In this document: one piece after another, positions 1 to 64,000 of the stretch
Position numbering within the stretch: position 1 is the first letter of the stretch
Layout: every line of letters begins with the position of its first letter
Position numbers and translations under genes: made by a program
Notes under the pieces: model-generated
The model's database searches: none
Seen by the model: the letters and a program-made list of their open reading frames with translations, nothing else
What the model was told of the DNA's origin: nothing
DNA from: Candidatus Niyogibacteria bacterium CG10_big_fil_rev_8_21_14_0_10_46_36
GTDB lineage: Bacteria > Patescibacteriota > Minisyncoccia > 1-14-0-10-42-19
Direction: 5' to 3'
DNA length: 64,000 nt
Assembly: GCA_002772995.1 (NCBI GenBank)
Contig: PFCO01000001.1
Span: 128,244-192,243 of the forward strand

Positions 1-213
1 AACCGTACGAAAATAAATATTTCCGTTGTATGTGTCCAATAACATGCTTATCTTTTCACTTGGTTCTTTTGCAATATCGGCAACAATAACCTTTGCGTTC
101 GCGCGCAATAATGTTTCTACATACTGCGCACCAAGCCTGCCATTACCGCCGGTTACAATAGCAACCCTGCCCTGGAGATTAAACATATCGTAAAGACATT
201 CTTTATGAAGCAT
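1..213 (-). CDS. Short-chain dehydrogenase/reductase (SDR), N-terminal part only; the C-terminus lies beyond the window start.
   Basis: Reverse-complement translation from the ATG at 213..211 gives MLHKECLYDMFNLQGRVAIVTGGNGRLGAQYVETLLRANAKVIVADIAKEP, with a TGGxGxLG Rossmann motif. An AAGGAGG ribosome-binding site sits 7 nt upstream (220-226 on the minus strand). The ORF is absent from the track because it runs off the window edge. Confidence 0.5.
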   Translation of the reverse strand, partial: MLHKECLYDMFNLQGRVAIVTGGNGRLGAQYVETLLRANAKVIVADIAKEPSEKISMLLDTYNGNIYFRTV

Positions 214-277
214 TCGTGCCTCCTTTATGTGTCTTTTTTTTAAATAACGCTGGACATATTATACAAGAAAATAAATG

Positions 278-306
278 AAAAACAAGCCCTTCCGGGCTTG
301 TTTTAT
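278..306 (-). terminator. Intrinsic terminator downstream of the HAD gene.
   Basis: ACAAGCCC-TTCC-GGGCTTGT 8-bp stem at 283-302, with a T-run on the minus strand. Confidence 0.6.
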
Positions 307-965
307 ATGTATCGTTTTATGTCGAGCACATTATGCACAACAGGGAACGGCTTATGCTCATCCCAAGCATTCATTTCATTCCTCACCCCCACAAACGCAC
401 ACCCAACCTCCTCTGCAGCTTTTACATCAGTATCGCTGTCTCCGATGAGAACCATCTCGTGAGCACTCACCCGTTCTCGCTCCAATATTTTTTCGAAATT
501 TCCTTGCTTTGCGGCAAGGATGCCGCCGTCTTGAGTTATCGGCCGGCCATATACTTCTTTAAAATATTTTCTTATATCCAGCCGTTCAAGAATGCGTATA
601 AGCGCGTCCTCGGGCGTTCCGGAATTAATGTATAACGAATACTGCCCCGATAAGTCTTTAATCGCCTCAAGCGCTCCGGCAACGCATCCCCGCTCAATAA
701 TTTTTGATTCTACCTTTTTGCTGTATGCGTCAGCATACCGCACTACAAGAGGTTCTATTCTATGTTCCGGAGTTTGCAACTCCTTCAAAATAGCGCGGAA
801 GATAGTATATCGTGACTCTTGCTCTTGCAAGGAAGCAAACACCTTCTGTACTGCGGCATGCCCCTCGGTATATGTCTCCGGAAAAAAATCAAACCACGCG
901 TCTTGCTTCAACTTTGGAGAATCAACGATAACGCCGTCAAAATCAAATACAATAACTTTTATCAT
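303..965 (-). CDS. HAD-superfamily hydrolase (beta-phosphoglucomutase/phosphatase-like).
   Basis: The N-terminus reads VIVFDFDGVIVDS (DxDGV motif I), and GDSDTDVKAA near the C-terminus matches motif III. Length is 220 aa. Confidence 0.7.
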   Translation of the reverse strand: MIKVIVFDFDGVIVDSPKLKQDAWFDFFPETYTEGHAAVQKVFASLQEQESRYTIFRAILKELQTPEHRIEPLVVRYADAYSKKVESKIIERGCVAGALEAIKDLSGQYSLYINSGTPEDALIRILERLDIRKYFKEVYGRPITQDGGILAAKQGNFEKILERERVSAHEMVLIGDSDTDVKAAEEVGCAFVGVRNEMNAWDEHKPFPVVHNVLDIKRYI

Positions 966-1000
966 GCTGCCATCCTATAATCCAAATGCGCTCTCGTCAA

Positions 1001-1036
1001 ACAAAAAATACCAGCATACATGCTGGTATTTTATAT
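1001..1036 (-). terminator. Intrinsic terminator downstream of the NeuB-family gene.
   Basis: ATACCAGCAT-ACA-TGCTGGTAT stem at 1008-1029, flanked by AAAAAATA and TTTTAT. Confidence 0.6.
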
Positions 1037-2110
1037 TTAAGAAATGTGCTTCTCAGTAATCACGCTGTCTTCTTCAATATCTACTGACGCAGTTTTCCCA
1101 AGAACTTCTTTTATCTGATACGGCTTAAATCCGTACCCGGGGCTCTTACATGAGAGCATATCCGCAGTAATGACTGTTCCCGCTTTGATGCGTTTTTGAG
1201 AGACAATACTCTTTCCATGCTTGTTGCGGACCTGCTCTTCGTCAGAAAGAAAATTTTTACGCGGCGTTCCCCATGCCCGTTCTATCCTGCGAGTGCTATC
1301 TACCATCTCTTTAAACTCTTCCGGCTCAATGCTTACCGTGCCATGATCAGGGCCCGGCATCGATTTATCAAGAGTGATGTGGCGCTCAATGGTTTTTGCG
1401 CCCATAGCCACTGCGGCGATGCTTGGAAGAATGTCCCGCTCATGCCCGGAATATCCTATGGGCACCTGAGCGTACCGTTTTTTAAAAAACGGTATGGTGG
1501 AAAGATGCAACTTTTCGTCAGACGTCGGGTACGAAGTAACGCAATGCTTAATAACAAGCTGGTTATTGTGCCTCAGTATAGTCCCCACTGCGCGATCAAG
1601 TTCTTCTATGGTAACCATGCCTGAAGAAAGAAATACCGGCTTTCCTTTCCGGGCAACATATTCCAAAAGCGGAGTGTTGGTAACATCAAAAGAAGCAATT
1701 TTGTATGTCTCTACACCTATGTCTTCCAGAAAATCAACACTATGCGTATCAAACGGGGTTGCAAAAAATATAACCCCCAATGACTCTGCATATTCTTTTA
1801 GCCGGATGAATTCTTCCTTTGTTAACTCAAGCGCTTCGCGATATTCGCCGTATGTCTTGCCGTATACTTCGTCTTTTGTTTGCGGCTTTTCACGAAGCTC
1901 GCGCGCAAACACATCAACAATAGAGCGTTTTTGCAATTTTACAGCATTTGCTCCCGCCCAAACCGCTTTTTCTATTGTACGCTTTGCAACATAATAATCC
2001 CCGTTATGATTATTGCCAATCTCGGCAATAAAAAAAACGGGCGCGCCGTTTCCAACCTGCACATTGCCTATCGTAATCTGAGATCTAGCTTTTTCAAGGT
2101 ACTGTTTCAT
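1037..2110 (-). CDS. NeuB-family nonulosonic acid synthase (N-acetylneuraminate/pseudaminate/legionaminate synthase type) with a C-terminal SAF domain.
   Basis: FIAEIGNNHNGDYYVAKRTIEKAVWAGANAVKLQKR is the NeuB TIM-barrel signature. The roughly 60 aa C-terminal SAF/antifreeze-like domain reads KRIKAGTVITADMLSCKSPGYG. Length is 357 aa. Confidence 0.8.
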   Translation of the reverse strand: MKQYLEKARSQITIGNVQVGNGAPVFFIAEIGNNHNGDYYVAKRTIEKAVWAGANAVKLQKRSIVDVFARELREKPQTKDEVYGKTYGEYREALELTKEEFIRLKEYAESLGVIFFATPFDTHSVDFLEDIGVETYKIASFDVTNTPLLEYVARKGKPVFLSSGMVTIEELDRAVGTILRHNNQLVIKHCVTSYPTSDEKLHLSTIPFFKKRYAQVPIGYSGHERDILPSIAAVAMGAKTIERHITLDKSMPGPDHGTVSIEPEEFKEMVDSTRRIERAWGTPRKNFLSDEEQVRNKHGKSIVSQKRIKAGTVITADMLSCKSPGYGFKPYQIKEVLGKTASVDIEEDSVITEKHIS

Positions 2111-2192
2111 AGCAGTCCTATAATAAAAAGCGCTGCCCCTTCAAGCAACGCAAATCATTAATAGACAATAAATACATTATTTTATCAAATGC

Positions 2193-3086
2193 TCAGAATG
2201 CTCTTTTGCAAGCCTGCCACATATCCTTTGCGATTCGCTTTTTACTCCAAAATACGAAACGAATCCATATCGGCACAAAGCCAATCTTTCTTTGCAGTGG
2301 AACAACCGGGGATGTTATCGGCCTCCACAAAAACATCCATACATAGATACTAAAAGAAAAGGGACGCGTATATACATGCCCGATCTGCTCATTGGCGTAC
2401 CGGATACGCCCTACTGTTTTTTTGTATTGCTTCGTAAATACTTTGTCCGGCACCGCATAAAATGGCGTCGCCAAAGCAAGCTCTGCAAGCATGGGCCTAT
2501 CCCAGCGTATGCATTCTGGCGTATTCCGCAAAAACGCGCGCTGAATAAATGCGGTGCGGAATAATCCATACAAATAGATATGAAGCGGCGCATCAAATGC
2601 CAATTTCTCATAAATTGCGTAAGGCGTTTGATGTGTTGTATGCAAATTGCCGGTAAGACGGACGCTATCCTTGAAGACGCCGTCATCATAAAAACGATCA
2701 AACGACCCCATTGCTACCTGATATTCGGGATGCGCCTCAAGCGCAGCAAGCAGCAGTTCTATAAAATTCTTTTCCCATACATCGTCATCAGACGCTAACA
2801 TAAAATACGAACCGCGCGCCTCACGGATCACAAAAGAAATATTCGCGACTTGTCCCTTATTTTCTGTGTGACGGATATAACGAATGCGCGAGTCTCTGGC
2901 TGCGTATGCCGTACATATTGCATCAGTGCTGTCAGAAGAAGCATTATCGGAAATGATGATCTCTGTGCGCGCATGCGTTTGAGCAAGCAATGAGTCAAGC
3001 GCGCGGCACAATTCCTTTTCACCATTTTCCCGGGAAACACTATTATAAACAGGCAGTCCTATTGAAATGAGCGGTTCGTGGGTCAT
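2193..3086 (-). CDS. Family 2 glycosyltransferase (GT-A fold).
   Basis: ISIGLPVYNSVSRENGEKELCRALDSLLAQTHARTEIIISDNASSDST is the typical GT2 N-terminal region with a DxD region. It overlaps the upstream gene by 4 nt (ATGA). Confidence 0.75.
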   Translation of the reverse strand: MTHEPLISIGLPVYNSVSRENGEKELCRALDSLLAQTHARTEIIISDNASSDSTDAICTAYAARDSRIRYIRHTENKGQVANISFVIREARGSYFMLASDDDVWEKNFIELLLAALEAHPEYQVAMGSFDRFYDDGVFKDSVRLTGNLHTTHQTPYAIYEKLAFDAPLHIYLYGLFRTAFIQRAFLRNTPECIRWDRPMLAELALATPFYAVPDKVFTKQYKKTVGRIRYANEQIGHVYTRPFSFSIYVWMFLWRPITSPVVPLQRKIGFVPIWIRFVFWSKKRIAKDMWQACKRAF

Positions 3087-3916
3087 AGGATATTACTATA
3101 AAAATCAGCTGTCTTCCGGATGCCTTCACGTAATAATGTGCGTGGCTCCCATCCCGTATCTTTCTTTATGCGCGTGATATCGGCGCATATCGTGTTGTGA
3201 ATAGGTCTCGGTATATAGTTGTACGAAAGAGCCACATGCGACACCATCGTACCAACCGCGCAAGCGCTGCCTGATCCTATATCATACGTCCCCGACGCCT
3301 GCTCTGATCCGACAAGGTCGCACATCGCATCAGCCGCGTCTTCTACGAAAACAAAATCATGGGAAGCATTCGGATTTTTAATATCCGGGATTATGCCATT
3401 TGATACTTGAGTGATCACTGACGGCAAAAGGGAGTCTTTCCGCTGCCCGGGTCCATACACATAAAATAGGCGCGCCCATATAAAACGAATATCGCTTTTC
3501 TGCGCGAGCAATTCTCCGTATTCCCGAACAGCTTGTTTCGCCCGCACAAATGATACGGGTGCTTCCGGGTCGTGCTCCCATCCGCTCCCCACGCCTACGA
3601 TCGTCCTGCATCCGGAACTGCGTAAAACATCGAAAAGGGTGATGCTATAAGCAGCATTTTTATCGCTTGTTCTTTTGTCATACTGAGGGATGCCCTCCCA
3701 TGCCATATGTATCGCCGCATCAGGAGCATAAGCATTCAAGGCGTCTTTCCATCGCAAACTATCCGCAAGATCTCCTTGTATGATGCGTTCTTTCGAACGC
3801 TCTTTTCTCCTTCCTGGAGAGCGCTCAAGAGATAATACATAATGACCACGCCTTAAAAGCAATTCGCGTACATACGAACCTATAAACCCAGTGCCTCCTG
3901 TTATAAAAATTCTCAT
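3083..3916 (-). CDS. NAD-dependent sugar epimerase/dehydratase (extended SDR).
   Basis: MRIFITGGTGFIGSYVRELLLRRGHYV carries the GxxGxxG motif. It has a 4-nt overlap with the upstream gene. Confidence 0.75.
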   Translation of the reverse strand: MRIFITGGTGFIGSYVRELLLRRGHYVLSLERSPGRRKERSKERIIQGDLADSLRWKDALNAYAPDAAIHMAWEGIPQYDKRTSDKNAAYSITLFDVLRSSGCRTIVGVGSGWEHDPEAPVSFVRAKQAVREYGELLAQKSDIRFIWARLFYVYGPGQRKDSLLPSVITQVSNGIIPDIKNPNASHDFVFVEDAADAMCDLVGSEQASGTYDIGSGSACAVGTMVSHVALSYNYIPRPIHNTICADITRIKKDTGWEPRTLLREGIRKTADFYSNIL

Positions 3917-5115
3917 GATAACGCGCTGGCAATAGATAAGAGGTCTTTTTGTCCGTTAAGCAAAAATGTTTTGCACCCCGCAGCGTTCCCCGCCTGCTCA
4001 TCACGGATATCATCCCCAATAAAAATAGCTTTCGTAATATCAAAGAAATGGTCGTGTGCCGCTTGTAAAAGCATCCCCGGTTTTGGTTTTCTACATCCGC
4101 AATTATCTGTGTCATTATGAAAACACGCATATATGCCGCGCACGGAAATCCCTTCTTTGTCGCATACATCCCGCATACGAGCATGAATATCGTCTACGTC
4201 CTTTTCCGCCATATATCCGCGGGCAACACCGCGCTGATTTGTTGCGATAAAAATATCATATCCCTTCCGCGTGAGCATACGCATCGCGTCTAACGCATCT
4301 GGCAAAAATTCGAACTCACTCCACCGCTTTACATAATCCCCCTCTCGCGGTTTTTTATTTATAACTCCATCCCGGTCAAGTATGACACTTTTTTTAGGAG
4401 TAAAAAATTTTTCAGCAACTAATAACCGATCGTGATTAGTAATTGTATAATAATGATGCTCAGTACTATACGCAGCAACCTTGCCCTGCGCTACAAGCGG
4501 CGGCAGGATGTCCTCTTCAAATGAAATATTCCCCGAAGGCATACCCTCACACATATCACGCGTAAGGACAAAACAACCTATATCAATAGCGTGAGCACGT
4601 TTATCTTTCCGCATTTTATCGTATACATACACCAGACCGTCCGAACGGAGAGCCACGTTATTTTCATTCCCGTACTCGCCGGCGCCGTCGGTATTTGCGT
4701 ACACCGACATAAGAACCGGCGCACCGATACGAACATATTCTGCGGATATGCGAGAAAGTATAAACGGCCAATAATTATCTCCGTACAATAAAAAAAATGT
4801 ATCGTGCAAAGCATGGCGCGCATCATATATGCGTTTGCCTGTTTGGTCTTCAGGCGAACCGTTGCTGTATGCGATATGTACACCGAAACGCGTTCCATCC
4901 CCAAAATGAGACTTAATCTTCTCCCCCAAGTATCCAATGAGTAATACTATGTCTGTAATACCCTCATCCCGGAGACGCGTTATCAGATATTCAAGAAATG
5001 GACGCCCATACACGGGCGCCATTGGTTTTGGTACCGTGCGCGTAAGCGGCAAAAGCCGCTCTCCTTTGCCGCCCGCGAGTATAACCGCTTGTCGTATGGG
5101 AGTCTTCATATCCAT
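3913..5115 (-). CDS. Bifunctional fusion of a sugar-1-phosphate nucleotidyltransferase (HddC-like) at the N-terminus and a D,D-heptose-1,7-bisphosphate phosphatase (GmhB-type HAD) at the C-terminus.
   Basis: The N-terminal region AVILAGGKGERLLPLTRTVPKPMAPVYGRPFLEY is the RmlA/GlmU-type nucleotidyltransferase G-rich loop. The C-terminal region KSVILDRDGVINKK...FIATNQRGVARGYM...CGCRKPKPGMLLQA...IFIGDDIRDEQAG matches GmhB motifs I-IV, including the Cys-rich insert. Length is 400 aa. Confidence 0.7.
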   Translation of the reverse strand: MDMKTPIRQAVILAGGKGERLLPLTRTVPKPMAPVYGRPFLEYLITRLRDEGITDIVLLIGYLGEKIKSHFGDGTRFGVHIAYSNGSPEDQTGKRIYDARHALHDTFFLLYGDNYWPFILSRISAEYVRIGAPVLMSVYANTDGAGEYGNENNVALRSDGLVYVYDKMRKDKRAHAIDIGCFVLTRDMCEGMPSGNISFEEDILPPLVAQGKVAAYSTEHHYYTITNHDRLLVAEKFFTPKKSVILDRDGVINKKPREGDYVKRWSEFEFLPDALDAMRMLTRKGYDIFIATNQRGVARGYMAEKDVDDIHARMRDVCDKEGISVRGIYACFHNDTDNCGCRKPKPGMLLQAAHDHFFDITKAIFIGDDIRDEQAGNAAGCKTFLLNGQKDLLSIASALS

Positions 5116-6137
5116 TCAAGTTGGGCATTCACCCGTTTTGTATCAAGAAGATGTTTGATCTGAAGAAGGCGATTCGTGCGCCGTCCGCGAAAATCGTCTT
5201 CTGTAAATCCTATACGGCCAAAAAACGAGACGAGTTCCTCTGCCCCCTTCTGCATAGTCCACTGCGGCGCAAATCTGTCTCCAAATGCGTTATAAAATTT
5301 TTTAAATGAAATTTTATATGTGCGGGCATCGCTCCCATGTTCGCCTGTATAGGTGACTTTGCTTTTCGGCACTGCTTTCTGCACCGCTTCCGCAATTTCC
5401 CGGACCGTGTAGTTGCCGTGCGGATACCCCACATGAAATGCCTGTTTTTGCACAATATCCGCAGGAGCTTCGAGTGCCAGCATAAATGCCATTGCGGCAT
5501 CCTGTACATGGAGTACCGGGCGCCAAGGAGTCCCATCGCTTTTTATCTCTATCACCCCCGCTGTATACGCAGATCCCGTTAAACTATTCAGCACAATGTC
5601 AGAGCGCAGATACGGACTTACGCCGAATACCGTAGACGGACGAAGCACCGTAACAATAAAATCATCCGACGCAAGAGCGCGGATTGCTTCTTCCGCTCTC
5701 CATTTTGTATCCGCATATGCTGTCAACGGATGCTTTGAGCTCTTATCTTCGTCAAGCTCTTCAACGCTTTCAGATATGCCATACATGCTTTGTGAAGACG
5801 AAAATACAAAACGCTTAACGCCCGCGTTTTTTGCACATACCGCAAGATGCGCCGTTCCTTTAAAATTAATGTCTTCTGTTAAAGACGGATTCAAGTCGCC
5901 CAACGGATCGTTTGAAAGGGCAGCAAGATGAATGACGGCATCCATATCCGCAAGGTCCTGAGCTGTAAGAGCGCGAATATCTTTGCGCAAAAAAACAATA
6001 TCAAAAGGCGTGCCGTCAAGCCGGCATTCTTCGTAATATCCTATATCACACCCAGTCACCTCGTGCCCGCGCCCCTGTAGCAGAGGAACAAGCACAGAAC
6101 CAATATAGCCGAGATGTCCGGTCACAAATACTCGCAT
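5106..6137 (-). CDS. NAD-dependent epimerase/dehydratase (possible nucleotide-heptose epimerase).
   Basis: MRVFVTGHLGYIGSVLVPLLQGRGHEVTGCD is a Rossmann GxxGxxG. It is the first gene of the minus-strand operon, with a 10-nt overlap with the next gene. Confidence 0.7.
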   Translation of the reverse strand: MRVFVTGHLGYIGSVLVPLLQGRGHEVTGCDIGYYEECRLDGTPFDIVFLRKDIRALTAQDLADMDAVIHLAALSNDPLGDLNPSLTEDINFKGTAHLAVCAKNAGVKRFVFSSSQSMYGISESVEELDEDKSSKHPLTAYADTKWRAEEAIRALASDDFIVTVLRPSTVFGVSPYLRSDIVLNSLTGSAYTAGVIEIKSDGTPWRPVLHVQDAAMAFMLALEAPADIVQKQAFHVGYPHGNYTVREIAEAVQKAVPKSKVTYTGEHGSDARTYKISFKKFYNAFGDRFAPQWTMQKGAEELVSFFGRIGFTEDDFRGRRTNRLLQIKHLLDTKRVNAQLEWI

Positions 6138-6166
6138 GCAAATAAACTATAAAATAAATATCGCAT

Positions 6167-6195
6167 TTGCGCTAATTGCACATCTATTGTAAAAT
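6167..6195 (+). promoter_or_regulatory. Candidate sigma70-like promoter for gmhA.
   Basis: TTGCGC (6167-6172), a 17-nt spacer, then TAAAAT (6190-6195). It lies 23 nt upstream of the gmhA ATG at 6218, inside the divergent intergenic region. Confidence 0.3.
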
Positions 6196-6217
6196 ATGTA
6201 TGCTACTTTTATTGAAT

Positions 6218-6802
6218 ATGGACAAATCATCAATAGAAACATTTCTCGCCCATATGAATAACGGCATTACCAATGCGTCTTTTACGGACGCACATGGTAA
6301 CGCATTTCCTTACGATAAAGCGCTTGGAGAAATAGCTGCTTTGTTCAAACATACAGCAGATACGGAGAAGAAACTGATATTTGTAGGAAATGGCGGGAGT
6401 GCCGCTATCGCAAGCCACATGGCGCAAGACTACACAAAAATAGGCGGTATCCGTGCCGTATGCTTCAATGACCCGTCTCTTATGAGCTGCTTTGGGAACG
6501 ACTATTCATTTGAAGATATGTTTGCGAAGGCAATAGAGTTCTACGCCGACCAAGGCGACACTGTTATTGCTATTTCTTCTTCGGGGTCATCAAAAAACAT
6601 TATTAACGCGGCAAAAACAGCAAAGGTTAATGGATGCGCTGTCGTAACTCTTTCCGGTTTTGATAAAAAAAATCCCCTCTTTGCATTGGGGACGCTCAAT
6701 ATTCATATTCCTACACAAACATACGGCACCACCGAAACTGCTCATGGTCTTTTTCTGCACGCAATCCTTGATCACCTTGCAGACAATCTCCCCCACAATT
6801 AA
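6218..6802 (+). CDS. gmhA: Sedoheptulose-7-phosphate isomerase (phosphoheptose isomerase, SIS domain).
   Basis: LIFVGNGGSAAIASHMAQDY and VIAISSSGSSKNIINAAKTAK are GmhA/SIS signatures. The track starts at a TTG at 6176. The ATG at 6218 (MDKSS...) is preferred, and the ATG at 6200 is an alternative. Confidence 0.75.
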   Translation: MDKSSIETFLAHMNNGITNASFTDAHGNAFPYDKALGEIAALFKHTADTEKKLIFVGNGGSAAIASHMAQDYTKIGGIRAVCFNDPSLMSCFGNDYSFEDMFAKAIEFYADQGDTVIAISSSGSSKNIINAAKTAKVNGCAVVTLSGFDKKNPLFALGTLNIHIPTQTYGTTETAHGLFLHAILDHLADNLPHN

Positions 6803-6804
6803 TA

Positions 6805-7782
6805 TCATTCGTCGTTATAGACAATAAGGCTCCCGGTGCGCTCAAATCGAAAATGCATCTCCCGCAATCCCGAAAGCGCCTTGCGCACATGTGCGTGATG
6901 TTCGGGTTCGCAATACAAAAGCAAAAATCCGCCCCCGCCGGAACCTAGAATCTTCCCCCCGCTTGCGCCCGCCGCACGAGCTTTTTCATAAAATGAGTCT
7001 ATCATCGCATTTGATATCTGGCTTGCGAGATTGCGCTTGTGCATCCAATTTTCATGAAGCGCCTGCCCGAGCGTCATGCGACCGGACCGCAGGTCCTCTT
7101 GTGTTTCTTGGGCAAGACAAACCATCGCCTGCAACATAGACATATTTTGAGATGTGCGCTTTTTTTGTTCGTTAAGCACAACGCTTGATTTTGTATCGGT
7201 CCCCGTATGGAACAGAAGGAGATTGCTTTCAAGTATCGCATGTATGTCCGGGGATACAGGCACCGTCACTACATCAACGCGCTCATCTGGATAAAATTGC
7301 ATATAATTAAGGCGTCCGAAAGCTGCTGCGTATTGATCTTGCTTCCCCGCAGGTCGCCCTAAAATATCAATTTCTACCCGGCACGCATCCTCTGCTAGCT
7401 TGCGAGGCGTTACCGGTATTTTCTTGAACGCCGCAAGCGCGTGCAACACTCCAACGGCTAAACTACTTGAAGCGCCGAGACCGGTTCCCACTCCGCGCAA
7501 CGGCAAATCCGAAACTACGACCACCTCAATGCCGCCTGTAATGCCGTACAATGTGAGAGCCTCCCTGATGATGTCGTGCCGTACCTGGCTTACATGTGCC
7601 ACTATCTCATTTTGAGAGTAACTAACGCGAACTTCATCGCCAAATTTTCTATTGACGATGACATAGACATATTTATCGATAGCGGTACTTACTACGCTCC
7701 CCGCTCTATGCGTATAAAACTCTTTGAAATCAGTTCCTCCCCCGACAAAACTTATCCGGAAGGGTGTTCGTGAAATAATCAT
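6805..7782 (-). CDS. GHMP-family sugar kinase, most consistent with D-glycero-alpha-D-manno-heptose-7-phosphate kinase (HddA-like).
   Basis: PLRGVGTGLGASSSLAVGVLHAL is the GHMP ATP-binding motif. A glycine-rich C-terminus (GGKILGSGGGGF) is present. It sits next to the gmhA, hddC-gmhB and epimerase genes. Confidence 0.7.
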   Translation of the reverse strand: MIISRTPFRISFVGGGTDFKEFYTHRAGSVVSTAIDKYVYVIVNRKFGDEVRVSYSQNEIVAHVSQVRHDIIREALTLYGITGGIEVVVVSDLPLRGVGTGLGASSSLAVGVLHALAAFKKIPVTPRKLAEDACRVEIDILGRPAGKQDQYAAAFGRLNYMQFYPDERVDVVTVPVSPDIHAILESNLLLFHTGTDTKSSVVLNEQKKRTSQNMSMLQAMVCLAQETQEDLRSGRMTLGQALHENWMHKRNLASQISNAMIDSFYEKARAAGASGGKILGSGGGGFLLLYCEPEHHAHVRKALSGLREMHFRFERTGSLIVYNDE

Positions 7783-7787
7783 ACAAA

Positions 7788-8237
7788 TTAGTAATGTTTG
7801 CGTGACCAGTCATAGGGTATCTCCCCGGAAAGCGGATCTATCCGCGTGTAGCGAATATCCGGATTATGCGGCTCAGAAGCAATGTTACACATAATAGAAA
7901 AAGGCGCGGCTATCCCTTTTGAAGCATTTGCGATACCGGGAGGAATATGGACGAGGCAATAATTATCATCACCGAAATATACTTCTTCAAATTGCCTATA
8001 GGTCGGTGAATCCGGGCGCATATCATGCAGCACAAGCTTTACCGCCCCATGGATGCAAATATAATTCAATATCAAAGACTCATGGACATGCCACCCATTA
8101 ATGATATCTTTATATAATTTTTTAAAATACACTTCACCAAAATCATTCAATATCGTATCTTTCCGGACGCCATGCATAATAGCGCCCCGCTCGTCGGGGA
8201 ATTTTTTTAAAGAAATTATACGCACTCCTTCTATCAT
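7788..8237 (-). CDS. Cupin-fold NDP-sugar epimerase/isomerase (RmlC/FdtA-like).
   Basis: GEVYFKKLYKDIINGWHVHESLILNYICIHGAVKLVLHD resembles the dTDP-4-dehydrorhamnose 3,5-epimerase-like jelly-roll core. Length is 149 aa. Confidence 0.5.
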   Translation of the reverse strand: MIEGVRIISLKKFPDERGAIMHGVRKDTILNDFGEVYFKKLYKDIINGWHVHESLILNYICIHGAVKLVLHDMRPDSPTYRQFEEVYFGDDNYCLVHIPPGIANASKGIAAPFSIMCNIASEPHNPDIRYTRIDPLSGEIPYDWSRKHY

Positions 8238-8254
8238 GGTGTGTTTATTATATC

Positions 8255-9478
8255 CTATTTTATAAGCCGAGGCATGCCGGGCAACGGAACATAATACGAT
8301 CCCCGATATCCGTATATTTTTTTTACATACTCCATTATTTCATCGGCAAAATTCCACCCCAAAAGAATGATGCAGGACGGATCTTCTGCCATAGCTTTTT
8401 CGGGCGAAGTAATCGGTATATGCGTTCCTGCGGTATATAGTCCTTGCTTTAATGGATTCGCATCCGCGATAACAGCAATTACCGTATCATCAATGTCACA
8501 AAAATTCAATAATGTAGAACTGCGAGCAGACGCGCCGTACCCCACTACACGCTCTCCTTTTTTCTTCATATCAAAAAGTGTTTCCCTTATGGCATCCCGA
8601 TGGACACACGAGCGTTCACGAAACATCTCCCAAGCAGGATAATTATTTATTCCTTTTTCTGTTTCGCGGCTTCGATATACGCGCAACGCGTCAGTTTCAG
8701 CAACGCTCTTTTTTGCGGCATACACAACCAATGAGCCGCCGCTTATCGGACTTTCAAACACATCATATACAAACAAGCCGTTATCACGGAGTAGCCGCTC
8801 CATCGTGCGTAGCGTAAAGTAACACAAATGCTCATGATAAATAGAATCATAGTGCAATTCCTCAAGAATGGTGCCCGCATAATGGAATTCTATTGCGCAT
8901 ACAGCGTCTTCATTCATAATGGCCCGGACACCTCTCACAAAATCAACGGTATTCACCACATGCGGCAGAACATTCCGGGCAAACACAAAAGAAGCTGGGC
9001 CTTCTCTTTTTAGAAGTCCACGAACATATGTTTCACCGAAAAATTCCGCTTCCGTAGGAATGCCGTCCTTGTTTGCCTGCGCGACGATATTCTTGGCGGG
9101 ATCAACCCCCAGGACTGCGTGACCGTTCCTCTGAAACGGCAAAAGAAATGTTCCGTCATTGCTTGCAATCTCCAACACATATCCGGTGTGTGTTCCTGGT
9201 ACGCGCGATTTATATTCGCGATAAAATGTCTCCGCATGCTCGTGGGCACGTTTTGAGGTGCCCGTTACCCACACATATTCAGAAAATAATTCTTTTGGGT
9301 CCGCTGTGTAGCCAAGCTGAACAAGACTGCATGCCGTGCAATACACAAGAGCGAGCGGATACAGCACCTCCTCCTGATCTTTTGTCTTGCGAAGCGCGTT
9401 TGCATACGGCTGCTTCCCCAGATCAAAAAATTGCTTTAGTTCGGCTGAACCGCAAACCCTGCATGTGACATCGTTCAT
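8255..9478 (-). CDS. NDP-hexose C-methyltransferase family (N-terminal zinc-ribbon plus class I SAM methyltransferase plus C-methyltransferase C-terminal domain).
   Basis: The N-terminus CRVCGSAELKQFFDLGKQPYANAL is the characteristic CxxC...DLG.QP..N zinc-binding motif of the TylCIII/TcaB9-type sugar C-methyltransferases. The second Cys pair is CTAC. Length is 407 aa. Confidence 0.7.
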   Translation of the reverse strand: MNDVTCRVCGSAELKQFFDLGKQPYANALRKTKDQEEVLYPLALVYCTACSLVQLGYTADPKELFSEYVWVTGTSKRAHEHAETFYREYKSRVPGTHTGYVLEIASNDGTFLLPFQRNGHAVLGVDPAKNIVAQANKDGIPTEAEFFGETYVRGLLKREGPASFVFARNVLPHVVNTVDFVRGVRAIMNEDAVCAIEFHYAGTILEELHYDSIYHEHLCYFTLRTMERLLRDNGLFVYDVFESPISGGSLVVYAAKKSVAETDALRVYRSRETEKGINNYPAWEMFRERSCVHRDAIRETLFDMKKKGERVVGYGASARSSTLLNFCDIDDTVIAVIADANPLKQGLYTAGTHIPITSPEKAMAEDPSCIILLGWNFADEIMEYVKKIYGYRGSYYVPLPGMPRLIK

Positions 9479-9479
9479 A

Positions 9480-10847
9480 TTATCGCTTTTTTACTAATAA
9501 TTCTATTTCACGAGCGGCAACCGTCCCCGCGGAATATTCCGTTCCACGCGGCCATATGAACTGGGAAATAAATCTTTTTCTCTGTCGGTCATACGAATTT
9601 TTATGCTCCATAATATCTTCAATGACGCACAATAATTCGTCCTCATTCTTTGCGATAGGAGTTGCTTGGTGCGATAAAAGATTACGAAAATGCAAAGATG
9701 CATTTTGGGTTTCTTCGTATTGTTGCGGCATAAATGTAATCACGGGCTTGCCAAGCGCCATTGCGTCAAGCATAGCGCTTGTATTCACGCCAACAATAGC
9801 ATCCGCGAAAAAAACGCTGTCGGCAAACAAAGAAGCAGCGGCTTCTTTTTCCGGAAGTTGCGCGTCTTTCTGAAGCGTAACATTCGGCAAAGAAAGATGC
9901 TCGAATGGATGGATATTCGCTGGATGCGGGCGGATAATTATATGGGCATCCTGAAGCGCGCGTTTTTTTGATTGGCGAAGACGAGAAGCGATTTTTTTAA
10001 TGACCCATGATTCGTCACGCGCAATGTTTTTTGATGAACCAAGATACAATATGACCGGGCACTTGTTATTAAAACCATACCGTTGACAAAATGCCGCGCG
10101 GGATTCGGATGGCTTCCGCCGTACAAGCCATTGGTCAAAGAGTGGCGAGCCTGTAATACGTATACGCTCCTTGGGAACGGCGTGATGCGTTATTGCCTCC
10201 CGCATATGTTCTTCGTTCCACGCCAAAAGAAGGTCGGGAATAACGTGAATAAGCCCGCGCACCGTCAAATTATCCCAGGACATTACTGGAAGAACCGTGG
10301 GAATACCAAGCGCCCGCGCGGCTTTTAAAAACTCCGTATCGGCGCTTGAATTTCTCATGTTGCCCGGAGCGCCAATAACAACATCCGGCTTATAGTCCCT
10401 CAAAAATGCCGATATGCCGGCATCCGGCGGCACAAAATGTTCAGGAATGCGCAACAATGCGCCCGCCACACGCGTTTTAAAAAACGTATTGAGCAAAGAA
10501 TTTTTATTGCGTAAAAAATTCCTGATGTTTCTCGGTAACGCTTTTTCGATCCAATCTGTGCGCCAATGGTCTGCTTGCTCCGCGACCACAAGATATTTCC
10601 GATAACTTAGAAAGTCTCTCGCGGGAAATAAAATGCTCGTCCACCTGTCACTTCTGCTCGGAATGGTCGCGTAACTGCATAAAGGATTATTTTCCACATA
10701 GGCGGCCACAACATCAAACGATTCCGTTTTATTTTTTGCCGCATCAAAAAGAATATGCACGGCATGTCCCCGCGCGCATAACTCGTCTATAATACTCTTA
10801 TAGTAATGAAACAAAAGCGCCCACCGAACAACAAAGAGGACTTTCAT
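9480..10847 (-). CDS. GT-B-like surface carbohydrate biosynthesis protein, paralog 1 of 4 (possible TagF/CDP-alcohol phosphotransferase-like or KpsS-like family).
   Basis: It shares an S-W-D-N-L-T motif (MSWDNLTVRGL) and a C-terminal SD..h...S......a..KPVI motif with three other ORFs in the window. The start is moved from 10877 to the MKVLFVV ATG at 10847. Function is uncertain. Confidence 0.45.
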   Translation of the reverse strand: MKVLFVVRWALLFHYYKSIIDELCARGHAVHILFDAAKNKTESFDVVAAYVENNPLCSYATIPSRSDRWTSILFPARDFLSYRKYLVVAEQADHWRTDWIEKALPRNIRNFLRNKNSLLNTFFKTRVAGALLRIPEHFVPPDAGISAFLRDYKPDVVIGAPGNMRNSSADTEFLKAARALGIPTVLPVMSWDNLTVRGLIHVIPDLLLAWNEEHMREAITHHAVPKERIRITGSPLFDQWLVRRKPSESRAAFCQRYGFNNKCPVILYLGSSKNIARDESWVIKKIASRLRQSKKRALQDAHIIIRPHPANIHPFEHLSLPNVTLQKDAQLPEKEAAASLFADSVFFADAIVGVNTSAMLDAMALGKPVITFMPQQYEETQNASLHFRNLLSHQATPIAKNEDELLCVIEDIMEHKNSYDRQRKRFISQFIWPRGTEYSAGTVAAREIELLVKKR

Positions 10848-10851
10848 TGTT

Positions 10852-11847
10852 TTATTTTTCAGGATTGATAATGGCAAGACGCATCATAGCGAGCGTGGGA
10901 TTGCGTAAACCAAATACCGACCGCGTTTCGTGATGAAACTCATCAATACTATAAATGACAACATTATCATCCGGACGGTACGGGAAAAATAACGGATTAT
11001 TATGCGAAATGTCTCCATTTTTTTCACGTACGGCCAAAATATAATTAACGTTATAAAATACCGAATGCGCTTTCCCGGCACGATATATATGCTCAATATA
11101 TTTTCGGATATCGGACTGCCGCATCTCGCTAAACGACCAAAAATTAAAACTAGCGTCAAAAAATGAATCAGGAAGCATACCTGCCTGCTCCGGGGTCAAT
11201 AAATATACTGTACGCGTTGCATCAAAGTTTTTTATTTGGTGGGGGTAGACAATGTCCCAATCGGTGTATTTTATAAATTGGAAAGCGGCATGTCCCAACA
11301 TTTCCGGGAGGTCGACAATAACATATCTCTCTATTGGGAATTCTTTTATACAAAACAACGCAAATCCTCCCGCGCCCGCGCCAATCTCAAGCACAGAACG
11401 CATGCCATGAGGAAAGAGCTGTTGTTGCTTGCGCTTAAGGACTTTCATGTACCAAAAGTATCGCGCCTGCGACATTGCCGACTCAACATCAAACGACGCA
11501 AGAAAATCCTTATACTCCGGATACAGTCCCCTTCTCCACAAAAAATAAAGGGCTCGTGCGTGTTCGTGATAACCTTCTCCCAGCAACGAAAATTGCAATC
11601 GCGCCAACTTCGCGAATACTTTTAATGAAGCGAATCTCGCGTAATCCAAAAAAGAAATCTTGCCTTTTCTAAAACCAAACGAGTGCTTTTCTCGTCCTTC
11701 CACCCTCCTTTCCGCCAGCCGGACCCAATCTTTCTTTGTGGCGTCTATTTTATATCCTTCAATCTGATTGCCCCAAAAATTTGAAATGTTTTGGGATTTC
11801 GCCGATATAAGGAGAAATTCTTTTAGTTGCTCAAATCTATTATCCAT
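10852..11847 (-). CDS. Class I SAM-dependent methyltransferase (putative sugar O-methyltransferase).
   Basis: VLEIGAGAGGFALFCIKEFPIERYVIVDLPEM carries motif I (E/DxGxGxG) followed by an acidic residue at the end of beta-2. Confidence 0.55.
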   Translation of the reverse strand: MDNRFEQLKEFLLISAKSQNISNFWGNQIEGYKIDATKKDWVRLAERRVEGREKHSFGFRKGKISFLDYARFASLKVFAKLARLQFSLLGEGYHEHARALYFLWRRGLYPEYKDFLASFDVESAMSQARYFWYMKVLKRKQQQLFPHGMRSVLEIGAGAGGFALFCIKEFPIERYVIVDLPEMLGHAAFQFIKYTDWDIVYPHQIKNFDATRTVYLLTPEQAGMLPDSFFDASFNFWSFSEMRQSDIRKYIEHIYRAGKAHSVFYNVNYILAVREKNGDISHNNPLFFPYRPDDNVVIYSIDEFHHETRSVFGLRNPTLAMMRLAIINPEK

Positions 11848-11851
11848 ATCA

Positions 11852-12733
11852 TTAACTCAACCCGCCATCCCATATATATTGTCGTTTGAATGGCTGTCCT
11901 TTTATTTTTTTTAGAAAACGATTCCAATAAACCCTACCGCACCGAAATATAGAAAATCTTTGCGCATACTCTTTTATCCGATAACGCACATAAAAAGAAA
12001 ATGAACAATGTTCCCGTGCCGCCTCTAAGCGGTGTTGCGCGTGGCGTTTTGCGTGCTTCTGGGTGGTGCTTGCCTCATCAATGGTGTGCTCAAATAATCG
12101 TACGCGTAAAAATTTAACGACTCCGCCCCGCGCAATACTTTGCGCTATAAAAGCGATGTCTGCCGCCCAGCCAACAGGATGGAGCCCTATCTTTGCGAAT
12201 GAACTCCGTCGTACAATAGTTCCTGACCCGCACGCCTTATGGCGAAACGGGTCTTCGGGACGAGAACCGTAACGCACCCCCGGAGGAACATAAAAAGGGA
12301 TGGCGCGTCTCCCGTACCACGAAAACCCCCCGCACACCAATACATCAATGGCGGGGTTGCCGTCCATCACCGCTATTGCTTGCTCTAGGGCATTTTTGTT
12401 TATGACGCTATCTCCGGATAAAAGCAGTGTGTATTTCCCTTGAGCCAGCAAAACTCCTTTGTTCGTTGCGTGCGCCCCGCACACATCCTCCTCCGATAGA
12501 AAGATGTGTATGTCTTGGTGATGTTTTTTGATTACCTCCTTTGTATTGTCGTTGGACGCGCCGTCTATAACCAGTAATTCATCTGCGTCGGTTATGAATT
12601 CCTTGGCGCGCTGGATTGCATATTCAAGCTCAGATGCATTATTTTTCGTTATTAAAATGAACGACATCCGCTTGCGCGGGATGCTGTCAAATGTAAAAAA
12701 TGTGTTCATTTCTTGCTGCGTGCCGATACGCAT
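11852..12733 (-). CDS. Family 2 glycosyltransferase.
   Basis: MSFILITKNNASELEYAIQRAKEFITDADELLVIDGASNDNTKEV is a GT2 N-terminal signature. Confidence 0.75.
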   Translation of the reverse strand: MRIGTQQEMNTFFTFDSIPRKRMSFILITKNNASELEYAIQRAKEFITDADELLVIDGASNDNTKEVIKKHHQDIHIFLSEEDVCGAHATNKGVLLAQGKYTLLLSGDSVINKNALEQAIAVMDGNPAIDVLVCGGFSWYGRRAIPFYVPPGVRYGSRPEDPFRHKACGSGTIVRRSSFAKIGLHPVGWAADIAFIAQSIARGGVVKFLRVRLFEHTIDEASTTQKHAKRHAQHRLEAAREHCSFSFYVRYRIKEYAQRFSIFRCGRVYWNRFLKKIKGQPFKRQYIWDGGLS

Positions 12734-12777
12734 AATTCAGTATATATTTTATAATTTTGTCAAGCAAGATAAATAAA

Positions 12778-12802
12778 AACACACGAGGTCTCACCTCGTG
12801 TG
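12778..12802 (-). terminator. Intrinsic terminator downstream of the 12812..13762 gene.
   Basis: A 9-bp perfect stem ACACGAGGT/ACCTCGTGT with loop CTC, followed on the minus strand by TTTTTATTT. Confidence 0.55.
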
Positions 12803-12811
12803 TCAAATTGG

Positions 12812-13762
12812 TTATGCGGCATGATTTTTTTCATACCACTTTATTGTCTTTGCTATGCCTTCTTTCAGCGATATTGCGGGCTTCCAGCCGTATACGGATA
12901 CGCGCGACGTATCAAGAATGCGCATCGCATCCCCTGTCGGTTTTTCGGTATCCCACACTATGGTGGGTTTCTCGGGCAGGCACGAAATAATAACCTCAAC
13001 AAGCTCCCGTATTGAAACACCTACCCCGCTTCCGATATTTACCGGCTTGGTGATACCATGTTCCGCGACAAAAAGCATGCCGCGCGCAACATCATCCGCA
13101 TAAATAAAATCACGGACAGCGGAACCATCGCCCCATACAACAAAGGGGCCTTCGCCCGACATCGCGCGCGCGATCAAAGACGGTATTACCATGGCTGATT
13201 CGGGGTCAAAGGTGTCATGCGGCCCGTATACATTCGCGGGGCGCACTATTGATATTGCGTTCCACCCGTATTCTTTCCCATAGGCTTCTGCCTGTAATTC
13301 CCCCATGCGCTTTGCCCAGCCCGCAAACTTGTCGTGTTCTGACGGAAATGTATGCCATACGCTATCTTCCTGCATTACTGCAGATGGTGCGTATACGCCC
13401 ACCGTGCTCGTATACAGAAATCCGGACACGCCTTTAAGCCGCGCCGCTTCCATAAGATTCGTATTGAATTGAATATGCGATACAAACACGCGTGCGGGGT
13501 GCTCCTTCATAAACAACGGTGAGCCTTTTACGCAAAGAAGATTAAACACATAATCCATTTCTGCGCATACTTTCAGGCACGCTTCAAACGAACGAAGGTC
13601 CGTTTGAACGAATGCGGCATCAGAATGCGCGCGTGACGGATCATCAAGAGAAGCCACCGTAACATTCGCGCCTTTTTCTATCAGCATCCGCACAAGCGGT
13701 GTGCCGATAAGACCGGTACCGCCCGCAACTAATACGTTCTTGCCCGTAAAATCAAATTTCAT
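12812..13762 (-). CDS. NAD(P)-dependent epimerase/reductase (GDP-fucose synthase/UDP-glucuronate decarboxylase-like extended SDR).
   Basis: NVLVAGGTGLIGTPLVRMLIEKGANV together with NVYGPHDTFDPESAMVIPSLIARA and a YxxxK-type catalytic region. Confidence 0.7.
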   Translation of the reverse strand: MKFDFTGKNVLVAGGTGLIGTPLVRMLIEKGANVTVASLDDPSRAHSDAAFVQTDLRSFEACLKVCAEMDYVFNLLCVKGSPLFMKEHPARVFVSHIQFNTNLMEAARLKGVSGFLYTSTVGVYAPSAVMQEDSVWHTFPSEHDKFAGWAKRMGELQAEAYGKEYGWNAISIVRPANVYGPHDTFDPESAMVIPSLIARAMSGEGPFVVWGDGSAVRDFIYADDVARGMLFVAEHGITKPVNIGSGVGVSIRELVEVIISCLPEKPTIVWDTEKPTGDAMRILDTSRVSVYGWKPAISLKEGIAKTIKWYEKNHAA

Positions 13763-14601
13763 CGTCCTCTCCCCGGGCTTCGAAATATCTTTCCCAGACG
13801 GTCCTTTTCATTATGATCGTCAAAAAGCGGGAATACGCGAGGTCTTCGTAATGCAATGCGTCTTCGCTGTGCATTCTTGCCCTCTACAAAGTCAACACCC
13901 GGCGGAAGATATGTGATAAGCATCAAGGGCCTGTCTCTGTCGGAAATATTCGGGTACGAGCCGTGAACGGTGTTTCCGTGCAATATAAAGATAGAGCCCC
14001 GTTTCAAGCATACGAGCGTTTCCTCGTAATGTTCGGGGATCTGTACTTTATTTCCGACTGCTGCGCGCTCACGGAATGTCGGAGTCGGCTCCGCTTCAAG
14101 AAGCGGCTCGACATGCGAACCCGGATATACATACAATGCCCCGTTCTCTTTGTCCTGGTCGGTTAACGCGATACCAACGGTAATGTACTGCCCCCAACGA
14201 GCGCGAGGATACGTATTATCCTGATGCGGATTCCATGGTTGTTCCTGAAAAGAAGTCCCTGCCTTTTTGAAATTAAAGTGCGTATGCGTTACTTCTACCG
14301 GGGCGTCTGACAGCGTATCAACAACCGAAAGAATGCGTGGATCCTCCACCACGCCCATAATCCATTCTTCATACCAATGAAGATTCATAAGCGGAGAAAA
14401 ATTTTCATCCGCATACGATTCATATAGAGCGTTTATCGCATGGCATTCTCCTTTTGAGAACACCTGCTCTCTTGTGAGAAATCCTTTCTCTCGGTAAAAA
14501 CGAAGCTCGTCAATAGAAACAACTGTCCCGTGCTTTCGTGTATCCGGCATATAACCTCCTGTACTGATGTTAAAGAACATCACCAGTGTAGAAGAAAACA
14601 A
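13759..14601 (-). CDS. Phytanoyl-CoA dioxygenase (PhyH) family Fe(II)/2-oxoglutarate-dependent oxygenase.
   Basis: WNPHQDNTYP gives the HxD iron ligands, and ALYVYPGSH...TVHGSYPN gives the distal His and Arg/Ser region typical of PhyH-like enzymes. Length is 280 aa. Confidence 0.6.
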   Translation of the reverse strand: MFSSTLVMFFNISTGGYMPDTRKHGTVVSIDELRFYREKGFLTREQVFSKGECHAINALYESYADENFSPLMNLHWYEEWIMGVVEDPRILSVVDTLSDAPVEVTHTHFNFKKAGTSFQEQPWNPHQDNTYPRARWGQYITVGIALTDQDKENGALYVYPGSHVEPLLEAEPTPTFRERAAVGNKVQIPEHYEETLVCLKRGSIFILHGNTVHGSYPNISDRDRPLMLITYLPPGVDFVEGKNAQRRRIALRRPRVFPLFDDHNEKDRLGKIFRSPGRGR

Positions 14602-14610
14602 GGACTTGCG

Positions 14611-15276
14611 TCAATCAGCAAGAAAAGTCGACACTACGGGAAGTTCTTTTATATCTCCAAACGAAGCAACAATAGTGTCAGCCTCTAAAAGCGTTTCTTT
14701 GGGCAAAGTTGACGCAATAGCAATACAATACGCACCTGCTCTTTTTGCCGCCCGTATTCCGAACGGGGCGTTTTCTACGACAATGCATTCATGAGGAGCA
14801 ACACCGATAGCGCCCGCTCCTGCAAGATACGGGTCCGGCTCCGGCTTCCCGCGCTCATACATATCGCTTGTGATTATTGCTTTAAATTGCGACAAAAAAT
14901 CATTAGGCACCGACGACTCCAGTCGTTTCATCAGTCCCGCCGTTACAATACCCGTAGGAATTTGCTTTGTGGCGCAAAGCTTTATAAAATCCTCAACATG
15001 CGGATACAATAAGAACGAATGGTCATCCATATAGTAGCGCTCCTTTGCGTGCATGATGTCTTCCGCGCGCGTTTCAGGAATGCCGTTTTTGTCGCAAAAA
15101 AATACAGCTACATCAATTGGCCGCATGCCCTCCAGAGGAAAATATTCTTCTCCGGTTATCTGCCCACCCGCGTCACCGAATGCCTTTTGCCATGCACGCA
15201 AATTGTCTTCCATAGTGCGCGCAAGCACCCCGTCAAAATCAAAAAGGATTCCTTTGTATGGCGCACTGTTATTCAT
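14611..15276 (-). CDS. HAD-superfamily hydrolase (beta-phosphoglucomutase family).
   Basis: GILFDFDGVLARTMEDNLRAWQKAF (DxDGV). Length is 221 aa. Confidence 0.7.
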   Translation of the reverse strand: MNNSAPYKGILFDFDGVLARTMEDNLRAWQKAFGDAGGQITGEEYFPLEGMRPIDVAVFFCDKNGIPETRAEDIMHAKERYYMDDHSFLLYPHVEDFIKLCATKQIPTGIVTAGLMKRLESSVPNDFLSQFKAIITSDMYERGKPEPDPYLAGAGAIGVAPHECIVVENAPFGIRAAKRAGAYCIAIASTLPKETLLEADTIVASFGDIKELPVVSTFLAD

Positions 15277-15778
15277 TAAAAAATGCGAGAGTTGCCTTCA
15301 TCCACGGACCCAAATGCTTGTAATGCGCGGATGTCACTATCTTATCATCAACCACGGCGGGCTCATCAATATATGTAGCCCCGGCGTTTTCAATGTCATC
15401 CTTGATGCTATAGTATCCTGATATTTTTTTGCCTTTTACTATTTTCGCGGATATCAACAACTGCGCCGCGTGACAAATGCTTGCGATCACTTTCCCACGC
15501 CCATGAAATTCCGCAATAAAATCAATTACCTCTTTATCTTGACGCAAATACTCCATGCATTTTGCTCCTCCAGGCAATACTAAGAGGTCATAATCATCTG
15601 GATTGATACCTGCAATGTCGCGTGTAGGGACAATCTTTGTGCCTAATATCCCCTGTACTGTTTCATTGCCGCGGATGGCCACATCAACATTGAACCCCGC
15701 CTCCTGCAAACGATAATACGGATAGATGAATTCGTGGTCCTGAACATTCTTTCCTGTAATAATAAGAGCTTTTTTCAT
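15269..15778 (-). CDS. DJ-1/PfpI family protein (class I glutamine amidotransferase-like).
   Basis: LLVLPGGAKCMEYLRQDKEVIDFIAEFHGRGKVIASICHAAQLL carries the nucleophile elbow C-H. Confidence 0.7.
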   Translation of the reverse strand: MKKALIITGKNVQDHEFIYPYYRLQEAGFNVDVAIRGNETVQGILGTKIVPTRDIAGINPDDYDLLVLPGGAKCMEYLRQDKEVIDFIAEFHGRGKVIASICHAAQLLISAKIVKGKKISGYYSIKDDIENAGATYIDEPAVVDDKIVTSAHYKHLGPWMKATLAFFNE

Positions 15779-15784
15779 ATCGCG

Positions 15785-16540
15785 TTAATGTGTTTTTGAT
15801 ATCAATAATAATTCTATTTCTTTCGGTATATGATATTCTTTTATGTTTTGCAAATCTCCTCCCCACACAACATCCCCCGGCTTCATACTGTATTCCTTCT
15901 TCGTGTGAGCAATCTCTCCGGCCAATATCGTTACTGAGGCATTCTGCATATTTGGCGCATCTTTGGATAGCGCATCTGTATGTGCATAGATTTTCTTGCT
16001 GATAGAACAATCTCCCATTTGAATATGCGGTGAATCAGCAAGAATCGGCAAAGTAAGCGAGTGCTCATTGGAAGAAGTAAAAGACTCCTTCCCCTCGTAT
16101 CCCTTTCCTTCCCTCCCATAACTGTCGCGCAAGCGCACAAGGTCTTTTTTATTTGTAGGCGTTTCTGTCTCCAGGACATAAATTCCTTTTGGGGAAAGAG
16201 CTTTTGTTGAATGAAAAACTCCTTTCTCAAGCAGAAGTCCCTTGCCGGCAGACATGTAAAGCGAGCGTTCTAGTGTTGAGCATTCAGCCTCCCCAGAAAG
16301 CACAGTAACCGATGTCTGTTTGTTCGGATGACAATGCATGGATGTTTGCGCCTGCGGTTGTATAAAAAGCATCCATATCGCGACAGCGTCGTTCTTGAAG
16401 AATAGATATTCATGCCCCCAGGGCTTTTGCACTAATACGCCTGAATAATCAAAAAAATCATCCTCAATGGATTCCGGATGAATACCTGCTTTTCGTAAGT
16501 GCTCTTTATCCGCCGCTGACGGGAAAATCCGTTCAATCAT
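15785..16540 (-). CDS. Cupin-domain protein, type II phosphomannose-isomerase-like.
   Basis: VQKPWGHEYLFFKNDAVAIWMLFIQPQAQTSMHCHPNKQTSVTVLSGEAE matches the PWGxE...H.H cupin motif seen in the ManC/PMI C-terminal domain. Length is 251 aa. Confidence 0.5.
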   Translation of the reverse strand: MIERIFPSAADKEHLRKAGIHPESIEDDFFDYSGVLVQKPWGHEYLFFKNDAVAIWMLFIQPQAQTSMHCHPNKQTSVTVLSGEAECSTLERSLYMSAGKGLLLEKGVFHSTKALSPKGIYVLETETPTNKKDLVRLRDSYGREGKGYEGKESFTSSNEHSLTLPILADSPHIQMGDCSISKKIYAHTDALSKDAPNMQNASVTILAGEIAHTKKEYSMKPGDVVWGGDLQNIKEYHIPKEIELLLISKTH

Positions 16541-16579
16541 ATACCATTCATACTACAAAAAAAGGTGATAAAATCAAGA

Positions 16580-16620
16580 AAAAACCGCACCGGATACCCG
16601 GTGCGGTTCTGTTTATTTTT
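16580..16620 (-). terminator. Bidirectional intrinsic terminator.
   Basis: Stem AACCGCACCGG / CCGGTGCGGTT with loop ATAC at 16586-16611. It is flanked by an A-run on one side and TTTATTTTTTT on the other. Confidence 0.6.
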
Positions 16621-17518
16621 TTACAATACGCTTTACATGCGCGTATATTTTTTCAGCAGTAGGAGGGAGATTATCGCATTGTTCCGCGAACCCCGCAGCG
16701 CGTTCCTCAAGCCCCAGCACATGCATTGTCTTTCCTGTCTGCTGCATAAGATCAAATGCAATATGCTTTGCTGTTCCGTTCTCAAAGTCACCGTCAATGA
16801 TAAGTCCGCCAAAGGACGAATCAGCAAGCGACTTCCGCATGACATCCGTTACCAAAAATGGCTTCAGCCACAGTAGATGAATGAGATTGCACCGTATCCT
16901 TCCTTCTTCCCAGAGCCGCTTTGCCGCTTTCATGGCTTCCAGCCGCGTTGACGATATTGCAAAAAGCGTGATGTCGGAATCGGGACGAATGATATTATGC
17001 ATCTCATAATCTATCCCAAAGCTTCTTCTATGTTCGCTTGCATACACCACCTCGTCATGCGCCGTAAAATAATCCCATACCTGCCGATACTCGTTCGGCG
17101 TCATGGGAGCGGCAACTGCGATACCAGGCATCCGCGCAAATAAGCTGTGATGACTACCTGACGCAACCGGCCCTATCGCGCCGTCCATCGCAATGGAACG
17201 CACGAACATGGGGCATGAATACCCCCACATGTCTTTTGCTTTCGCGGCGTAATTTATAACGCCGGGGCAATTGAACCACTGGAACCCCTGGTAGCGCACA
17301 ATATATATCGGCCGCCTGCCCGCGAGTGCGAGCCCTACAGCAATATACCCTCCGGAAACATCAGCCATTGATAATTCAATAAGACCTTGTTCTTCGGTGA
17401 GCTCGGGAACAGTTCCTCCAACCCAGCCGACTGCCGTAAGACATTGGCCGAGCGCTACGCCATGATGTTCAAGAAGATGCTTTCGCGTTATCTCTTTTAT
17501 CGTTTCGGCTACCGTCAT
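16613..17518 (-). CDS. TPP-dependent dehydrogenase E1 component, beta subunit (transketolase-like pyrimidine-binding plus C-terminal domains).
   Basis: GVALGQCLTAVGWVGGTVPELTEEQGLIELSMADVSGGYIAVGLALAGRRPIY is the E1-beta/transketolase central-domain signature. The start is moved to the MTVAETIKE ATG, giving an ATGA 4-nt overlap with the alpha subunit gene. Confidence 0.75.
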   Translation of the reverse strand: MTVAETIKEITRKHLLEHHGVALGQCLTAVGWVGGTVPELTEEQGLIELSMADVSGGYIAVGLALAGRRPIYIVRYQGFQWFNCPGVINYAAKAKDMWGYSCPMFVRSIAMDGAIGPVASGSHHSLFARMPGIAVAAPMTPNEYRQVWDYFTAHDEVVYASEHRRSFGIDYEMHNIIRPDSDITLFAISSTRLEAMKAAKRLWEEGRIRCNLIHLLWLKPFLVTDVMRKSLADSSFGGLIIDGDFENGTAKHIAFDLMQQTGKTMHVLGLEERAAGFAEQCDNLPPTAEKIYAHVKRIVKK

Positions 17519-18441
17519 GCCGGCACCTCCTTTATCGCCGTTTCCCACAGCAACTCCATATGGCGTTTCGTTTCTTTTTCTATCGCCCGAATCTCTTTGC
17601 CGTATCCCAGCGACTTCATCGTTTCTTTTGTCATTGCAAATCTATCCCATTCAGGCGGACCGTCGCATCCCGTACCATTATGCCACAGATGCCGGACCGT
17701 ATGGATATTTATGAACGCCGGAAGCTGCCCTTGCATCAAAAACGCATGCCACATAATAAGCCATGGGTCATCCGTTATTTCTATTGCGGGCATCCCGAAG
17801 GCACGGGCAACATCAACCATATTCCAGTTCCTGCGCACAGAAACTTCGGTAAGAATAGAAAGGCCGTTATCCATGCAAACGAACAGGACCGGCAATTGCT
17901 TGCGCGCGGCATATCCCATGGCGCCCAACACATAATCTTCTTCGGCGGAGGCGTCTCCCATAATACTCAGCACTTTACCCTCTCCTTTTTTTTGGAGACC
18001 GAGAGCAAAGCCAACGGATATCGGAACCTGTGTCCCCATATGGCCATCGTGACCAAACATACTAATCTTAGGCGAGTGGATGGAAGCCGAACCGCCCATG
18101 CCGCCCGCGCATCCGGTGGAACGCTGCAATAACTCATCTGCAAGCGCCCGCTCATCCCCGCCGTATGCAAGATAGACATCATGGCCCCGATGCTGTGCGA
18201 ATATATACGGTTCTTTGTATACCGCTGCAAGAGCAGATGTCACAGACTCCTGCCCCACAGAGAGATATATGGGCATCTTTTTCATACCGCCCGTATCAAA
18301 TGCGTATTTTACCTGAAGTTCAAAATACCGTATGCGGCACATATTCCGGAACACGGATAATATTTCATCCTTTTCTCCTATATGCACTTTCGCGCATGTT
18401 TCAATAAGCCGTTCCGTTATGCCACAGTCAGATGATCTCAT
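17515..18441 (-). CDS. TPP-dependent dehydrogenase E1 component, alpha subunit.
   Basis: GGMGGSASIHSPKISMFGHDGHMGTQVPISVGFALG...IMGDASAEEDYVLGAMGYAARKQLPVLFVCMDNG is the TPP-binding GDG-type motif. The start is moved to the MRSSDCG ATG (18441). Confidence 0.75.
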   Translation of the reverse strand: MRSSDCGITERLIETCAKVHIGEKDEILSVFRNMCRIRYFELQVKYAFDTGGMKKMPIYLSVGQESVTSALAAVYKEPYIFAQHRGHDVYLAYGGDERALADELLQRSTGCAGGMGGSASIHSPKISMFGHDGHMGTQVPISVGFALGLQKKGEGKVLSIMGDASAEEDYVLGAMGYAARKQLPVLFVCMDNGLSILTEVSVRRNWNMVDVARAFGMPAIEITDDPWLIMWHAFLMQGQLPAFINIHTVRHLWHNGTGCDGPPEWDRFAMTKETMKSLGYGKEIRAIEKETKRHMELLWETAIKEVPA

Positions 18442-19397
18442 AACGCACCTCCAAATTCCTCTTCGTACCATCGCATCGTCTTACGTATGCCTTCTTCCAA
18501 AGAAACTCGCGGCGTCCACAAAAAATCTTTTCTCGCCTTTGTGACATTGAGCACAAGAGATGTTTTAAGAGATGGCTTTGAAGCATCGTATCGTATTGTG
18601 ATGTTCTTCTCCGAAGCAGCGACTATTTTTTCTACAATCTCCCGTACGGCGTACGCTGTTCCGCTTCCGATATTAATTATCTCAAGCGGGCCGTGTTCTG
18701 TCCGTGTAAGTGTTTCTATAAAGCGGATGATGTCGTCTACATACACCAAGTCGCGCCGTTCACTTCCGTCACCCCACACAATAATCTCACCCCCCTCGGG
18801 AGCCTGCATCACCTTTGTGATGGTCGCCGCAAACATATGCGCACGGCTTATGTCGTATGTGTCATGCGGGCCGTAGATATTAGAATGACGAATGACGGTA
18901 AAGCGCGTGTTACCCATACGGGAATAAAATTCGCAGAGCTTCTCGCCGAATATTTTCATCCATGCGCCTCCAAAATAGACATCGTGGATTGAAGAATAAT
19001 CAACATCGCATTCCGTCACCGGATACCCTGTGTTCATTGGGTATAGCACCGTACAGCTCAAGAAAACGCAGTGCGGCACCTTTTGCACATGAACCGCTTC
19101 GCATATGAGCGTGTTCATGATGGCATTGTCCGTAACATGTATGAACGGACGCGAAACAATATCCGCGGCACCCGACGTTATCGCTGCTGCATGAATAACC
19201 ATGTCCATGCCACGCGTGATCTCAAAAATAGTGTTGCGATCCCGCAAGTCAGCTTGTATAAAGCGCTCCTTATGTTCAGGCTCCGAAGAAAAATATGTCC
19301 CATATACCTCCAGCTCATCGCGTACGGATAATACTTCAAAAATATTTCTTCCAATAAATCCCGACGCGCCTGTTACAAGAACCTTTTTTCTTTTCAT
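18438..19397 (-). CDS. NAD-dependent epimerase/dehydratase.
   Basis: KKVLVTGASGFIGRNIFEVL. The start is moved to the MKRKKVLV ATG (19397) with a 4-nt overlap. Confidence 0.75.
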   Translation of the reverse strand: MKRKKVLVTGASGFIGRNIFEVLSVRDELEVYGTYFSSEPEHKERFIQADLRDRNTIFEITRGMDMVIHAAAITSGAADIVSRPFIHVTDNAIMNTLICEAVHVQKVPHCVFLSCTVLYPMNTGYPVTECDVDYSSIHDVYFGGAWMKIFGEKLCEFYSRMGNTRFTVIRHSNIYGPHDTYDISRAHMFAATITKVMQAPEGGEIIVWGDGSERRDLVYVDDIIRFIETLTRTEHGPLEIINIGSGTAYAVREIVEKIVAASEKNITIRYDASKPSLKTSLVLNVTKARKDFLWTPRVSLEEGIRKTMRWYEEEFGGAL

Positions 19398-20197
19398 AGC
19401 ACCGACCTCCCTCTCCCGCCATCCAGACAAATACACTCGCCGGTTATAAAGTCAGCTGCATCGGACGCGAGAAACAGCACGAGACGCGCTACATCTTCAG
19501 GCGAACCCATGCGCGCAAGCGGCACTTTCTTTTTTTCTTGTTCTTCCATAATCGAACGCGCCTCTCCTATCCCGCATGAATGCCGATCCGCAAAGTCCCG
19601 AATATTGCGCTCCCAGGCATCACCTGTGAGCGTTCCGGGACATATTGCATTTACCAGAATGTTTTTATCGGCAAGTGCACGGGAAAGGTATTTGCTTACC
19701 GCAACCATCCCCGCCTTTGCCGCGACATAATGCGGATTATACATGCCTGGTTCTACCGCCGACATGGACGCTATATTGATAATGCGTCCCGTGTGAGACT
19801 GGCAGAGACAGGGTAGGACACCGCGCACCATACGAACCATACTCATACAATTTATTTCGTAGGAACGCGTCCAATCCTCATCCGAAAGTTCAAAAAAATT
19901 CCCGAACGGCGACGGATCACCCACATTATTCACCAGTATGTCTATCCTTTTATGATCTTTCTGTATGTTGCTAAGCGCCTTCTTCGCGCCCTCTGCATCA
20001 GCAAAATCAAACGCATACAAAAACACAGCTGCCGCCCCTTTGAGTAATAATTGCTTTTTTGTATTCTGTAAGCGCACTTCGTTGCGGCCGCAGACGATAA
20101 CATACGCATTTGCTTCTGCGAATGCTTCCGCAATCGCCTTGCCAACCCCTTGTGTTGCGCCCGTGACCAAAACAGTCTGTCCGGTGTATTTCCCCAT
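19394..20197 (-). CDS. Short-chain dehydrogenase/reductase (classical SDR).
   Basis: GQTVLVTGATQGVGKAIAEAFAEANAYVIVCGRN is a TGxxxGxG motif. NAICPG follows the YxxxK region. Confidence 0.8.
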   Translation of the reverse strand: MGKYTGQTVLVTGATQGVGKAIAEAFAEANAYVIVCGRNEVRLQNTKKQLLLKGAAAVFLYAFDFADAEGAKKALSNIQKDHKRIDILVNNVGDPSPFGNFFELSDEDWTRSYEINCMSMVRMVRGVLPCLCQSHTGRIINIASMSAVEPGMYNPHYVAAKAGMVAVSKYLSRALADKNILVNAICPGTLTGDAWERNIRDFADRHSCGIGEARSIMEEQEKKKVPLARMGSPEDVARLVLFLASDAADFITGECICLDGGRGRSVL

Positions 20198-20321
20198 TAC
20201 AGTTCTCCTTTGTATTTTTAAGGTAAATCACTGCCTATTGTACACAAAAATATGCAAAAAACAACTTTCTTTTGCGGTCAAATAAACGGCTCACACCCCC
20301 GTGTTAGCCGTTTAGCGGAAC

Positions 20322-20352
20322 AAAAAAACTCCATGCTATGGCATGGAGTTTT
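20322..20352 (-). terminator. Bidirectional intrinsic terminator.
   Basis: CTCCATGC-TATG-GCATGGAG forms an 8-bp stem at 20328-20347. It is flanked by AAAAAAA upstream and TTTT downstream. Confidence 0.6.
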
Positions 20353-20355
20353 GCA

Positions 20356-21303
20356 TCATACATTAGAGAATATCTCATTCCTTATGAATTGATATCCTTT
20401 GATGAGCTCCGAGATACCTTCCTGTAAGCATATCTCCGGATAGAATCCCGTGTGCTCAATTTTTGCGTTGCTTACAATATAGTTCCGCTTATCCTCGTCT
20501 TCATTGATATCCGATTCCGCCACATACAGATCAGAAACCTGTTTTTTTATCTCTTCGCACAATTCCCGCTTGCTCAGGTTGGCGTTCGATAATCCGACAT
20601 TGTACGGTTCGTCTTTCATATCATCAAAATGCGCAATGGCGTGCAGGAATGCACGCGCTATGTCGCGGACATGGACATAGTTGCGTTTAAAGCCGGCCTC
20701 GAAAAGAACGATATACCGGTCGCGCACCGCACGATACACAAAATCATTTACCAAGAGATCAAGCCGCATGCGCGGAGAAATGCCAAACGCCGTTGCAAAA
20801 CGGAATGTGATTGCATCACCGGATTCAAGTATCAAGCGTTCTGCTTCTACCTTTTGACGTCCATACAATGATACCGGGCGAAGCGGCGTTTCTTCAGTGC
20901 AATGTATGCCTTCTTCTCCTATGCCGTATCCGCTATTCGTTGTGGGAAACAATATACTCTGTCCCCTGCTGCGCAAGCGTAATATTGTTTGTATGGCATC
21001 TACATTGACTGCCTGGGACTCAAGCGGGAGTCTCTCGCATAACGGCGCGCCCACAAGCGCTGCGAGCGGAATTATAATATCCGCATTACGAATGTGCTTT
21101 GCTATAAGCTGTTCGTTACGGACATCGCCATATACGACATGTAATACTTTTTCGTGCATCACATCGAGTAATGATGCTTGCCCATAGAGACATACATCAA
21201 TGACTGTTACTTTATAGCCTTCTTTAAGCAGTGCCGGTACAAGGATGGAGCCGATATATCCTGCCCCGCCCGTTACCAGTACGTGCGTTTTATATGTCGA
21301 CAT
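20356..21303 (-). CDS. NAD-dependent epimerase/dehydratase (CapD/PseB-like nucleotide-sugar dehydratase candidate).
   Basis: HVLVTGGAGYIGSILVPALLKEGYKVTVID. Length is 315 aa. Confidence 0.7.
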   Translation of the reverse strand: MSTYKTHVLVTGGAGYIGSILVPALLKEGYKVTVIDVCLYGQASLLDVMHEKVLHVVYGDVRNEQLIAKHIRNADIIIPLAALVGAPLCERLPLESQAVNVDAIQTILRLRSRGQSILFPTTNSGYGIGEEGIHCTEETPLRPVSLYGRQKVEAERLILESGDAITFRFATAFGISPRMRLDLLVNDFVYRAVRDRYIVLFEAGFKRNYVHVRDIARAFLHAIAHFDDMKDEPYNVGLSNANLSKRELCEEIKKQVSDLYVAESDINEDEDKRNYIVSNAKIEHTGFYPEICLQEGISELIKGYQFIRNEIFSNV

Positions 21304-22468
21304 TGTTTACCACCTCGCATATACATTTGATATCGTTTTCGGTGAGCGACTCATTATTCGGCAAAAAGAAGCCGCGATTATACAGCCAATCAGAGACCGG
21401 GTGGCGAAACTCGCCGTAACGCTCAGTCCAGAACGGATGGCGTCCGAGGTTTCCCGCAGAAAATACGCGCGATTCAATGCCATGTCTCGTAAGCGCTTCA
21501 AGTATCCGCCTGCGATGCTCTCTGCTTTGAGCGACCGCGCAGAAATGAATACTGCAAGGTTCTTTTTCTTCTCCCCATGTCTGGCGTGACACAGTTTTAA
21601 GAGAACGAGCATACAGAACATGGTTACGATTACGAATAGCAAATATGTCTTTTGCCTTTTGTATCTGCCTGCGCCCCAGAAATGCCTGGATGTCTGTCGC
21701 GCGCACGTTGAAACCGGGCACAACAAACAAAAACGGGTCATAAAACGAATCTGGTCCGTATTTGGCAAACAACGCGAGCTGATCCTTCCGCATCAGGTCT
21801 TTCTGCCATCCGTGGCTCCGGAGCATCATCAACATATCGTGCAGCTCTTTGTTTTGCGTGCATATCATGCCGCCTTCTATAGTGGAAAGCTGATGGCCGA
21901 AATAAAACGAAAAGGAAGACATGCTTCCGCTTGAACCGACTGGCTCGCCGCGATATGTCGCGCCATACGACGCGCACGCGTCTTCCAATACGAGACAAAA
22001 TCCGTAGGCATCCTGCAACGCGCGGATAATATCCATATCGGCAGGAACACCGAGCGTATGCACAAGCACGACATAAAACGGACTATGCCGTTTTAGCGTA
22101 TCTTCCAGCTGATTATAATCGTACCCGAAATCTTCTTTGTTCGTGCCGCACATAAGCGACTGGAACCCTGCTTGCATAAATGGAGCTATGCTCGTCGGCC
22201 AACCGGTTGCGGGGACAATGACTTTTTTATTGCGTGTTCCTGCGTCTCCGGCAAGATACGCTTCGGCATACGCGGCAAGCAAATTTGCCGACGAGCCGGA
22301 ATTCACAAAAACCGCAAACCTGCTTCCCATGTGCCCTGCCCATTCGCGTTCAAACGCTTCTGTTTCTTCTCCTTTTGTAAGGCGAGGATACGTTCCGAGC
22401 CATTCCCGCAACGCATCTATGTCTTCAGTATTAATAACCTGTTCTGCTAACGGGTAGCGTGTTTTCAA
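21290..22468 (-). CDS. DegT/DnrJ/EryC1/StrS-family PLP-dependent nucleotide-sugar aminotransferase (or dehydratase).
   Basis: FEREWAGHMGSRFAVFVNSGSSANLLAAYA with a downstream GxxGxxxSFSFYFGHQLST region harbouring the fold-type I active site. Length is 392 aa. Confidence 0.8.
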   Translation of the reverse strand: MKTRYPLAEQVINTEDIDALREWLGTYPRLTKGEETEAFEREWAGHMGSRFAVFVNSGSSANLLAAYAEAYLAGDAGTRNKKVIVPATGWPTSIAPFMQAGFQSLMCGTNKEDFGYDYNQLEDTLKRHSPFYVVLVHTLGVPADMDIIRALQDAYGFCLVLEDACASYGATYRGEPVGSSGSMSSFSFYFGHQLSTIEGGMICTQNKELHDMLMMLRSHGWQKDLMRKDQLALFAKYGPDSFYDPFLFVVPGFNVRATDIQAFLGRRQIQKAKDIFAIRNRNHVLYARSLKTVSRQTWGEEKEPCSIHFCAVAQSREHRRRILEALTRHGIESRVFSAGNLGRHPFWTERYGEFRHPVSDWLYNRGFFLPNNESLTENDIKCICEVVNNVDI

Positions 22469-22545
22469 TGTTCGTCTCCTTACTGCCTATATCCACTCTG
22501 TTATAACAAAAAAATCCGCCGCGTCAAAGCGCAGCGGACCATTGT

Positions 22546-23505
22546 TTACTGTTTTTTTACCCATTCTCGTGCGTGGAAGAGCATATATTCGGCGGTTTCG
22601 GCAAGCATATAGCGGGGCTGCCAGCCGGTCAGTTTTTTAAAACGCGTTGTATCGGGAATTTGCAATGTCACATCAACCGGACGCAGTAAGTCAGAATCAA
22701 GGCGTGTTGGTATAGCACAAGAAGCATATGATATCAGAAGCTTCAAAAAATCACCCACCGGCAAGGAAGCATCTCCCCCAATATTATATACTTCTCCAGA
22801 ATGCCCCTTTGTCGTTGCAAGCCAATACGCCTCCATTGCGTCGCGCGGATCAAGAATAGTTCGTATGGAATCAAGATTTCCGTGGACTAATTCCCTCTTC
22901 TTGCCCTGCTCAATGAGTGCAATTTGCCGCGCAAACGATGTTGCAAATAAATCGCCTCTGCGCGGACTCATGTATGAAAACATCCGGCTGCGTATTATCT
23001 TCATTCCATCTACGCGCCAGTACAATTCTGCCAAAAAATCCTGCGTTATCTTTGACACTGCATAGGGACTTGCCGGGCGAAACGGACAAGACTCTTTTAT
23101 CGGTATGTCTGCTTGCGTAACACATCCATAGACTTCGGATGTACTAATATGGTGCGCGATTGTTTCCGGACAATGCTGCCGCAGCGCCTCAAACAAATTC
23201 GCTGTGCCCATGATATTGTTCTCAAGCACCGCAAGACGATTACTAAATGATGCCTTCACATCTGCATACGAGGCAAAATGAATAACAGCATCAGGTGTTA
23301 CGCCTTGGATCACGGAGGTAATTGCTCCAAAATCAAGCAGGTCGCATTCGTGCGTGGTAACGCCCTGAATGTCTCTTATTTCTGCCCCACTTCTCCATCG
23401 CGCAAGCCCGTGTACATCAATGCCCGGATGGTTTTCCAACACATATTCGGCAAAAGAGCCGCCTCCGGCTCCCCGAATGCCCGTTATTAGAATTGTTTTA
23501 AGCAA
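22546..23505 (-). CDS. GDP-sugar 4,6-dehydratase/4-reductase family (Gmd/Rmd-like extended SDR).
   Basis: ILITGIRGAGGGSFAEYVLENHPGIDVHGLARW...HISTSEVYG is collinear with the Gmd/Rmd N-terminus (ITGxxGQDGSYLAE..L...G.EVHG...STSE.YG). Confidence 0.6.
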   Translation of the reverse strand: MLKTILITGIRGAGGGSFAEYVLENHPGIDVHGLARWRSGAEIRDIQGVTTHECDLLDFGAITSVIQGVTPDAVIHFASYADVKASFSNRLAVLENNIMGTANLFEALRQHCPETIAHHISTSEVYGCVTQADIPIKESCPFRPASPYAVSKITQDFLAELYWRVDGMKIIRSRMFSYMSPRRGDLFATSFARQIALIEQGKKRELVHGNLDSIRTILDPRDAMEAYWLATTKGHSGEVYNIGGDASLPVGDFLKLLISYASCAIPTRLDSDLLRPVDVTLQIPDTTRFKKLTGWQPRYMLAETAEYMLFHAREWVKKQ

Positions 23506-24379
23506 CTATATTCTCCTTTCCCCCGAAGCCGCATGCTTTTGCGACGCGGTATCGTATATGCTTGTATTTGATTTTTAAAGGGTGTTCAAATGTCCTAAAC
23601 ATTTTATTCCGCAAACGAAAAAGTTTCAAGTCGCGCGTAAACGAAGGCCCATATTCTCTAATAGATTCATCAAGCAATGCATTCGCGTATGCATATAATT
23701 CCGCGTCCTGCGTGTTGTTCTTTTGTATTATCTGCATAACATCAATCGCGGTAGTCTCCCGCCGGGGGCGCTCTTTGGTAACATTGGCCAAAATATAACG
23801 AACATCATCCCAGCCGAACTTCTTTTTGCATACCAATAAAGATTCGTCAAAGCGGTCAACCACACCAACAAACGCGAAATGATCATGGATATTCTTTTTT
23901 GCTCGAGCCAAGGCGTCACCGGGCATGGGCAAAGTATCCCACCGGGTAATACCGCTTGCGACTTGACCCGCGAGAACACGCGTCTGGAAATTTGAGACAG
24001 ATACGCCCCCCTCCGCCACATATTGTCGAAGAGGCGTTGTTGCCATCTTTGTATGCGCGTAATGGCCGGAGCGAGCGCTCCCCCGCGCGTAATAATATTC
24101 GGAAAGAATACGATCGGCAGGATTACGTATAAAGGCTATGTATCCAAACGGCTGCGAAAAGTACTCATGAACGCCAAAAGGCATGTGCCCGCTTACACAC
24201 TGGATGCGCTGACGATGTTCTTCCGGCAATCCGGCAAGCGCCCGTATGTCTTTTTCTGTCCCGCCGTATGTCAAAAAAACTGCATCCTTAGGAAATTGCC
24301 GCGCAATAATGGCACGGAATGTCATCCCGCCCACTTTTGCGATATGAAGAAAGATGAGGTTTTGCATACCCCATATCAT
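23498..24379 (-). CDS. Sulfotransferase-family protein (carbohydrate sulfotransferase-like, Sulfotransfer_2/3 type).
   Basis: A 5'-PSB motif FLHIAKVGGMTF (cf. hIPKTGGT) and a 3'-PB motif FIRNPADRILSEYYY (cf. RDPxxRxxSxY) are both present and correctly ordered. Length is 293 aa. Confidence 0.55.
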   Translation of the reverse strand: MIWGMQNLIFLHIAKVGGMTFRAIIARQFPKDAVFLTYGGTEKDIRALAGLPEEHRQRIQCVSGHMPFGVHEYFSQPFGYIAFIRNPADRILSEYYYARGSARSGHYAHTKMATTPLRQYVAEGGVSVSNFQTRVLAGQVASGITRWDTLPMPGDALARAKKNIHDHFAFVGVVDRFDESLLVCKKKFGWDDVRYILANVTKERPRRETTAIDVMQIIQKNNTQDAELYAYANALLDESIREYGPSFTRDLKLFRLRNKMFRTFEHPLKIKYKHIRYRVAKACGFGGKENIVA

Positions 24380-24539
24380 ATAAACACATGCTTTTCTTTA
24401 CAAGAAAAATGCGCATTAGGGAGTTTATTTATAAAAATCATTTTCTGTTGCATAGTATGAAATCCGCTTTTAAGAAAAAAAAATATTGCTATATATTTTA
24501 AAAAAGGTCGAGCATTATCATTAGAAAAAATTAAACAAC

Positions 24540-25781
24540 ATGAACAGAATAAAATCAAATGCGCTAAGCGCAAAATTCATAGCGGGTTTTTTAGTTGTGG
24601 CGCTCGGTATCTCGCTCATCCTCTTCTATGACTTTGTAGATGCGGCAAACAGTCACTCTGTTGACCTGAAAGCAAGCTCTAGCCAGTACCTGTCAATTAC
24701 AGATGGCAGTCAAACGGGATTAGATTTATCAGGAGATTTAACTTTTGAAGCATGGGTTAAATTTGAAACCATTCCTTCCGGTGACGGAACGCGATATGAA
24801 ATCCTTGGCAAATGGAACAGTGTGCCCAATCTTTCTTATCATTGGAGTTTTATTGTGAATGGATCAACGCTGATGCAAGAATTCGAGGTTTCGGACGATG
24901 GAACAAACTTTGACACATACCAAGTCGCTGCTGGTTCTTTAAATACTGGCCAATGGTATCATGTCGCTATGACATGGGATGCCTCCGCGGCGAGTGCAGA
25001 GTTCTTTCATAACGGTACAAGCATAGGAACTGATGCTGCTTCAAAGACATCAATCTATAATAGCAATTCAACATTTAGAATCGGATCGCATCAAGGAACA
25101 AATAGTTATTTTGATGGCTTGATAGATGACGTGCGGGTATGGAGCGATATTAGAATCAACAGCGAAATATCAAACAACTACCAATCAGAGCTCGTAGGAA
25201 ACGAAACAAATCTTGTATCTTATTGGAAACTCAATAATGACTATACCGATCAAACGACGAATGGGAACACCTTAACGGCAAATAATAGCCCCGTATTCTC
25301 AACGGATATTCCTGGACTATCTAACCCCCCAACACAGGATTTGCAGGTATTCAAATCAACAACCGAAACAATTACAAACGATACAACGCTGTCAAACGAT
25401 AGCGAGCTTCAATTGATTGACCTGGAAGCAGGAAAAACATATATTGTAAGCGGGGCAATATTCGCAAGCACCACTGCTGCCGCCCCAGATCTAAAAATAG
25501 CATTTAACATTCCTGCAGGGGCCGTAGCCGATATAGGATTTGTATCCACAAGCGGGAGTTTGAGCAATTCGGATATACTTCAAGGAACAGGATCTGCAGA
25601 CATCACGAGCGATCGAATAGCATTAGCTAAGGACACTGATTCGATGATCGCCATTAACGGGACCATCCAGATGGGCTCTGTAGACGGAGATGTCATTTTT
25701 AAATGGGCGCAAGCACAATCAAACGCAGCGGCACTTTCTGTTATCCAGGGAAGTTACCTTTTAGCAAATGAGATAGATTAA
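24540..25781 (+). CDS. Secreted protein with a concanavalin A-like lectin/LamG (Laminin_G_3) domain.
   Basis: The signal peptide MNRIKSNALSAKFIAGFLVVALGISLILFYDFVDA|ANS has a positive n-region, a hydrophobic core and a VDA cleavage site. The LamG_3 signatures are DLTFEAWVKFE...GKW...YFDGLIDDVRVWS. Confidence 0.65.
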   Translation: MNRIKSNALSAKFIAGFLVVALGISLILFYDFVDAANSHSVDLKASSSQYLSITDGSQTGLDLSGDLTFEAWVKFETIPSGDGTRYEILGKWNSVPNLSYHWSFIVNGSTLMQEFEVSDDGTNFDTYQVAAGSLNTGQWYHVAMTWDASAASAEFFHNGTSIGTDAASKTSIYNSNSTFRIGSHQGTNSYFDGLIDDVRVWSDIRINSEISNNYQSELVGNETNLVSYWKLNNDYTDQTTNGNTLTANNSPVFSTDIPGLSNPPTQDLQVFKSTTETITNDTTLSNDSELQLIDLEAGKTYIVSGAIFASTTAAAPDLKIAFNIPAGAVADIGFVSTSGSLSNSDILQGTGSADITSDRIALAKDTDSMIAINGTIQMGSVDGDVIFKWAQAQSNAAALSVIQGSYLLANEID

Positions 25782-25795
25782 TATAACTGCAATCC

Positions 25796-25837
25796 AACCA
25801 AAAAGACCCCGTGCGCGGGGTCTTTTTGGTTTTTTGA
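25796..25837 (+). terminator. Bidirectional intrinsic terminator shared by the convergent LamG and FkbM genes.
   Basis: CCAAAAAGACCCCGTGCGCGGGGTCTTTTTGGTTTTTT contains an 8-bp GC-rich stem AGACCCCG/CGGGGTCT flanked by an A-run and a T-run. Confidence 0.75.
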
Positions 25838-25852
25838 ATATAATATTCTGTT

Positions 25853-26749
25853 CTAAAAATTCTCAATATCCTTCTTTAAAGACTCATAAAGGATATTATC
25901 AACATTGTCCTTCAACAAAAACAAGGCGAAACTAAAATATCCGTATAACATCATCAAAGACCCAAGGCGAATCTTCTGCAAAGAAGAAAGTTCGGAGCCA
26001 TCGTTATTTTTATCACGCACATACAAGCAATCCGCCCACATAATTTCTTTTTTTGATTTTTTAAAAGCAAACCCGCCTCTCCCCCTTCGTTTTGGTTCTA
26101 TTTCAATAAGACGAAATCCTTTTTCTGTAAGAAACGCATGAACATCAGAAAAAAGCGATTGATTTTTATATAAAGAAACAAATTCCGATTCAATAGCAAT
26201 TACAACAACGGAATGCAGCATTTCTTTTCCTGATTTTAAAATATCAAGCTCTGTTCCCTGCGTATCAATTTTTAAAAATGCGACATCCTTGCAATCATAA
26301 CGAGACGCAGCGTTATCAAGAGAAATAATTCTTACCTTTTCTTCCCCCACAATATCAAATTTAGAATGCGCAACATTAAAGAGAGAGAGGGAGTCTCTAT
26401 CAGACTCAAGGAGCGAAGAAAGCCCGGGCTGGCGCGTAATATAAAGTGTTGCCTCCCCCTCTTTTGAAAAAATTGCCTCGGGAATAACTATTGCTTTCCT
26501 CCACCCCTCTTTTTTAAGAATTTTTTTTAAATCTTCTCGTGCGACAGAATCCGGCTCGGAAATAGACAAATCCATACATGATTCAAATCCGTGGAATAAT
26601 TTTGATGCACCCCCCCTGCCTCCTATATCCATTATTTTTAAATTAGCTTTCTTAAATAACCCAATAATGCTTGGTGAATATTTAAGTCGTGCTATCGCAT
26701 CACGTCCTGTAATTTTTTTTCTTATTTTTTTATAAATATGATACAACAT
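25853..26749 (-). CDS. FkbM-family methyltransferase.
   Basis: MDIGGRGGAS carries motif I. FLKIDTQGTELDILKSGKEML matches the FkbM-domain hallmark LKIDvEGaElevL. Confidence 0.65.
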   Translation of the reverse strand: MLYHIYKKIRKKITGRDAIARLKYSPSIIGLFKKANLKIMDIGGRGGASKLFHGFESCMDLSISEPDSVAREDLKKILKKEGWRKAIVIPEAIFSKEGEATLYITRQPGLSSLLESDRDSLSLFNVAHSKFDIVGEEKVRIISLDNAASRYDCKDVAFLKIDTQGTELDILKSGKEMLHSVVVIAIESEFVSLYKNQSLFSDVHAFLTEKGFRLIEIEPKRRGRGGFAFKKSKKEIMWADCLYVRDKNNDGSELSSLQKIRLGSLMMLYGYFSFALFLLKDNVDNILYESLKKDIENF

Positions 26750-26874
26750 TTCTATAACATCAAAACAATAATATACACTGATTCGTAAGAAGAAAAAACT
26801 TCCTTACATGTTTATTTCCATCAACATATTCATCAATCGCCTGCTTTACACCGGGGCATGTGTTTGATAATGCG

Positions 26875-27549
26875 TCATCTACAATAATGACCCCCCCCCT
26901 CCGTCGCTAATCGCTTTCCAAAAAATCCCAAAGAGTATTTTGTGGGTCCGTATAAATCGGTATCAATATGCACAACATTAAACTTTTTATCTGCCGTGGT
27001 GTGGCTCACATCCTCTATTCTTCCTTTTATTGCTGTTATAGGCAACCCTGAAAGATATTTTTTAACATCTTCGTGCGACGCGTGATTGAATTTGCCCGCG
27101 CTGTGCGTATTGCTGTCTATGGGTGCGATGTCTTTTGCAGAATGGCCCTCAAATGTGTCTATGCTATACATTTCTGCATCCTCAGAAAAAAACAAGGCTG
27201 CTTTCGTCATAAATTTACTTGTTCCACCCCTATATACCCCCACTTCTGCCATACAAAATTTGCCGGCAGAATTTTTTACGGCATTTTCAATCGCCTGATA
27301 TATCGTATATAGCCTATCATGGCCTAACAAGGTTCTTCCTTCACGAGAAACTTCTTCCGCTAAGCGCCCGAATGGCTCAGATTCCCGAATGTCCATCAAG
27401 CGCCAAGTATCCGCGCCAAAAATCCCGGGAATATAATTATATCCTTTTTTCTTAGAAAACAACTCATACCCAAGTAAACGAACTGTTCGTTTTATTTCGT
27501 ATCCTATTCGTCTTTTTATTTTTTTAATTATTCTCATTGTCGGAAACAA
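26875..27549 (-). CDS. TylF/MycF-family class I SAM-dependent O-methyltransferase.
   Basis: MAEVGVYRGGTSKFM and VVHIDTDLYGPTKYSL match the macrocin O-methyltransferase family (E.GVwRGGS...DcDLYeST). A G9 tract lies 5 codons before the stop. Confidence 0.55.
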   Translation of the reverse strand: MFPTMRIIKKIKRRIGYEIKRTVRLLGYELFSKKKGYNYIPGIFGADTWRLMDIRESEPFGRLAEEVSREGRTLLGHDRLYTIYQAIENAVKNSAGKFCMAEVGVYRGGTSKFMTKAALFFSEDAEMYSIDTFEGHSAKDIAPIDSNTHSAGKFNHASHEDVKKYLSGLPITAIKGRIEDVSHTTADKKFNVVHIDTDLYGPTKYSLGFFGKRLATEGGGHYCR

Positions 27550-27580
27550 TAAAAGATTGATAGTTAGAGATTAGGATATA

Positions 27581-29434
27581 TCACTCAAAATATTTCCGTA
27601 ACCACAGCTCCAAATGCACCCACTGCCAGATATGAAACGAATTCGGGTTATGTTCCGCATGACAATATCTCCCGTATTCTTCAAGAGCCGCGCTTTGATT
27701 AAAGTAAGGGCGCTCAGCAAAAGACTTTGAAGCGAGGATGGGGTATATCCACGAAGTAAGGTCCTTTTTAAACCATTCGCGTTGCGGCGATGGAACCGCG
27801 CGCTTCGGGGCATTGCGCACCATATCCGGTATAAGATCGCGGAACGCTTTACGCATAAAATATCGCTGTTCTCCGTCCCGTATTTTATGCTCGCCCGGCA
27901 ATGATAAGCCGTACTCTATCAAACGATAATCAACAAAGGGGACGCGCTGTTCAACACCATACGCCATGGCTGCTCTATCCGCGCTATGCAAAATGCGGGG
28001 TAACTTTGTGTATAATATGTCGCGATATTGCATATTCCTAAAATGAGACACAAAGGGCTTTTCAAATTCAAGCCGGGAGGCGTGTGTTCGCAAAAACTCG
28101 CTGCGTAACGCGTGCGCATGCGTAAATGCCGTTCCATCCGCGGAAGTCCCCCCGTACAAATATGATGAAAGCGTGTTCATAAAAAAATTCATATGTTCCT
28201 CCGCTCCGGCAAACGCATGTGATTCTCCGTACCGCATTAGTTCTTTTTTTGCCTGTTCCCCTCCCTTCTCACGCATAACATCAAGCAAAAACGCCCCCAT
28301 GTAATACTCATATCCTCCTCCAATCTCATCTCCTCCTTGACCACCCAGCACAACGGGAATACCCTGCCTCTTGCAATGCTCAGCGACCATATGGAGTCCG
28401 AAAGTGGGCAGTCCAGGAAATGGCTCATCTTGATGCCATAGTACGCGTTCCGCAAGTTCCGCCATATGATGCGGCCGTATCTCTATAAAATTAACATGCC
28501 ATCCGAGCCCATCGGCAAGCGCCTGCATATAGGGCTTTTCTATATCTTGATGCTCGCCGTAAATATGAGAAAAAAGATGGAAATTCTTCTGCCCCTGCGA
28601 TACTTTATTCACCATTGCGGTAATCGCGGAAGAATCAAACCCGCCGGAAAGCTGAATGCCTATCGGAACATCACTCCTTAGCTGAAGCGTAACCGCGTCT
28701 TTGAATAAGTGCAAAAAACGCTCAGACACATCTCCCTCCGGGAGTGAGGATACGGCGTTAACCCGCTCGGCAAGATCCCAGTATCGTTGTATCGTAATAT
28801 GACCATCCCTCCAACGAAGCGTTGTGCCTGCCGGTAATTGAAAAATGTTTTTAAAAAAAGTTTCGTGCGAGTGCTGATAATAACCGCGCGCGAGATAATC
28901 ATAGATTATTTTATCATTCGGCTGCGTCTTAATGCCCGCGGCAAGCAACGCTTTTATCTCTGAAGCAAAATACAATACGCCGTTCTCCATCGCGTAGTAA
29001 AACGGCTTTACGCCGAGATGATCGCGAGCCGCAAAAAGTTCTTTTTTTCGCTCATCCCAGATGGCAAACGCGAATATCCCGTTCAGCCGCGAAACAACAG
29101 CCGGTCCCCATTTTTGATATCCATGCAAAATAACCTCGGTATCGCTCGTGCTTTTGAATGACACATCCTTCAGCTCCTCTTTTATCTCCAGATAGTTATA
29201 CACCTCTCCGTTATATGTAATCCAGCATGATTTGTCGGCAGATGCCATAGGTTGGTGCCCCGCCGAAGACAGGTCCAAAATGCTCAACCGCCTATGACCG
29301 AGCGCCACATTTTCACGCATATATGTTCCCTCGTCATCAGGACCCCGATGCTCAAGGCTTCGCACCATCGTATTGAGCTGCTCCTCTGAAGGAGCAAAAT
29401 TATCCCTATGAATAATGCCTGCAATACCACACAT
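27581..29434 (-). CDS. Asparagine synthetase B-type glutamine amidotransferase (WbpS-like candidate sugar amidotransferase).
   Basis: MCGIAGII is the N-terminal nucleophile Cys2. The SGGFDSS PP-loop ATP pyrophosphatase motif is present. Length is 617 aa. Confidence 0.85.
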   Translation of the reverse strand: MCGIAGIIHRDNFAPSEEQLNTMVRSLEHRGPDDEGTYMRENVALGHRRLSILDLSSAGHQPMASADKSCWITYNGEVYNYLEIKEELKDVSFKSTSDTEVILHGYQKWGPAVVSRLNGIFAFAIWDERKKELFAARDHLGVKPFYYAMENGVLYFASEIKALLAAGIKTQPNDKIIYDYLARGYYQHSHETFFKNIFQLPAGTTLRWRDGHITIQRYWDLAERVNAVSSLPEGDVSERFLHLFKDAVTLQLRSDVPIGIQLSGGFDSSAITAMVNKVSQGQKNFHLFSHIYGEHQDIEKPYMQALADGLGWHVNFIEIRPHHMAELAERVLWHQDEPFPGLPTFGLHMVAEHCKRQGIPVVLGGQGGDEIGGGYEYYMGAFLLDVMREKGGEQAKKELMRYGESHAFAGAEEHMNFFMNTLSSYLYGGTSADGTAFTHAHALRSEFLRTHASRLEFEKPFVSHFRNMQYRDILYTKLPRILHSADRAAMAYGVEQRVPFVDYRLIEYGLSLPGEHKIRDGEQRYFMRKAFRDLIPDMVRNAPKRAVPSPQREWFKKDLTSWIYPILASKSFAERPYFNQSAALEEYGRYCHAEHNPNSFHIWQWVHLELWLRKYFE

Positions 29435-29436
29435 AA

Positions 29437-30456
29437 TTATATTGTTTCAAAAAATTCTTTCATCTCGCTTTTAGGATTTTTTTTGTAAGCATCCCGGAAC
29501 CGCGCCCGCAATGTCCGTAACGGGCCCGCGTATTTATTCAAAAATAGTTTGTTTGCAGCCAGGTATGGAAGTTCTTTTATTTTTGTAGACGAACACAACC
29601 GAACGATGTCTTGATGCTTTTCTTTTTTGAACGTTTTTTTAATGCCTGTTTTTTTCGCGATAATGTGTATCTCGCCCGGAATGCAATTTTCCGGAAAAAA
29701 GATGTTTGAATGCCTTTTTAAAAGTGGCACGGAAAGCATGCGTTCCACCTCAAAACCCTCCTGCTCAAGCAGGCTTGAGAGTGTTACCGAGGTGAAATAA
29801 TATGTATGCACAAATTTAAAAAATTGCTTGCGAAATGTCATGCCATACAAGTCGGGAGTATTCAAATACAGTACGCCGCCGGGCTTTAACGCTTCCCCCA
29901 TGCGCTTTATCGCCGCCCTCGGATCAAGCATATGCTCAATTAAAGCAATACCAACTACCGCATCATATGACCCCGGAGAATATGCTTGGGAGAAAAAATC
30001 ACCCACAGTTATCGGAACCCCAAACACATCTTGTGCTTTCTGCGCCGCTTCTTCTCCCATCTCAACACCTGATACGTTCTCATATCCGCGTTCTTTTAAA
30101 AAATATAAAAATGCGCCCATACCGCATCCCACCTCTAATACGGATGCGGTTTTAGGAAGGCCCCAATGCCGCACCACCCAATCCGCATACCACTCTTGGT
30201 ATCGCTTTTTATCTAATATACTCTCTTTTGATAGTGTGTTATTTCGCTTTTTTCTAGAGCCAAGTCCTCCGCTGTAATATGCCGCATACGCTGATGCGGC
30301 AGGCCGCGGATGCAAAAAACAAAGCCCGCAACGCTTACACACAACAACATCAAAGGAGTCGCCTAAAAAGTCGTACCCCTCATTCCCCCGAAAGGTTAAG
30401 AGCGTATGAAAATCGCGAGCTACACAATTATTACAAAGGGTTATTCTCTTGGACAT
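29437..30456 (-). CDS. Class I SAM-dependent methyltransferase with an N-terminal zinc-ribbon.
   Basis: CNNC...CKRCG four-Cys N-terminus. VLEVGCGMGAFLYFLKERGYENVSGVEMGEEAAQKA is motif I. VLYLNTPD is post-I. Confidence 0.6.
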   Translation of the reverse strand: MSKRITLCNNCVARDFHTLLTFRGNEGYDFLGDSFDVVVCKRCGLCFLHPRPAASAYAAYYSGGLGSRKKRNNTLSKESILDKKRYQEWYADWVVRHWGLPKTASVLEVGCGMGAFLYFLKERGYENVSGVEMGEEAAQKAQDVFGVPITVGDFFSQAYSPGSYDAVVGIALIEHMLDPRAAIKRMGEALKPGGVLYLNTPDLYGMTFRKQFFKFVHTYYFTSVTLSSLLEQEGFEVERMLSVPLLKRHSNIFFPENCIPGEIHIIAKKTGIKKTFKKEKHQDIVRLCSSTKIKELPYLAANKLFLNKYAGPLRTLRARFRDAYKKNPKSEMKEFFETI

Positions 30457-30463
30457 TGTGTAA

Positions 30464-31300
30464 TTAGAGATTAAAAATTTTTTGTAATGTTGTTTCTGCC
30501 TTATTCAATCGCAATGCCTGATACCACTTGTTCCATTTTTTAAAACGCGCAAGATCACGCGTAAATTCGGAGCCATATGCTTTTTTCTCTCTTTCGAAAC
30601 GCTCACGAACATAATGATACAGCTGTATGTCTAATTGATTCTTTTCTTTTATACGAACGATCAAAGATTCGGGGATTCGTGTTCGTTCTTTGCTATATCG
30701 CGGGGCTTTGTTTTCATTCGCCCGCGCATAATACACCCGACGGATACCCAGCGCTTTTTTCAACAAAAGCAAAGATTCATCGAATTGTTCAACAACGCCC
30801 GAAAATACAATATGTTCATCTATATTTTTCTTTGCCGTCTCAAGCGCGCGCGCATCAATTGGAACCGCTTTCGCATAGCCCATTATGTCTTCTCCCGCAA
30901 TCATGCGGGTCTGAAAATTAGAAACCATAGCGACATCACTTTCAATAAATTCGCGCAGTGAAATGTCTTTTGCCATTTGATCCGCCTTGTACGGCGATGC
31001 TTTTTTTTCTTGTGCTGCGTAATAAAATGAAACAACCCGCGAAATAGGCTCGCGGAGCATCGTGACATAATTGACAGGCCTTGAAAAATACGTATGCGCT
31101 CCAAAAGGAATATGCCCCCATAAAAACTTAATAGAATCCTTTTCCTGCTGTGAAAGGCCGCTAAACCCCCACATCGTTCCGTCCTCAAGAAGTTTTGTGC
31201 GTACTGCTGCCCGCTCTGGAAATGCGCGTGCGATGACCCGCTGGAATGTAACGCCACCCCCCTTCACGATATGAAGAAAAATTATGGGATCACGTGTCAT
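30464..31300 (-). CDS. Sulfotransferase-family protein, paralog of 23498..24379.
   Basis: IIFLHIVKGGGVTFQRV is the 5'-PSB motif and VTMLREPISRVVSFYYAA is the 3'-PB motif. Length is 278 aa. Confidence 0.55.
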   Translation of the reverse strand: MTRDPIIFLHIVKGGGVTFQRVIARAFPERAAVRTKLLEDGTMWGFSGLSQQEKDSIKFLWGHIPFGAHTYFSRPVNYVTMLREPISRVVSFYYAAQEKKASPYKADQMAKDISLREFIESDVAMVSNFQTRMIAGEDIMGYAKAVPIDARALETAKKNIDEHIVFSGVVEQFDESLLLLKKALGIRRVYYARANENKAPRYSKERTRIPESLIVRIKEKNQLDIQLYHYVRERFEREKKAYGSEFTRDLARFKKWNKWYQALRLNKAETTLQKIFNL

Positions 31301-32405
31301 GATGTTTTACAAGATACCCTATTTGTTCCAAATGCCTGGCTAATTCATCATGCTTATGCTTATCGGGGTAATGTTCAAGAACCAACGATGCATGTTTTAA
31401 AATTCTATTCATGGTCATAACTGCTTCTATGGGATGTTTTCCTATAGCGGTCTCCGCTGACAATGTAACGCCTGCCGCACCGTCACGCACCGTTGTTACA
31501 ATGTCGTGCACCTCCGCAAGCGTCGGGCTTCTTTTCTCAACCATTGTCTCCAAAAGATTTGTTGCCACAAAAACCTCTTTGCCTGCCTCGCGAGCTTTTT
31601 TGAGTATAATTTTCTGCACAAATGGTATTTTTTCAACGGGTATTTCCTTGCTCAAATCTCCCCTGTCTATCAAGATCATATCCGATCTTTTTATTATGTC
31701 ATCTATATGCAGTAATGCATCAGCGCATTCTACCTTTGAGATAATCTTCATAGAATTGTTTGACGCCTTTCGCATAGCGTCCACATACTCTCCGGAACGA
31801 ATAAAAGAGGCAGCAAGATGTCCAATCTGCTCCCGCAGTCCGATCGCGATAGATTCGTGGTCCTTCTTTGTTAACGGATGAAGATTAAACTGTTTTTGGG
31901 CTGAAGAATGCACAGCAATTCCTTTATTGCTTCCTAATACCCCGCTTTCATGCACCCGCAAAACAATATATCCTTCCGCAAGCATCGTAACATCGGATAC
32001 ACACAACGCCAAAGAATCAAACCCGACACGCAATATATCTCCGACCGCGAGCTGACCCAAAATATGGCCTGGCCGCAACGAAAACGAATGCGCATCGCCA
32101 ACCGTCGGAACAGCATACGCTTTAATCATATGTCCTTTTTCAAGATATGCCGCATCATGCGCGATCATGTCTGAGCGGATTTGCGAGCCTTCGGTATCAA
32201 TAATAAACGGGATGCCGACCTTACGCGCGAGCGCAACAAAATATTCAAGATCCTCGATGCTTGAATGGGACATATTTACGCGCACAAAATCAACCCCGTT
32301 ATCCTTAAGGCGCCTGAGATCCGATTCATTTTTCGTTGACGGACCAAGAGTGACAATAAGTTTTATCCTATTGTTCATGGAATTAGCATAAAGTATTTGA
32401 CACAA
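31290..32405 (-). CDS. Pyruvate kinase homolog (A/B barrel domains only; lacks the C-terminal regulatory domain).
   Basis: IKLIVTLGPSTKNE...VRVNMSHS...IIDTEGSQIR is the PK N-terminal K+/substrate region. MILIDRGDLSKEIPVEKIPFVQKIILKKAREAGKEVFVATNLLETMVEKRSPTLAEVHDIVTTVRDGAAGVTLSAETAIGKHPIEAV is collinear with the PK active site (MVARGDLG.EIP.EKV...QK.......GKPVI.ATQMLESM...PRPTRAE..DVANAV.DG.D..MLSGETA.G.YP.EAV). Length is 371 aa versus about 470 for canonical PK. Confidence 0.7.
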   Translation of the reverse strand: MCQILYANSMNNRIKLIVTLGPSTKNESDLRRLKDNGVDFVRVNMSHSSIEDLEYFVALARKVGIPFIIDTEGSQIRSDMIAHDAAYLEKGHMIKAYAVPTVGDAHSFSLRPGHILGQLAVGDILRVGFDSLALCVSDVTMLAEGYIVLRVHESGVLGSNKGIAVHSSAQKQFNLHPLTKKDHESIAIGLREQIGHLAASFIRSGEYVDAMRKASNNSMKIISKVECADALLHIDDIIKRSDMILIDRGDLSKEIPVEKIPFVQKIILKKAREAGKEVFVATNLLETMVEKRSPTLAEVHDIVTTVRDGAAGVTLSAETAIGKHPIEAVMTMNRILKHASLVLEHYPDKHKHDELARHLEQIGYLVKHHDT

Positions 32406-32431
32406 AAATTCAAACCTGTTGGAATAACCAT

Positions 32432-33163
32432 ATGAAACAACAAAACGGGCTGCGGGTACTTGGAGTGGTGGGCGCGCGTTCTGGTTCTAAAGGCATACCC
32501 GATAAGAACATCAAACCGCTTGCAGGCAAACCACTCATGGCATGGATAATTGAGGCAGCAAAAAAATCAATCCACGCCCCCCGCGTTGTCCTTTCTACCG
32601 ACTCTCAAGCATACGCGGATATCGGTAAGCAATACGGCACAGAAGTTCCATTTTTGCGCCCGAAAGAACTCGCGGGAGACAATATTCCCGACTTTGATTT
32701 TTTGTATCACGCGGCAACATGGCTTAAGGAACACGAAGGCTGGCAAGCAGATATTATTCTGCGTCTTCCACCAACCACCCCGCTATGCACGCCCGAACAC
32801 ATAGATGCCTGCATCAAGCTTTTATTGGATGACCCGCGCGCTGACTCTTCAAGAACAGTCACAAAGGCGAACAAGCATCCCTATAAATTATGGCGCCTAA
32901 ACGGCAATTATATTGAACCTTTCTTCCTGGAAGAGTATACGGGCCTCAAAGACGCGCACAATCTCCCCCGCCAATCATTCCCCGAAGCCTATGCGCATGT
33001 GGATGTCATCGCGCTTCGATGGAAAACATTAGTAGAAAACAAAGAGATGGCCGGCAAATATGTGCGCTACCATCTTATACCAAAAGAAGAAGCGATTGAC
33101 ATAGATACCGAAATTGATTTCTTAACCGCAGAAGAACTACTAAAAAGAAAAAAAGAAGGCTAA
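32432..33163 (+). CDS. CMP-nonulosonic/ulosonic acid cytidylyltransferase (NeuA/KdsB family).
   Basis: LGVVGARSGSKGIPDKNIKPLAGKPLMAWIIEAA is the N-terminal P-loop-like signature of acylneuraminate cytidylyltransferases. Length is 243 aa. Confidence 0.8.
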   Translation: MKQQNGLRVLGVVGARSGSKGIPDKNIKPLAGKPLMAWIIEAAKKSIHAPRVVLSTDSQAYADIGKQYGTEVPFLRPKELAGDNIPDFDFLYHAATWLKEHEGWQADIILRLPPTTPLCTPEHIDACIKLLLDDPRADSSRTVTKANKHPYKLWRLNGNYIEPFFLEEYTGLKDAHNLPRQSFPEAYAHVDVIALRWKTLVENKEMAGKYVRYHLIPKEEAIDIDTEIDFLTAEELLKRKKEG

Positions 33164-33165
33164 TC

Positions 33166-33768
33166 TTATCCTTCTTTTTTTATGAATAATGACTGGTTGT
33201 TAAGCCAATTAAAAGAAAACGCGTGCCCCGAAAGATGCTGCCTAAGAAAATTACAATTTGATTTCCGGGAATCAACTACTATATATGTCGGTCGATTTTG
33301 CATAAGGAGAATATCTACCGCGACCAATCTATCAGGCAAAAGTTCGGGTCCGTCAAGATAAACAAAATCGGCATGCTTAACATCGCCATCAAAATAAAAT
33401 CCTTGGACTCCCTGGTATTCGGTTTCCTTTTTCGGCGCATAGAAAACGGTAACAAAGTTTTTTACATGAGCAGGCAAAGAGTTTTCCGTAACCTTTTTCC
33501 ATTTTTCGCTTTCATCATACGCAAAAAGATGTCCTTTTCTATTCTCATACAACGCCTGTCCAATAATAATAGTTGAACATCCACTCCCAAACTCCACTAC
33601 TGTTTCGGGCTTGTATTTCTTTATTCTCCAATACAGATTCCATAACTTATGCCATTTTGGAGAATACGCATCTGCCGGACGGCTATCAAAAAGGCGCTTA
33701 AAGCGGCGCATACGAAACGCAGAGTATCGCCAATACAACATTTTAATATAGTAACGAAAATGCCCCAT
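33166..33768 (-). CDS. Class I SAM-dependent O-methyltransferase-like protein (family 3-like).
   Basis: TVVEFGSGCSTIIIGQAL is motif I. FVYLDGPE is the D-rich post-II region. Length is 200 aa. Confidence 0.45.
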   Translation of the reverse strand: MGHFRYYIKMLYWRYSAFRMRRFKRLFDSRPADAYSPKWHKLWNLYWRIKKYKPETVVEFGSGCSTIIIGQALYENRKGHLFAYDESEKWKKVTENSLPAHVKNFVTVFYAPKKETEYQGVQGFYFDGDVKHADFVYLDGPELLPDRLVAVDILLMQNRPTYIVVDSRKSNCNFLRQHLSGHAFSFNWLNNQSLFIKKEG

Positions 33769-33771
33769 AAA

Positions 33772-35145
33772 CTATGCCCCCGAAGCAATAATTAAAAACT
33801 TTGCGAGCCGCTCCCCGGATTTGCCGTCCATAATACCGCAACACGCCTCTCGGAATTCTTTACGCGCCTCTTTGTCTTGCGATGGGTCTTTCATGTAATT
33901 ATGAAGAGCGCTTATATATTCCTCTTTTGTTTTTGCTAAACGAATGGCGCCAAGCGCGACGGGATGCGCGTAATGATTATAATCCCACCGGTGGTCTCCC
34001 TCAAAATACCCCCGAGGACGCGAGTGGAATCCGGCGATCACAACAGGCTTATCAAAAAATACGCCGTCTAGCGCAATGGAAGACGGCCCACAGCTTACTA
34101 CATCGCTATAATATATCGCGCACATGAGATTATCGTCGTCTTCAATGCTGATCTCTCTATCCCCCTCTACATCATCGCGAAATACCACGCCGGGTTTATC
34201 AAAGTACATGTTTGGATAAGGCTTTTGGCCTTGCAACTGTCTCGTAGGAATAGTAGGGGCGAAACGCACATAGACCTGTTCGGACATTGTGCTCAATATA
34301 CCCAATACATATGGATCGGTATCATTGTCAGGTATATATTGATCCCCGATAACTGCGTGCATAATCATTTTTTTTGCCGGATCAAAGCCGATTTTTTTGA
34401 AAAACTCATCACGCGAAAGCTTTGGGCCGCGGAAATATTTATCATAATGAGGAATCCCTACAACGGTTATATTTTTATTCTCAAAATCATGAAAGCGAAG
34501 TGCGTCATCACGCAACCGGTAGGTCGCGGTCACCAGGTGATCAGGCATGGCGCGCACTAAGCCATGGAGTGTTAGGTTGTCCCATGAACGGACCATTCCG
34601 TACGCCGGAACGGCATAGCGTTTTGATTCATGAATAAGCTCCACATCCCGTTCATTTAATAAATCAGTGGCAAATATGAGATTAGGATTGTATTTCTCAA
34701 AATACGGCTTGAATCTTCCCTTGTACGCGGTATGAAAATCTATAAATCGCAGAAACGAACGCATAAAACGAAAACGGAAGAGTGGTTCGAGCGCAAACAT
34801 CCCCAGCCAATAAAAGAATTTCCCCTCTTGCTTCCACTTCAATTTCCGCTCAAGGCGCACCGATGCCGTATGATGAACAAATTTTGAGATACGCTTGCAC
34901 GCAAGAGTGGCAAAATTGCCGGAGGGAGAAGGCATGGCGATGCTCTCTATTATTACATTCGGATATGAAAAGTGTTTTTCAAAATAATCCTTTTTGTAAT
35001 GAAGCACAAAAAGAACAACCCGGACATTTCCATTCTCCGAAAGAAAGCGCAGTACATCCGTTGCAAGAATGTTGCGCGATATGAACGGATGAAAGCTTGA
35101 AATAAAAACGGTTTTTTTGATATTTGCGCGTTTATCTCGGGACAT
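33772..35145 (-). CDS. GT-B-like surface carbohydrate biosynthesis protein, paralog 2 of 4.
   Basis: RSWDNLTLHGL motif, C-terminal SDVVSCGPSSIALDGVFFDKPVV, and an N-terminal KKTVFISSFHPFISRNI. Length is 457 aa. Confidence 0.45.
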   Translation of the reverse strand: MSRDKRANIKKTVFISSFHPFISRNILATDVLRFLSENGNVRVVLFVLHYKKDYFEKHFSYPNVIIESIAMPSPSGNFATLACKRISKFVHHTASVRLERKLKWKQEGKFFYWLGMFALEPLFRFRFMRSFLRFIDFHTAYKGRFKPYFEKYNPNLIFATDLLNERDVELIHESKRYAVPAYGMVRSWDNLTLHGLVRAMPDHLVTATYRLRDDALRFHDFENKNITVVGIPHYDKYFRGPKLSRDEFFKKIGFDPAKKMIMHAVIGDQYIPDNDTDPYVLGILSTMSEQVYVRFAPTIPTRQLQGQKPYPNMYFDKPGVVFRDDVEGDREISIEDDDNLMCAIYYSDVVSCGPSSIALDGVFFDKPVVIAGFHSRPRGYFEGDHRWDYNHYAHPVALGAIRLAKTKEEYISALHNYMKDPSQDKEARKEFREACCGIMDGKSGERLAKFLIIASGA

Positions 35146-35157
35146 AAGCGTTTTTTA

Positions 35158-36552
35158 TTATACACGAACGACCTTCCTTAGAAAACCCGAGGAAAGCGAA
35201 ATGATAGTCCGCAAAAAAACCTTGTCCTCTTCTCCGAAAGAGAATAATTTTTTCCACTCAAATTGGATAGAAATCTTATATCGCCGAAGATAAAAATAAA
35301 TAAGTGGCAAGATAACTAACGGCGTTACGATACGCTCCAATGGAAGCGCCCAAATACCGATAAGCGGTATACACACGAGATAAAAAACAAATATAAAGGT
35401 CTCATTCAAAGCGCTTTTTACAAATAAAAACTTCTGCTTGCGTAAATACACAAGATATGACCCCAGGAGCGACCCAAAGGCTATGATGGGAACATTGAAA
35501 AGCAAAATATAAAAGAATGGGAGGGCGGGGGTATATTGCTCAAAAAATATTCTAATAACCGGCGGGAACACAATAAGCGCGCCGCCCGCAAGAACAAGCG
35601 ACAGTAAAAACATATATTTTGTACCGTATGTAAAAATCCTTTGCTGGCGGACTGCGTCGCTCCCTACAAGCGGAATAAGTGTCACAAATGACTTTACTGG
35701 GAAAAAGTCTTTTACCATGCCAATAATGCTTTTTGCGACAACAAAAAGACCGAGCACCTCTGTGCTTAAAAGAACCTTGATTATCCATGGCTGAACAAGA
35801 TCCGATGTGTTATTGATAAGCGGGCGAAACAGATTCCATTTTCCGTACGAGCGGAAAATACCGAACATCATAAACCGCTCTTTTGCAGACGCGATGCTTC
35901 GCCAGGGAGCATACGCCTTCAATGCGAGCGGGACCATTGTTGCAAGCCCGACAAATGCGCCGATTATCTCCGAAAGAACCACCTCGCGTATACCGATATG
36001 CGCGGTAAAATAAAACACCGCAAGCGCTATGAGTTGTGCAAGTTTGTTAACATTAGAACGCACCGCAATGGCGCGGAAAAACAAGCGCGCGCGAACCAAG
36101 AGTTTGCATAGATCAAAAAAGATATCATGAAGAAAAAGAAAAGAGAGCAACCGCATGATGCCGATAAACTCTTCCCCGAACCGAAAAGACAATAAGGATG
36201 CTCCAAAAAATACTCCCGCCCATATCAACACTCCCGATATAAACCGATATAACGCGAGCTCATGGAATAATTTTTTTGCGCGCGCGTCATCTCCTTCCCC
36301 AAAAAACCGAAAAATATCATTACCGATAACGCCCCCTCCCCAGCCAACAAACGCCGAAAAAAATGCATATGTCACAATAAGCAGCTGGTATGCTCCGTAC
36401 TCATACGGTGAGAGGGATGATAATATAAAAAAACTAATCCCAAGAGCAAGTACCCGCACAATGACGCGGGAAATGGTCGCATATGATTCTGATGCGAGCA
36501 TTCTTTCGGTGAAAAAGAGATCTTTTCCTCGTTGTTGTGCTGTATTGCTCAT
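35158..36552 (-). CDS. Polysaccharide biosynthesis protein / Wzx-like oligosaccharide flippase (MOP superfamily).
   Basis: The 464-aa protein is hydrophobic along its full length, with about 12-14 predicted TM helices. The N-terminus reads ...SVSRVIVRVLALGISFFILSSLSPYEYGAYQLLI, typical of the Wzx/PST family. Confidence 0.7.
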   Translation of the reverse strand: MSNTAQQRGKDLFFTERMLASESYATISRVIVRVLALGISFFILSSLSPYEYGAYQLLIVTYAFFSAFVGWGGGVIGNDIFRFFGEGDDARAKKLFHELALYRFISGVLIWAGVFFGASLLSFRFGEEFIGIMRLLSFLFLHDIFFDLCKLLVRARLFFRAIAVRSNVNKLAQLIALAVFYFTAHIGIREVVLSEIIGAFVGLATMVPLALKAYAPWRSIASAKERFMMFGIFRSYGKWNLFRPLINNTSDLVQPWIIKVLLSTEVLGLFVVAKSIIGMVKDFFPVKSFVTLIPLVGSDAVRQQRIFTYGTKYMFLLSLVLAGGALIVFPPVIRIFFEQYTPALPFFYILLFNVPIIAFGSLLGSYLVYLRKQKFLFVKSALNETFIFVFYLVCIPLIGIWALPLERIVTPLVILPLIYFYLRRYKISIQFEWKKLFSFGEEDKVFLRTIISLSSGFLRKVVRV

Positions 36553-37577
36553 TCTCGAAAATATTCATGACGATACATCGTCATCCTAGGATTAAGCATC
36601 GCTATAGAACCATCGTCTTTTATAGAAAAATACGGCGCCCTCCCTCCAATGACATCATTTGTGTCCAGTCGCGATAATAACAGCGGATGAGAAAGAGCTT
36701 TATTAAAGCTCCGCTCCATCGTAAAGCCGAGCTGAAACCCAAGCGACTCCCCTATGTTAGGAATTGATGCGGGGATTACCTCGGCATTGCCGTACGGGTA
36801 TGAGACACTTGATAGACGGAAAGGATGTTCTTGTATCACCGATGAAAGCGCTTCAACGCACAAATCAAATTCTTTCCTTATAACCCCCTCATCGATTGAT
36901 GAGAGAGCCGGATGTGAATATGTATGAATGCCCAGCATCCCGCGTTTATATAATTGCCGAAGCTGTTCAGGAGACATATAAAACTCTTTTACAAAATCCT
37001 TCTCATTCTGCACCAACTCCAAAAATATTCTATCCACTATGCGCTCCCGGATGTCAGCGGATATAAATCCTTTATTAAGCGCAAACTTTAAACGCGCAAC
37101 ATACGGATCATCATAATAGTAGTGCTTCCGAAGCTCCTCCTCGCTTACGCTCAATTGAGAAAGATCAAGTATATCGCCGGTTATATCCCGAAAATAATCC
37201 TGCACCTTCTGCCAAAATGTTTCCGGAGGCATATGAGCCCGCGCCCAATGTATTTTATGGATAGAAATCGCTTTTTGTTCCCCGTATGGAAGCCCATTTA
37301 CAAAAAAAACTGCGGGGATGCCGAGTTTGTCCAGTATTGGCAGCGCCCGTTCGTATTGGTTCTGCATTCCGTCATCAAAAGTTACGATACAAGCACGCTC
37401 GGGGAGTGCTGCCTCTCCCGCAATTACTTTAAGCAAATCCCGCTCCCCCATAAAAGAAAAATGCCTCTCCAGCAATTCTAACTGGGATGTAAGGTGCGCA
37501 GGCGAAGTTGCGTAAATCCCCGGATACGGATATTCGTTCTCTTCACCAATATAGTGATAATTGACGCCCAACAGCAT
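36549..37577 (-). CDS. Polysaccharide deacetylase (CE4/NodB homology domain).
   Basis: ACIVTFDDGMQNQYERALPILDKLGIPAVFFVNG carries the TFDDG motif 1 with a catalytic Asp and a metal-binding Asp. Length is 342 aa. Confidence 0.7.
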   Translation of the reverse strand: MLLGVNYHYIGEENEYPYPGIYATSPAHLTSQLELLERHFSFMGERDLLKVIAGEAALPERACIVTFDDGMQNQYERALPILDKLGIPAVFFVNGLPYGEQKAISIHKIHWARAHMPPETFWQKVQDYFRDITGDILDLSQLSVSEEELRKHYYYDDPYVARLKFALNKGFISADIRERIVDRIFLELVQNEKDFVKEFYMSPEQLRQLYKRGMLGIHTYSHPALSSIDEGVIRKEFDLCVEALSSVIQEHPFRLSSVSYPYGNAEVIPASIPNIGESLGFQLGFTMERSFNKALSHPLLLSRLDTNDVIGGRAPYFSIKDDGSIAMLNPRMTMYRHEYFRE

Positions 37578-37579
37578 AT

Positions 37580-38926
37580 TTATTGTTTCTCTGTGAGTGC
37601 TGCGATGCGCTCGATAAGATTAATGTTTCTTTCGTAGCTTTTCCCATCGTGGTGCGGGATAAACTCTCGGAGTAATGTTTGGCGTTTTGTCTCGTGAAGC
37701 GCAGGATTGTCTAGATACGCATTAATAGCGCCCGCAAGCTCTTCATCTGTTTTCGCAAGCACCGCCGCACCATGCCGAAGCACTGGTTCGTAATGGCGCT
37801 CCTTATACATCATCCCATATACATCATCAAATGTAATATTTACAACAGGGGTATGAAAAATACAGCACTCAATCGTAACCGTAGAGCGATGGTTCACATT
37901 AACATCCGCATACATAAGCGTGTGTTTTAAATTCAGAAGATCTTCTTTTGTCATCTCGGTGTATTTTTTCCCGTTCGTATTGGAAATTTCGGCTCCCGCC
38001 TTTTCCATGTACACCCGTTCTGTATTAGCGAATGCACTATAGGTTTCTATAAGATCGCGCGGGTGGACCCGAAAGAATATATTTGGCGATCCTTTTATTT
38101 TTCCTGAATCCCGGAGCGCAATAATCCGCCCGAGCAATTCCACTTGAAACGGATACGCCTTGGTAACGCTCGTAATAAGAATGGTCTTTTTGTGGGGATC
38201 AAGCCCCTTGCTCCGTAAAAAATCTTCACGCCCCACCAAAGGAATAGAACTATCAAAGTAATAGTCAAAACGGATAGGCCCTCCAATAAAAACATGGTCG
38301 GGCGTGTAGCGGTGAATAGAAAGCGCATCATCATACTGCATTTGGTTCCAACAAATCAAATAATCTGTTTTTCTTGTATGTCCAAAATTCGTTGTAAGGT
38401 TATCCCAACTGAAATTCATAGCAACCGTAGGGATATTGAATTTTCGCGCCTGGATAACTGCCTGCGCTTCAAACGGCTTAAGGCCGGGAGTGGGCATTAA
38501 GACCAAACTTGGCTTATACGCCTGTACAGCACGCTCAAACTCGGGCATTTTTTTGGTCAGTATGCCCTCAATAAAAGTAAATGTGTCGTTGCGGATAATG
38601 CCTTTGTGTATGAACTTGGCAATAAAACGGAGCCTTTTGCGGTGGGGAAAATCGATGCGTAGCCGGTTTACCAAGGGCTCATACCACGATTCGTTTTCGC
38701 GATTGAGCGTTAAGCGCAGTTCTTTCATCCGATTCCAAAAACGAAGATCCGCAATAGGCATCTTCTCATATGTCACATTTTTTATCACAGGATATATATT
38801 GGTTGAGAGCGTATCGGGCAAAAAGACAATAACCCGGAACGTACGCGCAAGGTGATGGATGTATTCCGTCCGTAACAGATCGGAGGTGTGAACGGTGTTT
38901 GAAATAAAAAGAAAAACAGTCTTCAT
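37580..38926 (-). CDS. GT-B-like surface carbohydrate biosynthesis protein, paralog 3 of 4.
   Basis: NFSWDNLTTNFG motif and C-terminal ADVNVNHRSTVTIECCIFHTPVV. Length is 448 aa. Confidence 0.45.
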   Translation of the reverse strand: MKTVFLFISNTVHTSDLLRTEYIHHLARTFRVIVFLPDTLSTNIYPVIKNVTYEKMPIADLRFWNRMKELRLTLNRENESWYEPLVNRLRIDFPHRKRLRFIAKFIHKGIIRNDTFTFIEGILTKKMPEFERAVQAYKPSLVLMPTPGLKPFEAQAVIQARKFNIPTVAMNFSWDNLTTNFGHTRKTDYLICWNQMQYDDALSIHRYTPDHVFIGGPIRFDYYFDSSIPLVGREDFLRSKGLDPHKKTILITSVTKAYPFQVELLGRIIALRDSGKIKGSPNIFFRVHPRDLIETYSAFANTERVYMEKAGAEISNTNGKKYTEMTKEDLLNLKHTLMYADVNVNHRSTVTIECCIFHTPVVNITFDDVYGMMYKERHYEPVLRHGAAVLAKTDEELAGAINAYLDNPALHETKRQTLLREFIPHHDGKSYERNINLIERIAALTEKQ

Positions 38927-39039
38927 ACGAAGATAATGCTTTACAATAAACCATTTTTGGCGTTTTTGTCAAAATTGACGGATTAGCAAATTTGTATAAA
39001 AATAATAATACAAAACCTCTGTTATTGTAACGAAATTGC

Positions 39040-40773
39040 ATGAATAAACGCATACAATCTATCCTTCTCCACCCCCACCATACGATCAAAGATGCAATGA
39101 AAAAAATGGAGGAAGGAAAAAAAATCGGACCCTCAGCCCCCTGGGGTATTTGTCTTATTGTCGACGAAAAAAAGAAGCTCAAAGGCGTAGTGACTGACGG
39201 TGATATACGCCAGGCATTGCTCGCCGGACACACGCTCTCCACGCCAGTCTCGTCCATCATGACCAAAAATCCCCTTACCGTAAAAAGCGCGTCTCTTCCG
39301 AAAGATATGCTTATAGACCTTCACCACGAATTTAAAAATAGGAACGCAACAGAAAACAAATATCATCAAATAGTTATCGTGCATGAAAATGGCGCCGTTG
39401 AAGACGTGGTAACACCGTTTGAATTATGGCGACGGAGTGAACTCAAAACAAAAAATGTCGCCATCATAGGGCTTGGGTATGTCGGCCTCACTCTCGGGCT
39501 TAGTTTTGCGGATCTCGGCATTAAGGTGTTTGGTATTGATACAAGCGCGCATGTTGTAAAGCAATTAACAAAAGGGGTTCCTCATTTTTATGAGAAAGGC
39601 CTTGATGCGCTCCTCAAAAAACACATCAATAAGAATCTGTTTGTTAAAAAAACGCTCTCAAAAAATGAAAGCGACATCTATATTATTTGCGTTGGAACTG
39701 CAACTGATGAAAAAAATAATATGATATCGTCATACATTAAAAACGCGGCTCACGCAGTGGGGAAAGCGCTCAAAGCCCACGACCTGATTGTTCTCCGTTC
39801 AACCGTTGTCGTAGGAACGACGCGCGATATTGTGGTCCCCATTCTTGAAAAAGAATCGGGATTAAAAGCGGGACGCGATTTTTTCATCGCGTTCGCTCCG
39901 GAACGCACCGCCCAAGGAAAAGCACTTGAAGAACTTCGTACACTTCCGCAAGTCATTGGCGGGCTCAACAAACAAAGCCTTGATTATACCGCTCAACTCT
40001 TCCAACCTCTTACAAATACCATTATCAGCGTATCCAGTATGGAAGCGGCAGAAACGGTAAAGCTGCTTAATAACACATTCCGCGATATCAGCTTCTCGTT
40101 CTCAAATGAAGTAGCGCAGATATGCGACCGCATGAACTTGAACACGATGGAAATTATCCGTGCAGCAAATGAGGGCTACCCCCGGAACCCAATTCCTTAC
40201 CCAAGCCCCGGAGTGGGAGGCTCATGCCTGGTCAAAGACCCGTACATTTTTGCAGAATCAGCAAAAAAAGTGAACTACAAAGCCCAGCTTCCGCTCGTCT
40301 CCAGAGCGATAAATCAACATATGGTTGATTTTGTCCACGAGAAAGTGCACGCGTTCTGCAAGCGAAATAAAAAATCTGCGAAACATGCAAAAATATTTAT
40401 TGTGGGAATGGCATTTAAAGGAAGCCCGGAAACATCCGACATCCGTAACTCCACCGCGGTAGATATTACAAAAAAGCTTCAGCGTACATATAAAAATATT
40501 GTAGCGTATGATCCGGTGGCAACATCATACGACCTAAAAAAACTGGGAATAAAAATAGCACCCTCCCTTGCCGCAGGATTTAAAAATGCGGATTGTGTTC
40601 TTTTGCTTAATAATCACCACTCATATAAAAATATAGATATCCATAAAGCGACGCAGGCAATGAACACACCAAGCCTTCTTTTAGACGGCTGGAGTGTATT
40701 TGCGCCGCAGGATTTTGCCCACTTTGACCATATTACCTACGATGGCTTGGGAGTGGGACAACTGCCGCAGTAA
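39040..40773 (+). CDS. Fusion of a tandem CBS-domain N-terminus with a UDP-glucose/GDP-mannose/UDP-ManNAc dehydrogenase family nucleotide-sugar dehydrogenase.
   Basis: Residues 1-150 read IKDAMKKM...GVVTDGDIRQAL...SIMTKNPLTV..., a CBS pair. Then VAIIGLGYVGLTLGLSFADLGIKVFGID gives the NAD-binding motif, and the catalytic region GGSCLVKD matches GGxCxxKD of UGDH. Length is 577 aa. Confidence 0.8.
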   Translation: MNKRIQSILLHPHHTIKDAMKKMEEGKKIGPSAPWGICLIVDEKKKLKGVVTDGDIRQALLAGHTLSTPVSSIMTKNPLTVKSASLPKDMLIDLHHEFKNRNATENKYHQIVIVHENGAVEDVVTPFELWRRSELKTKNVAIIGLGYVGLTLGLSFADLGIKVFGIDTSAHVVKQLTKGVPHFYEKGLDALLKKHINKNLFVKKTLSKNESDIYIICVGTATDEKNNMISSYIKNAAHAVGKALKAHDLIVLRSTVVVGTTRDIVVPILEKESGLKAGRDFFIAFAPERTAQGKALEELRTLPQVIGGLNKQSLDYTAQLFQPLTNTIISVSSMEAAETVKLLNNTFRDISFSFSNEVAQICDRMNLNTMEIIRAANEGYPRNPIPYPSPGVGGSCLVKDPYIFAESAKKVNYKAQLPLVSRAINQHMVDFVHEKVHAFCKRNKKSAKHAKIFIVGMAFKGSPETSDIRNSTAVDITKKLQRTYKNIVAYDPVATSYDLKKLGIKIAPSLAAGFKNADCVLLLNNHHSYKNIDIHKATQAMNTPSLLLDGWSVFAPQDFAHFDHITYDGLGVGQLPQ

Positions 40774-40779
40774 TAATAT

Positions 40780-41916
40780 ATGGCGCCTCATTCATACATC
40801 ATCACCAACTTTGCATATGGCACGGGCCCTTATGTGCGCACCACGGAACTCGCACTCGCGGTAAACGACGAACTGGAGCGCCTTGGGCATCCGCGTTCTT
40901 CTATTGTCGTCCCCCTTATCTATGGAGAAAAACAAAAACGCATTATGCAGGAAGAGTTTTCTTTGCTCTTTGCCAAGCACCCAAAAGAGATAATTCTTGA
41001 TGAAACATTCGGCTCGCATCTCAAAAAAACTTTTTATATCGGCACCGATACATACGAAACGCATCTAAACGCGTGGGCAAAAAATGCTGAAGACGCATCA
41101 AAAAAGCTAGAGAAACACATACAAGATACATACGGCAACCGTATTGCAATGATTTTGCAACGCTCCCCAAGGGTCCGTATCAATATCGCTCCCTCGTACT
41201 TTGCCTCATTCGGTTACCTGTCAGATATTTATGAGCGCTCCATAGATAATACCGATATAGCAATACGCAAAGAAACGCTTCTTCATGCCGCCGAATATGC
41301 GTCCTCCATTGAAAAAGAGCACTTGATGCACATTATCTCAACGCCCGGAACATTTTCATGGAAACACTATTCAAAAAAATACGCTGACGAAATTCTTTCT
41401 CCCCCATTGATATCGCCTTATACACATACCGAAGCGCCCGTTGAAAAAGGCATATTCGTGAATGTTACAGGCATCCCAGGCCTTGCAGGACTCTACAAGG
41501 CTGCGTTAGAGATGGAGACCCACATCTATACGAATGACACAACGACGCTCCCCCAAGGAACAAAAACTCCGTCTTCCGTTATGTTTAGCGGGAACATACT
41601 ATTCCAATTTGCGCGCACGGGCTGGAGCTCGGTATGGCTCTCCCACCTTTCCGGCACCCCGTTGGTGTATCCGCAATGGAAACACACAGACGATCCCGAA
41701 ATATACTTTAATAATATATGCGTCAAAACATTGGGGTTGGGAATCCCATACGAAGGCCAGCATATCGATTCCCTTATTAAAACTACTGAAACGCTTCGTG
41801 CTACAATAAAATCGTACAACGCAAAGATTTTGGACACATTCGGAACAACAAACGGCACACACTATGCTGCAAAAAAAATAGCGGAACATTTTGCAAAAAA
41901 TCACTTATCACTATGA
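40780..41916 (+). CDS. Hypothetical protein, possibly a divergent GT-B fold glycosyltransferase/2-epimerase-like.
   Basis: The 378-aa protein has an N-terminal IITNFAYGTGPYVRTTELALAV and a C-terminal ARTGWSSVWLSHLSGTPLVYP arrangement, reminiscent of GT-B nucleotide-binding halves. No definitive motif was found. Confidence 0.3.
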   Translation: MAPHSYIITNFAYGTGPYVRTTELALAVNDELERLGHPRSSIVVPLIYGEKQKRIMQEEFSLLFAKHPKEIILDETFGSHLKKTFYIGTDTYETHLNAWAKNAEDASKKLEKHIQDTYGNRIAMILQRSPRVRINIAPSYFASFGYLSDIYERSIDNTDIAIRKETLLHAAEYASSIEKEHLMHIISTPGTFSWKHYSKKYADEILSPPLISPYTHTEAPVEKGIFVNVTGIPGLAGLYKAALEMETHIYTNDTTTLPQGTKTPSSVMFSGNILFQFARTGWSSVWLSHLSGTPLVYPQWKHTDDPEIYFNNICVKTLGLGIPYEGQHIDSLIKTTETLRATIKSYNAKILDTFGTTNGTHYAAKKIAEHFAKNHLSL

Positions 41917-42629
41917 GAAAAAAGAAATACGCCATTCTCGCCGTAATCCCGGCCCGAGGTGGATCAAAATCCATACCCCGGAAAAACATAAAACCCCTTG
42001 CGGGAAAACCATTACTCACCTATTCCATAACGGAAGCGCTGAAAAGCAAATTACTTACAAGAGTAGTTGTTTCCTCTGAGGATAAGCGCATCATCCGCAC
42101 AGCAAAGAGATACGGAGCTGAAGCGCCATTTGTCCGCCCAAAAGCACTCGCAACAGACACCGCCCTTGCCGTGCCTACCATCCAGCATGCTGTACGAGAA
42201 ATGGAACGCCAAGAAAACACAACATACGATTATGTTGTTATGCTTCAGCCGACCACTCCGCTTCGCACCACCCGCCATATTGATGCTTGTCTCCTGCAGC
42301 TCATCCGCACGAAAGCTGATTCGGTCATAAGCGTTGTCCGCGTATGGGACAAGCACCCCTACCGCATGAAAACAATAAAGCGCGGGCGGCTCGTAGACTT
42401 TGGGAAAGAAACAAAAGAGAATATGCCCCGCCAAAGCCTTCCTCCGGTGTACTTGAGAAACGGGGCGATATACGCATGCAAAAGAAATGTACTGATGCGG
42501 CAAAACAGTTTTAAGGGAAAAGATTCCCGCCCCTACATCATGACAGAAGAAGAGTCGGTGAATATAGATAGCGTTTTAGATTTTCAGATTGCCGAACTTC
42601 TGATAAAAAATCGACGAAGCAAGCGTTAA
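41913..42629 (+). CDS. Second CMP-sugar cytidylyltransferase (NeuA/KdsB family).
   Basis: AVIPARGGSKSIPRKNIKPLAGKPLLTYSI. Length is 238 aa. It shares the KNIKPLAGKPL core with the 32432..33163 gene. Confidence 0.8.
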   Translation: MRKKKYAILAVIPARGGSKSIPRKNIKPLAGKPLLTYSITEALKSKLLTRVVVSSEDKRIIRTAKRYGAEAPFVRPKALATDTALAVPTIQHAVREMERQENTTYDYVVMLQPTTPLRTTRHIDACLLQLIRTKADSVISVVRVWDKHPYRMKTIKRGRLVDFGKETKENMPRQSLPPVYLRNGAIYACKRNVLMRQNSFKGKDSRPYIMTEEESVNIDSVLDFQIAELLIKNRRSKR

Positions 42630-43408
42630 AATATTTCTTTCCCGAACAGCGTAAGCACCTTTCGCAATATAGAAAATATACGGCTCTCATAACGATATGT
42701 GTACTCCGGAATAACATCCCCCCCGAATGATTGTTTGAATTGAGCAATCCCCTTTTTTGCGTTTTGAGAAAAATTAATCCCTCCCAAATCAATCGTCGTG
42801 TATCCTTTTTCTTTGCCGTACATACATATCTCCCACACAAGACGGCGGGTAGCATACCCAATGATGCGCGGATCCATGTCTTCGTCTTTGCGCAAAGACG
42901 CTATCGTCTTGAAACGCAGAATGCCATCAGCACGATACGAAGCAATGGATACAATCATTTTTCCCTTCCAATAGGCATTTGACAGCAGGCATTGGCTAAA
43001 CTCCCGTTTAAGGGAAAGAAGCGCGCCATCAACAGTCTTTGCGTGAGCATACACGGCATATGACTCGCGGCGGTTGGTGTCATCTACCCTAAATGTGAGT
43101 TCCGGAATGTGCTCGCTTTTCCGTATCTCATTGCGCGTATTTTTTTTGAACCGGGCAAGAATAGCATCGGGGGCATCTGTAAGCGGAATGACTGCTGTAT
43201 GCTTTTCGGTACGCGTACAGCCTCGGGGTGCTGCGCATTTTACATACGAAACAAGATATATGTAGTGATGTTTCTTTTGCAGAGACGCGAGCTCACCCGC
43301 AGTAACCGTATGCATCACAGTACGGATATACGGGAGACCACAAAGAGAAAAGTGAGGCAATAATTCTAGGAGCCTTTGTTTATGCTGTTGCTCGTCTATT
43401 TGTTGCAT
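42626..43408 (-). CDS. FemAB-like / GNAT-fold acyl(aminoacyl)transferase (Acetyltransf_6-type).
   Basis: The 260-aa protein has the C-terminal region GYTTIDLGGINFSQNAKKGIAQFKQSFGG, resembling FemAB/BioF2-like acetyltransferase domains. Family-level call only. Confidence 0.4.
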   Translation of the reverse strand: MQQIDEQQHKQRLLELLPHFSLCGLPYIRTVMHTVTAGELASLQKKHHYIYLVSYVKCAAPRGCTRTEKHTAVIPLTDAPDAILARFKKNTRNEIRKSEHIPELTFRVDDTNRRESYAVYAHAKTVDGALLSLKREFSQCLLSNAYWKGKMIVSIASYRADGILRFKTIASLRKDEDMDPRIIGYATRRLVWEICMYGKEKGYTTIDLGGINFSQNAKKGIAQFKQSFGGDVIPEYTYRYESRIFSILRKVLTLFGKEIF

Positions 43409-44061
43409 GCAATAACGTAATGAAAATCGCGCGTTTTGAATAAATAGGTATCGTAGTGCCCTATCTTAATATCGGAAAACTGCCCATATATGTTTCGTAT
43501 CTCGTCTTCGCTATCAAAACAATACAAAATAGCGTCTTGTTGCGAAGGTGTGCGCGAAGGCCGGTATAAAGACGGGGCTATCTCTTCTGCGCATAAATTA
43601 TGCTTTGTAGATACCATGGATGATAAAAATTGCCCGCCCGATTTCAATACGCGAAACACCTCGGCAAGCGACTCGGTGAGCGTTTCGCGTGAGTTGTAAT
43701 ACAATGACTGCCATGCAACCACCACATCAAATGTATTGTCATCAAACGGGAGTCTGGGAGAATCAACCCGTTTAAACTCCGCATTAAACCCAGATTTTGC
43801 CAGAAGCTCTTTTGCGTGCGCGATCCGGTTTTCCGCAAGTTCAACGCCAGAACACATAAACCCCTCCTTTGCAAAATGTAAAAGATCCTGACCTTCGCCA
43901 AACCCAATAGAAAGAAGTTTTTTGCCCTTACCGTCAGGAAATAAAGCTTTTTGCGCCTTTATGAGATGTATGTCCGGATGCATGCCATGTATGGCCATAT
44001 GTTCCCATGTTTCGGCATTTCGCTTATAAATATTTTTTTCTGAAAATGACATACTAGGCAT
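43396..44061 (-). CDS. Class I SAM-dependent methyltransferase.
   Basis: KKLLSIGFGEGQDLLHFAKEGFMCSGVELAENRIAHAKE is motif I plus an acidic beta-2 end. FDVVVAWQSLYY is motif II/III. Confidence 0.65.
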   Translation of the reverse strand: MPSMSFSEKNIYKRNAETWEHMAIHGMHPDIHLIKAQKALFPDGKGKKLLSIGFGEGQDLLHFAKEGFMCSGVELAENRIAHAKELLAKSGFNAEFKRVDSPRLPFDDNTFDVVVAWQSLYYNSRETLTESLAEVFRVLKSGGQFLSSMVSTKHNLCAEEIAPSLYRPSRTPSQQDAILYCFDSEDEIRNIYGQFSDIKIGHYDTYLFKTRDFHYVIACNK

Positions 44062-45424
44062 TCTGAAGAATAAAATTGGCTAATCGTTCTGATGACCTTC
44101 CGTCTATCTTGTAACACATCTTGTCCACGAGATCCTTGCGAAGCTCTCTATCCTGCCCCGGGTCATCCAGATATGCCCTTATCTGCGCGAATAACTCGGG
44201 GAATGATTTAATCACCTTTACACTCCCTGTATCAAGCACATGGCGAAAATGCGCAAGATCTTCCCAACGCCTTACAGACTGGTGATACGGCCGTTTTTTA
44301 TACCCGTCAAATCCTATTGTAAGCACAGGCTTATCAAATATTGCCGCCTCTATTGCAGTCGTTGAAAAAAGGGAAATAACTACGTCTGCGTGGTACATCA
44401 TATTCACATAGTGCAAAAAATTATCCATGCTATTTGTATTGTCTATCCAATTTATGAAAACATTCTGATCTTGCTCGAATTGCAGATACTTTGCCTTTTC
44501 GCTTGTTTGCGGATACGGACGCAGCAATAGCCGCACAGAAGGTCCAAAAAAACCTTTCGATATCTGGTTGGAGATTGCTTGCAAAATATCCGGCTCGTCA
44601 GCCGCATATACGCTTCCCGATACAAAAAGGATGACTTTGCTGTCTCCCGGCATGCCCATCTTCTTTAAGAATTCATCTCGCTGTATTACATGGCGCTCAA
44701 TACCGTAATAATTATCCCATTGCGGAAAGCCAACCACATCAACCTCCGAAGACTTGTACCCCTCATATTTGACTGCTTCTTTTTTCATTGGCTCGTTCTG
44801 CACCGCAAGAACATCCGTTTGCACGGGTACAAAATATTTATTGAAATGGTCCCACTTTGAAGGCATCCCCGCTGTTTTTATATTCCGGCGTTTTGCTTCG
44901 GCCGCTATTTCTATATCGGGGAAATGCGCGATATCAGAGCAAAACACAAGATCAGGATTATGCGTATCAAATAATGCTTTATACGGTCGCTCAGTAAAAA
45001 TCTTTTGATAGAGCCACGGAACTACATTCCGTTTTATTATGTTAAATTTTCCAAAGGTATGCGCTATAACCCATTTTATAACCCATAAGTGTCTGTTCCC
45101 TCCGGCGGGAGGCGCATCCAGCCGGTCGCCAACAGTAGCAAGCAATTTCGTAGTGCCAGTAAATACCAGATATGAATAGAAAAAATGAAACGCGCGCTCA
45201 AGCCGCGTTTTGGGACGAAAATAAGATATATTCTCTATCACTACATGCGGCATATTTTTTAATTCTTCCGCAGAAAAAAATTCGGGCAATACTTGAGAGC
45301 GCCGCAGTATGACAATATTATGGTCTCCACGCAAAACAAGTTTCCGGACAACACTGTCCGGAGGCAAAAAAAGGTTTCGGAATACGTGCACATCGTACAC
45401 ACTGAAAAAAATTGTTTTTTTCAT
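44054..45424 (-). CDS. GT-B-like surface carbohydrate biosynthesis protein, paralog 4 of 4.
   Basis: PSKWDHFNKYFVP is the degenerate form of the shared motif. The C-terminus reads ADVVISLFSTTAIEAAIFDKPVLTIGFDGY. The start is moved to the MKKTIFF ATG (45424) so that it overlaps the GT4 gene by ATGA. Confidence 0.4.
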   Translation of the reverse strand: MKKTIFFSVYDVHVFRNLFLPPDSVVRKLVLRGDHNIVILRRSQVLPEFFSAEELKNMPHVVIENISYFRPKTRLERAFHFFYSYLVFTGTTKLLATVGDRLDAPPAGGNRHLWVIKWVIAHTFGKFNIIKRNVVPWLYQKIFTERPYKALFDTHNPDLVFCSDIAHFPDIEIAAEAKRRNIKTAGMPSKWDHFNKYFVPVQTDVLAVQNEPMKKEAVKYEGYKSSEVDVVGFPQWDNYYGIERHVIQRDEFLKKMGMPGDSKVILFVSGSVYAADEPDILQAISNQISKGFFGPSVRLLLRPYPQTSEKAKYLQFEQDQNVFINWIDNTNSMDNFLHYVNMMYHADVVISLFSTTAIEAAIFDKPVLTIGFDGYKKRPYHQSVRRWEDLAHFRHVLDTGSVKVIKSFPELFAQIRAYLDDPGQDRELRKDLVDKMCYKIDGRSSERLANFILQNA

Positions 45425-46638
45425 ACGCTCGCTTTTACAAAAAGACGTATGAGGGCATCGGCGGTTTGCGCCCAAGAAAGCTTTTTCTCAACAAACGACC
45501 TGCCGTTTTTTCGGAGAGTATTGTATAGCTGTGAATCAGAAACCAGTATCTCTATGCTTTTCGCCAAAGCTCCGACGTCTTTTGCACTAAATAAAACAGC
45601 ATTTTCCTTGTCTGTCAATACTTCTGATGCCCCTGCGGTATCCGAAACAATAACGGGCATCCCACAAGACATTGCCTCAAACACCGCCAGCCCCCAACTT
45701 TGCATGTGATTCGGAAACAGGAAAAGATGATGCTTATGGTATTCTGCCAAAAAATCTTCTTCGGATATCTCTCCCGTAAAACGCACACGCTTCTGCAGAC
45801 CTAAGCGAGCAACAAGACTTACGAGCGATGCATAATATTTTTCATTGCTTTTTGTGCTTCCGGAAATAGTGAGCGTCGCATTGTATCCCCTCTGCACTAA
45901 GAGACCGAGTGCAGATATGCCGTCCTCGAAACGCCGGTGCGGAAAAAATATGCCGTTCATAAAAAGTGACACCGTTTCTTTTGTAGGCGGGATGCGCTCT
46001 TGGTATGAAAAATAATTAGCATCAACGCCGTTCCGGATTATCGTTGCGTTTTTCCCAAAATATTTTTTTGCCCATTTCTTATCGCGCTCATCCAGCACGG
46101 CAATCTCGTTCTGCGCCTTAATAAACTTATGAGCATCATAGGCATCATATACCCGGTAAAACGCGCGCTTTACAAGAGATACGCGGAGTTGCGAATCTAA
46201 TTTTTGTGCGCGGAGCATCATAAATTGTTTTGTCGGCATGTCATGCATCACCCATACGGAAGGCACATTTTTTGAGCGCTCCTTAAAATAGTACGCAACA
46301 CGGTAACATACATGGTCATGCGGGTTCAGTATGTCTGTATCCTTATCAATAAGGTCAGCGAGTTCTTTTGATGCGTCGTTCTCACGGAACATCTGCCCGA
46401 ACGAGCGGAATATATTGACTATGCTCCACGCGCTCCGATGCTTGTACGTAGGGAAAAAATCCAACGAACGCACATCCATGCCCTCAAGCAAATCCGCAAA
46501 GCAATCTTCCTTTGAATAGAGAAAGGTGTAGAGCACCACTTCGTGCCCTGCTTTTTTGAGCTCCCGCGCAACATATAAGACATGACGCTGGACACCTCCG
46601 CGTGTATTCAATTTTCGCACTATCATAGCTACCTTCAT
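45421..46638 (-). CDS. Family 4 (GT-B) glycosyltransferase.
   Basis: The N-terminus MKVAMIVRKLNTRGGVQRHVLYVARELKKAGHEV together with the C-terminal E(x7)E-like FEAMSCGMPVIVSDTAGASEVL is the GT4 signature. Confidence 0.75.
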   Translation of the reverse strand: MKVAMIVRKLNTRGGVQRHVLYVARELKKAGHEVVLYTFLYSKEDCFADLLEGMDVRSLDFFPTYKHRSAWSIVNIFRSFGQMFRENDASKELADLIDKDTDILNPHDHVCYRVAYYFKERSKNVPSVWVMHDMPTKQFMMLRAQKLDSQLRVSLVKRAFYRVYDAYDAHKFIKAQNEIAVLDERDKKWAKKYFGKNATIIRNGVDANYFSYQERIPPTKETVSLFMNGIFFPHRRFEDGISALGLLVQRGYNATLTISGSTKSNEKYYASLVSLVARLGLQKRVRFTGEISEEDFLAEYHKHHLFLFPNHMQSWGLAVFEAMSCGMPVIVSDTAGASEVLTDKENAVLFSAKDVGALAKSIEILVSDSQLYNTLRKNGRSFVEKKLSWAQTADALIRLFVKASV

Positions 46639-46673
46639 AGATGTTGGCCTATTTCAATATATCTATTATAGCA

Positions 46674-46712
46674 ATAAAAAAGCCTCGTACGACCTGTACG
46701 AGGCTTTGTTTT
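46674..46712 (-). terminator. Bidirectional intrinsic terminator at the boundary between the glycan locus and the housekeeping block.
   Basis: AGCCTCGTAC-GACC-TGTACGAGGCT forms a stem of about 10 bp. It is flanked by AAAAA and TTTGTTTTT. Confidence 0.7.
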
Positions 46713-48373
46713 TACGCTGTAAAAAGAACGCCCTGGGACATATAATTTTCACATATGCCTGCCTCATTAATGAAAAAATGCAGGCGATCTTTTGTGCCGA
46801 GCTTATACCCGCTCCCCGACTGATTCATCGGCCCAAACTGATGCTGTCCTGCCACCGCACCGATAATCTCGCGGTTCACATATATCAGCCCTGATTTGCC
46901 GCCAGTAACCATGCCGCGCACAAATTGTTTTTTTTCCTCTTCGCTTTGCGAATAAATCCCTGCGGTGATATGCGGATATGCATTTGCAAGCAATATTGCT
47001 TCTTTGAGCGTACCTGCAAAAAAGATAAATAGAACCGGTCCGAATATTTCTTCACCCACCAAAGGCGAATCGTGCGGTATACCCTCAAATATCTGCGGCC
47101 CGATAAAATATCCGCATTCTTCCATGTGCGAGAGATCAACTGCTAAAAGCGGCTGTTTAATCTCCGCGCAGTCAGCAATCCGTTTCTTTATACGGTCAAA
47201 CGCATTTCTATCAATAACCGCATTGTAATTATATTTTTTCTTGCGATTCGCCGGATGGCCGTATTCCAAAGAAGATGCGGCATCAATAATCCGCGATGTT
47301 GCCGATACGGAAAATTCGTGTTTGGGTTCTGCAACTATGATAAGACGCTGCAACGCGGAACATTTTTCTCCTTGCTGTTCCCACTTTGAACGCAACACAG
47401 CCTTAATAACATCATCAAGGTTTGCGCTTCGCGTAACGATCATCGGATTGTTTGCGCCAAGCTCCGGCTCAAACCGCTTTATGCCATAGGGATACCCATA
47501 CGGATCATCCGCAACGGATAACGCAGCCGCAGTATTTATCTTATGTCCTACGCTCATAGAACCGGTAAAGCAAACACCCGAAACAAAACGATGCCGCACG
47601 AGCGCTTCACCAGTATCACCGTGCCCCGGAAGATACGCGATAAAATCAGCCTCCATTCCTGCGCGAAGCAAGAGACGCGCAAGGTAATATCCTATTATTG
47701 GGGATTGTTCTGCCGGCTTAAACAGCACGGGACATCCGGTCAAGTATGCTGCAAAGATCTTTTCGACACTAAGCGAAAATGGAAAATTCCATACGCTTAT
47801 TGCCGCAATCGGTCCTTTCGGGAGCGGAATGCGAATGTTTTTCTCCGACACAAGATCCGGACGCGAATACACCCGCACAAACACATCATCAATATGCCGC
47901 AGGTATAGTTCGCCAAAATCAATCGCCTCTTCTACCTCTCCGAGCGCTCCTTTGATCGATTTTGAAACCTCATGCGCTATAATCGTTGCTATGTGATAGC
48001 GCTCTTCGCGTATGAAAGATACCGCATTTCTCACCACATGTTTTCTTCTGTGAAGCCATCCATCAAAATCATCCCAGAATAATTCCTGACTCTTTCTGAA
48101 TGCCTGTTCGGCAACGGTACACGCGCGCGCCAGAAGTTCAGGTGTTGTTTTGCATACTTTCCCGAATATCTTATAACAATCCGCGGGGTCGTATACTTCG
48201 ATATACTCTTTTGTGTAATACTCCTTGCCTCCTATGAGTATGGGGCAGGGTTTCAGCATATCTAGTCTTTTTGAATCAATATAGCGAACCGCTTCTTCTA
48301 TGCGTGCATGCACCTTGGGATTGGAAAAATCTTCTTGCGGCTCATTCCGGAATTGTTCTTCTCTGTATTTCAT
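46712..48373 (-). CDS. L-glutamate gamma-semialdehyde (1-pyrroline-5-carboxylate) dehydrogenase, ALDH superfamily.
   Basis: The 553-aa ALDH has FTGSMSVGHKI, ELGANNPMIV and the catalytic Cys region EKCSALQRLIIV. Its N-terminal extension is typical of PruA/RocA-type P5CDH. It lies adjacent to the proline dehydrogenase gene. Confidence 0.7.
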   Translation of the reverse strand: MKYREEQFRNEPQEDFSNPKVHARIEEAVRYIDSKRLDMLKPCPILIGGKEYYTKEYIEVYDPADCYKIFGKVCKTTPELLARACTVAEQAFRKSQELFWDDFDGWLHRRKHVVRNAVSFIREERYHIATIIAHEVSKSIKGALGEVEEAIDFGELYLRHIDDVFVRVYSRPDLVSEKNIRIPLPKGPIAAISVWNFPFSLSVEKIFAAYLTGCPVLFKPAEQSPIIGYYLARLLLRAGMEADFIAYLPGHGDTGEALVRHRFVSGVCFTGSMSVGHKINTAAALSVADDPYGYPYGIKRFEPELGANNPMIVTRSANLDDVIKAVLRSKWEQQGEKCSALQRLIIVAEPKHEFSVSATSRIIDAASSLEYGHPANRKKKYNYNAVIDRNAFDRIKKRIADCAEIKQPLLAVDLSHMEECGYFIGPQIFEGIPHDSPLVGEEIFGPVLFIFFAGTLKEAILLANAYPHITAGIYSQSEEEKKQFVRGMVTGGKSGLIYVNREIIGAVAGQHQFGPMNQSGSGYKLGTKDRLHFFINEAGICENYMSQGVLFTA

Positions 48374-49627
48374 TTATTCCCTCCCGGGGAGCGCCTGGAT
48401 TCCTTTTTGCAGGATATCTATAGCGTTTTTCATTTTCTTGCCGTGAAAACGTGCAAGGAAACTTTCGGAGCCTGTGTTGTCGTCAACGCGGCGGATCAAG
48501 AATCCTATACCTTGCGCAAAGCTACTTGTTAAAAGAACCGGCACATAGAAACGCACCGGAAGCCCGTTCGGAATAAGAGCCTGCTCTGCATACGGCTCGC
48601 CCATTCCACGGATAAGCTGGGTTTCGTAAGAACCGTGCACAAGCGCATGAAGGATGTGGTCGACATTATGAGTCCCCGACACCATATGCAGTCCTTGCCT
48701 AATACCCTCAATGAAACAGGCACGAAAATTCCTATTCGTGTCTTCTTTCACCGTCCAGACAGGAACATGCCATCCGCGTAATTCCGCCAGATACTGTTCA
48801 AATGAATGGTACGCACCGAGTACTAAGCGGACCCATAATTCATCTCCGTAGCGGTAATGCAAGCGTGCGAGCCTATGGATTATCTCAAGCGAATCAGTAG
48901 TATATGACTGCAATACACACCGGGCGATTGCGCCGTACTTTTTATAGTACCGCTCAAACACGCGGAGCTGTATCTCTCGGTAATCCCGTTCAAGCGCATC
49001 AAAGAATATATTGAATCCTGTTTTCTGTGCGAGCACAAAGAATGGCTCAAGCCGGTCGCATATCATATCAACCGAATATTCAAGCGAAAGAGGATCAATC
49101 TGGGAATACGCCGCTGAAATTTTTACCGACGCGCTGACATCATACGATGCGTCAATTCCGTATTTCGGAAGCCCAGAAAACAAACGGCAATAATCGTCTA
49201 CATATTTCTGCGCTTCTGTTTCGGAAAACACCGCGTCTCCTAAAATATCCAGATTCACTTTTATCTTCTTCTTATGGTATCCGCGTATTGTCCGCGATAT
49301 GCTCGAAAGATCATTCCCGCCAATAAAGCGGCCGGCAAAAAGCCGGAACCCCCAGTGAAGCTCACGCGCAAGCATGCGGGAAGACAAACGACCCGATGCA
49401 AACAGTGGCGCGAATGTCCACGGAAGCCTGTCATGGACAGGCTCAAGCACTTCGTAAAATGCGTCCCGAATATCTCCCGCATCATTCGTCTGGGAAACAA
49501 TCGTCGTCATCTGCATAAGGCGCGAGGCAACTTCTTTGTCGCCCAAAAACCAATCCATTGGATCCACGCCCATACATTCTAATACATTCATACTATTCCT
49601 CCTTGTCCGCAAAATCATGTATTTCAA
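48374..49627 (-). CDS. Proline dehydrogenase.
   Basis: C-terminal motifs VRLVLGAY and SGTHN match the conserved ProDH motifs (VRLVKGAY ... [AS]THN). It is directly upstream of P5CDH with no gap. Confidence 0.65.
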   Translation of the reverse strand: MKYMILRTRRNSMNVLECMGVDPMDWFLGDKEVASRLMQMTTIVSQTNDAGDIRDAFYEVLEPVHDRLPWTFAPLFASGRLSSRMLARELHWGFRLFAGRFIGGNDLSSISRTIRGYHKKKIKVNLDILGDAVFSETEAQKYVDDYCRLFSGLPKYGIDASYDVSASVKISAAYSQIDPLSLEYSVDMICDRLEPFFVLAQKTGFNIFFDALERDYREIQLRVFERYYKKYGAIARCVLQSYTTDSLEIIHRLARLHYRYGDELWVRLVLGAYHSFEQYLAELRGWHVPVWTVKEDTNRNFRACFIEGIRQGLHMVSGTHNVDHILHALVHGSYETQLIRGMGEPYAEQALIPNGLPVRFYVPVLLTSSFAQGIGFLIRRVDDNTGSESFLARFHGKKMKNAIDILQKGIQALPGRE

Positions 49628-49711
49628 GGGCGGGTTATTGTAATGTTTTCAAAGTATCTCCGGAACACTTTTTATTAAAAGTGCCAGGCAAACTGCACAA
49701 ACAGTACCACA

Positions 49712-49746
49712 CTTTTCCCAAAAAGAAAAGCCCCTAAGGGCTTCAA
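49712..49746 (-). terminator. Intrinsic terminator downstream of tatD.
   Basis: AAGCCC-CTAA-GGGCTT hairpin at 49728-49743, followed on the minus strand by TTTTCTTTTTGGG. Confidence 0.5.
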
Positions 49747-49768
49747 GCTATTGGCACTCAGCACACTA

Positions 49769-50611
49769 TCATACCCCGAATTTTTCTTTCGCATTCAAAA
49801 CCGTTTGTCGCGCCGCACCTTCAAACGACACTTCTTTGAGCTCCGCTATTTTTTTAACAACCTCTTCTACATATGCCGGCTCATTCCGCTTGCCTCGGTG
49901 GGGTGCAGGAGTCACATAGGGCGCATCAGTTTCGGAGAGTATCCGGTCAAGCGGGATATGACGCGCAACTTTATCGTAATCGTGCACGAATGTTATCACG
50001 CCGCCGAATGTAAACGAAAATCCGAGCGACAAAAACTCATCGGCAACCTCGCGTGAACCTACAAAAAAATGAACAACGCCATTCGTTGCGCTTTTTTCAC
50101 GGAGTATTTCAATAATGTCCCTGTATGCGTCGTCCTTTTTTGAGGGACGGCAATGAATCATAAGGGGCTTAGAAATGGCCTTCGCAATATCAATATGTTT
50201 GCGGAAAATATTTTTTTGTTTTTCTTTTATGGCGTCTATATCGCCTTCAATCCGATAATAATCCAGGCCGCATTCGCCAATTGCTACTACCTTTGGGTGG
50301 CGCGCAAGTTCTGTGTATTCTTCAACGCTGAATTCTTCTCCCCTACTTGTAAATCCTTCGCCTCCCCCTAATTCCTGCGGATCGTGATACGATGCATCGG
50401 TATGAATCGGATGAAGCCCTACGGTTGCATACACCCCGTCTTCGTATTGTTCCGCGAGCGCAACTGCCTGTTTTGATGTGTCTTTTTGGGTACCGACATT
50501 TATTATCCATATTCCCTTTCCGCGCGCACGCCAAATAACCTCGGACACATCATCCTTAAACGCAGCAAACTGCATATGCGTATGAGAATCAATCATCTTT
50601 GGAATTGACAT
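49769..50611 (-). CDS. TatD-family metal-dependent hydrolase/DNase.
   Basis: MIDSHTHMQF is the HxH motif. GLHPIHTD, IGECGLDY and the downstream H/D metal ligands are present. Length is 280 aa. Confidence 0.8.
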   Translation of the reverse strand: MSIPKMIDSHTHMQFAAFKDDVSEVIWRARGKGIWIINVGTQKDTSKQAVALAEQYEDGVYATVGLHPIHTDASYHDPQELGGGEGFTSRGEEFSVEEYTELARHPKVVAIGECGLDYYRIEGDIDAIKEKQKNIFRKHIDIAKAISKPLMIHCRPSKKDDAYRDIIEILREKSATNGVVHFFVGSREVADEFLSLGFSFTFGGVITFVHDYDKVARHIPLDRILSETDAPYVTPAPHRGKRNEPAYVEEVVKKIAELKEVSFEGAARQTVLNAKEKFGV

Positions 50612-50666
50612 ACAAAAATCATTATACTAGAATCAACAAGGATTTTAAACGGGGGTATGTGATTAT

Positions 50667-50918
50667 ATGGGTAAAGAACTAATGCCAACAAGCGGGAGAG
50701 GCAGTAAAGAATCGTACGCAACATGGGCACACCCAGGCGATATCCAGTGCGAACATACAGATACAGGAGTGTTGCTTACTATGCGCCAACCCAAAAAAGC
50801 CTCTTTCGCAGTCCAAAATGAAAAAGGATTTTTGCTTGAAATCTTTACGGATCCCAAAGAAAAAACAATAAAAATCCTCAAAAGGAAAGACACGAAAATT
50901 ATCATTGAAAATATCTGA
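50667..50918 (+). CDS. Small hypothetical protein (83 aa).
   Basis: An ORF with a good hairpin terminator immediately downstream. No recognisable motif was found. It could start at the internal Met (MPTSG). Confidence 0.3.
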   Translation: MGKELMPTSGRGSKESYATWAHPGDIQCEHTDTGVLLTMRQPKKASFAVQNEKGFLLEIFTDPKEKTIKILKRKDTKIIIENI

Positions 50919-50920
50919 AG

Positions 50921-50952
50921 CAAAAAAAACGGCTCTCCTGGCCGTTTTTTAT
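50921..50952 (+). terminator. Bidirectional intrinsic terminator between the small ORF and metG.
   Basis: AAAAAAAACGGCTCTCCTGGCCGTTTTTTATTTT, with stem AAAACGGC/GCCGTTTT. Confidence 0.6.
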
Positions 50953-52514
50953 TTTCTCGGGAAGAGCCCTTCTCCCATCGTCACGCGGAATACATCCCTT
51001 GTTTTGTAATCCTCGGGAGCTGCGCCAAAAATAGCAAATATCTTTTCAGATGTCGCGGGCAAGAACGGACGCACCATATCCGCAAATGCTAACGCGCCAT
51101 ATACTGTGTGCCATAATACCGCCCGCGTTTTCTCTGCGTCGGTCTTAATAAGCTTAAACGGCTCATAATGCTGGATAAACCTATCAAGCTCTCCTAAAAA
51201 TCCCCACGCGATATCAAGCGCCCGCGAAAATTGATACGCATCAAGTGCTTCTTGGTACTGCGGGCGGATATATTGCTCAAAGGAAAACGGCACGCTGAAT
51301 GTTTCTATATTCCCTCCGTTCACTTTATGTTGGCGCAAAAGTTCAGAAGATTCCTGGAGCGGCACCGCGTCCAACAGAGCGCCTTCAGGTTTTTTAAAAT
51401 CTTCCCCGAAATATTGGGTTATCATTTTTGCAACACGCGATACATAATTGCCGAGCCCATTTGCAAGATTTGCATTATACGCATCAACAAACCGCTCCTC
51501 TGTAAAGTCACCATCCTCAAACGGCTCTATCTCGCGGAGCAGAAAATACCGGAGCGCATCTGCGCTAAACCGACGCATAATATCAAAGGGGTCTATCACA
51601 TTACCGATTGTCTTCGACATCTTTTTTCCCCCTGATGTAATAAATCCGTGCACAAAGATGGCCTTCGGCAACGAAAGACCGGCGGATAAAAGCATTCCGG
51701 TCCAAATTGCTGCATGAAATCGCAAAATATCCTTTCCAATAACATGGAGGTTCGCGGGCCAATACTTCTGGAAATGCGCATCATCTTCGCTTCCAAACCC
51801 GAGCGCTGAAATATAATTTGAAAGCGCGTCACACCACACATACATCGTCTGCGTGTCATCTCCCGGGACCGGCACCCCCCACGGAATATCTTTCGCGGGA
51901 CGCGAAAAGCTTATGTCCTGGAGCCCATCATCCAAAAGCGCCATAATTTCGTTTTTACGCGATTCAGGAAACACCGTAAGCTCTCCCTTTGCAATGAGTT
52001 CTTTTATCTTTTTAGAATAACGGGAAAGTTTGAAATAGTAATTTTCTTCTTCAAGTAATTCAGGCTTCTGGTTGTGATCAACGCACTTGCCGTCAATAAG
52101 ATCCTTTTCGGTGATAAAGGCTTCGTGTCCTACGCAATAGAGCCCCTTATACGTCGCCTTATAGAGATCGCCTTTTGCTTCTATCTTTTTCCAGAGCACT
52201 TGCGCACCTGGCCAATGCCGCTTTGTATCCGATGTCCGTATAAAATCCGTATGCGATATGAAGAGCTCTTCTAATAGCTTTTTGAACGTGGCGGCATTTG
52301 CATCAACTAGTTCTTGCGGAGTTTTCCCTTCCTTTTCAGCGCTTCGCGCTATTTTCGCCCCATGCTCATCCGTGCCCGACAAAAAAAAGACATCATCTCC
52401 TTTGATGCGTCTCCATCGTGCAATGACATCTGTTTGTACCGCTTCAAGAGCAAATCCTATATGAGGCGGCGCGTTCACATACGGAAGCGACGTTGTAACA
52501 TAAAATTTTTCCAT
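50949..52514 (-). CDS. metG: Methionyl-tRNA synthetase (short form without the C-terminal tRNA-binding appendix).
   Basis: YVTTSLPYVNAPPHIGFALE is the MetRS HIGH region. KMSKTIGN is the KMSKS motif. Length is 521 aa. Confidence 0.9.
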   Translation of the reverse strand: MEKFYVTTSLPYVNAPPHIGFALEAVQTDVIARWRRIKGDDVFFLSGTDEHGAKIARSAEKEGKTPQELVDANAATFKKLLEELFISHTDFIRTSDTKRHWPGAQVLWKKIEAKGDLYKATYKGLYCVGHEAFITEKDLIDGKCVDHNQKPELLEEENYYFKLSRYSKKIKELIAKGELTVFPESRKNEIMALLDDGLQDISFSRPAKDIPWGVPVPGDDTQTMYVWCDALSNYISALGFGSEDDAHFQKYWPANLHVIGKDILRFHAAIWTGMLLSAGLSLPKAIFVHGFITSGGKKMSKTIGNVIDPFDIMRRFSADALRYFLLREIEPFEDGDFTEERFVDAYNANLANGLGNYVSRVAKMITQYFGEDFKKPEGALLDAVPLQESSELLRQHKVNGGNIETFSVPFSFEQYIRPQYQEALDAYQFSRALDIAWGFLGELDRFIQHYEPFKLIKTDAEKTRAVLWHTVYGALAFADMVRPFLPATSEKIFAIFGAAPEDYKTRDVFRVTMGEGLFPRK

Positions 52515-52517
52515 ACG

Positions 52518-53552
52518 TTACGTAGTATGCTTTTCTGCCATTATATCATTTGATATCTCCACGATAACAACGACAATGGGAACTGCTAAAAGAACTCCCG
52601 CAATACCGCCTAACTGTGCGCCAATGATCATCGACAAAATGACAAGCGCCGGATGAACCCCTATTGCCTTACGCATAACAATAGGATAGACGAGATTGTT
52701 CTCTATCTGCTGGATAATAATGTAGAGCGCAAGCACCAATAGCCCCAGGATTGGCTCCTGCAAAAAAGCGAGAATAACCGCGGGGACGGCAGCAAGTGTT
52801 GCCCCGAATATCGGGATAAGCTCAAATACTCCCGCAAGTATGGCAAGCGAAAGCGCAAAATCAACCTGCAAAATAGCAAGTCCCAAAAAGCTCATAACGC
52901 CTACAAGTACTCCCAGCAGTATTTGTCCCCGCATCCATCGCCCAATCTTTCGCTTTGAGCGCTTCCATACATTCAGCACATAATCTTCATAATTAAGCGG
53001 GGTGATAATACGAAGGAAATTTTCTATTCCATTTTCCTGTACGGACAAGTAAAAAGATAAAACTACGATTACAAGCAACGAAAGCGCGCCACCGAATATC
53101 CCGGATACAGTTTGGAAAAAGTCCCCCGAAAATCCGGAAATAGCCTGGGAGAGCTCTCTGCCGATTGAGCCGAGGATGCTTCCGATAGAAGACGGCAATG
53201 AGGGAAAGTACTGGGCAAGCACCGTAGGCTCCGTAACATTTTGAATGAATGTAGGAATATCCGTTGCAAGGCTTGAGAATTCAGAGAAGAGCGGCGGCAC
53301 GACGAGCGAAAATGCCGCAGTAAGCACTATAACCGCAAGGATATATGTAATAAGTACGCCGATAACCCGAGGTATCTTTCTGTCTGAAAACCATATTGCC
53401 GCAGGCTCAACTGCCGACGCGATAACAACGGAAAAAATTGCTATCGCAAGAATATTCCGGATGATATACAAAAAAGCAAAAAGTAACAGAAAAAGAATGA
53501 CACGCAAAATGGTGCCGCTCCCTACTTCAATTATCTGCTTGCGAGACTCCAT
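52518..53552 (-). CDS. AI-2E family transporter (UPF0118/PerM).
   Basis: The 344-aa polytopic membrane protein has the characteristic N-terminal ILRVILFLLLFAFLYIIRNILAIAIFSVVIA and a C-terminal glycine-rich helix. Confidence 0.75.
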   Translation of the reverse strand: MESRKQIIEVGSGTILRVILFLLLFAFLYIIRNILAIAIFSVVIASAVEPAAIWFSDRKIPRVIGVLITYILAVIVLTAAFSLVVPPLFSEFSSLATDIPTFIQNVTEPTVLAQYFPSLPSSIGSILGSIGRELSQAISGFSGDFFQTVSGIFGGALSLLVIVVLSFYLSVQENGIENFLRIITPLNYEDYVLNVWKRSKRKIGRWMRGQILLGVLVGVMSFLGLAILQVDFALSLAILAGVFELIPIFGATLAAVPAVILAFLQEPILGLLVLALYIIIQQIENNLVYPIVMRKAIGVHPALVILSMIIGAQLGGIAGVLLAVPIVVVIVEISNDIMAEKHTT

Positions 53553-53557
53553 ACAAA

Positions 53558-54853
53558 CTACTTTTTATACCGCGAAGCATGCTTGATGAGCGTTGAGAGA
53601 TTCACTGATGCCCGCGGCCCTACGAGCGCGAAATTTATTTTTTTAGGATTAAAAACATCGCGCGCTACTTCTATAATATCATTCTTGGTTACTTTCTCAA
53701 ACTCCCGCAAGAGCTCTTCGGGGGGTTTTATATCCTTATAAAAAAGCTCCCGCTCAGCATAAAATTGCGCGATGTCATCAGATGATTCAAACGAAAGCGC
53801 AAGCGAGCCGCGCAGATGGTCTTTTGCAAATGCCAACTCCTCATCGGTCGGCCCGGAGAGCTTGAGGTCAAACATTTGTTCGAGCATTTTTTCTGCAGCC
53901 AGCTTTACCGAGCCGTGCGTAACACCTGCGCGTGCAAGGATATACCCGGAATCCGTATACGATTCAACACCGGATTGCACATAATAGGCAAGGCCGAGCC
54001 GTTCGCGTATTTCAACAAAAAGCCGGGAGGACATTGTGCCGCCCAAAATATCGCTCAACAGACCGAGCGCATACTTCCGCCTGTCGTACATATCATACGC
54101 CCGCGCCCCCACAACAAGATGCGATTGTTCCGTTTTTTTCGTAAATATTTTTTGCGCAGGACGCACCTGATGTTCTTTGACTGCGACCTTCCCCCTCGGG
54201 CGCCCTCGCTTGAATGTGAAAAATGCTTTTCGTATTTTCCGGAATGCAGTATCGCCATCAATATTCCCCGCAACAACAACAACGCTGTTTGTCGCAACAT
54301 ACTGGCTTTCCCGGTATTTTATAATATCGTTGCGCTTAATGCCGCGCATAGTTTCAGCGGTTCCTCCGATTGGCCATCCAGAAGGCTGGTTCCCGTAGAG
54401 CAGCTCTTCCCATACATCAAAGACCTTCCGCTGAGGCATGTCTTCGTACATTAAAAGCTCCTGGATAATAACACCGCGCTCTTTCTCTATTTCTTCCTTC
54501 TGAAAAAGCGGATCAAGCAAAATATCCGCGATAATATCAAGCGATGTATCAAAATGCTTCGCGGCGCTCTTCACCCAATATCCTGTCGTCTCTTTGAGCG
54601 TAAACGCATTAAACTGCGCGCCCATCCGGTCTAATTCCCGCGCAATCTGCTCGGGACGGGGACGCTTTGTAGTCCCCTTAAAGAATAGGTGCTCCAAATA
54701 ATGCGAAACGCCGTTTGTGCGGAGGGTTTCGTACTTAGATCCGGTCTTTACGAGCACCAGCAATGTTACCGCCTGTGTCGCTTTCATGGGGGCTACAATA
54801 ACACGAAGACCGTTGGGGAGCGTTTTTTTAAAAAATGATTTTTTCTTTTTCAT
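53558..54853 (-). CDS. M16-family zinc metallopeptidase (insulinase/pitrilysin-like).
   Basis: GSKYETLRTNGVSHYLEHLFFKGT carries the inverted zinc-binding motif HxxEH. Length is 431 aa. Confidence 0.8.
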   Translation of the reverse strand: MKKKKSFFKKTLPNGLRVIVAPMKATQAVTLLVLVKTGSKYETLRTNGVSHYLEHLFFKGTTKRPRPEQIARELDRMGAQFNAFTLKETTGYWVKSAAKHFDTSLDIIADILLDPLFQKEEIEKERGVIIQELLMYEDMPQRKVFDVWEELLYGNQPSGWPIGGTAETMRGIKRNDIIKYRESQYVATNSVVVVAGNIDGDTAFRKIRKAFFTFKRGRPRGKVAVKEHQVRPAQKIFTKKTEQSHLVVGARAYDMYDRRKYALGLLSDILGGTMSSRLFVEIRERLGLAYYVQSGVESYTDSGYILARAGVTHGSVKLAAEKMLEQMFDLKLSGPTDEELAFAKDHLRGSLALSFESSDDIAQFYAERELFYKDIKPPEELLREFEKVTKNDIIEVARDVFNPKKINFALVGPRASVNLSTLIKHASRYKK

Positions 54854-54855
54854 AA

Positions 54856-56184
54856 TTATCCGAGCTTTTCTTTGATATATGAAGCAATAGCATCAGCGGG
54901 TATCCGTTCCTGCTCCATAGTGTCCCGGTCGCGTACTGTCACCGTGCCGTCTTCAAGCGTATCGTAATCAACTGTAATACACCACGGCGTTCCTATTTCG
55001 TCCTGTCTCCGATACCGTTTGCCTATATTGCCGATATCATCCCACGCAGCAGACATATCCTTCCGCAGCCCCTCGTACACATCCCTTGCCTTTTTTACGA
55101 TGTTCTCTTTATTAGAAACAAGCGGGAATATTGCAACCTGATATGGTGCGAGTTTTTTGGGAAGCTTAAGAACGGTGCGGACATCTTTTTCTTTCACTTG
55201 CTCTTCAGCATATGATTCTGCGAGCACCGCGAGAAACGCGCGATCAAGCCCGAATGTCGGCTCTACTACATGCGGCAGCTCATGCGTTTTTGTCTCCTCA
55301 TCAAAATAACGGATGTCCGTGCTGCTCCCCTCCATGTGGAGATTCATATCATAATCCCCGCGGTACGCTATCGCCATAAGTTCTTTTACGCCGAACGGGT
55401 ATTCGTATTCAAAATCAATCGTGCGCGATGAATAATGCGCGCGCTCTCCGTCAGGCAAATCATTCGCGTGCAGTTTTTTCCGCGACAAGCCGAGGATATC
55501 CGTCCATTTCATCATTTCTTCAGACCAATATTCAAATGCCTTCTTCCATCCTTTTTCATGTACAAAATATTCAAATTCCATAAGCTCAAATTCGCGCGTG
55601 CGGAATAAGAATTCGCCGGGCGATATCTCGTTCCGGAACACTTTGCCCACTTGCGCGATACCGAACGGCAACTTCGGGTGAAGCGTATCCATGACATTTT
55701 TAAAGTTAATAAAAATGCCTTGCGCGTTTTCAGGACGCAAGTATGCTTCAGATGATTTTTCTTCAAGCGGCCCTATCCATGTCTTAAACAACATATTAAA
55801 GGGGCGCGCTTCGGTTAGCTCTTCCTTGCCACACTCTGGGCATGCCGTACCCTCTATATGGTCTGCGCGGAACCGTCCCTTGCAATGCTTGCAATCAACC
55901 AGTGGGTCCGTAAATTCTTTGAGATGGCCTGATGTTTCCCATACTTTCGGGTGCAACAAAATAGGGGCATCTATCGCATGCACATCGTCGCGGCTATCAA
56001 CAAAAAAAGAAAGCCACGCCCTTCGGATATTTTCTTTCAGGCGGAACCCGAGCGGACCGTAGTCCCAGGTGCCTGCAAGCCCGCCGTACAGCGAAGAACC
56101 GGGGAATATAAATCCCCGTCGTTTAGAGAACCGTATGATATTTTCCATCTTTTCCTGATCCATACCTTTCCCGCCATAATACAA
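54856..56184 (-). CDS. glyQS: Glycyl-tRNA synthetase, alpha2-dimer (eukaryote/archaeal-like) type.
   Basis: IIRFSKRRGFIFPGSSLYGGLAGTWDYGPLGFRLKENIRRAW is the canonical N-terminus of alpha2 GlyRS. The start is probably at the internal MDQEKMEN rather than 56184. Confidence 0.85.
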   Translation of the reverse strand: MYYGGKGMDQEKMENIIRFSKRRGFIFPGSSLYGGLAGTWDYGPLGFRLKENIRRAWLSFFVDSRDDVHAIDAPILLHPKVWETSGHLKEFTDPLVDCKHCKGRFRADHIEGTACPECGKEELTEARPFNMLFKTWIGPLEEKSSEAYLRPENAQGIFINFKNVMDTLHPKLPFGIAQVGKVFRNEISPGEFLFRTREFELMEFEYFVHEKGWKKAFEYWSEEMMKWTDILGLSRKKLHANDLPDGERAHYSSRTIDFEYEYPFGVKELMAIAYRGDYDMNLHMEGSSTDIRYFDEETKTHELPHVVEPTFGLDRAFLAVLAESYAEEQVKEKDVRTVLKLPKKLAPYQVAIFPLVSNKENIVKKARDVYEGLRKDMSAAWDDIGNIGKRYRRQDEIGTPWCITVDYDTLEDGTVTVRDRDTMEQERIPADAIASYIKEKLG

Positions 56185-56193
56185 GATTTGGCG

Positions 56194-58137
56194 CTATGGC
56201 GCTACTTTCCAGTCGTCTTGCCCCGTCTGCGAATCAGAGCGAAGCTCTGTATTTTGTGCGGGTGCTGTTTCGCGTATAGGAACTTGAGTGAACGCATCTG
56301 TTCCCTCCGCTATAACTTCAGACACAATAATGGGACGCGCGCCAACATCGCCCGGCGCAGGAATGTACCCAATCTGGAACCGTATTTCACGGACCGGACG
56401 GATAATGCCCGTGCCCTGCGGAAGCGTCCCCACGGCCCATATCACCTCTCCCGTTAGCGAATTATAAGACACACCGGAGCCCTGTGGTGAAACAAGCCCC
56501 TTCCATATCACATAGGAAGGAAGTGATGCTTTGACTGTAAGATTATTAATATCGTTTGATGAATTTATAAGCGACCAAATGACAGTGTATATTGTCTCTG
56601 TTCCTACTTCTGGCGGCAACGGACCGGAACCCGGCAATACTGTGTCGTGGTACAAGGCTTTGCGCACCAACTGCAAGTCCGTACTTATTTTTATTTCATG
56701 CTGCTTAGTCGTTGCGATATCTATATTCTCAAAACCCGGCGGGCGCTGCAATGCCTCAAATGTTCCCTCAAACCGTACGAAAAAGTTCGCATCAGCAGTT
56801 GAATGGATTGGGAACGACTGCGGAGTACGGAAACGGAAATTAAATGCCCCCTCTTCACCGGGCTCAAGGAACGCAAATGGCGCATACGAAGACGCATTCC
56901 ATGTTATTGTCTGGTCGGTGCCGCGGTATGTTCCGTTTGGAACAATAACCGATGCTTCTTGATATCCCTTTCCTTCGAAGCGAAGGCGGAATATGGCATT
57001 TTCAACCGGTACCGATAAATTATTCTTCCAGCGTATTTGCACATCAACAAAACTGTCAGGTGCAAGCACAATCGGACTGCCATCGTTTATAACATACAAA
57101 AAATCAAGAAATGATTTTGCAACCGTGACTGACACGCTATCAACGCCGTAAAGCACGGTAAGAATGCTATTTTCTTCCTGACCTATTTCCGCGCGGAATA
57201 ATTTAGCATCAAGCTCACTTCCAGTGACAGCGCCGCGGAATGTAATTTTCATAGATTCCCCGCGCTCAATGGTGCCAAGTGCCCACCGATTGTCTCCAAA
57301 TGACGGCACTGGGTCTGCGGTACGAAATGAAAACCCCTCCGGATACTGGAGCACAAGCGTTGCGTTTTCTAGCACATCATCGGCTTGCGAAGATATCTCT
57401 ACAGTAAATTCCGCCTCATCTCCGGAATTAATTATTTCGGGAGCGGTCAAAAAAACTGAGAGCGGTGATTGAGTTATCCGCGTCTGTCCTTCGGATTCGT
57501 TCGCCAGAATAACATTGGATCCGGCAGCGCGGTATTCAAGCGTCGCACGCGCAGTTTTGATACTGTCCTCTTCTCCGAAAAGAAATGCTTCAAATGTCTT
57601 TGTGACTTCTTCTCCCGGACGAAGCGGTCCGAGTGATATCCGGCGCCGGAGCGTTTTGCGGTCTTCTTCAGTCACCGGGCGGGCGCCATCAGGATATTCA
57701 AATATGAGGTCAGCGACTTCGAGCGCGCTTTCTGTTTGGTTGCGCACATGCACTTCCCACGCAACAAAATCCCCTCCGGCAATCTCGCGCGGCGCATCAA
57801 CGGATATTTCGGCACCCTCAAGAGAAACGCCGCCACCACCGGATAAAACAACCCACGCCGCAACGCCCATAGTAACCAACGCAAGAACGCCGCTCCCGAT
57901 AAGGAAGAGTTTGAGATAAGACATTTTTTTGGGCAGATGTTTTTTTTGCTTTGCCATTTCTTCTTCTTTTATATCCTTCCAATCGTGCGGAGCCCGGTCA
58001 TGCAACGGAGCCAATTCCGGGCGCTGTATGCGCTCCTGTCCGTATGATTCTCCCCTGCCATAAATACGCTTGCGCAGCCGCTCAATAGAATCGCCGGGAA
58101 CATAGTCTGAATTATTGCCGTCAAGTTCTTCATTCAT
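56194..58137 (-). CDS. Single-pass membrane protein with a large extracytoplasmic beta-rich (CARDB/DUF11-like) region.
   Basis: A cytoplasmic N-terminus of about 85 aa is followed by a TM helix YLKLFLIGSGVLALVTMGVAAWVVL. Repeated segments of about 100 aa with alternating hydrophobic patterns follow. Length is 647 aa. Confidence 0.55.
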   Translation of the reverse strand: MNEELDGNNSDYVPGDSIERLRKRIYGRGESYGQERIQRPELAPLHDRAPHDWKDIKEEEMAKQKKHLPKKMSYLKLFLIGSGVLALVTMGVAAWVVLSGGGGVSLEGAEISVDAPREIAGGDFVAWEVHVRNQTESALEVADLIFEYPDGARPVTEEDRKTLRRRISLGPLRPGEEVTKTFEAFLFGEEDSIKTARATLEYRAAGSNVILANESEGQTRITQSPLSVFLTAPEIINSGDEAEFTVEISSQADDVLENATLVLQYPEGFSFRTADPVPSFGDNRWALGTIERGESMKITFRGAVTGSELDAKLFRAEIGQEENSILTVLYGVDSVSVTVAKSFLDFLYVINDGSPIVLAPDSFVDVQIRWKNNLSVPVENAIFRLRFEGKGYQEASVIVPNGTYRGTDQTITWNASSYAPFAFLEPGEEGAFNFRFRTPQSFPIHSTADANFFVRFEGTFEALQRPPGFENIDIATTKQHEIKISTDLQLVRKALYHDTVLPGSGPLPPEVGTETIYTVIWSLINSSNDINNLTVKASLPSYVIWKGLVSPQGSGVSYNSLTGEVIWAVGTLPQGTGIIRPVREIRFQIGYIPAPGDVGARPIIVSEVIAEGTDAFTQVPIRETAPAQNTELRSDSQTGQDDWKVAP

Positions 58138-58184
58138 AGCTTACATATATAGTATATAAAAATTTGCACGAACGCGGTATCTCG

Positions 58185-58766
58185 CTACAGATGGCTTGCA
58201 CGAATGCCCTTACTGCACACTGTTTGCAAAATATTCTCTTCGTTCCCGGTGAACGGAACATTCCAATTGTCTGCACGCAGCAGCCGGCGGATATGTTCTT
58301 CTTGCTCGTCGACATAGCCGAGATAATAAAGCATGCGCGCCTGGAAGAGCAGTTCAATAGACACCGGCACGCCGTGTTCGTTGCCCACATTCGTTCCCTG
58401 CAAAAAATGGAACGCAGAAAGTAATGCTTCCCATATGCGCATATCGCGCTCTTCTCCTTGTATAACCCGCAACAGAAACCTGCCCATGCGTCCCGCCATA
58501 AAAAACGCTTCCTCCGAAAATGAATATGCGTGCTTTTCCTCGGCATCAATCAGCCGCGGGAAAGCTCTTCCGAGTACAAATGATACCCGGCTATAAGAAA
58601 ATAACTGCAGATGACTTTTGAGCTTTGAGGATTGCGCCCGTACGCTTTTCGCAAACACGCGCACAAGTCCGAATTCTTTTGTGAATAACACATACATCCG
58701 ATCAGTCTCCCCGATATCAAATGCATCAAGCACAATGCTATCAGTATGGTATATCAAAGCCGACAT
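58185..58766 (-). CDS. recO: DNA repair protein RecO (short form).
   Basis: MSALIYHTDSIVLDAFDIGETDRMYVLFTKEFGLVRVFAKSVR is the RecO N-terminal OB-fold signature. Length is 193 aa. Confidence 0.7.
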   Translation of the reverse strand: MSALIYHTDSIVLDAFDIGETDRMYVLFTKEFGLVRVFAKSVRAQSSKLKSHLQLFSYSRVSFVLGRAFPRLIDAEEKHAYSFSEEAFFMAGRMGRFLLRVIQGEERDMRIWEALLSAFHFLQGTNVGNEHGVPVSIELLFQARMLYYLGYVDEQEEHIRRLLRADNWNVPFTGNEENILQTVCSKGIRASHL

Positions 58767-58768
58767 GC

Positions 58769-61700
58769 CTATCTTTTTACAAACCCTATCTCAAAATAAT
58801 AGTCATCTACCTGAAGCGATGTTTTCATAAATAACTGGTGTGATAATGCTTCACGGACGATTGCATGCGCGCCCACCCCCTGCTTAATGTCATGTTCATA
58901 TTGAGATAATATTTCTTCCCCTTTTTCATCCGTACCAATATGCAGGATGATCTTGTCTTTTGGCGTAAGCCCTGCTTCTTTGCGCATGCCCTGTATCTGC
59001 CTGGTGAGCTCTCTGAACGCTCCCTCCTTTTTCAATTCCGGAGTAAGTACAGTATCCAGCCGTACCGCTTCTTTCATCTTTGCATCAAATAGCACCTGTT
59101 TTACATTCACCTCTCCCGCGATAAGCTCGTGCAATGCTTTCTTTTTCTCAATATGATACTGTGCAGTACGGATAGTAAGAGATGCTAACGGCTGGCGTAC
59201 CTTTATTCCTGCTTGCGTGCGCGCTTGAAGCGCTAGGGAAACGATCTCACGCACTTCCTTCATATCTTTAATAAGAGTTTTTTCTTTTACAGTAAGCGTT
59301 TTATTTTTTGGCCATGAGGATTCGTGCACGCTTCCGCTCTTTTTCATACGGGCGGATATCGCTTCGCTCAAAAATGGAGTGAAGGGCGCTGCGAGCGTTG
59401 CTGCCGCCTGAAGTACATCGCCGAGGACATACACTATCTCTTGCTGTTCCGCTTTTGAACCGAGCTTTACCGCATCGCGAACCCTGCGCACATACCAGCG
59501 TGAGATATCCTCTCCGACAAATTCTTCAAGCACGCGCGCAGCACGCACAACATCATACGCTTCAAGGTATTCGGTTACTTCGCGCGTCACCTCGTGCAGA
59601 CGGGCATACAGCCAATCGTGCAGCGTAAGCGTGGGGCGCGTTATTTTTTTGACAGACACTCCTCCTTGTGCGCCATCCCAGTATTGAAATACATTCCAAA
59701 ATATCATAAGAAATTTGCGCGATGCAGCTTGCACGTCTTTTTCTTCAAACAACTTTTCATCCCACGGCTGGTTGAGTGTATAAAAATACCACCGTACCGC
59801 GTCTGCACCGTACAAAGAGAACAGTGAAAACGGATCAACGGCATTGCCGCGCGACTTGGACATTTTCTCTCCCTTTTTATCAAGCACCAAGCCCATAGTA
59901 ATGACATTTTTATAGGGCGCCGGCAGATGCATAAGAGAAGACACCGCGAGGAGCGTATAAAACCACCCGCGCGTCTGGTCTATACCTTCGGCGATGTAGT
60001 CGGCAGGATACGGAATTGTCTTTTTAATATCCCGCGCGCCCACCGTTTTGCTTTTTATCTTTGCCCAAAACTTTTCGTTCTGCGCATATGGCATTGAGCC
60101 TGAATCAAACCAAACATCCGCAACATCAGGGATGCGGTGCATTTCTTCGTTGCATGACGGACACCGAAGAACAATATTGTCGATATATGGCCGGTGAAAA
60201 TCAAGCTCGCCGCGCGTAAAACTATACGGCCAGTTATGCAGGCGGAGTTTTTTTACCTCTCCTGTGTTTGGATACCACGAATCAAAAAAGTCCTCTTCTT
60301 TTTTTCCTTCAAGTGCGGCGTACAATTCCCACAACGGATCGCCATGCGAAACAACAAGTATGCGTTTGCCTTTGTGGCGCGTAATAATGTCACGGATATT
60401 ATTCATCATACGCACACGGACATCACGCATACTCTCTCCATTGGGAAAGGGTGTGGCAAAACGCGTTTCGCGCGGAAAGATTTTATTTACTTCTGTTATT
60501 GTTTTTCCGGTATAATCGCCGACATCAATATCGTGAATGCTTTCTTCCACCTCCACGGGAATACCATCTAATTCCTTAGATACAATATGCGCTGTGTCTT
60601 TCGTGCGCTTAAGCGGCGAGCAGACAATAACATCTATTTTTCCTTTCAGCGCACGCGCGGTTTGCTGCGCCTGCTTTTTTCCTTTTTCAGTCAGCTGGTT
60701 TTTCTTGTCTGTCTTTGGAGTTGCTGGCCCCACTATCCCCGCTTTGTTATGCGTTGCTTCACCGTGCCGCATAACATACAGCTCTGTCGTATCCGGCATT
60801 GCGCGTCTATCTAAATCATCCAGAGACGAAACAATCTCATGCGAATCGCATGACGCACATGTCCATATCGGGAGCGGCATTCCCCAATAACGCTCACGGC
60901 TGATTGCCCAATCCACATTTTCGCGGAGCCATTCGCCAAATCTGTTCTTTCCTACAAAGTCCGGATGCCACCCAATTTTTGCATTCTCTTTTTGCATAGC
61001 GCTTTTCACCGCGGTTGTACGCAAAAACCAAGAATTTTTTGCGTAATACATAAGCGCCGATTTGCACCGCCAGCAATACGGATAATCGTGCTCATATATT
61101 TCTTTTTTAAAAAGAAGTTTTTTTTCTGCGAGATCCTTGGTAATAATTGCATTCGCATCAGAAAATATTTTTTTATCCCAGGCATAACCGGGTGTTTTCA
61201 TTTGCCCGTCTTCACCTACGGTAACAAGCGTCGGCAAATCGTGCTTTTTTCCCACCCGTTGGTCATCAGCGCCGAACGCGGGTGCTATGTGCACAATGCC
61301 AGTTCCATCTTCCGTTGTTACAAAATCGTCCGCAATAACCGTATATGCATTTTTGTGTTTTTCTTTTGTGGGGTAGAGCGGTTCATACGCCATCCCCGCA
61401 AAGTCATTCCCCCTTTTTTCTTCTCCGCCAGAATACTCTTCGCCTAAGCTAGAAATACGGTCTTTGCCGAGAATGAGCTTTTCTCCGTTGTGCGTTACTG
61501 TTACATACACAGCCTTAGGATTCACTGCCAACGCAACATTCCCCGGCAATGTCCACGGAGTCGTGGTCCACGCCAAAAAGAATGTATTTTTCTCCCCCTT
61601 CACCGGAAACTTTATATAGAGAGAAGTATCTTTCGTTTTTTTATACCCCTGCGCGACTTCGTGCGACGAAAGGGAGGTTTCGCATCGAGGACACCACGGC

Positions 61701-62251
61701 AATACTTTGTAATCGCGGTATACATATCCATTACGCGCAATCTGCCCGAATACCCACCACAACCCCTCTATGTATTCGTTCGTCATTGTGACATAGGGAT
61801 GTTCAAGATCAAGCCAATAGCCCATCCGTTCGGTCATCTTTTCCCAGTCCGCTTTATATTCAAAAACGTTCTCACGCGCGGTCTCAACAAACTTTTCAAG
61901 TCCGAGTTCTTCTATCTTCTTTTTGGTATGTACATTCAATTTTTTCTCAACTTCCATTTCGGTCGGAAGACCGTGCGTATCCCAGCCGGCTTTACGCGGT
62001 ATAGCATACCCCTGCATGGTGCGGAACCGTAATATAACATCTTTGTAAGCGCGTGCGAGCACATGATGAATGCCCGGCCTGCCGTTCGCGTAGGGCGGAC
62101 CTTCATAAAATACAAACGGTTTGCCTTTCGCCGTTTTTTTGACAAGCTTCTTGAATGTGTCATTTTTTGCCCAATACGAAAGAATCTCCTCTTCTATCTG
62201 AGGAAATATCGTTTTGGGGACTCGTTTTTCTTTTTTATCCGTATCTGCCAT
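58769..62251 (-). CDS. ileS: Isoleucyl-tRNA synthetase with an inserted histidine-phosphatase-superfamily domain.
   Basis: PYANGRPGIHHVLARAYKDVI is the HIGH region. GKKHDLPTLV and WRCKSAL belong to the editing/CP1 region. KMSKSRGN is the KMSKS motif. The Zn-finger reads RCPSCNEE. Length is 1160 aa versus about 940-1050 for typical IleRS. The extra length is a roughly 185 aa block (residues about 485-670) carrying the RHGE and SHG motifs. Confidence 0.9.
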   Translation of the reverse strand: MADTDKKEKRVPKTIFPQIEEEILSYWAKNDTFKKLVKKTAKGKPFVFYEGPPYANGRPGIHHVLARAYKDVILRFRTMQGYAIPRKAGWDTHGLPTEMEVEKKLNVHTKKKIEELGLEKFVETARENVFEYKADWEKMTERMGYWLDLEHPYVTMTNEYIEGLWWVFGQIARNGYVYRDYKVLPWCPRCETSLSSHEVAQGYKKTKDTSLYIKFPVKGEKNTFFLAWTTTPWTLPGNVALAVNPKAVYVTVTHNGEKLILGKDRISSLGEEYSGGEEKRGNDFAGMAYEPLYPTKEKHKNAYTVIADDFVTTEDGTGIVHIAPAFGADDQRVGKKHDLPTLVTVGEDGQMKTPGYAWDKKIFSDANAIITKDLAEKKLLFKKEIYEHDYPYCWRCKSALMYYAKNSWFLRTTAVKSAMQKENAKIGWHPDFVGKNRFGEWLRENVDWAISRERYWGMPLPIWTCASCDSHEIVSSLDDLDRRAMPDTTELYVMRHGEATHNKAGIVGPATPKTDKKNQLTEKGKKQAQQTARALKGKIDVIVCSPLKRTKDTAHIVSKELDGIPVEVEESIHDIDVGDYTGKTITEVNKIFPRETRFATPFPNGESMRDVRVRMMNNIRDIITRHKGKRILVVSHGDPLWELYAALEGKKEEDFFDSWYPNTGEVKKLRLHNWPYSFTRGELDFHRPYIDNIVLRCPSCNEEMHRIPDVADVWFDSGSMPYAQNEKFWAKIKSKTVGARDIKKTIPYPADYIAEGIDQTRGWFYTLLAVSSLMHLPAPYKNVITMGLVLDKKGEKMSKSRGNAVDPFSLFSLYGADAVRWYFYTLNQPWDEKLFEEKDVQAASRKFLMIFWNVFQYWDGAQGGVSVKKITRPTLTLHDWLYARLHEVTREVTEYLEAYDVVRAARVLEEFVGEDISRWYVRRVRDAVKLGSKAEQQEIVYVLGDVLQAAATLAAPFTPFLSEAISARMKKSGSVHESSWPKNKTLTVKEKTLIKDMKEVREIVSLALQARTQAGIKVRQPLASLTIRTAQYHIEKKKALHELIAGEVNVKQVLFDAKMKEAVRLDTVLTPELKKEGAFRELTRQIQGMRKEAGLTPKDKIILHIGTDEKGEEILSQYEHDIKQGVGAHAIVREALSHQLFMKTSLQVDDYYFEIGFVKR

Positions 62252-62280
62252 TTCCTTTATTTTATAGAAAAAAAGATAAT

Positions 62281-62325
62281 AAAAAAAGCCGTCTCTCTAT
62301 ATGTAAGAGAACGGCTTTGTTTTTT
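62281..62325 (-). terminator. Intrinsic terminator downstream of acs and upstream of ileS.
   Basis: AAAAAAAGCCGTCTCTCTATATGTAAGAGAACGGCTTTGTTTTTT, with stem GCCGTCTCT/AGAGAACGGC. Confidence 0.65.
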
Positions 62326-64000
62326 ACGCACGAGAGAAGTATGATTCTCCATGGCATGCTATTTCTTCAAGTGCCTGAGGGTTAACAACGCGCGTTTGCG
62401 CTATTACATACCTATCACAGAACACCCTACTTATTGCTTTATATGGCACTTTTGCCGCGGCATTGCGCGGAAGCTCTTTGATGGCAAATATGCGTTCGGG
62501 TTTTGCTTGCGGATTAACAATATCCGCAACTACAGATCTAAGCGCCGCCTCATCCGTTTCGGTCAGCCGGTCTTGCCCCTCAAGAATAACAAAACATATT
62601 ATTTTGTTTTCTGAATTTTTATCTGGAATGCCGACGGCAATCGCTTCCATAACCCGGAACTCTGCCGCCCGGAAACCAATGAGCGCGCTTTCTATATTTG
62701 CCGGAGAAAATTTTATCCCATTTTTATTAATAATGTCGTCGCTCCGCCCCCGCATGAATACAAACCCGTCTTCGTCCATTTCGGCAAAGTCACCGTGCGC
62801 CCAGACGCCGCGAAAGGCAGAAAAATATGTTTCCTGGTAGCCTTCCTCGTCAGCATAAAATCCGCGGGTCATAGATGGAAAGGGATGCGTGCAGACAACC
62901 CGGCCGGTTTCGCGCCGCACCGATTCCCCTTTTTCGTTGAATATATCTCCGCCCATGCCAAGCGCGAACACGCCGACACTTCCTATTTTGCAGGGGATAT
63001 TCGGAAGATTTTGCGCAAAACAGCCCAGCATCTCCGTGCCGCCGATAATATTATTTATCGGGCACTTTCCCTTCCCAAACACGGAAAAGAACCACTCCCA
63101 ATTTTCCGAAAAAAGAATGGAGCCGGTTGAGCCGAGTATCCGTAACGAAGAAAGGTTAAAATCATCTCCGCTTATATGATTCTTGCGGAGCCCCGCTATA
63201 AAACCGGGCGTTGAACCGAAGATGCTTACTTTATATCTTTCTATGATGCCAAATATCCTATCGGGCTTTGGATACGAAGGGGCGCCCTCAAAACAGACGA
63301 GCGTAGCGCCAAAATGCAGCGCACCGACAATCTCCCACGGCGCCATCATCCAGCCGAAATTTGTCATCCAGTAAAAGACATCGTCTTCTTTGCAGTCAAA
63401 TCCAAACCCCACCTCTTTGCATATCTGCGCAAGCACTCCGCCATGCGTATGAAGAATACGCTTTGGCTTTTTCCCCTTTTCCCGCGTTGTTCCGGAGCTA
63501 AAAAGCATAAGGGCTACATCTTCGGCATTGCACCGTTCCGTGCGCGCTATCGTGCTTTTGCCCTGCTTGCAAAAATCATCCCAGAAAACACTTCTCATTT
63601 CTTTCTTTCCGAAAACAAACGGGGAAAACGGACTATGAGGCGCATCGTTCTCAAACACAACAATATGCCGCACCGAAAAAATATCGGAAACACCCTGATG
63701 AATTTTTTCCAGAGTAAAGTTTTTTCCGCCATACGAATAACTATCGGCCATAAAGAACATTTTTGCCCGCGCTATTCTCACATGGTCAACAATATCTTTT
63801 GTCCCGTCAGTGCTCGTGGTCGGCGCCATTTGCATGCACACCGCCCCAATCTTAAAACACGCGAACATGACCGCTATAGAATCGATTGATATTGGCATGC
63901 ACATCCCTACAAAATCGCCTTTCCCTATGCCATGTGCTTTCATGGCGGAAGCAATAGTATCAACAAGTAGCTTTAGCTGCCAAAATGTGATTGCGCGCTT
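62324..64000 (-). CDS. Acetyl-CoA synthetase / AMP-forming acyl-CoA synthetase, 5' end outside the window.
   Basis: GIGKGDFVGMCMPISIDSIAVMFACFKIGAV, YWMTNFGWMMAPWEIVGALHFGATLV and GRSDDIINKNGIKFSPANIESAL are collinear with Acs. The reading frame stays open upstream of the track's Met through to the window end (..KRAITFWQLKLLVDTIASAM..). Confidence 0.75.
   Translation of the reverse strand, partial: KRAITFWQLKLLVDTIASAMKAHGIGKGDFVGMCMPISIDSIAVMFACFKIGAVCMQMAPTTSTDGTKDIVDHVRIARAKMFFMADSYSYGGKNFTLEKIHQGVSDIFSVRHIVVFENDAPHSPFSPFVFGKKEMRSVFWDDFCKQGKSTIARTERCNAEDVALMLFSSGTTREKGKKPKRILHTHGGVLAQICKEVGFGFDCKEDDVFYWMTNFGWMMAPWEIVGALHFGATLVCFEGAPSYPKPDRIFGIIERYKVSIFGSTPGFIAGLRKNHISGDDFNLSSLRILGSTGSILFSENWEWFFSVFGKGKCPINNIIGGTEMLGCFAQNLPNIPCKIGSVGVFALGMGGDIFNEKGESVRRETGRVVCTHPFPSMTRGFYADEEGYQETYFSAFRGVWAHGDFAEMDEDGFVFMRGRSDDIINKNGIKFSPANIESALIGFRAAEFRVMEAIAVGIPDKNSENKIICFVILEGQDRLTETDEAALRSVVADIVNPQAKPERIFAIKELPRNAAAKVPYKAISRVFCDRYVIAQTRVVNPQALEEIACHGESYFSRA

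Follow-up and report, generated by a model that had tools for sequence, protein, structure and literature searches.

The window analysed here is a stretch of 64,000 nucleotides from Candidatus Niyogibacteria (Parcubacteria/CPR), an ultra-small bacterium from groundwater that belongs to the Candidate Phyla Radiation. Between positions 303 and 46638, it contains 46 ORFs in unbroken succession, with no gap larger than 160 nt, and Pfam and NCBIfam scans detected carbohydrate-pathway or tailoring domains in 44 of them. The first-pass annotation had described at least 45 consecutive genes of a locus for glycan synthesis and decoration, with pathways for heptose and nonulosonic acid and with heavy tailoring; the gene count, the domain content and the gene sets for each pathway bear this out. 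The following features define its edges:

1..213, minus: adh_short gene (283 aa; PF00106), of which only the 5′ part falls within the window
45421..46638, minus: GT4 glycosyltransferase (PF00534/PF13439; NCBI tag COU47_00940), first locus gene in the direction of transcription
46679..46707, no strand: strong hairpin terminator, located after the P5CDH stop codon and ahead of the first locus gene

The hairpin has a 12–13 bp stem with a T-run on either strand and a dG of −27 kcal/mol (z −4.4; 0 of 200 shuffles equally stable). It had been placed at 46674–46712 and taken for the end of the locus; while it is real, the genes are transcribed from the minus strand, and it therefore ends the upstream ProDH–P5CDH unit and marks the upstream boundary, on the side from which the locus is read. 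The housekeeping genes behind it (P5CDH, ProDH, TatD, MetRS, GlyRS, RecO and IleRS) are as annotated, and the MetRS matches a protein of Ca. Niyogibacteria CG10 at 100% identity. At the left window edge, the adh_short gene is truncated, and the locus runs on leftward. The initial size of about 46 kb thus has to be corrected: further contigs, which overlap with the window or with one another at 100% identity (L001 with window positions 1–12110, L014 with 1–2904), add 24 kb, so that the full locus comprises 66 genes in about 70.7 kb (NCBI tags COU47_00615–00940), with two-thirds in the window. Its actual downstream end is found beyond the window edge, adjoining S30AE/SecA, and its last gene is trailed by a hairpin and a T-run. 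The minus-strand share had likewise been overstated at more than 90%, with 40 of 46 genes counted (87%), and since the flanking housekeeping genes are also all on this strand (11/11), the single-strand arrangement reflects a genome-wide bias and is not a property of the locus.

The left-hand part of the window is rich in genes for activated heptoses and deoxysugars:

3083..3916, minus: SDR-type NDP-sugar epimerase/reductase (PF01370), without equivalog assignment
3913..5115, minus: fusion of an HddC-like sugar-1-phosphate nucleotidyltransferase and a GmhB-like heptose bisphosphate phosphatase (PF00483 + HAD; GmhB model 155 bits, cut-off 178; HddC model 75 bits)
5106..6137, minus: SDR-type NDP-sugar dehydratase/epimerase (PF01370, E=2e-40)
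6176..6802, plus: GmhA-like SIS protein, sedoheptulose-7-phosphate isomerase-like (PF13580; top NCBIfam matches GmhA models, 81–82 bits, under cut-off)
6805..7782, minus: GHMP kinase, HddA-like heptose-7-phosphate kinase (PF00288/PF08544; top NCBIfam match HddA, 144 bits, under cut-off)
7788..8237, minus: RmlC-like cupin, 3,5-epimerase type (PF00908; TIGR01221 weak)
8255..9478, minus: NDP-sugar C-methyltransferase (PF08421+PF13489+PF08484, E=4e-43)
12812..13762, minus: SDR, GDP-fucose-synthase-like 3,5-epimerase/4-reductase (PF01370; top NCBIfam match Fcl, 155 bits, under cut-off)
18438..19436, minus: SDR, Fcl-like epimerase/reductase (PF01370; Fcl model 137 bits)
19394..20197, minus: classical short-chain dehydrogenase, ketoreductase type (PF13561/PF00106, E=1e-50)
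20356..21303, minus: SDR-type NDP-sugar epimerase/dehydratase (PF01370)
21290..22468, minus: DegT/PseC-type sugar aminotransferase (PF01041, E=2e-64; PseC 186 bits and RfbH 178 bits, each under its cut-off)
22546..23505, minus: NDP-hexose 4,6-dehydratase (PF16363, E=2e-58; dTDP-glucose and GDP-mannose dehydratase models 115–117 bits)

Together, the heptose genes are predicted to encode the four activities of the GDP-D-glycero-alpha-D-manno-heptose route, assigned at the family level. Beside them lie dehydratase, epimerase and reductase genes and the C-methyltransferase, and a further set, with a 4,6-dehydratase, an aminotransferase and a reductase, is predicted to serve 6-deoxy-amino-hexoses. 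As most equivalog-level NCBIfam scores fall below their curated cut-offs, substrates (GDP-heptose, the particular nonulosonic acid, the particular nucleotide) are to be read at the family level. Three further genes may feed into these routes:

16613..17548, minus: pyruvate-dehydrogenase E1 beta-like subunit (PF02779/PF02780; PDH E1 beta models weak)
17515..18471, minus: pyruvate-dehydrogenase E1 alpha-like, thiamine-diphosphate subunit (PF00676, E=8e-20; TIGR03182 108 bits, under cut-off)
31290..32405, minus: pyruvate kinase barrel (PF00224, E=4e-62), complete but without the C-terminal regulatory domain (pyruvate kinase models 260–271 bits, under cut-offs)

The E1 pair probably puts a two-carbon branch on a 4-keto sugar, with pyruvate and sedoheptulose-7-phosphate possibly supplied to these routes by the neighbouring pyruvate kinase and transketolase. 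The nonulosonic acid genes and their neighbours lie at the left window edge and between 32432 and 42629:

303..965, minus: HAD-family phosphatase adjoining NeuB (PF00702/PF13419; best NCBIfam match generic HAD only)
1037..2110, minus: nonulosonic acid synthase, NeuB family with SAF domain (PF03102, E=1e-78; TIGR03569 NeuB 320 bits, cut-off 400, ahead of PseI at 254 bits)
32432..33163, plus: CMP-nonulosonic acid synthetase, copy 1 (PF02348, CTP_transf_3; best match PseF, 118 bits, cut-off 206)
39040..40773, plus: CBS-domain fusion to an NDP-sugar 6-dehydrogenase of the UDP-ManNAc/UDP-Glc dehydrogenase type (PF00571+PF03721/00984/03720; TIGR03026 381 bits, above the cut-off of 190; best equivalog-type matches UDP-ManNAc dehydrogenases)
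40780..41916, plus: protein without family assignment, sharing an operon with the dehydrogenase and CMP-sugar synthetase genes (no match in Pfam, NCBIfam or PDB; single-sequence AlphaFold model, pLDDT 33)
41913..42629, plus: CMP-nonulosonic acid synthetase, copy 2 (PF02348, CTP_transf_3; PseF model 168 bits, cut-off 206)

The 24 kb outside the window contribute a second NeuB, a NeuC and a third CMP-sugar synthetase, so that the full locus has two NeuB synthases, one NeuC, three CMP-sugar synthetases and two NDP-sugar dehydrogenases. Two additional TagF-like genes are also located there, as is the gene for a Wzy_C+TPR membrane protein; these complement the transfer and export genes of the window:

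2193..3086, minus: GT2 glycosyltransferase (PF00535, E=2e-30)
11852..12733, minus: GT2 glycosyltransferase (PF00535, E=6e-18)
9480..10877, minus: TagF-like GT-B transferase, paralog 1 (PF04464, E=9e-12; hhalign probability 99.7 to a CPR TagF-like profile)
33772..35145, minus: TagF-like GT-B transferase, paralog 2 (PF04464, E=2e-9; invariant motifs of the six paralogs)
37580..38926, minus: TagF-like GT-B transferase, paralog 3 (PF04464 21.8 bits, just under the gathering cut-off of 22.1)
44054..45475, minus: TagF-like GT-B transferase, paralog 4 (PF04464, E=1e-11; hhalign against the CPR TagF-like profile: probability 100, E=1e-50)
35158..36552, minus: divergent Wzx/MOP-type flippase with about 11 predicted TM segments

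The three classical glycosyltransferases (two GT2, one GT4) and four TagF-like paralogs reported earlier are thus all present in the window, and the full locus has two GT2, two GT4 and six TagF-like GT-B enzymes. The TagF-like proteins match a CPR-wide family (hhalign probability 99.7–100), and the six paralogs share invariant motifs, with 18–22% identity to paralog 1. Paralog 3 is the most divergent; it still aligns with the others, keeps the motifs and shares 40% identity with a TagF-like gene on L089. Four of the six genes have an adjacent methyltransferase gene. The flippase is the sole polytopic membrane protein that the locus encodes within the window. It has no direct match in Pfam, NCBIfam or PDB, and its earlier naming as Wzx stands by transitive homology: among its 418 representative homologs, 52 of 57 sampled match PF01943 (Polysacc_synt), which identifies it as a divergent MOP flippase, and UniRef names it Polysacc_synt_C-containing. 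A Wzy/WaaL protein and an initiating phosphoglycosyltransferase had been reported as missing, which holds for the window but not beyond. In the extended locus, the Wzy_C+TPR protein (PF04932; ‘O-antigen ligase-related’ in UniRef) combines 13 predicted TM segments with a 300-aa soluble TPR tail; members of this family include polymerases, ligases and O-oligosaccharyltransferases, and it may be any of these. A 218-aa Bac_transf phosphoglycosyltransferase (PF02397; TIGR03025, E=1e-37) is encoded at a distance of 4.8 kb from the far end, beyond SecA and on the opposite strand, and is tied to the locus by proximity only. As noted before, Wzz was not found.

The remaining genes mostly encode putative tailoring enzymes:

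10852..11847, minus: sugar O-methyltransferase, NanM-like (TIGR04371 67.8 bits, above the cut-off of 44; Pfam methyltransferase matches weak only)
13759..14601, minus: Fe(II)/2-oxoglutarate dioxygenase, PhyH family (PF05721, E=2e-23)
14611..15276, minus: HAD hydrolase (PF13419, E=2e-23)
15269..15778, minus: DJ-1/PfpI family protein (PF01965, E=5e-48)
15785..16540, minus: Cupin_2 protein, possible sugar isomerase/epimerase (PF07883 weak; no NCBIfam match)
23498..24379, minus: sulfotransferase-like protein, weak (PF03567 25.9 bits, cut-off 22; PF06990 25.3 bits; ‘Sulfotransferase domain-containing’ in UniRef)
24540..25781, plus: secreted/membrane-anchored LamG (concanavalin-like) protein (PF13385, E=4e-24)
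25853..26749, minus: FkbM-family methyltransferase (PF05050; GC 35.8%, lowest in the locus)
26875..27549, minus: TylF-type O-methyltransferase (PF05711)
27581..29434, minus: AsnB-type glutamine amidotransferase (PF00733+PF13537; TIGR01536 448 bits, above the cut-off of 267)
29437..30456, minus: SAM methyltransferase (PF13489, E=2e-21)
30464..31300, minus: sulfotransferase-like protein, weak (PF03567 28.7 bits, cut-off 22)
33166..33768, minus: methyltransferase (Methyltransf_24; PF13578), directly downstream of a TagF-like gene
36549..37577, minus: CE4 polysaccharide deacetylase (PF01522, E=6e-18; PgaB/IcaB-like N-terminal matches)
42626..43408, minus: FemAB-like (GNAT-fold) acyl/aminoacyl transferase, weak (PF02388 28.8 bits, cut-off 24, confined to a C-terminal stretch; no NCBIfam match)
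43396..44061, minus: SAM methyltransferase (PF13649, E=5e-18), with an 8-nt overlap with the upstream TagF-like gene

Instead of the seven SAM methyltransferases plus one C-methyltransferase announced by the first-pass annotation, we count seven in the window with the C-methyltransferase included. Pfam agrees with it on the dioxygenase, the E1 pair, AsnB, CE4 and the C-methyltransferase, weakly on the FemAB-like protein (28.8 bits), and on the two sulfotransferase-like proteins with weak matches (E about 1e-5 to 1e-6). The pyruvate kinase barrel, DJ-1/PfpI and cupin proteins, two additional HAD hydrolases and the CBS-fused dehydrogenase had not been listed. Across the full locus, the decoration genes comprise nine methyltransferases, two sulfotransferase-like proteins, AsnB, CE4, PhyH and the FemAB-like protein. 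The LamG protein, encoded within a low-GC patch, has an N-terminal hydrophobic segment and an S/T/N-rich C-terminal half, and may act either as a lectin or as an acceptor of a glycan.

A comparison with relatives divides the locus in two. TagF-like, NeuC, CMP synthetase, 2-Hacid_dh, NeuB, short dehydrogenase and Wzy_C-TPR genes recur in other Parcubacteria, and the 24 kb outside the window form this shared core. The 46 kb in the window have few orthologs within the 10–21 kb stretches of relatives and look like a lineage-specific, variable tailoring part. Two other Niyogibacteria have no locus genes after TatD, and in the closest MAG, the GT4 gene was not found after P5CDH.

Judged by gene content, we consider it likely, as the best explanation overall, that one very large cell-surface glycan locus has its promoter-proximal two-thirds at positions 303–46638. 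Its products most likely assemble a surface sugar chain with heavy decoration, export it and attach it. The best reading is a lipid-linked pathway of the Wzx + Wzy_C type for a glycan with heptose, a branched deoxysugar and nonulosonic acid. An oligosaccharide would be begun on polyprenyl phosphate and lengthened at the cytoplasmic face, where the TagF-like enzymes probably draw on CMP-activated nonulosonic acids. It would then be flipped by the Wzx-like protein, and the Wzy_C+TPR protein would either polymerize it or transfer it en bloc to a surface acceptor; our leading guess for the latter is a protein, with an S-layer subunit, a pilin and the LamG protein as candidates. The locus may also yield more than one product.

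For the donor of the TagF-like enzymes, an alternative deserves attention. They might use a CDP-polyol instead, and 4.3 kb outside the locus, there is indeed a gene for a 148-aa cytidylyl/adenylyltransferase that in part resembles TagD; within the locus, however, the only cytidylyltransferases are the three CTP_transf_3 genes, and TagD, TarI and TagGH are absent. A fold search did not set the TagF-like model apart from generic GT-B proteins, with NeuC-type epimerases scoring highest. The TagB-domain protein SpsB of B. subtilis, encoded in a legionaminic acid operon, is dispensable for Leg transfer (PMC7439481), which counts against CMP-nonulosonic acid donors. The nonulosonic acid reading finds its counterpart in Tannerella forsythia, where the Pse/Leg transferases are TagB-like proteins (PMC5420450). 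Likewise, the E1-type pair has a precedent in AviB1/B2 and Pau11/12, which add a two-carbon branch to a 4-keto sugar (PMC4425429). The pathway as a whole is of a familiar kind, but it is very large and elaborate for so reduced an organism.

Between 303 and 46638, the window carries 46 closely packed open reading frames (ORFs), each gap between them measuring at most 160 nt; 40 of them lie on the minus strand according to the ORF listing and a hydropathy and gap script. The first-pass annotation, drawn from the sequence alone, had described this stretch as a glycan locus, and Pfam and NCBIfam scans of every ORF bear out almost all of its gene inventory. One count changes, as the C-methyltransferase belongs to the seven methyltransferases and is not an eighth. 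Likewise, the strong minus-strand bias is real, but amounts to 87% and not to the claimed share of more than 90%. It is also no peculiarity of the locus: all 11 housekeeping genes of the flank share this strand and the GC skew is uniform, so that the single-strand layout is genomic rather than locus-specific. The proteins of this part (COU47_00810 to COU47_00940 at NCBI) were all deposited as 'hypothetical'. MetRS in the flank matches a protein of Candidatus Niyogibacteria bacterium CG10_big_fil_rev_8_21_14_0_10 at 100% identity, and the organism belongs to the CPR/Parcubacteria. Most of the ORFs can be described as follows.

Window part of the locus (40 of its 46 ORFs on the minus strand)
3083-9478, heptose module: SIS/GmhA-like protein, GHMP/HddA-like protein, NTP-transferase+GmhB fusion, two SDRs, RmlC-like cupin, C-methyltransferase
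Adjoining the heptose module: NeuB+SAF synthase, HAD phosphatase, GT2
12812-23505, deoxy-amino-sugar module: 4,6-dehydratase, DegT, four SDR/Fcl-like proteins, E1 alpha/beta pair, PhyH, cupin, DJ-1/PfpI, HAD hydrolase
23498-46638, decoration and assembly region: two weak sulfotransferase-like proteins, FkbM, TylF, three further methyltransferases, AsnB, CE4, FemAB-like protein, two CMP-sugar synthetases
23498-46638, the same region, continued: CBS-fused NDP-sugar dehydrogenase, pyruvate-kinase barrel, secreted LamG protein, three of the four TagF-like genes of the window, GT4

The protein encoded at 40780-41916 has no match in Pfam (to E=5), NCBIfam or, by sequence or profile, the PDB, and its single-sequence AlphaFold model was set aside (pLDDT 33). 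Its N-terminal 'YGTGPY' loop and overall layout give the impression, and only that, of a GT-B/PseG-like protein.

The locus is considerably larger than the roughly 46 kb first assigned to it. Exact-protein look-ups, over contigs whose overlaps with the window or with one another are all 100% identical, extend it to 66 genes and about 70.7 kb (window coordinates of about -24,057 to 46,638), which corresponds to 15% of the longest contig carrying it (459 kb).

Extension, leftward from the window, in gene order
Genes 1-8: adh_short, transketolase, aldehyde dehydrogenase, TagF-like, DUF2061, TagF-like, two methyltransferases
Next: CotH+beta-helix, VTC, DUF4956
Next: second NeuB, NeuC, third CMP-sugar synthetase, 2-hydroxyacid dehydrogenase
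Last: 758-aa Wzy_C+TPR membrane protein, short NDP-sugar dehydrogenase, SDR, GT4, SDR (COU47_00615)

In the middle of the locus, about 9-13 kb left of the window (L014:12091-16198, on the contig carrying the extension), an 889-aa fusion of a CotH-kinase-like part and a NosD beta-helix is followed by the VTC protein and the DUF4956 membrane protein. Past COU47_00615, a hairpin with a T-run and a 770-bp spacer precede the S30AE and SecA genes. At the other boundary, the hairpin at 46679-46707 (dG -27 kcal/mol, z -4.4) is the top terminator-like site in 16 kb. The strong terminator proposed at 46674-46712 is therefore real, but it does not mark the end of the locus, as it sits 40 nt ahead of the GT4 gene, the first of the locus. 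Since the locus genes run on the minus strand, it closes the ProDH-P5CDH unit and insulates the start of the locus.

The window part encodes a single polytopic membrane protein, at 35158-36552, with about 11 TM segments. It has no direct match in Pfam (to E=5), NCBIfam or the PDB, its family profile included. An exhaustive search gave 418 representative homologs, and among the 57 sampled, 52 match PF01943 (Polysacc_synt) and 22 match PF13440; the UniRef label of the protein itself is Polysacc_synt_C-containing. Its earlier naming as Wzx is thereby upheld as membership in the MOP/Wzx family, through transitive homology only. The statement that no Wzy/WaaL enzyme is visible holds for the window, but not for the locus: about 20 kb left of the window, COU47_00635 encodes 758 aa with PF04932, TPR repeats, 13 TM segments and a soluble TPR tail of about 300 aa. 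A polymerase, a ligase and an O-oligosaccharyltransferase would all be compatible with the Wzy_C sequence, and the tail hints at a protein acceptor. Directly beside this gene lies a short UDPG_MGDP dehydrogenase (L084:10059-11066) that does not possess the C-terminal UDP-binding domain; the same adjacency recurs in all five relatives' loci examined (L087, L089, L024, L020 and L023), and the dehydrogenases of this kind measure 300-339 aa. Similarly, an initiating phosphoglycosyltransferase, which the first reading did not see in the window, is encoded by none of the 66 locus genes, but a candidate, a 218-aa Bac_transf protein (PF02397; TIGR03025, E=1e-37), is encoded in the opposite orientation 4.8 kb past the downstream end. 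Wzz/PCP chain-length domains, whose absence had also been noted, were found in no window ORF or extension gene call. Judged by sequence, the enzyme families, the one flippase, the one Wzy_C protein and the nearby phosphoglycosyltransferase would make up the standard lipid-linked, flip-then-transfer architecture.

Several routes to activated sugars appear to feed this pathway. For nonulosonic acids, the window encodes a NeuB (1037-2110; PF03102, E=1e-78) and two CTP_transf_3 proteins (32432-33163 and 41913-42629), and a second NeuB and a third CMP-sugar synthetase are located left of it; the scores of these enzymes lie under the equivalog cut-offs, and their assignment is to a family, not to a particular sugar. 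NeuC (L014:17734-18909, left of the window) scores 337 bits against TIGR03568, above the cut-off of 236. The protein at 22546-23505 reaches 101 bits against LegB (cut-off 475) and 21290-22468 reaches 186 bits against PseC (cut-off 423), and no clear PseH/LegH was found, only the weak FemAB-like protein. The SerA-like 2-hydroxyacid dehydrogenase (L014:19621-20228/L084:6679-7707) keeps its gene order with NeuC and the CMP-sugar synthetase in 67 metagenome loci (L017-L083), an arrangement that spans many CPR and other environmental contigs. The role of this enzyme may be a modification of the nonulosonic acid or the production of a substituent of the glyceroyl type.

The domain types of GmhA, HddA, GmhB and HddC are all adjacent at 3913-7782. 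For the GmhA-, HddA- and GmhB-like ORFs, the best NCBIfam match is a heptose-pathway enzyme, each below its equivalog cut-off, and for the nucleotidyltransferase half of the fusion (3913-5115), other sugar-1-phosphate nucleotidyltransferase models outscore HddC (75 bits). A transketolase gene lies three genes away. The E1 alpha/beta pair (17515-18471 and 16613-17548) has a 4,6-dehydratase and an aminotransferase within 5 kb, and no lipoyl, E2 or E3 domain was found in the locus. By analogy with the AviB and Pau proteins, the pair would add a two-carbon branch to a sugar (PMC4425429). Pyruvate kinase and transketolase may supply these routes with pyruvate and sedoheptulose-7-phosphate. The pyruvate kinase in this glycan locus (31290-32405, minus strand) consists of the barrel alone (371 aa), with no PK_C domain; it may be the sole pyruvate kinase of the cell or a dedicated pyruvate source for the E1 pair. 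AsnB would make an acetamidino or uronamide group (PMC6120980).

The six TagF-like proteins have the PF04464 domain and a GT-B fold, and share 14-18% sequence identity with TagF/TarL. A confident model (pLDDT 92.7) of one member of the family matches TarL and TagF in a fold search, but also generic GT-B proteins, and so does not discriminate donor specificity. We infer that they use CMP-nonulosonic acids, because three CTP_transf_3 genes occur in the locus, whereas a CDP-polyol pathway and an ABC exporter are absent from it, and because TagF-like genes adjoin CMP-sugar synthetase genes both here and in relatives. Precedent exists on both sides: the Pse/Leg transferases of Tannerella are TagB-like proteins (PMC5420450), whereas SpsB of Bacillus subtilis is not the Leg transferase (PMC7439481). 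Alternatively, the six could be true phosphotransferases for CDP-polyols. They would then assemble poly(polyol-phosphate) or glycosyl-polyol-phosphate on a lipid carrier, and the sugars would be substituents of a teichoic-acid-like polymer. The CMP-sugar synthetase neighbors of the TagF-like genes speak against this, as does the export gene, which is a Wzx-type flippase and not an ABC transporter. TagD, TarI and TarJ are absent from the 70.7 kb, and neither an ABC transporter (TagGH-type or other), nor PF00953 or PF03808, nor a TagO/TagA/TagB linkage set was found in the roughly 98 kb inspected. A 148-aa PF01467 cytidylyl/adenylyltransferase 4.3 kb past the locus end fits RfaE domain II (71 bits) better than TagD (51 bits, partial), both below all cut-offs. 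We therefore consider a teichoic-acid-like product rather improbable.

TagF-like genes are often directly flanked by a SAM methyltransferase gene, frequently with an overlap of 8-26 nt, as is the case for four of the six paralogs (9480-11847, 33166-35145 and 43396-45475 in the window, and within L014:8852-12053) and in two relatives (L087 and L089). This suggests coupled modules in which a sugar is transferred and then methylated. To the question of which enzymes transfer Pse- and Leg-type sugars, the locus contributes six divergent TagF-like candidates beside three CMP-sugar synthetases.

On the question of whether the locus varies between relatives, which the first-pass annotation had raised, the answer is divided: a core outside the window is shared, whereas the window part has few orthologs in the relatives' stretches. 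The core consists of TagF-like gene(s) with a methyltransferase, NeuC, CMP synthetase, 2-hydroxyacid dehydrogenase, NeuB, the short dehydrogenase and the Wzy_C-TPR protein. It is found in the closest metagenome-assembled genome (MAG; MetRS 80% identical) and in more distant Parcubacteria and groundwater contigs at 31-86% identity to the out-of-window part, and window genes have matches at the paralog level only in the 10-21 kb stretches of these relatives. Within that span, the 46-kb window part is likely variable. The closest MAG, the one relative returned by a P5CDH search of genome contigs, also has ProDH and P5CDH, followed by an ORF unrelated to the GT4. Two other Niyogibacteria (MetRS 57-59% identical) keep the IleRS-RecO-DUF11-GlyRS-M16-AI2E-MetRS-TatD synteny, and LeuRS and GlmS come next after TatD there, neither proline nor glycan genes being found at that place.

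Comparison of the locus with its flank reveals a small shift in GC content (45.1% versus 46.9%, per-gene p=0.018) and a larger spread between genes (sd 0.030 versus 0.012), and tetranucleotide correlations to the flank are 0.84-0.94 inside the locus versus 0.93-0.97 within the flank itself. This composition agrees with a mosaic locus. At 24001-28000, a low-GC patch (40.9%; FkbM gene 35.8%) resembles the flank least in its tetranucleotide usage (r=0.84); with its LamG gene and two methyltransferase genes, it may be a separately acquired piece. One could read these data as the trace of a genomic island, recently brought in by horizontal transfer beside the conserved core, a proposal about the origin of the window part and not about its function. 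The absence of the locus after TatD in the two Niyogibacteria, one of which has an IS200-type transposase gene there, and the different junction in the closest MAG would fit, as would the compositional shift. Yet that shift is small, the window bears no signature of a mobile element (integrase, transposase, tRNA, Rfam family, long or flanking repeats), homologs of the tested genes come mostly from other CPR bacteria, and the relatives compared are distant, so that we regard a recent acquisition as unlikely.

The same heterogeneity, together with the low-GC patch (24.5-27.5 kb), raises the question of whether the 70.7 kb represent one pathway or two or more neighboring glycan loci, for instance a conserved nonulosonic-acid protein-glycosylation core and a separate cluster for a polysaccharide or S-layer glycan, possibly using export and attachment genes elsewhere. 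The modules each have nucleotide-sugar routes of their own, there are at least seven gaps of more than 60 nt between genes, four insertions lie on the plus strand, and relatives possess the core without most window genes. A single flippase and a single Wzy_C protein in the entire 70.7 kb, strong terminators seen at the two ends only and the lack of any interrupting housekeeping gene nevertheless speak against a division; it is a possibility to be taken seriously, albeit not the one we favor. By contrast, a glycosylated secondary metabolite can be dismissed almost entirely. C-methyltransferase, TylF, DegT and AviB-like E1 types do recur in the sugar pathways of macrolides, orthosomycins and paulomycin. 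But the locus lacks any aglycone gene, be it of the PKS, NRPS, terpene or another type, as well as genes for resistance or efflux, and it does encode the Wzx flippase, the Wzy_C protein, NeuB, NeuC, the CMP synthetases, the heptose enzymes and ten envelope-type transferases. We rejected this reading for want of aglycone genes.

Within the lipid-linked surface-glycan pathway that we favor, a more specific and quite speculative proposal is a conserved type of surface glycosylation of the Parcubacteria's own. The Wzy_C+TPR enzyme would be a protein O-oligosaccharyltransferase, whose TPR tail may select S-layer, pilin or lectin-like proteins. A CPR-wide TagF branch, which may formerly have used CDP-polyols, would have switched to CMP-nonulosonic acids, with every transfer perhaps tied to its own methyltransferase. 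The 46 kb would be a lineage-specific tailoring arm, which may provide C-methyl heptose, a two-carbon-branched amino sugar, sulfate and amide, and the resulting coat would serve in host recognition or phage evasion. If this were true, the arm would give a strain-specific glycan coat in an episymbiotic life.

The housekeeping flank contains some peculiarities as well. The catalytic domain of IleRS (58769-62251, minus strand, 1160 aa) is interrupted at residues 491-663 by a complete histidine-phosphatase domain (PF00300, E=6e-39), in which RHG stands at 495 and SHGD further on; the same insertion is called in IleRS of two other Niyogibacteria (L007 and L008). A candidate surface protein of 647 aa, with DUF11/CLIPPER repeats and a hydrophobic segment at its N-terminus, is encoded at 56194-58137 (minus strand), and its place between RecO and GlyRS is kept in all Niyogibacteria relatives seen. 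The 337-nt spacer between MetRS and TatD (50612-50948) has no Rfam match; public annotations place a plus-strand ORF of 83 aa there, and a terminator-like hairpin lies at 50924-50950.

CPR bacteria (Patescibacteria) are ultra-small and limited in what they can synthesize; those in culture grow attached to the cells of a host, and it is at their surface that this way of life takes place. A locus of 70.7 kb is a large investment for so reduced an organism, and it provides a concrete parts list, composed of a core conserved across Parcubacteria (nonulosonic acid cassette, TagF-like proteins, Wzy_C+TPR) and a probably variable tailoring arm, for a group whose glycobiology is essentially unstudied. 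A recent study of Saccharibacteria calls the glycosylation processes of that CPR group 'unexplored' (PMC11623550). In full-text literature searches, no publication that connects Pse or Leg to Patescibacteria came up, and the only related find was that PMC4736985 mentions sialic acid genes of Peregrinibacteria in passing.

Among characterized systems, the 27-kb protein O-glycosylation cluster of Tannerella forsythia is the closest analog (PMC6120980, PMC5420450). Both are polycistronic loci with a Wzx-like flippase, a CMP-nonulosonic acid pathway, AsnB, UDP-ManNAc-dehydrogenase-type and epimerase genes, several glycosyltransferases and methyltransferases, and a TagB/TagF-like GT-B protein, which is a nonulosonic acid transferase in Tannerella (PMC5420450). 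The locus described here is 2.6 times larger, has six TagF-like paralogs and three CMP synthetases, and adds four modules. Its additional genes are those for heptose, PDH-E1 branching and C-methylation, and the sulfotransferase-like ones. It also encodes the Wzy_C+TPR protein, whereas the Tannerella oligosaccharyltransferase lies outside its cluster. Finally, Tannerella is a diderm member of the Bacteroidota, whereas the host here is a CPR bacterium.

Wzx/Wzy O-antigen and capsule loci as well as PglL/PilO systems combine a polyprenyl-phosphate phosphoglycosyltransferase, cytoplasmic glycosyltransferases, a MOP flippase and an enzyme of the Wzy_C superfamily. Here, by contrast, Wzz/PCP is missing from the genes searched, Wzy_C is fused to its TPR tail and the initiating enzyme is encoded outside the locus. 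CPR bacteria are not known to make LPS, so that lipid A-core would not be the acceptor. In the monoderm B. subtilis, the sps operon likewise joins a nonulosonic acid pathway with a GT2 and with SpsB, a TagB-domain protein, but is small, makes legionaminic acid and has the spore crust as acceptor (PMC7439481). TagF/TarL and TagF-like capsule polymerases (PMC5974469; PDB 3L7I, 8VA1, 8A0C) are among the best structural matches of the TagF-like model. They differ in their setting, as the partners here are CMP-sugar synthetases and methyltransferases in place of a CDP-polyol pathway and an ABC exporter. GDP-D-glycero-alpha-D-manno-heptose with 6-deoxyheptose tailoring is known from Campylobacter jejuni capsules and the Aneurinibacillus S-layer glycan. 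Adjacent GmhA/HddA/GmhB/HddC types with SDR and RmlC-like tailoring genes resemble this pathway, whereas the GmhB-nucleotidyltransferase fusion and the C-methyltransferase in the module set it apart, and all scores stay below equivalog cut-offs. Stand-alone E1 alpha/beta proteins without E2/E3, placed among deoxysugar genes beside a 4,6-dehydratase, are shared with AviB1/AviB2 (avilamycin) and Pau11/Pau12 (paulomycin) (PMC4425429). Those are actinomycete antibiotic pathways, whereas the pair described here stands in an envelope-glycan context and is likened to them by its gene setting. Taken as a whole, the locus represents a known kind of pathway that is unusual in its size, its combination of parts and its host.

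Follow-up and report, generated by a model that had tools for sequence, protein, structure and literature searches.

The surface-glycan island and its four paralogs

The window analyzed here is a 64-kb stretch of DNA from Candidatus Niyogibacteria (Patescibacteria/CPR), an ultrasmall groundwater bacterium. By its gene content, most of it is a surface-glycan biosynthesis island of at least 46 kb, which continues past the left end of the window and gives way to housekeeping genes at about 46.7 kb. The features discussed below are as follows.

303..46638, surface-glycan biosynthesis island with the four paralogs P1 to P4
1037..2110, minus strand, NeuB-family nonulosonic acid synthase (PF03102, E = 1.1e-78, plus a SAF domain)
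9480..10847, minus strand, P1, TagF-like GT-B transferase paralog, 455 aa, more divergent than the other three
32432..33163, plus strand, CMP-sugar synthetase A, PseF-like, CTP_transf_3 (PF02348; TIGR03584 PseF, E = 3.8e-34)
33772..35145, minus strand, P2, TagF-like GT-B transferase paralog, 457 aa
35158..36552, minus strand, 464-aa multi-pass membrane protein (70 hydrophobic 19-residue windows), between P2 and the deacetylase/P3 pair
36549..37577, minus strand, polysaccharide deacetylase (PF01522), directly downstream of P3
37580..38926, minus strand, P3, TagF-like GT-B transferase paralog, 448 aa
40780..41916, plus strand, 378-aa protein, directly upstream of CMP-sugar synthetase B
41913..42629, plus strand, CMP-sugar synthetase B, PseF-like (TIGR03584 PseF, E = 3.4e-49), between P3 and P4
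44054..45424, minus strand, P4, TagF-like GT-B transferase paralog, 456 aa
45421..46638, minus strand, GT4 glycosyltransferase (Pfam Glycos_transf_1/Glyco_transf_4), translationally coupled to P4

Public gene calls give the same boundaries for all four paralogs, and P4 is 100% identical to a Candidatus Niyogibacteria protein. The P1 open reading frame (ORF) extends to a TTG at 10877. The initial annotation had described four ORFs of 448 to 473 aa; the ORFs stand, at 448 to 457 aa, whereas the 473 aa belongs to an extended TTG ORF of P4 that ends at 45475. All six pairings are homologous and collinear, with 20 to 26% identity and BLASTP E values from 3.6e-41 (P2-P4, 467 columns) through 6.3e-22 (P2-P3), 8.6e-22 (P3-P4), 2.6e-16 (P1-P2), and 3.5e-13 (P1-P3) to 3.5e-11 (P1-P4), a similarity far above chance. 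When a family HMM was run against the six-frame translation of the window (E ≤ 10), exactly P1 to P4 were recovered and no fifth copy was found. Orthologs of each paralog in other genomes (searched directly for P1, P3, and P4, and recognized as P2-type ORFs in related loci) show about 40 to 58% identity. P1 to P4 are accordingly old, anciently diverged paralogs. Of the earlier proposal that four copies imply four distinct linkages or substrates, the ancient divergence holds, and distinct specificities are plausible, because each paralog is so much closer to its orthologs than to the other paralogs. The P1 clade reaches beyond Patescibacteria, into metagenome-assembled genomes of Deltaproteobacteria, Dehalococcoidia, Acidobacteriota, and Planctomycetota.

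The island encodes a GDP-heptose pathway (GmhA, HddA, and a GmhB-HddC fusion), SDR epimerases and dehydratases, a DegT aminotransferase, a TPP E1 pair, AsnB, at least eight methyltransferases, and two sulfotransferase-like proteins. Its classical glycosyltransferases are limited to two GT2 and one GT4; no GT9 heptosyltransferase was found in the island, although GT9 genes do occur in related loci, and the window yielded no Epimerase_2 gene. As had been noticed before, each paralog adjoins a modifying enzyme: a NanM-like O-methyltransferase and a C-methyltransferase (P1), a Methyltransf_24 protein (P2), the polysaccharide deacetylase (P3), and a methyltransferase together with the GT4 (P4, whose start shares 4 nt with the stop of the GT4 gene). 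What had been overlooked is that the island also contains NeuB and CMP-synthetase genes and that the DNA is of Patescibacteria origin. The NeuB gene product scores 320 bits with TIGR03569 (NeuB_NnaB) versus 254 bits with PseI, both under the cut-offs. Synthetases A and B, which are 38.6% identical, are candidates for the donor supply; synthetase A lies 608 bp from P2, with one methyltransferase gene between them.

Two further proteins have no match in Pfam or NCBIfam. The 464-aa membrane protein is a probable Wzx-type flippase: its homologs adjoin P3 or P4 in many loci, and the gene at the same position in locus L009 has a weak Polysacc_synt match. The 378-aa protein, whose gene lies beside, or one gene from, a CMP-synthetase gene in five related loci (L031, L033, L048, L098, and L122), possibly provides a missing sugar-nucleotide hydrolase or epimerase step.

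Fold and superfamily

The AlphaFold models of P4 (pLDDT 92.8, pTM 0.91) and P3 (pLDDT 89.1) both show the two Rossmann domains of a GT-B fold, as had been expected, and all their Foldseek matches are GT-B enzymes, among them TagF (3l7j, E = 5.6e-9). The only Pfam family above threshold is PF04464 (TagF/TagB CDP-glycerol glycerophosphotransferase), with E values of 8.1e-12 for P1, 2.4e-9 for P2, and 1e-11 for P4; P3 falls 0.3 bits short (21.8 bits versus a cut-off of 22.1). Alignment to TarL with hhalign gave probabilities of 95.7% (E = 9e-9) and 97.1% (E = 4.8e-11) and is collinear from the G-x-P-x-x-D block to the C terminus, and the profile of alignment A2 matches the TarL structure 8va1 (E = 1.3e-5). 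The resemblance to TagF that the initial annotation had pointed out is thus true homology, although the similarity to TarL is mainly limited to the nucleotide-binding C-domain, and the NCBIfam models of TarF, TarB, and TarL likewise give weak C-terminal matches. Among curated families, NF046086 (the BFO_1060 family) is the one that matches each of the four paralogs best (E = 1.2e-16 for P1 and 1.6e-18 for P3), with scores of 31 to 67 bits that are far under the cut-off of 200; P1 also matches TIGR04396 (E = 2.3e-9), again far under the cut-off.

The paralogs are, therefore, a divergent clade of the known TagF/TagB superfamily and not an unknown fold. Nor is the family unrecognised, as had been considered, since NCBI (PGAP) already labels homologs “CDP-glycerol glycerophosphotransferase family protein.” For the suggested relatedness to GT107/GT99 (KpsC/WbbB), no support was found.

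Conserved motifs

The motifs quoted in the initial annotation are all present in the four ORFs and occupy the same MAFFT columns. The central motif reads MSWDNLT in P1, RSWDNLT in P2, FSWDNLT in P3, and SKWDHFN in P4, and its Trp-Asp does not vary in either of two alignments, one of 52 sequences and a cross-clade one of 13. The C-terminal motif, previously quoted in an order that differed from that of the ORFs, is ADAIVGVNTSAMLDAMALGKPVI in P1, SDVVSCGPSSIALDGVFFDKPVV in P2, ADVNVNHRSTVTIECCIFHTPVV in P3, and ADVVISLFSTTAIEAAIFDKPVL in P4. The K-x-hydrophobic-I-L block does resemble the TagF type, aligning with KxVILFAPTFRG of TarL in both HMMER and hhalign. The sites of possible catalytic interest, all on the minus strand, are the following.

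10269..10280, P1 S-W-D-N, aa 190-193, invariant columns in alignments A1, A2, and A3; the Asp is a candidate general base
34576..34587, P2 S-W-D-N, aa 187-190, from the family alignments
38399..38410, P3 S-W-D-N, aa 173-176; in the AlphaFold model, Trp-Asp opens the helix directly after N-domain strand 167-172
44846..44860, P4 S-K-W-D-H, aa 189-193; W191, D192, and H193 are invariant within the P4 clade
9921..9932, P1 R-P-H-P (“HP” motif), placed by family alignment opposite the P3 and P4 counterparts of TarL K-M-H-P
34213..34224, P2 K-P-Y-P, with Tyr replacing the second conserved His
38060..38071, P3 R-V-H-P (“HP” motif), residue-for-residue with K-M-H-P of TarL in hhalign
44510..44521, P4 R-P-Y-P; R302 and Y304 are invariant within the P4 clade, and the Tyr is aligned to the TarL His

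The (H/Y)P falls on K-M-H-P of TarL, whose His is the second of those conserved in the TagF family. The position aligned with the first catalytic His of TagF is variable and not conserved in the paralogs, and the D/E-D/E-G motif of sialyltransferases was not found in them.

Related loci and fusion proteins

Two to four paralogs recur across 126 related loci, frequently in the arrangement Wzx/paralog/methyltransferase/NeuB/CMP-synthetase. Among 46 species-level Patescibacteria loci centered on a P3 ortholog, a NeuB or CMP-synthetase gene is present in 32 (20 of the 25 with full 10-kb flanks) and lies within 300 bp of a paralog in 12, and a homolog of the deacetylase, a recurrent partner of P3-type genes, is present in 17. 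A recurring order is Wzx/P3/MT/P2/P2/MT/NeuB/CMP-synthetase (MT, methyltransferase); P2-type genes, mostly two per locus, are the commonest partner in the P3/P2/NeuB/CMP-synthetase arrangement. Nonulosonic acid (NulO) genes occur in 5 of the 12 P4-centered loci with full flanks, and the order GT4/P4/Wzx recurs in metagenome loci. Two P1-clade loci in other phyla contain Wzm/Wzt transporters and methyltransferases, and no NulO gene was found within 10 kb in either.

Several relatives are fused to other domains. P0154, 41% identical to P3, combines in one polypeptide a transferase and, C-terminal to it, a CTP_transf_3 domain (E = 5.8e-27 to Pfam and 3e-46 to the synthetase of the window), and its gene adjoins a NeuC-like Epimerase_2 gene. 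P0383 is a GT4 (E = 1.9e-110 to the GT4 of the window) fused to a P4-like module, GT2 and O-methyltransferase domains occur as fusion partners of P1-type modules, and some proteins carry modules in tandem.

Possible function of the paralogs

Gene context and remote homology make up the functional case for the paralog clade, and they give an even chance that P1 to P4 are transferases of CMP-nonulosonic acids (sialic-acid-like nine-carbon sugars) that belong to the TagF/TagB superfamily and elongate a lipid-linked surface glycan. The donor would probably be activated by a cytidine nucleotide with CMP as the leaving group, by analogy with every characterized relative, and the likeliest donors would be the CMP-nonulosonic acids made by NeuB and the two PseF-like synthetases of the island. 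Because no transmembrane segment is predicted in any paralog, they may be soluble or peripheral-membrane cytoplasmic transferases; the Wzx-like flippase would then export the glycan. Each paralog might form a different NulO linkage or use a different acceptor, and the adjacent methyltransferases, deacetylase, and GT4 might act on the same glycan intermediates. The Asp of Trp-Asp, at the start of the helix after the fifth N-domain strand and facing the inter-domain cleft, is a candidate for deprotonating the acceptor hydroxyl, a role that we infer only, because the N-domain register relative to TarL is ambiguous. The phosphate and ribose of CMP could be held by three elements: the (H/Y)-P motif, the conserved Arg that precedes it by two residues, and, in the C-domain, the S-T...E/D motif.

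The donor assignment is firmer for P2 and P3 than for P1 and P4. The donor of P4 may differ because P4 is coupled to a GT4 and a flippase, and that of P1 because members of its clade in other phyla belong to polysaccharide loci with ABC transporters. Gene adjacency can mislead as a guide to function, and co-occurrence with NulO genes would partly be expected for any glycan enzyme, because small genomes pack all glycan genes in one island. Moreover, the window shows a single NeuB and two synthetases to supply four transferases, and just three classical glycosyltransferases to use several further activated sugars (GDP-heptose among them), so the substrate of some paralogs may be a different one. 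It is conceivable, though we consider it unlikely, that some of the paralogs (P1 and P4 above all), or even all four, are ordinary GT-B glycosyltransferases that drifted to GDP-heptose or dTDP-/UDP-deoxy-amino sugars and fill the transferase gap of an island that makes GDP-heptose and several modified 6-deoxy/amino sugars. The best structural matches (2-epimerases, MshA, and WaaG) use UDP-sugars, and the GT4, GT2, and O-methyltransferase fusions, the P1-clade loci without nearby NulO genes, and the P4-centered count point the same way. However, every sequence-level relative with a known or suspected function (TagF, TarL, and BFO_1060) uses a cytidine nucleotide, the part conserved with TarL is the nucleotide-binding half, and no match to GT1, GT4, GT9, or GT28 is significant (Glyco_trans_1_4, E = 0.13, and Glyco_trans_4_4, E = 0.006, both sub-threshold).

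The envelope of Patescibacteria is thought to be of the Gram-positive type, which would suit true TagB/TagF/TarF/TarL-like enzymes that transfer glycerol or ribitol phosphate from CDP-glycerol or CDP-ribitol to a teichoic-acid-like anionic polymer. This reading, one of two in the initial annotation, draws on PF04464, the TarF, TarB, and TarL matches, the PGAP name, and the HP motif kept in P1 and P3, but it is the weaker of the two and, in our estimate, improbable. Probes for TagD, TarI, and TarJ had no match in either the window or the 126 related loci, whereas the gene of canonical TarL lies directly beside a TarI-type gene and TarJ, and that of a Streptomyces family member directly beside a TarI-type gene. 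Likewise, the first TagF His is not conserved, the second is Tyr in P2 and P4, the TarL similarity lies mainly in the C-domain, NeuB and CMP-sugar synthetase genes co-occur, and P0154 has as its fusion partner a CTP_transf_3-type CMP-sugar synthetase rather than a TagD- or IspD-type enzyme. We regard it as very improbable that one paralog is no transferase at all but a hydrolysing UDP-sugar 2-epimerase/hydrolase (NeuC, LegG, or PseG type) needed by the NulO pathway, even though the top Foldseek matches of P4 are UDP-GlcNAc or UDP-diNAcGlcA 2-epimerases, including NeuC, and the window has no Epimerase_2 gene. The Pfam Epimerase_2 matches (P1, E = 0.012; P4, E = 0.0034) score 15 to 17 bits, far under the 30.6-bit cut-off; a separate Epimerase_2 gene adjoins paralogs elsewhere (L011 and the Rhizobium neuC); the gene of the 378-aa protein would be the more plausible source of the missing step; and the GT4, GT2, and methyltransferase fusions and tandem-module proteins fit polymerising transferases.

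Comparison with known systems

A link to NulO is seen for relatives outside the CPR as well. On a Rhizobium plasmid, neuC and an acylneuraminate cytidylyltransferase gene are followed directly by a homolog (E = 3.4e-24) with the motifs GSWDQ and RCHP, and homologs on Bacillus cereus and Priestia plasmids abut pseC/G/H/I and pseC, respectively; the hhalign match to the Bacillus group (98.9%, E = 1.8e-17) is stronger than that to canonical TarL. In Herbaspirillum, a TIGR04396-type gene follows neuABC (PMC6679464). The closest curated family is the pseudaminic/legionaminic acid transferase of Tannerella forsythia, in which Tanf_01245 and TFUB4_00887 (BFO_1060 family) carry a TagB domain and are needed to add the terminal Pse or Leg (PMC5420450).

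Four old paralogs in a surface-glycan island

The initial annotation had described four diverged open reading frames (ORFs) in this window of the genome of an uncultured “Candidatus Niyogibacteria” (Patescibacteria/CPR) organism. These ORFs, here named P1 to P4, are present on the minus strand, and every motif quoted for them was found. P3 and P4 match proteins of a “Candidatus Niyogibacteria” MAG (Patescibacteria/Parcubacteria group) with 100% identity. The length of 473 aa and the end at position 45475 given there belong to a TTG-extended ORF; public gene calls and an identical NCBI protein place the start of P4 at the ATG at 45424.

P1 to P4 and the nonulosonic acid-type genes of the island
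1037-2110: NeuB-family synthase, in the island
9480-10847, minus strand: P1, TagF-like transferase paralog, 455 aa
32432-33163, plus strand: synthetase A, PseF-like CMP-sugar synthetase, in the island
33772-35145, minus strand: P2, TagF-like transferase paralog, 457 aa
37580-38926, minus strand: P3, TagF-like transferase paralog, 448 aa
41913-42629, plus strand: synthetase B, PseF-like CMP-sugar synthetase, in the island
44054-45424, minus strand: P4, TagF-like transferase paralog, 456 aa

Homology of the four was confirmed by BLASTP, in which all six pairs aligned collinearly (E = 3.5e-11 to 3.6e-41, 20 to 26% identity over 290 to 467 columns). In a MAFFT alignment, four motifs share columns across the paralogs: the central S/K-W-D-N/H, the KxVIL block, (H/Y)-P, and, toward the C terminus, (A/S)D...S(S/T)...(E/D)...(K/T)PV. 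A family HMM run against every ORF of the window matched exactly P1 to P4, even at E ≤ 10. Other proteins were considered as a fifth paralog and rejected: the ORF at 35158 to 36552 is of similar size (464 aa) but encodes a multi-pass membrane protein, which stands in the position of a Wzx flippase and is a candidate for that role, and two unknown proteins of 378 aa and 331 aa have no similarity to P1 to P4. Orthologs of P1, P3, and P4 in many other genomes are about 40 to 58% identical to them, compared with 20 to 26% among the paralogs; direct searches were made with these three, and P2-type ORFs were recognized within most of the related loci. By sequence comparison, P1 to P4 are thus old paralogs.

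The island of surface-glycan genes that holds P1 to P4 starts at the window's left edge and reaches to about 46.6 kb; beyond it lie housekeeping genes (proline dehydrogenase, aldehyde dehydrogenase, and tRNA synthetases). Synthetase A lies 608 bp from P2, and synthetase B lies between P3 and P4. Also present are genes for GDP-glycero-manno-heptose synthesis (GmhA, HddA, and a fusion of GmhB to a nucleotidyltransferase), many SDR dehydratase/epimerase genes, and genes for a DegT aminotransferase, AsnB, and a TPP-dependent E1 pair. The island further encodes at least eight methyltransferases, a polysaccharide deacetylase, two sulfotransferase-like proteins, and a nucleotide-sugar dehydrogenase. 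Despite the GDP-heptose and other sugars made, its classical glycosyltransferases (GTs) are limited to two GT2 enzymes and one GT4 enzyme.

Several of the neighboring genes deserve a brief description. A 371-aa pyruvate kinase (31290 to 32405, minus strand) lies between a sulfotransferase-like gene and a CMP-sugar synthetase gene; it consists of the barrel domain only (PF00224, E = 3.6e-62), lacks the C-terminal regulatory domain, and may supply PEP to NeuB or have another role. The two sulfotransferase-like proteins (23498 to 24379 and 30464 to 31300, both minus strand) are paralogs of the Sulfotransfer_2/galactose-3-O-sulfotransferase type, 38% identical to each other (E = 9e-56), and are encoded here in a CPR genome of reduced size. 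The 378-aa protein (40780 to 41916, plus strand) has no Pfam or NCBIfam match and may catalyze the NeuC/PseG-type step that is missing from the nonulosonic acid pathway; here and in related loci L031, L033, L048, L098, and L122, at most one gene separates it from a CMP-sugar synthetase gene. The nucleotide-sugar dehydrogenase (39040 to 40773, plus strand; UDP-ManNAc dehydrogenase-like, E = 6e-114) carries an extra N-terminal region of about 130 aa that resembles CBS/KpsF C-terminal domains. The E1 alpha/beta pair (16613 to 18471, minus strand; E1_dh and Transket_pyr) sits amid sugar-modifying genes. Its neighbors encode a PhyH-like dioxygenase, a DJ-1/PfpI protein, and a cupin, a combination suggesting that a branched-chain sugar, or another unusual one, is made. 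On the opposite strand, a Laminin_G_3/concanavalin-A-like lectin-fold protein (24540 to 25781, plus strand) is encoded in the part of the island with the lowest GC content (24 to 28 kb, GC 0.40 to 0.42); the gene may have been inserted later, or its product may be secreted and bind or carry the glycan. Outside the island, a 1160-aa class I IleRS-like tRNA synthetase (58769 to 62251, minus strand) contains an inserted histidine-phosphatase domain, a complete PF00300 His_Phos_1 (E = 6e-39, residues 491 to 663) that splits the catalytic domain.

Superfamily and fold

Both profile scores and fold place P1 to P4 in the PF04464 superfamily (the TagF/TagB-type CDP-glycerol:poly(glycerophosphate) glycerophosphotransferase family). 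Pfam scores are 45.2 bits for P1, 37.1 for P2, and 44.9 for P4, against a gathering threshold of 22.1; P3, at 21.8 bits, falls 0.3 short, and many P3 orthologs carry PF04464. In itself, this family assignment is routine. AlphaFold2 models of P4 (pLDDT 92.8, pTM 0.91) and P3 (pLDDT 89.1, pTM 0.87) consist of two Rossmann-like domains, in agreement with the GT-B-like architecture supposed at the outset. When these models were compared with the PDB by Foldseek, the matches listed were GT-B enzymes only, among them UDP-sugar 2-epimerases, MshA, WaaG, and TagF (3l7j_B; E = 5.6e-9, TM 0.51 to 0.55). TM scores of about 0.5 to 0.57 on the query indicate that no solved structure is closely related, and the modeled likeness to 2-epimerases is one shared by GT-B folds in general.

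When PDB sequences were searched with a four-sequence profile, nothing significant emerged (best matches, 2-epimerases at E of about 0.5), and P1 alone or the Bacillus and Priestia homologs gave nothing as queries. Only a 52-sequence profile reached TarL by hmmsearch, in the C-domain only (E = 1.3e-5), and hhalign gave probabilities of 95.7% and 97.1% for TarL. The resemblance of the KxVIL block to a TagF-type block, noticed earlier by eye, holds in the profile alignments, where it falls on K-x-V-I-L-F-A-P-T-F-R-G of TarL. No support in sequence or fold was found for the GT107/GT99 hypothesis or for KpsS: P1 to P4 have no Pfam match at E ≤ 1 to GT38, GT42, GT52, GT80, GT30, or Capsule_synth, and GT38, GT42, GT52, GT80, GT30, and GT107-type enzymes are absent among the best 50 Foldseek PDB matches. 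The same is true of GT118 and GT140. No transmembrane segment is predicted in any of P1 to P4. The N-domain of P4 has an aromatic, amphipathic insertion (FFYSYLVFT), invariant across the P4 clade, that would fit peripheral membrane binding.

The active site

The TagF family is defined by two histidines. The first is W-H300 in TarL (the 8va1 chain as deposited has Asn here, and an “H444N variant” is among the TagF entries). The second, which we take to be H584 in TagF, lies in K-M-H-P of TarL, and the (H/Y)-P motif of our family aligns there. This position reads RPHP in P1, RVHP in P3, KPYP in P2, and RPYP in P4, and the Tyr of the latter is invariant throughout the P4 clade. The first His (TagF H444, TarL H300) has no conserved counterpart in the P1-P4 family. 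In an hhalign alignment to a Bacillus group with a Q-H-G motif (98.9%), the first His falls on a variable site about 3 residues before the invariant central Trp-Asp (W-D) motif. In the P4 clade, the Asp is immediately followed by an invariant His (W-D-H).

In the P3 model, Trp-Asp opens a helix right after the N-domain strand formed by residues 167 to 172, and GT-B enzymes usually place their base in the loop at that strand end. Taken together, the topology of the model and the Bacillus bridge alignment put the first His in the loop that follows strand 5, three positions ahead of the Asp. An hhalign alignment to TarL, made to fix the His-to-Asp equivalence, was set aside: its N-domain register is unreliable, and TarL W-H falls on the helix before strand 5. 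Inverting GT-B sialyltransferases are described as using an Asp base plus an H-bond donor on the CMP phosphate. The [DE][DE]G sialyltransferase motif is absent in all of P1 to P4, and HP is found only in P1 and P3. Because this motif is absent and the TarL alignment is ambiguous, we offer a switch from His to Asp at the first TagF His as a hypothesis and not as a result.

Recurrence, fusions, and phylogenetic spread

Related loci were gathered with clade-specific alignments of the P3 and P4 clades. The P3-clade scan, with one genome per species, yielded 46 loci with a median of three paralogs; all are from Patescibacteria except one 1.7-kb contig binned as archaeal. A recurring gene order in these P3-centered loci is Wzx / P3 / methyltransferase / P2 / P2 / methyltransferase / NeuB / CMP synthetase. 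The P4-clade metagenome scan yielded 80 loci, in which the upstream neighbor is a GT4 gene in 22 cases and the downstream neighbor is a Wzx-like gene in 26.

When a profile built from P1 to P4 was run against 1.84 billion cluster representatives (50% identity), 10,753 clusters matched at E ≤ 1e-3, of which 2,603 reached E ≤ 1e-30. Many of the matched proteins contain two or three tandem modules, and in others the module is fused to a GT4, GT2, or methyltransferase domain homologous to a neighboring gene in the window. Because such single-polypeptide fusions occur elsewhere, the layout of the window can be read as the unfused form of an assembly line.

The P1 clade reaches Deltaproteobacteria, Dehalococcoidia, Acidobacteriota, and Planctomycetota. 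Two loci from these other phyla were examined; both are of the Wzm/Wzt polysaccharide type with methyltransferases, and no gene for nonulosonic acid (NulO; sialic-acid-like sugars such as pseudaminic acid [Pse], legionaminic acid [Leg], and Neu5Ac) was found near the P1-clade gene. In a Wzm/Wzt polysaccharide locus of a deltaproteobacterial MAG (L061, JACRCN010000026.1), about 5 kb separate a P1-clade gene from the gene for a 371-aa protein (16281 to 17396) that fuses a weak CTP_transf_like domain (TagD-type cytidylyltransferase) to a methyltransferase. This fusion may indicate a different cytidine-activated donor for P1-type enzymes. On a plasmid of Rhizobium sp. WL3 (L012, NZ_CP042825.1), four consecutive “hypothetical” proteins of 449 to 513 aa (523 to 6372) are encoded upstream of a NeuB-family synthase gene, each with motifs of the HP type and of the GT-B C terminus (for example, SIHPKT, VKEHPWQ, SLHPRQ, and NVHPKA). 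Judged by these motifs, the four proteins and a downstream W-D member would form another set of HP-motif paralogs, independent of the one described here, within a NulO/Kdo locus.

Which donor?

For known PF04464 enzymes, the donor is CDP-glycerol or CDP-ribitol. Five observations favor CMP-activated NulOs here, the last of them being the lack of CDP-polyol genes described below. In our judgment P1 to P4 are about as likely as not to be CMP-NulO transferases, and the case is stronger for P2 and P3. Among curated families, NF046086 (the BFO_1060 family) gives the best match to each of the four (E = 1.8e-7 to 1.6e-18). NulO genes (NeuB and/or CMP synthetase) are present in 32 of the 46 P3-centered loci and in 20 of the 25 that have full 10-kb flanks, and in 12 P3-centered loci a NulO gene lies within 300 bp of a paralog. 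In one homologous protein of 692 aa (P0154), a CTP_transf_3 CMP-sugar synthetase domain comes after the P3-like transferase, and its gene adjoins that of a NeuC-like epimerase. The link to NulO genes is also seen beyond CPR. A homolog on the Rhizobium plasmid (GSWDQ, RCHP) directly follows genes for a NeuB-family synthase, neuC, and acylneuraminate cytidylyltransferase, and other plasmid relatives lie beside pse genes (pseC/G/H/I in Bacillus cereus, pseC in Priestia). By hhalign, this Bacillus pse-linked group (98.9%, E = 1.8e-17) is closer to the family than canonical TarL. A TIGR04396-type gene directly follows neuABC in Herbaspirillum seropedicae AU14040 (PMC6679464).

We place the CMP-NulO assignment no higher because of five cautions. 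(i) Bacillus subtilis SpsB, likened to P1 to P4 by description, has a TagB domain and is encoded beside legionaminic acid genes, yet Leg transfer persists after its deletion (PMC7439481); since SpsB is dispensable, what had been considered support became a caution. (ii) Small genomes cluster all their glycan genes, which weakens guilt by association. (iii) NulO genes occur in only 5 of the 12 P4-centered loci with full flanks. (iv) The P1 clade extends to other phyla, where the two loci examined have no NulO gene nearby. (v) Classical GTs are few. The last point bears on a rival reading, in which some or all of P1 to P4 use other nucleotide-sugar donors: for its GDP-heptose and the other sugars it makes, the island encodes just three classical GTs. 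We regard this reading as rather unlikely.

True polyol-phosphate transfer, the activity known for the superfamily, appears less probable still. Canonical TarL adjoins a TarI-type gene and TarJ, and a Streptomyces member of the family adjoins a TarI-type gene. However, phmmer searches with Staphylococcus epidermidis TarI and TarJ and a TagD sequence found none of these enzymes in the window or in the 46 plus 80 loci, which cover the DNA within about 10 kb of each homolog. P1 to P4 miss two hallmarks of TagF phosphotransferases, the first His and a nearby supply of CDP-polyol. A non-transferase role is very improbable; the epimerase likeness of the models could suggest one, but PF02350 (UDP-GlcNAc 2-epimerase) scores of 14.9 bits for P1 and 16.7 for P4 remain under the gathering threshold of 30.6.

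Significance

Returning to the CMP-NulO reading, the W-D clade is a large, mis- or unannotated branch of the TagF superfamily that probably took on NulO transfer and grew into multi-paralog sets in CPR. Its members are mostly annotated as “hypothetical” or as glycerophosphotransferase, and the latter label is probably wrong. More tentatively, it is possible that Patescibacteria and scattered other phyla carry a large TagF-derived family in which the phosphotransferase His gave way to an invariant Trp-Asp and CDP-polyols gave way to CMP-NulOs as donors. Its two to four paralogs, or their tandem fusions, would build an oligo- or poly-NulO, a heavily methylated, anionic surface polymer that would serve ultrasmall episymbionts as a sialic-acid-like functional analog of teichoic acid. 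If true, this would be a new NulO transferase family at the CAZy level and the first sign of NulO-rich CPR surfaces.

To our knowledge, few transferases are known for bacterial NulOs (pseudaminic acid, legionaminic acid, and relatives), and the TagB-domain candidates rest, as far as we know, on genetics in one organism. Our literature searches found nothing linking Patescibacteria/CPR with nonulosonic acids, glycerophosphotransferases, or the P1-P4 family. If the NulO assignment holds, (i) glycobiology gains a new source of NulO transferases with several linkage specificities, (ii) a systematic annotation error is corrected, and (iii) CPR devote at least 46 kb (about 10% of the 459-kb contig on which the island lies) to a methylated, sialic-acid-like glycan of the cell surface, with consequences for the attachment of episymbionts to hosts and for evasion of hosts and phages. 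If it fails, P1 to P4 are an ordinary TagF-family paralog set within a polysaccharide locus. A NulO-rich, methylated CPR surface polymer made by a new transferase family is worth testing.

Comparison with known systems

With TagF, TagB, TarF, and TarL (PF04464; 3L7I-3L7M, 8VA1), P1 to P4 share a GT-B-like fold, Pfam membership at about the threshold, collinear motifs (G-x-P-x-x-D, KxVILFA, (H)P, and D...SS/ST...E...KP), a C-terminal helix ending in DG-x-S-x-(E)R, and CMP as the presumed leaving group. Unlike these enzymes, they have no N-terminal membrane-targeting or extra domain, carry W-D about 3 residues past the first-His site, have Tyr for the second His in two of the four, and have no CDP-glycerol or CDP-ribitol genes nearby; outside the C-domain, the likeness is weak. 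The Bacillus cereus and Priestia plasmid proteins, annotated as “CDP-glycerol glycerophosphotransferase family,” and B. subtilis SpsB are likewise TagB-type GT-B proteins (about 420 to 540 aa) encoded beside NulO biosynthesis genes, but the Bacillus plasmid proteins, unlike the P1-P4 family, retain the Q-H-G His and K-P-H-P. Matches to TIGR04396 (“surface carbohydrate biosynthesis protein”) are weak (P1, E = 2.3e-9; P3, 4e-7; P4, 8.6e-4), at 19 to 37 bits against a cut-off of 125; TIGR04396 and NF046086 are the sole curated relatives with a NulO link, and P1 to P4 score far under the cut-offs of both.

Bacterial inverting sialyltransferases with a GT-B fold (GT80 PmST1, GT52 NST/Lst, and GT38 polysialyltransferase) combine a CMP-NulO donor with an N-domain Asp/Glu general base and the HP-motif His, or another H-bond donor, on the CMP phosphate. 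A mechanism of this kind is proposed for P1 to P4; the likeness is one of mechanism and not of membership. This description of the mechanism is partly from PMC5420450. The retaining enzymes KpsC (GT107), WbbB (GT99), KpsS1 (GT118, Pse), and KrkA (GT140) use CMP-Kdo or CMP-Pse donors and a modified GT-B fold with Asp as the key catalytic residue, and KpsC has tandem modules in one polypeptide (PMC12887879). P1 to P4 show no detectable sequence relation to them (no Capsule_synth or related Pfam match, none in the best 50 Foldseek matches).

Another of the closest known systems is that of Tannerella forsythia, whose Tanf_01245, TFUB4_00887, and BFO_1060 (NF046086) are transferases of pseudaminic or legionaminic acid derivatives in a general O-glycosylation system. 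Tanf_01245 and TFUB4_00887 have a TagB domain, and deletion mutants lack the pseudaminic or legionaminic acid derivative at the glycan terminus (PMC5420450). NF046086 scores of 60.9, 30.7, 67.0, and 61.1 bits for P1 to P4, against a cut-off of 200, mark them as related but not as members; each paralog has two matched stretches, and the best-scoring one in P1 and P3 spans the central W-D. As compared through the HMM and the published description, the D/E-D/E-G of the T. forsythia enzymes (PMC5420450) is absent in P1 to P4. Further differences are the Tyr in place of the HP His in P2 and P4, four paralogs per locus versus one, and the host phylum (Patescibacteria versus Bacteroidota). Common to both are a length of about 445 aa, the lack of a transmembrane segment, a TagB/GT-B domain, an HP motif (with His only in P1 and P3), and CMP-NulO biosynthesis genes alongside.

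Follow-up and report, generated by a model that had tools for sequence, protein, structure and literature searches.

The E1 alpha/beta pair encoded in a surface-glycan cluster of Candidatus Niyogibacteria probably acts as a sugar-branching enzyme, which would carry out the pyruvate-dependent C-acyl branching of GDP-4-keto-3-deoxy-heptose. The pair falls in a distinct family that numbers over 2000 members and whose hosts include CPR bacteria, DPANN archaea, Nitrospira, SAR11, SAR116, OM43, and others. Cultivable carriers include Ca. Pelagibacter sp. Uisw_130 and Nitrospira. This family is large, unstudied, and common to several abundant uncultured microbial groups. The DNA analysed, referred to as the window, is the whole stretch of 64,000 nt from genome GCA_002772995.1 (contig PFCO01000001.1, 128,244-192,243 of the forward strand). 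The initial annotation proposed that an E1 pair without E2 and E3 branches a keto-sugar. This idea is partly supported, and its core fits the literature on AviB1/AviB2, Pau11/12, and KbDH as well as the replacement of the pair by a YerE/JanthE-type enzyme in its accessory cassette. The picture of a lone oddity is lost, as the family is of the size given above and has its own bicupin/DJ-1/HAD cassette.

The two subunits belong to a four-gene unit on the minus strand. Its first gene is a classical FabG-like SDR (19394..20197, 267 aa; Pfam adh_short 169 and adh_short_C2 180 bits), and it also comprises an extended, GDP-fucose synthase-like SDR (18438..19397, 319 aa; Pfam Epimerase 138.7 bits), the E1-alpha-like ThDP-binding subunit (17515..18441, 308 aa), and the E1-beta-like subunit (16613..17518, 301 aa). 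The match of the extended SDR to NCBIfam GDP-L-fucose synthase (E 1e-39) is below the cut-off. Both E1 subunits are present in the ORF list and in the public gene calls, and the boundaries of all four genes agree between the window ORF listing and the public calls on the identical contig L001. The three junctions are all 4-base ATGA overlaps, with GGAGGT located 7-8 nt 5' of each ATG, which confirms the single, tightly overlapped unit of E1 and SDR genes that had been described. Strong terminator-like hairpins flank the unit at 20352..20325 and 16610..16581. The latter (16581..16610, minus strand) has a 13-bp stem with 8 G-C pairs and a T tract, and lies after the stop codon of E1 beta, ahead of the bicupin start codon. 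It thereby separates the E1 pair from the bicupin unit, which counts against the branching reading. In the related loci L002, L011, and L041, a homologous pair of adh_short and SDR genes is found upstream of E1 alpha.

E1 alpha contains the Pfam domains E1_dh (71.6 bits, E 7e-20) and TPP_enzyme_C, and E1 beta consists of a Pyr domain and a transketolase C-terminal domain (Transket_pyr 35.7 bits, Transketolase_C 27.5 bits). The curated NCBIfam PDH models are reached by neither subunit, with 108 bits for E1 alpha against TIGR03182 (cut-off 394) and 48 bits for E1 beta against PRK09212 (cut-off 321). The closest solved structures are human PDH E1 alpha (E 4e-17) and, by HMMER alignment, Geobacillus E1 beta. 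The alpha and beta genes are separate. The Asp and Asn that bind ThDP are retained as D163 and N192 of the diphosphate/Mg motif GDA..(26)..DN, which is invariant across the family alignment, as are the residues of the loop R250..H254-x-GTG-x-D260. In E1 beta, the canonical ThDP-activating Glu is replaced by Asp (D53 in the window) in 82 of 82 family members; the same column is Glu in the control E1 beta proteins of AcoB, Thermus, and Azospirillum. The catalytic His of E1 beta is shifted in position in the alignment with the Geobacillus protein. Together, the Asp and the shifted His make the active site atypical, which weighs against the branching reading, and catalytic activity is an assumption. 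The members of the family are 37-75 % identical across bacteria and archaea, and they share dozens of invariant positions, among them the ThDP motif, which argues for strong selection and an enzyme that is probably active.

Among 50 ORFs spread over the window, which cover all but some smaller ORFs of its 32-64 kb half, Pfam detected neither E2 (2-oxoacid_dh, lipoyl) nor E3, and aco genes were absent from the same ORFs. E2, E3, and lipoyl partners were likewise absent from the related loci inspected. Such partners do appear in the control loci, where the acetoin operon L090 has AcoXABC and a lipoate ligase, and the Thermus operon L092 has a lipoyl protein. In an E1 alpha tree with three outgroups only (AcoA, the E1 of a Thermus, and the orphan E1 of an Azospirillum), all 60 of 60 bootstrap replicates set the family apart as its own clade. 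The E1 alpha identity to these three proteins is 22-32 %. Among the ORFs scanned, the pair is thus without E2 and E3 as annotated, and the tight grouping with acetoin dehydrogenases beside acetoin genes, which had been named as contrary evidence, was not found. The E1 components of pyruvate and acetoin dehydrogenases (PdhAB, AcoAB) resemble the window pair in their homologous fold and ThDP-binding motif. In contrast, the window pair has low identity to the three E1 alpha proteins compared, fails the curated cut-offs, has no partner found, carries Asp for the catalytic Glu, and occurs in a glycan context.

Judged from its gene content, the cluster encodes a putative full pathway to GDP-glycero-manno-heptose. 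It has a GmhA-like sedoheptulose-7-phosphate isomerase (6176..6802, plus strand; NCBIfam gmhA E 9e-23), a HddA-like heptose-7-phosphate kinase of the GHMP family (6805..7782, minus strand; NCBIfam HddA E 8e-42, Pfam GHMP kinase domains), and a fusion of a HddC-like nucleotidyltransferase with a GmhB phosphatase (3913..5115, minus strand; Pfam NTP_transferase and PNK3P/HAD, NCBIfam GmhB E 1e-45 and HddC E 7.5e-21), where all four assignments are best NCBIfam matches that remain under the equivalog cut-offs. Three keto-sugar genes are also found on the minus strand. A Cj1427-type C4 dehydrogenase (20356..21303) matches PDB 6vo6, which we take to be Cj1427, with E 5e-112. A ColD-type PMP-dependent 4-keto-sugar 3-dehydratase (21290..22468; PDB ColD/WbdK E 2.6e-45) has His for the PLP lysine, in the motif FYFGHQLSTIEGG. 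The third is an SDR like GDP-mannose/heptose 4,6-dehydratases (22546..23505; Pfam GDP_Man_Dehyd 198.8 bits, NCBIfam gmd E 3e-33 and below cut-off). A cupin related to RmlC and FdtA (7788..8237) and the C-methyltransferase already annotated (8255..9478; Pfam Methyltransf_13 and Methyltransf_14) are further constituents. TagF-like transferases are present in the window. The nucleotide-sugar setting of the earlier reading is retained, while its deoxyhexose scaffold is replaced by a GDP-heptose, as indicated by the GmhA/HddA/GmhB/HddC and Cj1427-type genes.

The same sugar genes accompany the family elsewhere. Among 50 complete loci, a set of related loci flanked on each side by 8 kb or more, 86 % have a HddA-like heptose kinase, 76 % a Cj1427-like C4 dehydrogenase (43-63 % identity), and 72 % a DegT-family protein. 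The dehydratase His is present in 45 of the 49 neighbouring DegT proteins of related loci, which makes these His-type 3-dehydratases. Homologues of the GDP-fucose synthase-like SDR are found near E1 alpha in 70 % of the complete loci, and B12-radical-SAM genes occur in 58 % of loci. The association of the pair with enzymes of 3-deoxy-4-keto sugar nucleotides in 72-76 % of the complete loci strengthens the branching reading. His-type 3-dehydratases are also the neighbours of JanthE and of a more distantly related orphan E1 pair in Azospirillum lipoferum 4B (AZOLI_RS29255/29260). No member of the family turned up in 72,556 plasmids searched at the translated level, the best identity being 34 %.

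In the proposed pathway, GmhA, HddA, and the HddC-GmhB fusion would provide GDP-glycero-manno-heptose, its 4-ketone would be made by the Cj1427-type C4 dehydrogenase or the 4,6-dehydratase-like SDR, and the 3-OH would be removed by the ColD-type enzyme. Cj1427 and the C3-dehydratase of Campylobacter jejuni yield GDP-4-keto-3-deoxy-heptose in vitro (PMC10680097). This compound is the heptose analogue of CDP-4-keto-3,6-dideoxyglucose, the acceptor of YerE (PMC9306805). The alpha and beta subunits would form a free-standing, E1-type (alpha-keto acid dehydrogenase 2) ThDP carboligase, in which a 2-oxoacid, most likely pyruvate, is decarboxylated to an acyl-carbanion equivalent on ThDP. Without a lipoyl-E2 acceptor, the carbanion is predicted to attack the C4 carbonyl of GDP-4-keto-3-deoxy- or GDP-4-keto-3,6-dideoxy-heptose and to give a 4-C-acyl tertiary alcohol. 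The SDRs translated with the pair are likely reductases with a YerF-like role. The SDR at 18438..19397 could reduce either the sugar or the carbonyl of the branch, and the one at 19394..20197 is a candidate ketoreductase (YerF-like) or 2-hydroxyacid dehydrogenase.

Carboligation by ThDP might instead take place at another carbonyl, either a C3 ketone, as for aldgarose and the sugars of kibdelomycin, or a terminal aldehyde of the heptose side chain, where it would extend the chain, for example to 7 + 2 carbons. In actinomycetes, E1-type enzymes place the branch at C3 or C4 (PMC12247030), and the extra SDRs, the RmlC/FdtA-related cupin, and the B12-radical-SAM genes could create or modify other positions. 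Co-occurrence cannot separate attack at C4 of the nucleotide sugar from attack at another carbonyl. However, the commonest partners of the pair, the C4 dehydrogenase and the 3-dehydratase, yield a 4-ketone without the 3-OH, so that C4 would be the sole carbonyl, as in the yersiniose and erwiniose pathways. Attack at a different position is hence considered unlikely.

A second unit follows on the minus strand and contains an accessory cassette. Its bicupin (15785..16540, 251 aa; Pfam Cupin_2) has an invariant site H69-x-H71...H110. The AlphaFold2 model has a bicupin fold (pLDDT 90.9), and the structural neighbours of this predicted structure include OxdC, BacB, and AerE, enzymes handling 2-oxoacids. 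The DJ-1/PfpI protein (15269..15778, 169 aa; Pfam DJ-1_PfpI 163.5 bits) has a Cys-His nucleophile elbow, and its closest solved structures are Arabidopsis DJ-1D and PH1704. The HAD-IA hydrolase (14611..15276, 221 aa; Pfam HAD_2) is of the beta-phosphoglucomutase or BT2127 pyrophosphatase type, with matches to NCBIfam inorganic diphosphatase (E 6e-35, below cut-off) and to PDB BT2127 (E 5e-18). It is accompanied by the PhyH-type Fe(II)/2-oxoglutarate oxygenase (13759..14601; Pfam PhyH 84.4 bits), as annotated, which is a candidate tailoring hydroxylase, and by a second GDP-fucose synthase-like extended SDR (12812..13762; Pfam, NCBIfam), the last gene of the unit. A hairpin is found at 12804..12778, at the end of the unit. 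In the complete loci, the bicupin is present in 70 %, the DJ-1/PfpI protein in 62 %, and the PhyH oxygenase in 26 %.

The bicupin appears to be a conserved partner of ThDP enzymes, as it is fused with E1 alpha in P0119 and P0107, and with TPP_enzyme_N in P0149 and P0152. The loci L088 and L089 have the bicupin/DJ-1/HAD cassette with one ThDP enzyme of 594-599 aa in place of E1 alpha/beta. The cassette proteins of L088 are 69 % (DJ-1), 52 % (bicupin), and 41 % (HAD) identical to those of the window, and its ThDP enzyme is closest to JanthE (8rph, E 2e-132). L089 contains a true RfbH 3-dehydrase and an Ldh_2 2-hydroxyacid dehydrogenase. The replacement of the pair by a ketone-accepting carboligase of the YerE/JanthE type in this cassette further strengthens the branching reading. 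The bicupin/DJ-1/HAD unit may supply a special 2-oxoacid donor, or it may tailor or protect a reactive intermediate. The logic of the cassette is incomplete, since Nitrospira-type loci keep E1 alpha/beta and the sugar genes in the absence of bicupin and DJ-1, and since L087 has a bicupin/DJ-1 pair with no ThDP enzyme nearby.

The cassette could also mean that the nucleotide sugar is never touched. E1 alpha/beta, bicupin, DJ-1, and HAD would then act on a metabolite that is phosphorylated or carries a 2-oxo group, and the aldehyde, acyloin, or hydroxy-acid formed from it would later be O- or N-linked to the glycan. In line with this, the HAD is of the phosphatase type, the DJ-1 resembles glyoxalase III, and the metal bicupin has 2-oxoacid enzymes as structural neighbours. 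Also in line are the added 2-hydroxyacid dehydrogenase of L089 and the ability of the bicupin/DJ-1 pair to stand alone in L087, and the TagF-like transferases of the window could attach a phospho-linked substituent. In contrast, the replacement enzyme of the parallel cassettes falls in the YerE/JanthE group, which is known for keto-sugar branching. The tight link to 3-dehydratases is repeated, and the 3-deoxy-4-keto sugar has no other obvious consumer. The Nitrospira loci, which hold the pair and the sugar genes without bicupin and DJ-1, also oppose such a role, and it is regarded as improbable. That the pair is an ordinary catabolic pyruvate or acetoin dehydrogenase E1 stranded in a glycan island, or a dead relic, is very improbable: homologues are auto-annotated as 'acetoin:DCPIP oxidoreductase alpha' or 'pyruvate dehydrogenase E1 alpha', and the Glu-to-Asp change could mean lost activity, but the partners seen in L090 and L092 are lacking among the ORFs scanned, the scores are far under the PDH cut-offs, conservation extends over bacteria and archaea, and the surroundings of the pair are invariably sugar genes.

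Three other ideas were set aside. A transketolase-like supply of sedoheptulose-7-phosphate, with the bicupin serving for GmhA, was rejected because the window already has a GmhA, because the enzyme resembles PDH and not transketolase, and because a CDP-hexose (RfbH) locus without heptose genes carries the cassette as well. Decarboxylation of a NeuB-type ulosonic acid was rejected because NeuB occurs in only 2 of the 50 complete loci. A putative E1 pair in the O-antigen region of Coxiella burnetii (CBU0692/0693) was dropped, as the literature on that region gave no confirmation. Literature searches on E1 genes in O-antigen clusters returned nothing relevant, and those on GDP-heptose with ThDP branching found no paper linking the two.

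Sugar branching by E1-type pairs is part of the pathways to avilamycin, paulomycin, aldgamycin, and kibdelomycin, and these actinomycete enzymes include AviB1/AviB2, Pau11/Pau12, the aldgamycin and kosinostatin pairs, and KbDH-alpha/beta (PMC4753412, PMC12247030). The kibdelomycin enzyme KbDH-alpha/beta is characterised in vitro. Compared by description only, the AviB1/B2-type enzymes and the window pair both have E1 alpha and beta genes, no E2 or E3, and a location among nucleotide-sugar genes. In both, a pyruvate-derived acyl anion and a keto-sugar are predicted to give a tertiary alcohol that is then reduced or tailored (PMC4753412, PMC12247030). The window family differs in its occurrence in surface-glycan clusters of CPR, DPANN, SAR11, and Nitrospira instead of antibiotic clusters, in its predicted GDP-heptose-derived acceptor instead of a dTDP-deoxyhexose, and in its short subunits (about 300 aa), invariant Asp for Glu, and dedicated bicupin/DJ-1/HAD cassette.

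The YerE-like carboligases YerE, ErwE, MMAR_2332, and JanthE belong to the decarboxylase superfamily and make yersiniose, erwiniose, and caryophyllose in LPS. JanthE accepts ketones. These enzymes share with the window pair the predicted reaction logic, the 3-deoxy-4-keto acceptor obtained through a His-type PMP 3-dehydratase, and the surface-glycan setting, and a JanthE-like enzyme stands where E1 alpha/beta would in an otherwise orthologous cassette. They are single chains of about 600 aa with TPP_enzyme_N/M/C domains, whereas the window enzyme comprises separate alpha and beta subunits, and fold and subunit structure are unrelated. The window pair is thus an analogue, not a homologue. The locus of JanthE itself has an aldolase/dehydrogenase donor module and not bicupin/DJ-1/HAD. 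The initial annotation regarded a branched sugar as unusual in a cell-surface glycan, which does not hold, since the C-acyl-branched yersiniose, erwiniose, and caryophyllose are already known there. The unusual feature is an E1-type enzyme in this setting.

The GDP-heptose toolkit of C. jejuni consists of GmhA/HddA/GmhB/HddC, Cj1427, a 4,6-dehydratase, a C3-dehydratase, and C4-reductases. Every class has a homologue in the window, where the ColD-type enzyme carries the diagnostic His. In contrast to the window, the C. jejuni pathways have no ThDP enzyme and their products are unbranched; the window carboligase is predicted to intercept the 4-keto-3-deoxy intermediate. The branching hypothesis is directly testable, as published enzymes of C. 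jejuni give access to the acceptor.

A wider proposal is put forward tentatively and with less confidence than the branching reaction. E1 alpha/beta, as an Asp-type carboligase, may build C-acyl-branched heptoses of at least nine carbons on the surfaces of CPR, DPANN, SAR11, SAR116, OM43, and Nitrospira, with a bicupin/DJ-1/HAD module that gives a non-pyruvate 2-oxoacid donor or processes the adduct, and that serves two unrelated ThDP folds. If true, E1-type C-C branching of sugars would reach beyond actinomycete antibiotics, to which a 2025 review confines it, and GDP-heptoses would be a new class of acceptor. A physiological setting would be gained for JanthE-like enzymes, which reportedly have no known natural substrates, and carboligases with an Asp-based cofactor site would be available for tertiary alcohol synthesis. 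C-acyl-branched heptoses would then be a common surface-glycan feature of abundant, hardly cultivable microbes, including SAR11, Nitrospira, CPR, and DPANN.

The pair lies within a unit of four genes on the minus strand. It comprises an E1-alpha-like gene (17515..18441, 308 aa) with the Pfam domains E1_dh (71.6 bits) and TPP_enzyme_C, an E1-beta-like gene (16613..17518, 301 aa) with Transket_pyr and Transketolase_C, an extended SDR (18438..19397), and a classical SDR (19394..20197). Mechanical ORF calls and the public gene calls on L001, an identical metagenome contig, agree with the coordinates in the initial annotation. The proposed coupling of the pair to the two SDR genes is borne out by ATGA overlaps at all three junctions, each preceded by GGAGGT, and by strong terminator-like hairpins at 20352..20325 and 16610..16581 (-), which frame exactly these four genes. 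Neighbouring units are bounded by similar hairpins at 22540..22513 and 12804..12778 (-). The four hairpins fall exactly in intergenic gaps, and the sugar genes form units of two, four, and five genes, not one long operon.

More than 2000 proteins of about 295-305 aa are homologous to the E1 alpha subunit, and the 120 closest share 55-68% identity with it. With each species represented by a single genome, the search gave 80 loci. Their hosts are phyla of the candidate phyla radiation (CPR), to which Niyogibacteria (Parcubacteria) belong, Nano- and Woesearchaeota, many Nitrospira, Omnitrophota, Elusimicrobia, Planctomycetota, Chloroflexota, many Pelagibacteraceae (SAR11), SAR116, OM43-type betaproteobacteria, and Methylococcaceae. 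None of the 72,556 plasmids searched carries a family member (best identity 34%). Neighbour joining of 24 members with three outgroups places all members in one clade in 60/60 bootstrap replicates, with 37-75% identity among members and 22-32% to the outgroups. In this tree the members join the orphan E1 pair of an Azospirillum glycan locus and not true AcoA. The ThDP-binding Asp and Asn of the pair are invariant in the family alignment. Ordinary E1 enzymes activate ThDP through a Glu of the beta subunit. This position is Asp in 82/82 members, against Glu in the aligned control sequences; as judged from the alignment, Asp-for-Glu is a signature of the family. Some related loci contain a second, far more divergent E1_dh-like gene (25-31% identity), which may encode another ThDP enzyme of the same glycan clusters. 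Weak matches of this kind occur in L007, L035, L037, L063, and L068, with lengths of 318-346 aa in the first three; in L005 (16011..17167) the gene encodes 205 aa and is followed by an unassigned 168 aa gene.

The sugar genes of the window point to a GDP-heptose acceptor. The heptose pathway is represented by GmhA (6176..6802 (+)), HddA (6805..7782 (-)), and an HddC-GmhB fusion (3913..5115 (-)). An SDR at 20356..21303 (-) matches PDB 6vo6 (E 5e-112), which we take to be Cj1427. Cj1427 is a C4-dehydrogenase of GDP-heptose whose NADH is recycled with 2-oxoglutarate, and together with the C. jejuni C3-dehydratase it yields GDP-4-keto-3-deoxy-heptose in vitro (PMC10680097). ColD is the best match (E 2.6e-45) of the DegT protein encoded at 21290..22468 (-), which is assigned as a 3-dehydratase because His replaces the PLP-lysine of aminotransferases. 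With a 4,6-dehydratase-like SDR (22546..23505 (-)) and two GDP-fucose-synthase-like SDRs, the set parallels the C. jejuni heptose toolkit.

Window proteins were also compared with all ORFs of the related loci, and shares were counted in the 50 complete loci, those flanked by 8 kb or more on each side. All 50 contain E1 beta, followed by the HddA-like kinase (86%), the Cj1427-like SDR (76%), the DegT-family protein (72%), the bicupin (70%), DJ-1/PfpI (62%), a B12-radical-SAM protein (58%), and the 4,6-dehydratase-like SDR (40%). Across all related loci, 45/49 DegT proteins near the pair have the dehydratase His. These associations tie the pair to enzymes that make 3-deoxy-4-keto GDP-heptose, the heptose equivalent of CDP-4-keto-3,6-dideoxyglucose. 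YerE uses the latter as its acceptor when yersiniose is made, and the same acceptor has been proposed for erwiniose and caryophyllose (PMC9306805). The B12-binding radical-SAM proteins adjoin the pair in L002, L004, L006, L020, and L056 and in 29/50 complete loci, and are absent from the window. They are probably class B methylases and may extend or methylate the branch.

The bicupin (15785..16540), DJ-1/PfpI (15269..15778), and HAD (14611..15276) genes, all (-), form a cassette. The bicupin has 100% identity to a protein from a Candidatus Niyogibacteria genome. CPR loci are colinear with the window (E1 alpha, E1 beta, bicupin, DJ-1/PfpI, HAD), and the SAR11 order is DJ-1, bicupin, E1 alpha, E1 beta. 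Bicupin-E1 alpha fusions are found in P0119 and P0107; in P0149 and P0152 its fusion partner is the N-terminal domain of a ThDP enzyme of the acetolactate synthase type. Two loci found via the bicupin, L088 and L089, have the cassette with a single ThDP enzyme of 594-599 aa and no E1 pair. L088 has the order bicupin, ThDP enzyme, DJ-1, HAD, with 69% (DJ-1), 41% (HAD), and 52% (bicupin) identity to the window proteins. L089 has DJ-1, bicupin, ThDP enzyme, Ldh_2, SDR, HAD, and also a genuine RfbH 3-dehydrase. The L088 enzyme best matches JanthE (8rph; 446 bits, next match 275), a YerE-like carboligase that joins 2-oxoacids to ketones and whose natural substrates are reported as unknown (PMC12188165). 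JanthE's own locus (L094, Janthinobacterium sp. HH01, AMWD01000002.1 4131597-4153429) is an erwiniose-type cluster with a nucleotidyltransferase, 4,6-dehydratase, His-type (RfbH-like) DegT, JanthE, SDR, acetaldehyde dehydrogenase, HMGL/DmpG aldolase, and GT2. Its dehydrogenase and aldolase match the donor-making ErwJ/ErwI pair (PMC9306805). This setting suggests that JanthE naturally branches a 3,6-dideoxy-4-keto sugar with a 4-hydroxy-2-oxoacid. Beside the cassette and one common kind of 3-dehydratase, two unrelated ThDP folds are thus interchangeable, which is the strongest argument for YerE-type chemistry by the E1 pair.

The predicted bicupin structure (pLDDT 90.9) matches only generic bicupins, DJ-1 is closest to glyoxalase-III-type proteins, and HAD to BT2127 pyrophosphatase. 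Nitrospira loci are without bicupin and DJ-1. L087 (ENA ERZ25039605 contig_49772) has a bicupin and a DJ-1 protein (36% and 61% identity to their window counterparts) with no ThDP enzyme within 10 kb; a PPDK-like protein and a methyltransferase adjoin them. Bicupin and DJ-1 may be a functional pair of their own.

The gene content, the distinctness of the family, its co-occurring and fused partners, and the replacement of the pair by a YerE-type enzyme lead us to infer that the E1 pair probably adds an acyl branch to a GDP-4-keto-heptose derivative. It would decarboxylate a 2-oxoacid, with pyruvate as the default because the E1-type enzymes of actinomycetes seem to attach only two-carbon branches (PMC12247030). 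The ThDP-bound acyl anion would attack C4 of GDP-4-keto-3-deoxy-heptose or GDP-4-keto-3,6-dideoxy-heptose, and the co-translated SDRs would reduce the branch carbonyl. Tailoring would fall to the PhyH oxygenase (13759..14601) and the C-methyltransferase (8255..9478), both confirmed by Pfam, and to B12-radical-SAM enzymes in other genomes. The cassette might supply the donor through a phosphatase, conversion of a 2-oxoaldehyde to a 2-hydroxyacid, and oxidation by Ldh_2 or the classical SDR. This speculative role is attractive because the cassette genes hold the place of the donor-making genes in erwiniose-type clusters. A strict cassette requirement is doubtful, given the Nitrospira loci, the lone L087 pair, and the hairpin between the units in the window.

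It is unlikely that ThDP carboligation acts on another carbonyl, as a C3 ketone or in side-chain extension. A small-molecule module that never touches a nucleotide sugar is likewise improbable. An ordinary or dead dehydrogenase E1 is very unlikely, since the pair scores below the curated PDH cut-offs (alpha 108 bits against 394, beta 48 against 321), true acetoin and Thermus operons differ from its locus, the family is strongly conserved, and E2, E3, and lipoyl proteins are absent from the 50 Pfam-scanned ORFs across 64 kb, some smaller ORFs of the 32-64 kb half lying outside the scan.

Three TagF-like glycerophosphotransferase-family proteins (9480..10877, 33772..35145, 44054..45475 (-)) and two sulfotransferase-like proteins (23498..24379, 30464..31300 (-)) in the glycan island point to a heavily decorated glycan, possibly phospho-linked and sulfated. 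A 371 aa protein with only a pyruvate kinase barrel domain (31290..32405 (-)) lies among sulfotransferase and methyltransferase genes there and could have a part in supplying pyruvate or PEP. The window also encodes a UDP-glucose/GDP-mannose dehydrogenase with an N-terminal CBS domain (39040..40773 (+)) and a 1160 aa isoleucyl-tRNA-synthetase-like protein (58769..62251 (-)) in which residues 491-663 are an inserted histidine-phosphatase (His_Phos_1) domain.

The sugar-branching interpretation of the initial annotation is partly supported by context and the YerE-type replacement, and is sharpened in that the predicted acceptor is now GDP-heptose. Its view that a branched sugar is unusual in a surface glycan holds only in part: such sugars are known there, but enzymes of another type make them. 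By published descriptions, the family comes closest to the E1-type (alpha-KADH2) sugar-branching enzymes, which a 2025 review places mainly in antibiotic pathways, with YerE-like enzymes placed in LPS (PMC12247030). In contrast, the present family is set in surface glycans of mostly uncultured lineages, has GDP-heptose as its predicted acceptor, carries the Asp-for-Glu change, has an accessory cassette of its own, and is distant from three ordinary E1 alpha subunits. L093, on Azospirillum lipoferum 4B plasmid AZO_p6 (NC_016588.1 30000-62000), holds an orphan E1 pair that is further removed (32% identical, canonical Glu kept in beta). The pair lies beside several heptose genes, for a Cj1427-like SDR (57% identical to 20356..21303), a His-type DegT, an HddC-GmhB fusion, and a SIS protein, with glycosyltransferases, sulfotransferases, and MeOPN-like genes close by. 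This locus makes A. lipoferum 4B a cultivable carrier of an E1-heptose gene link.
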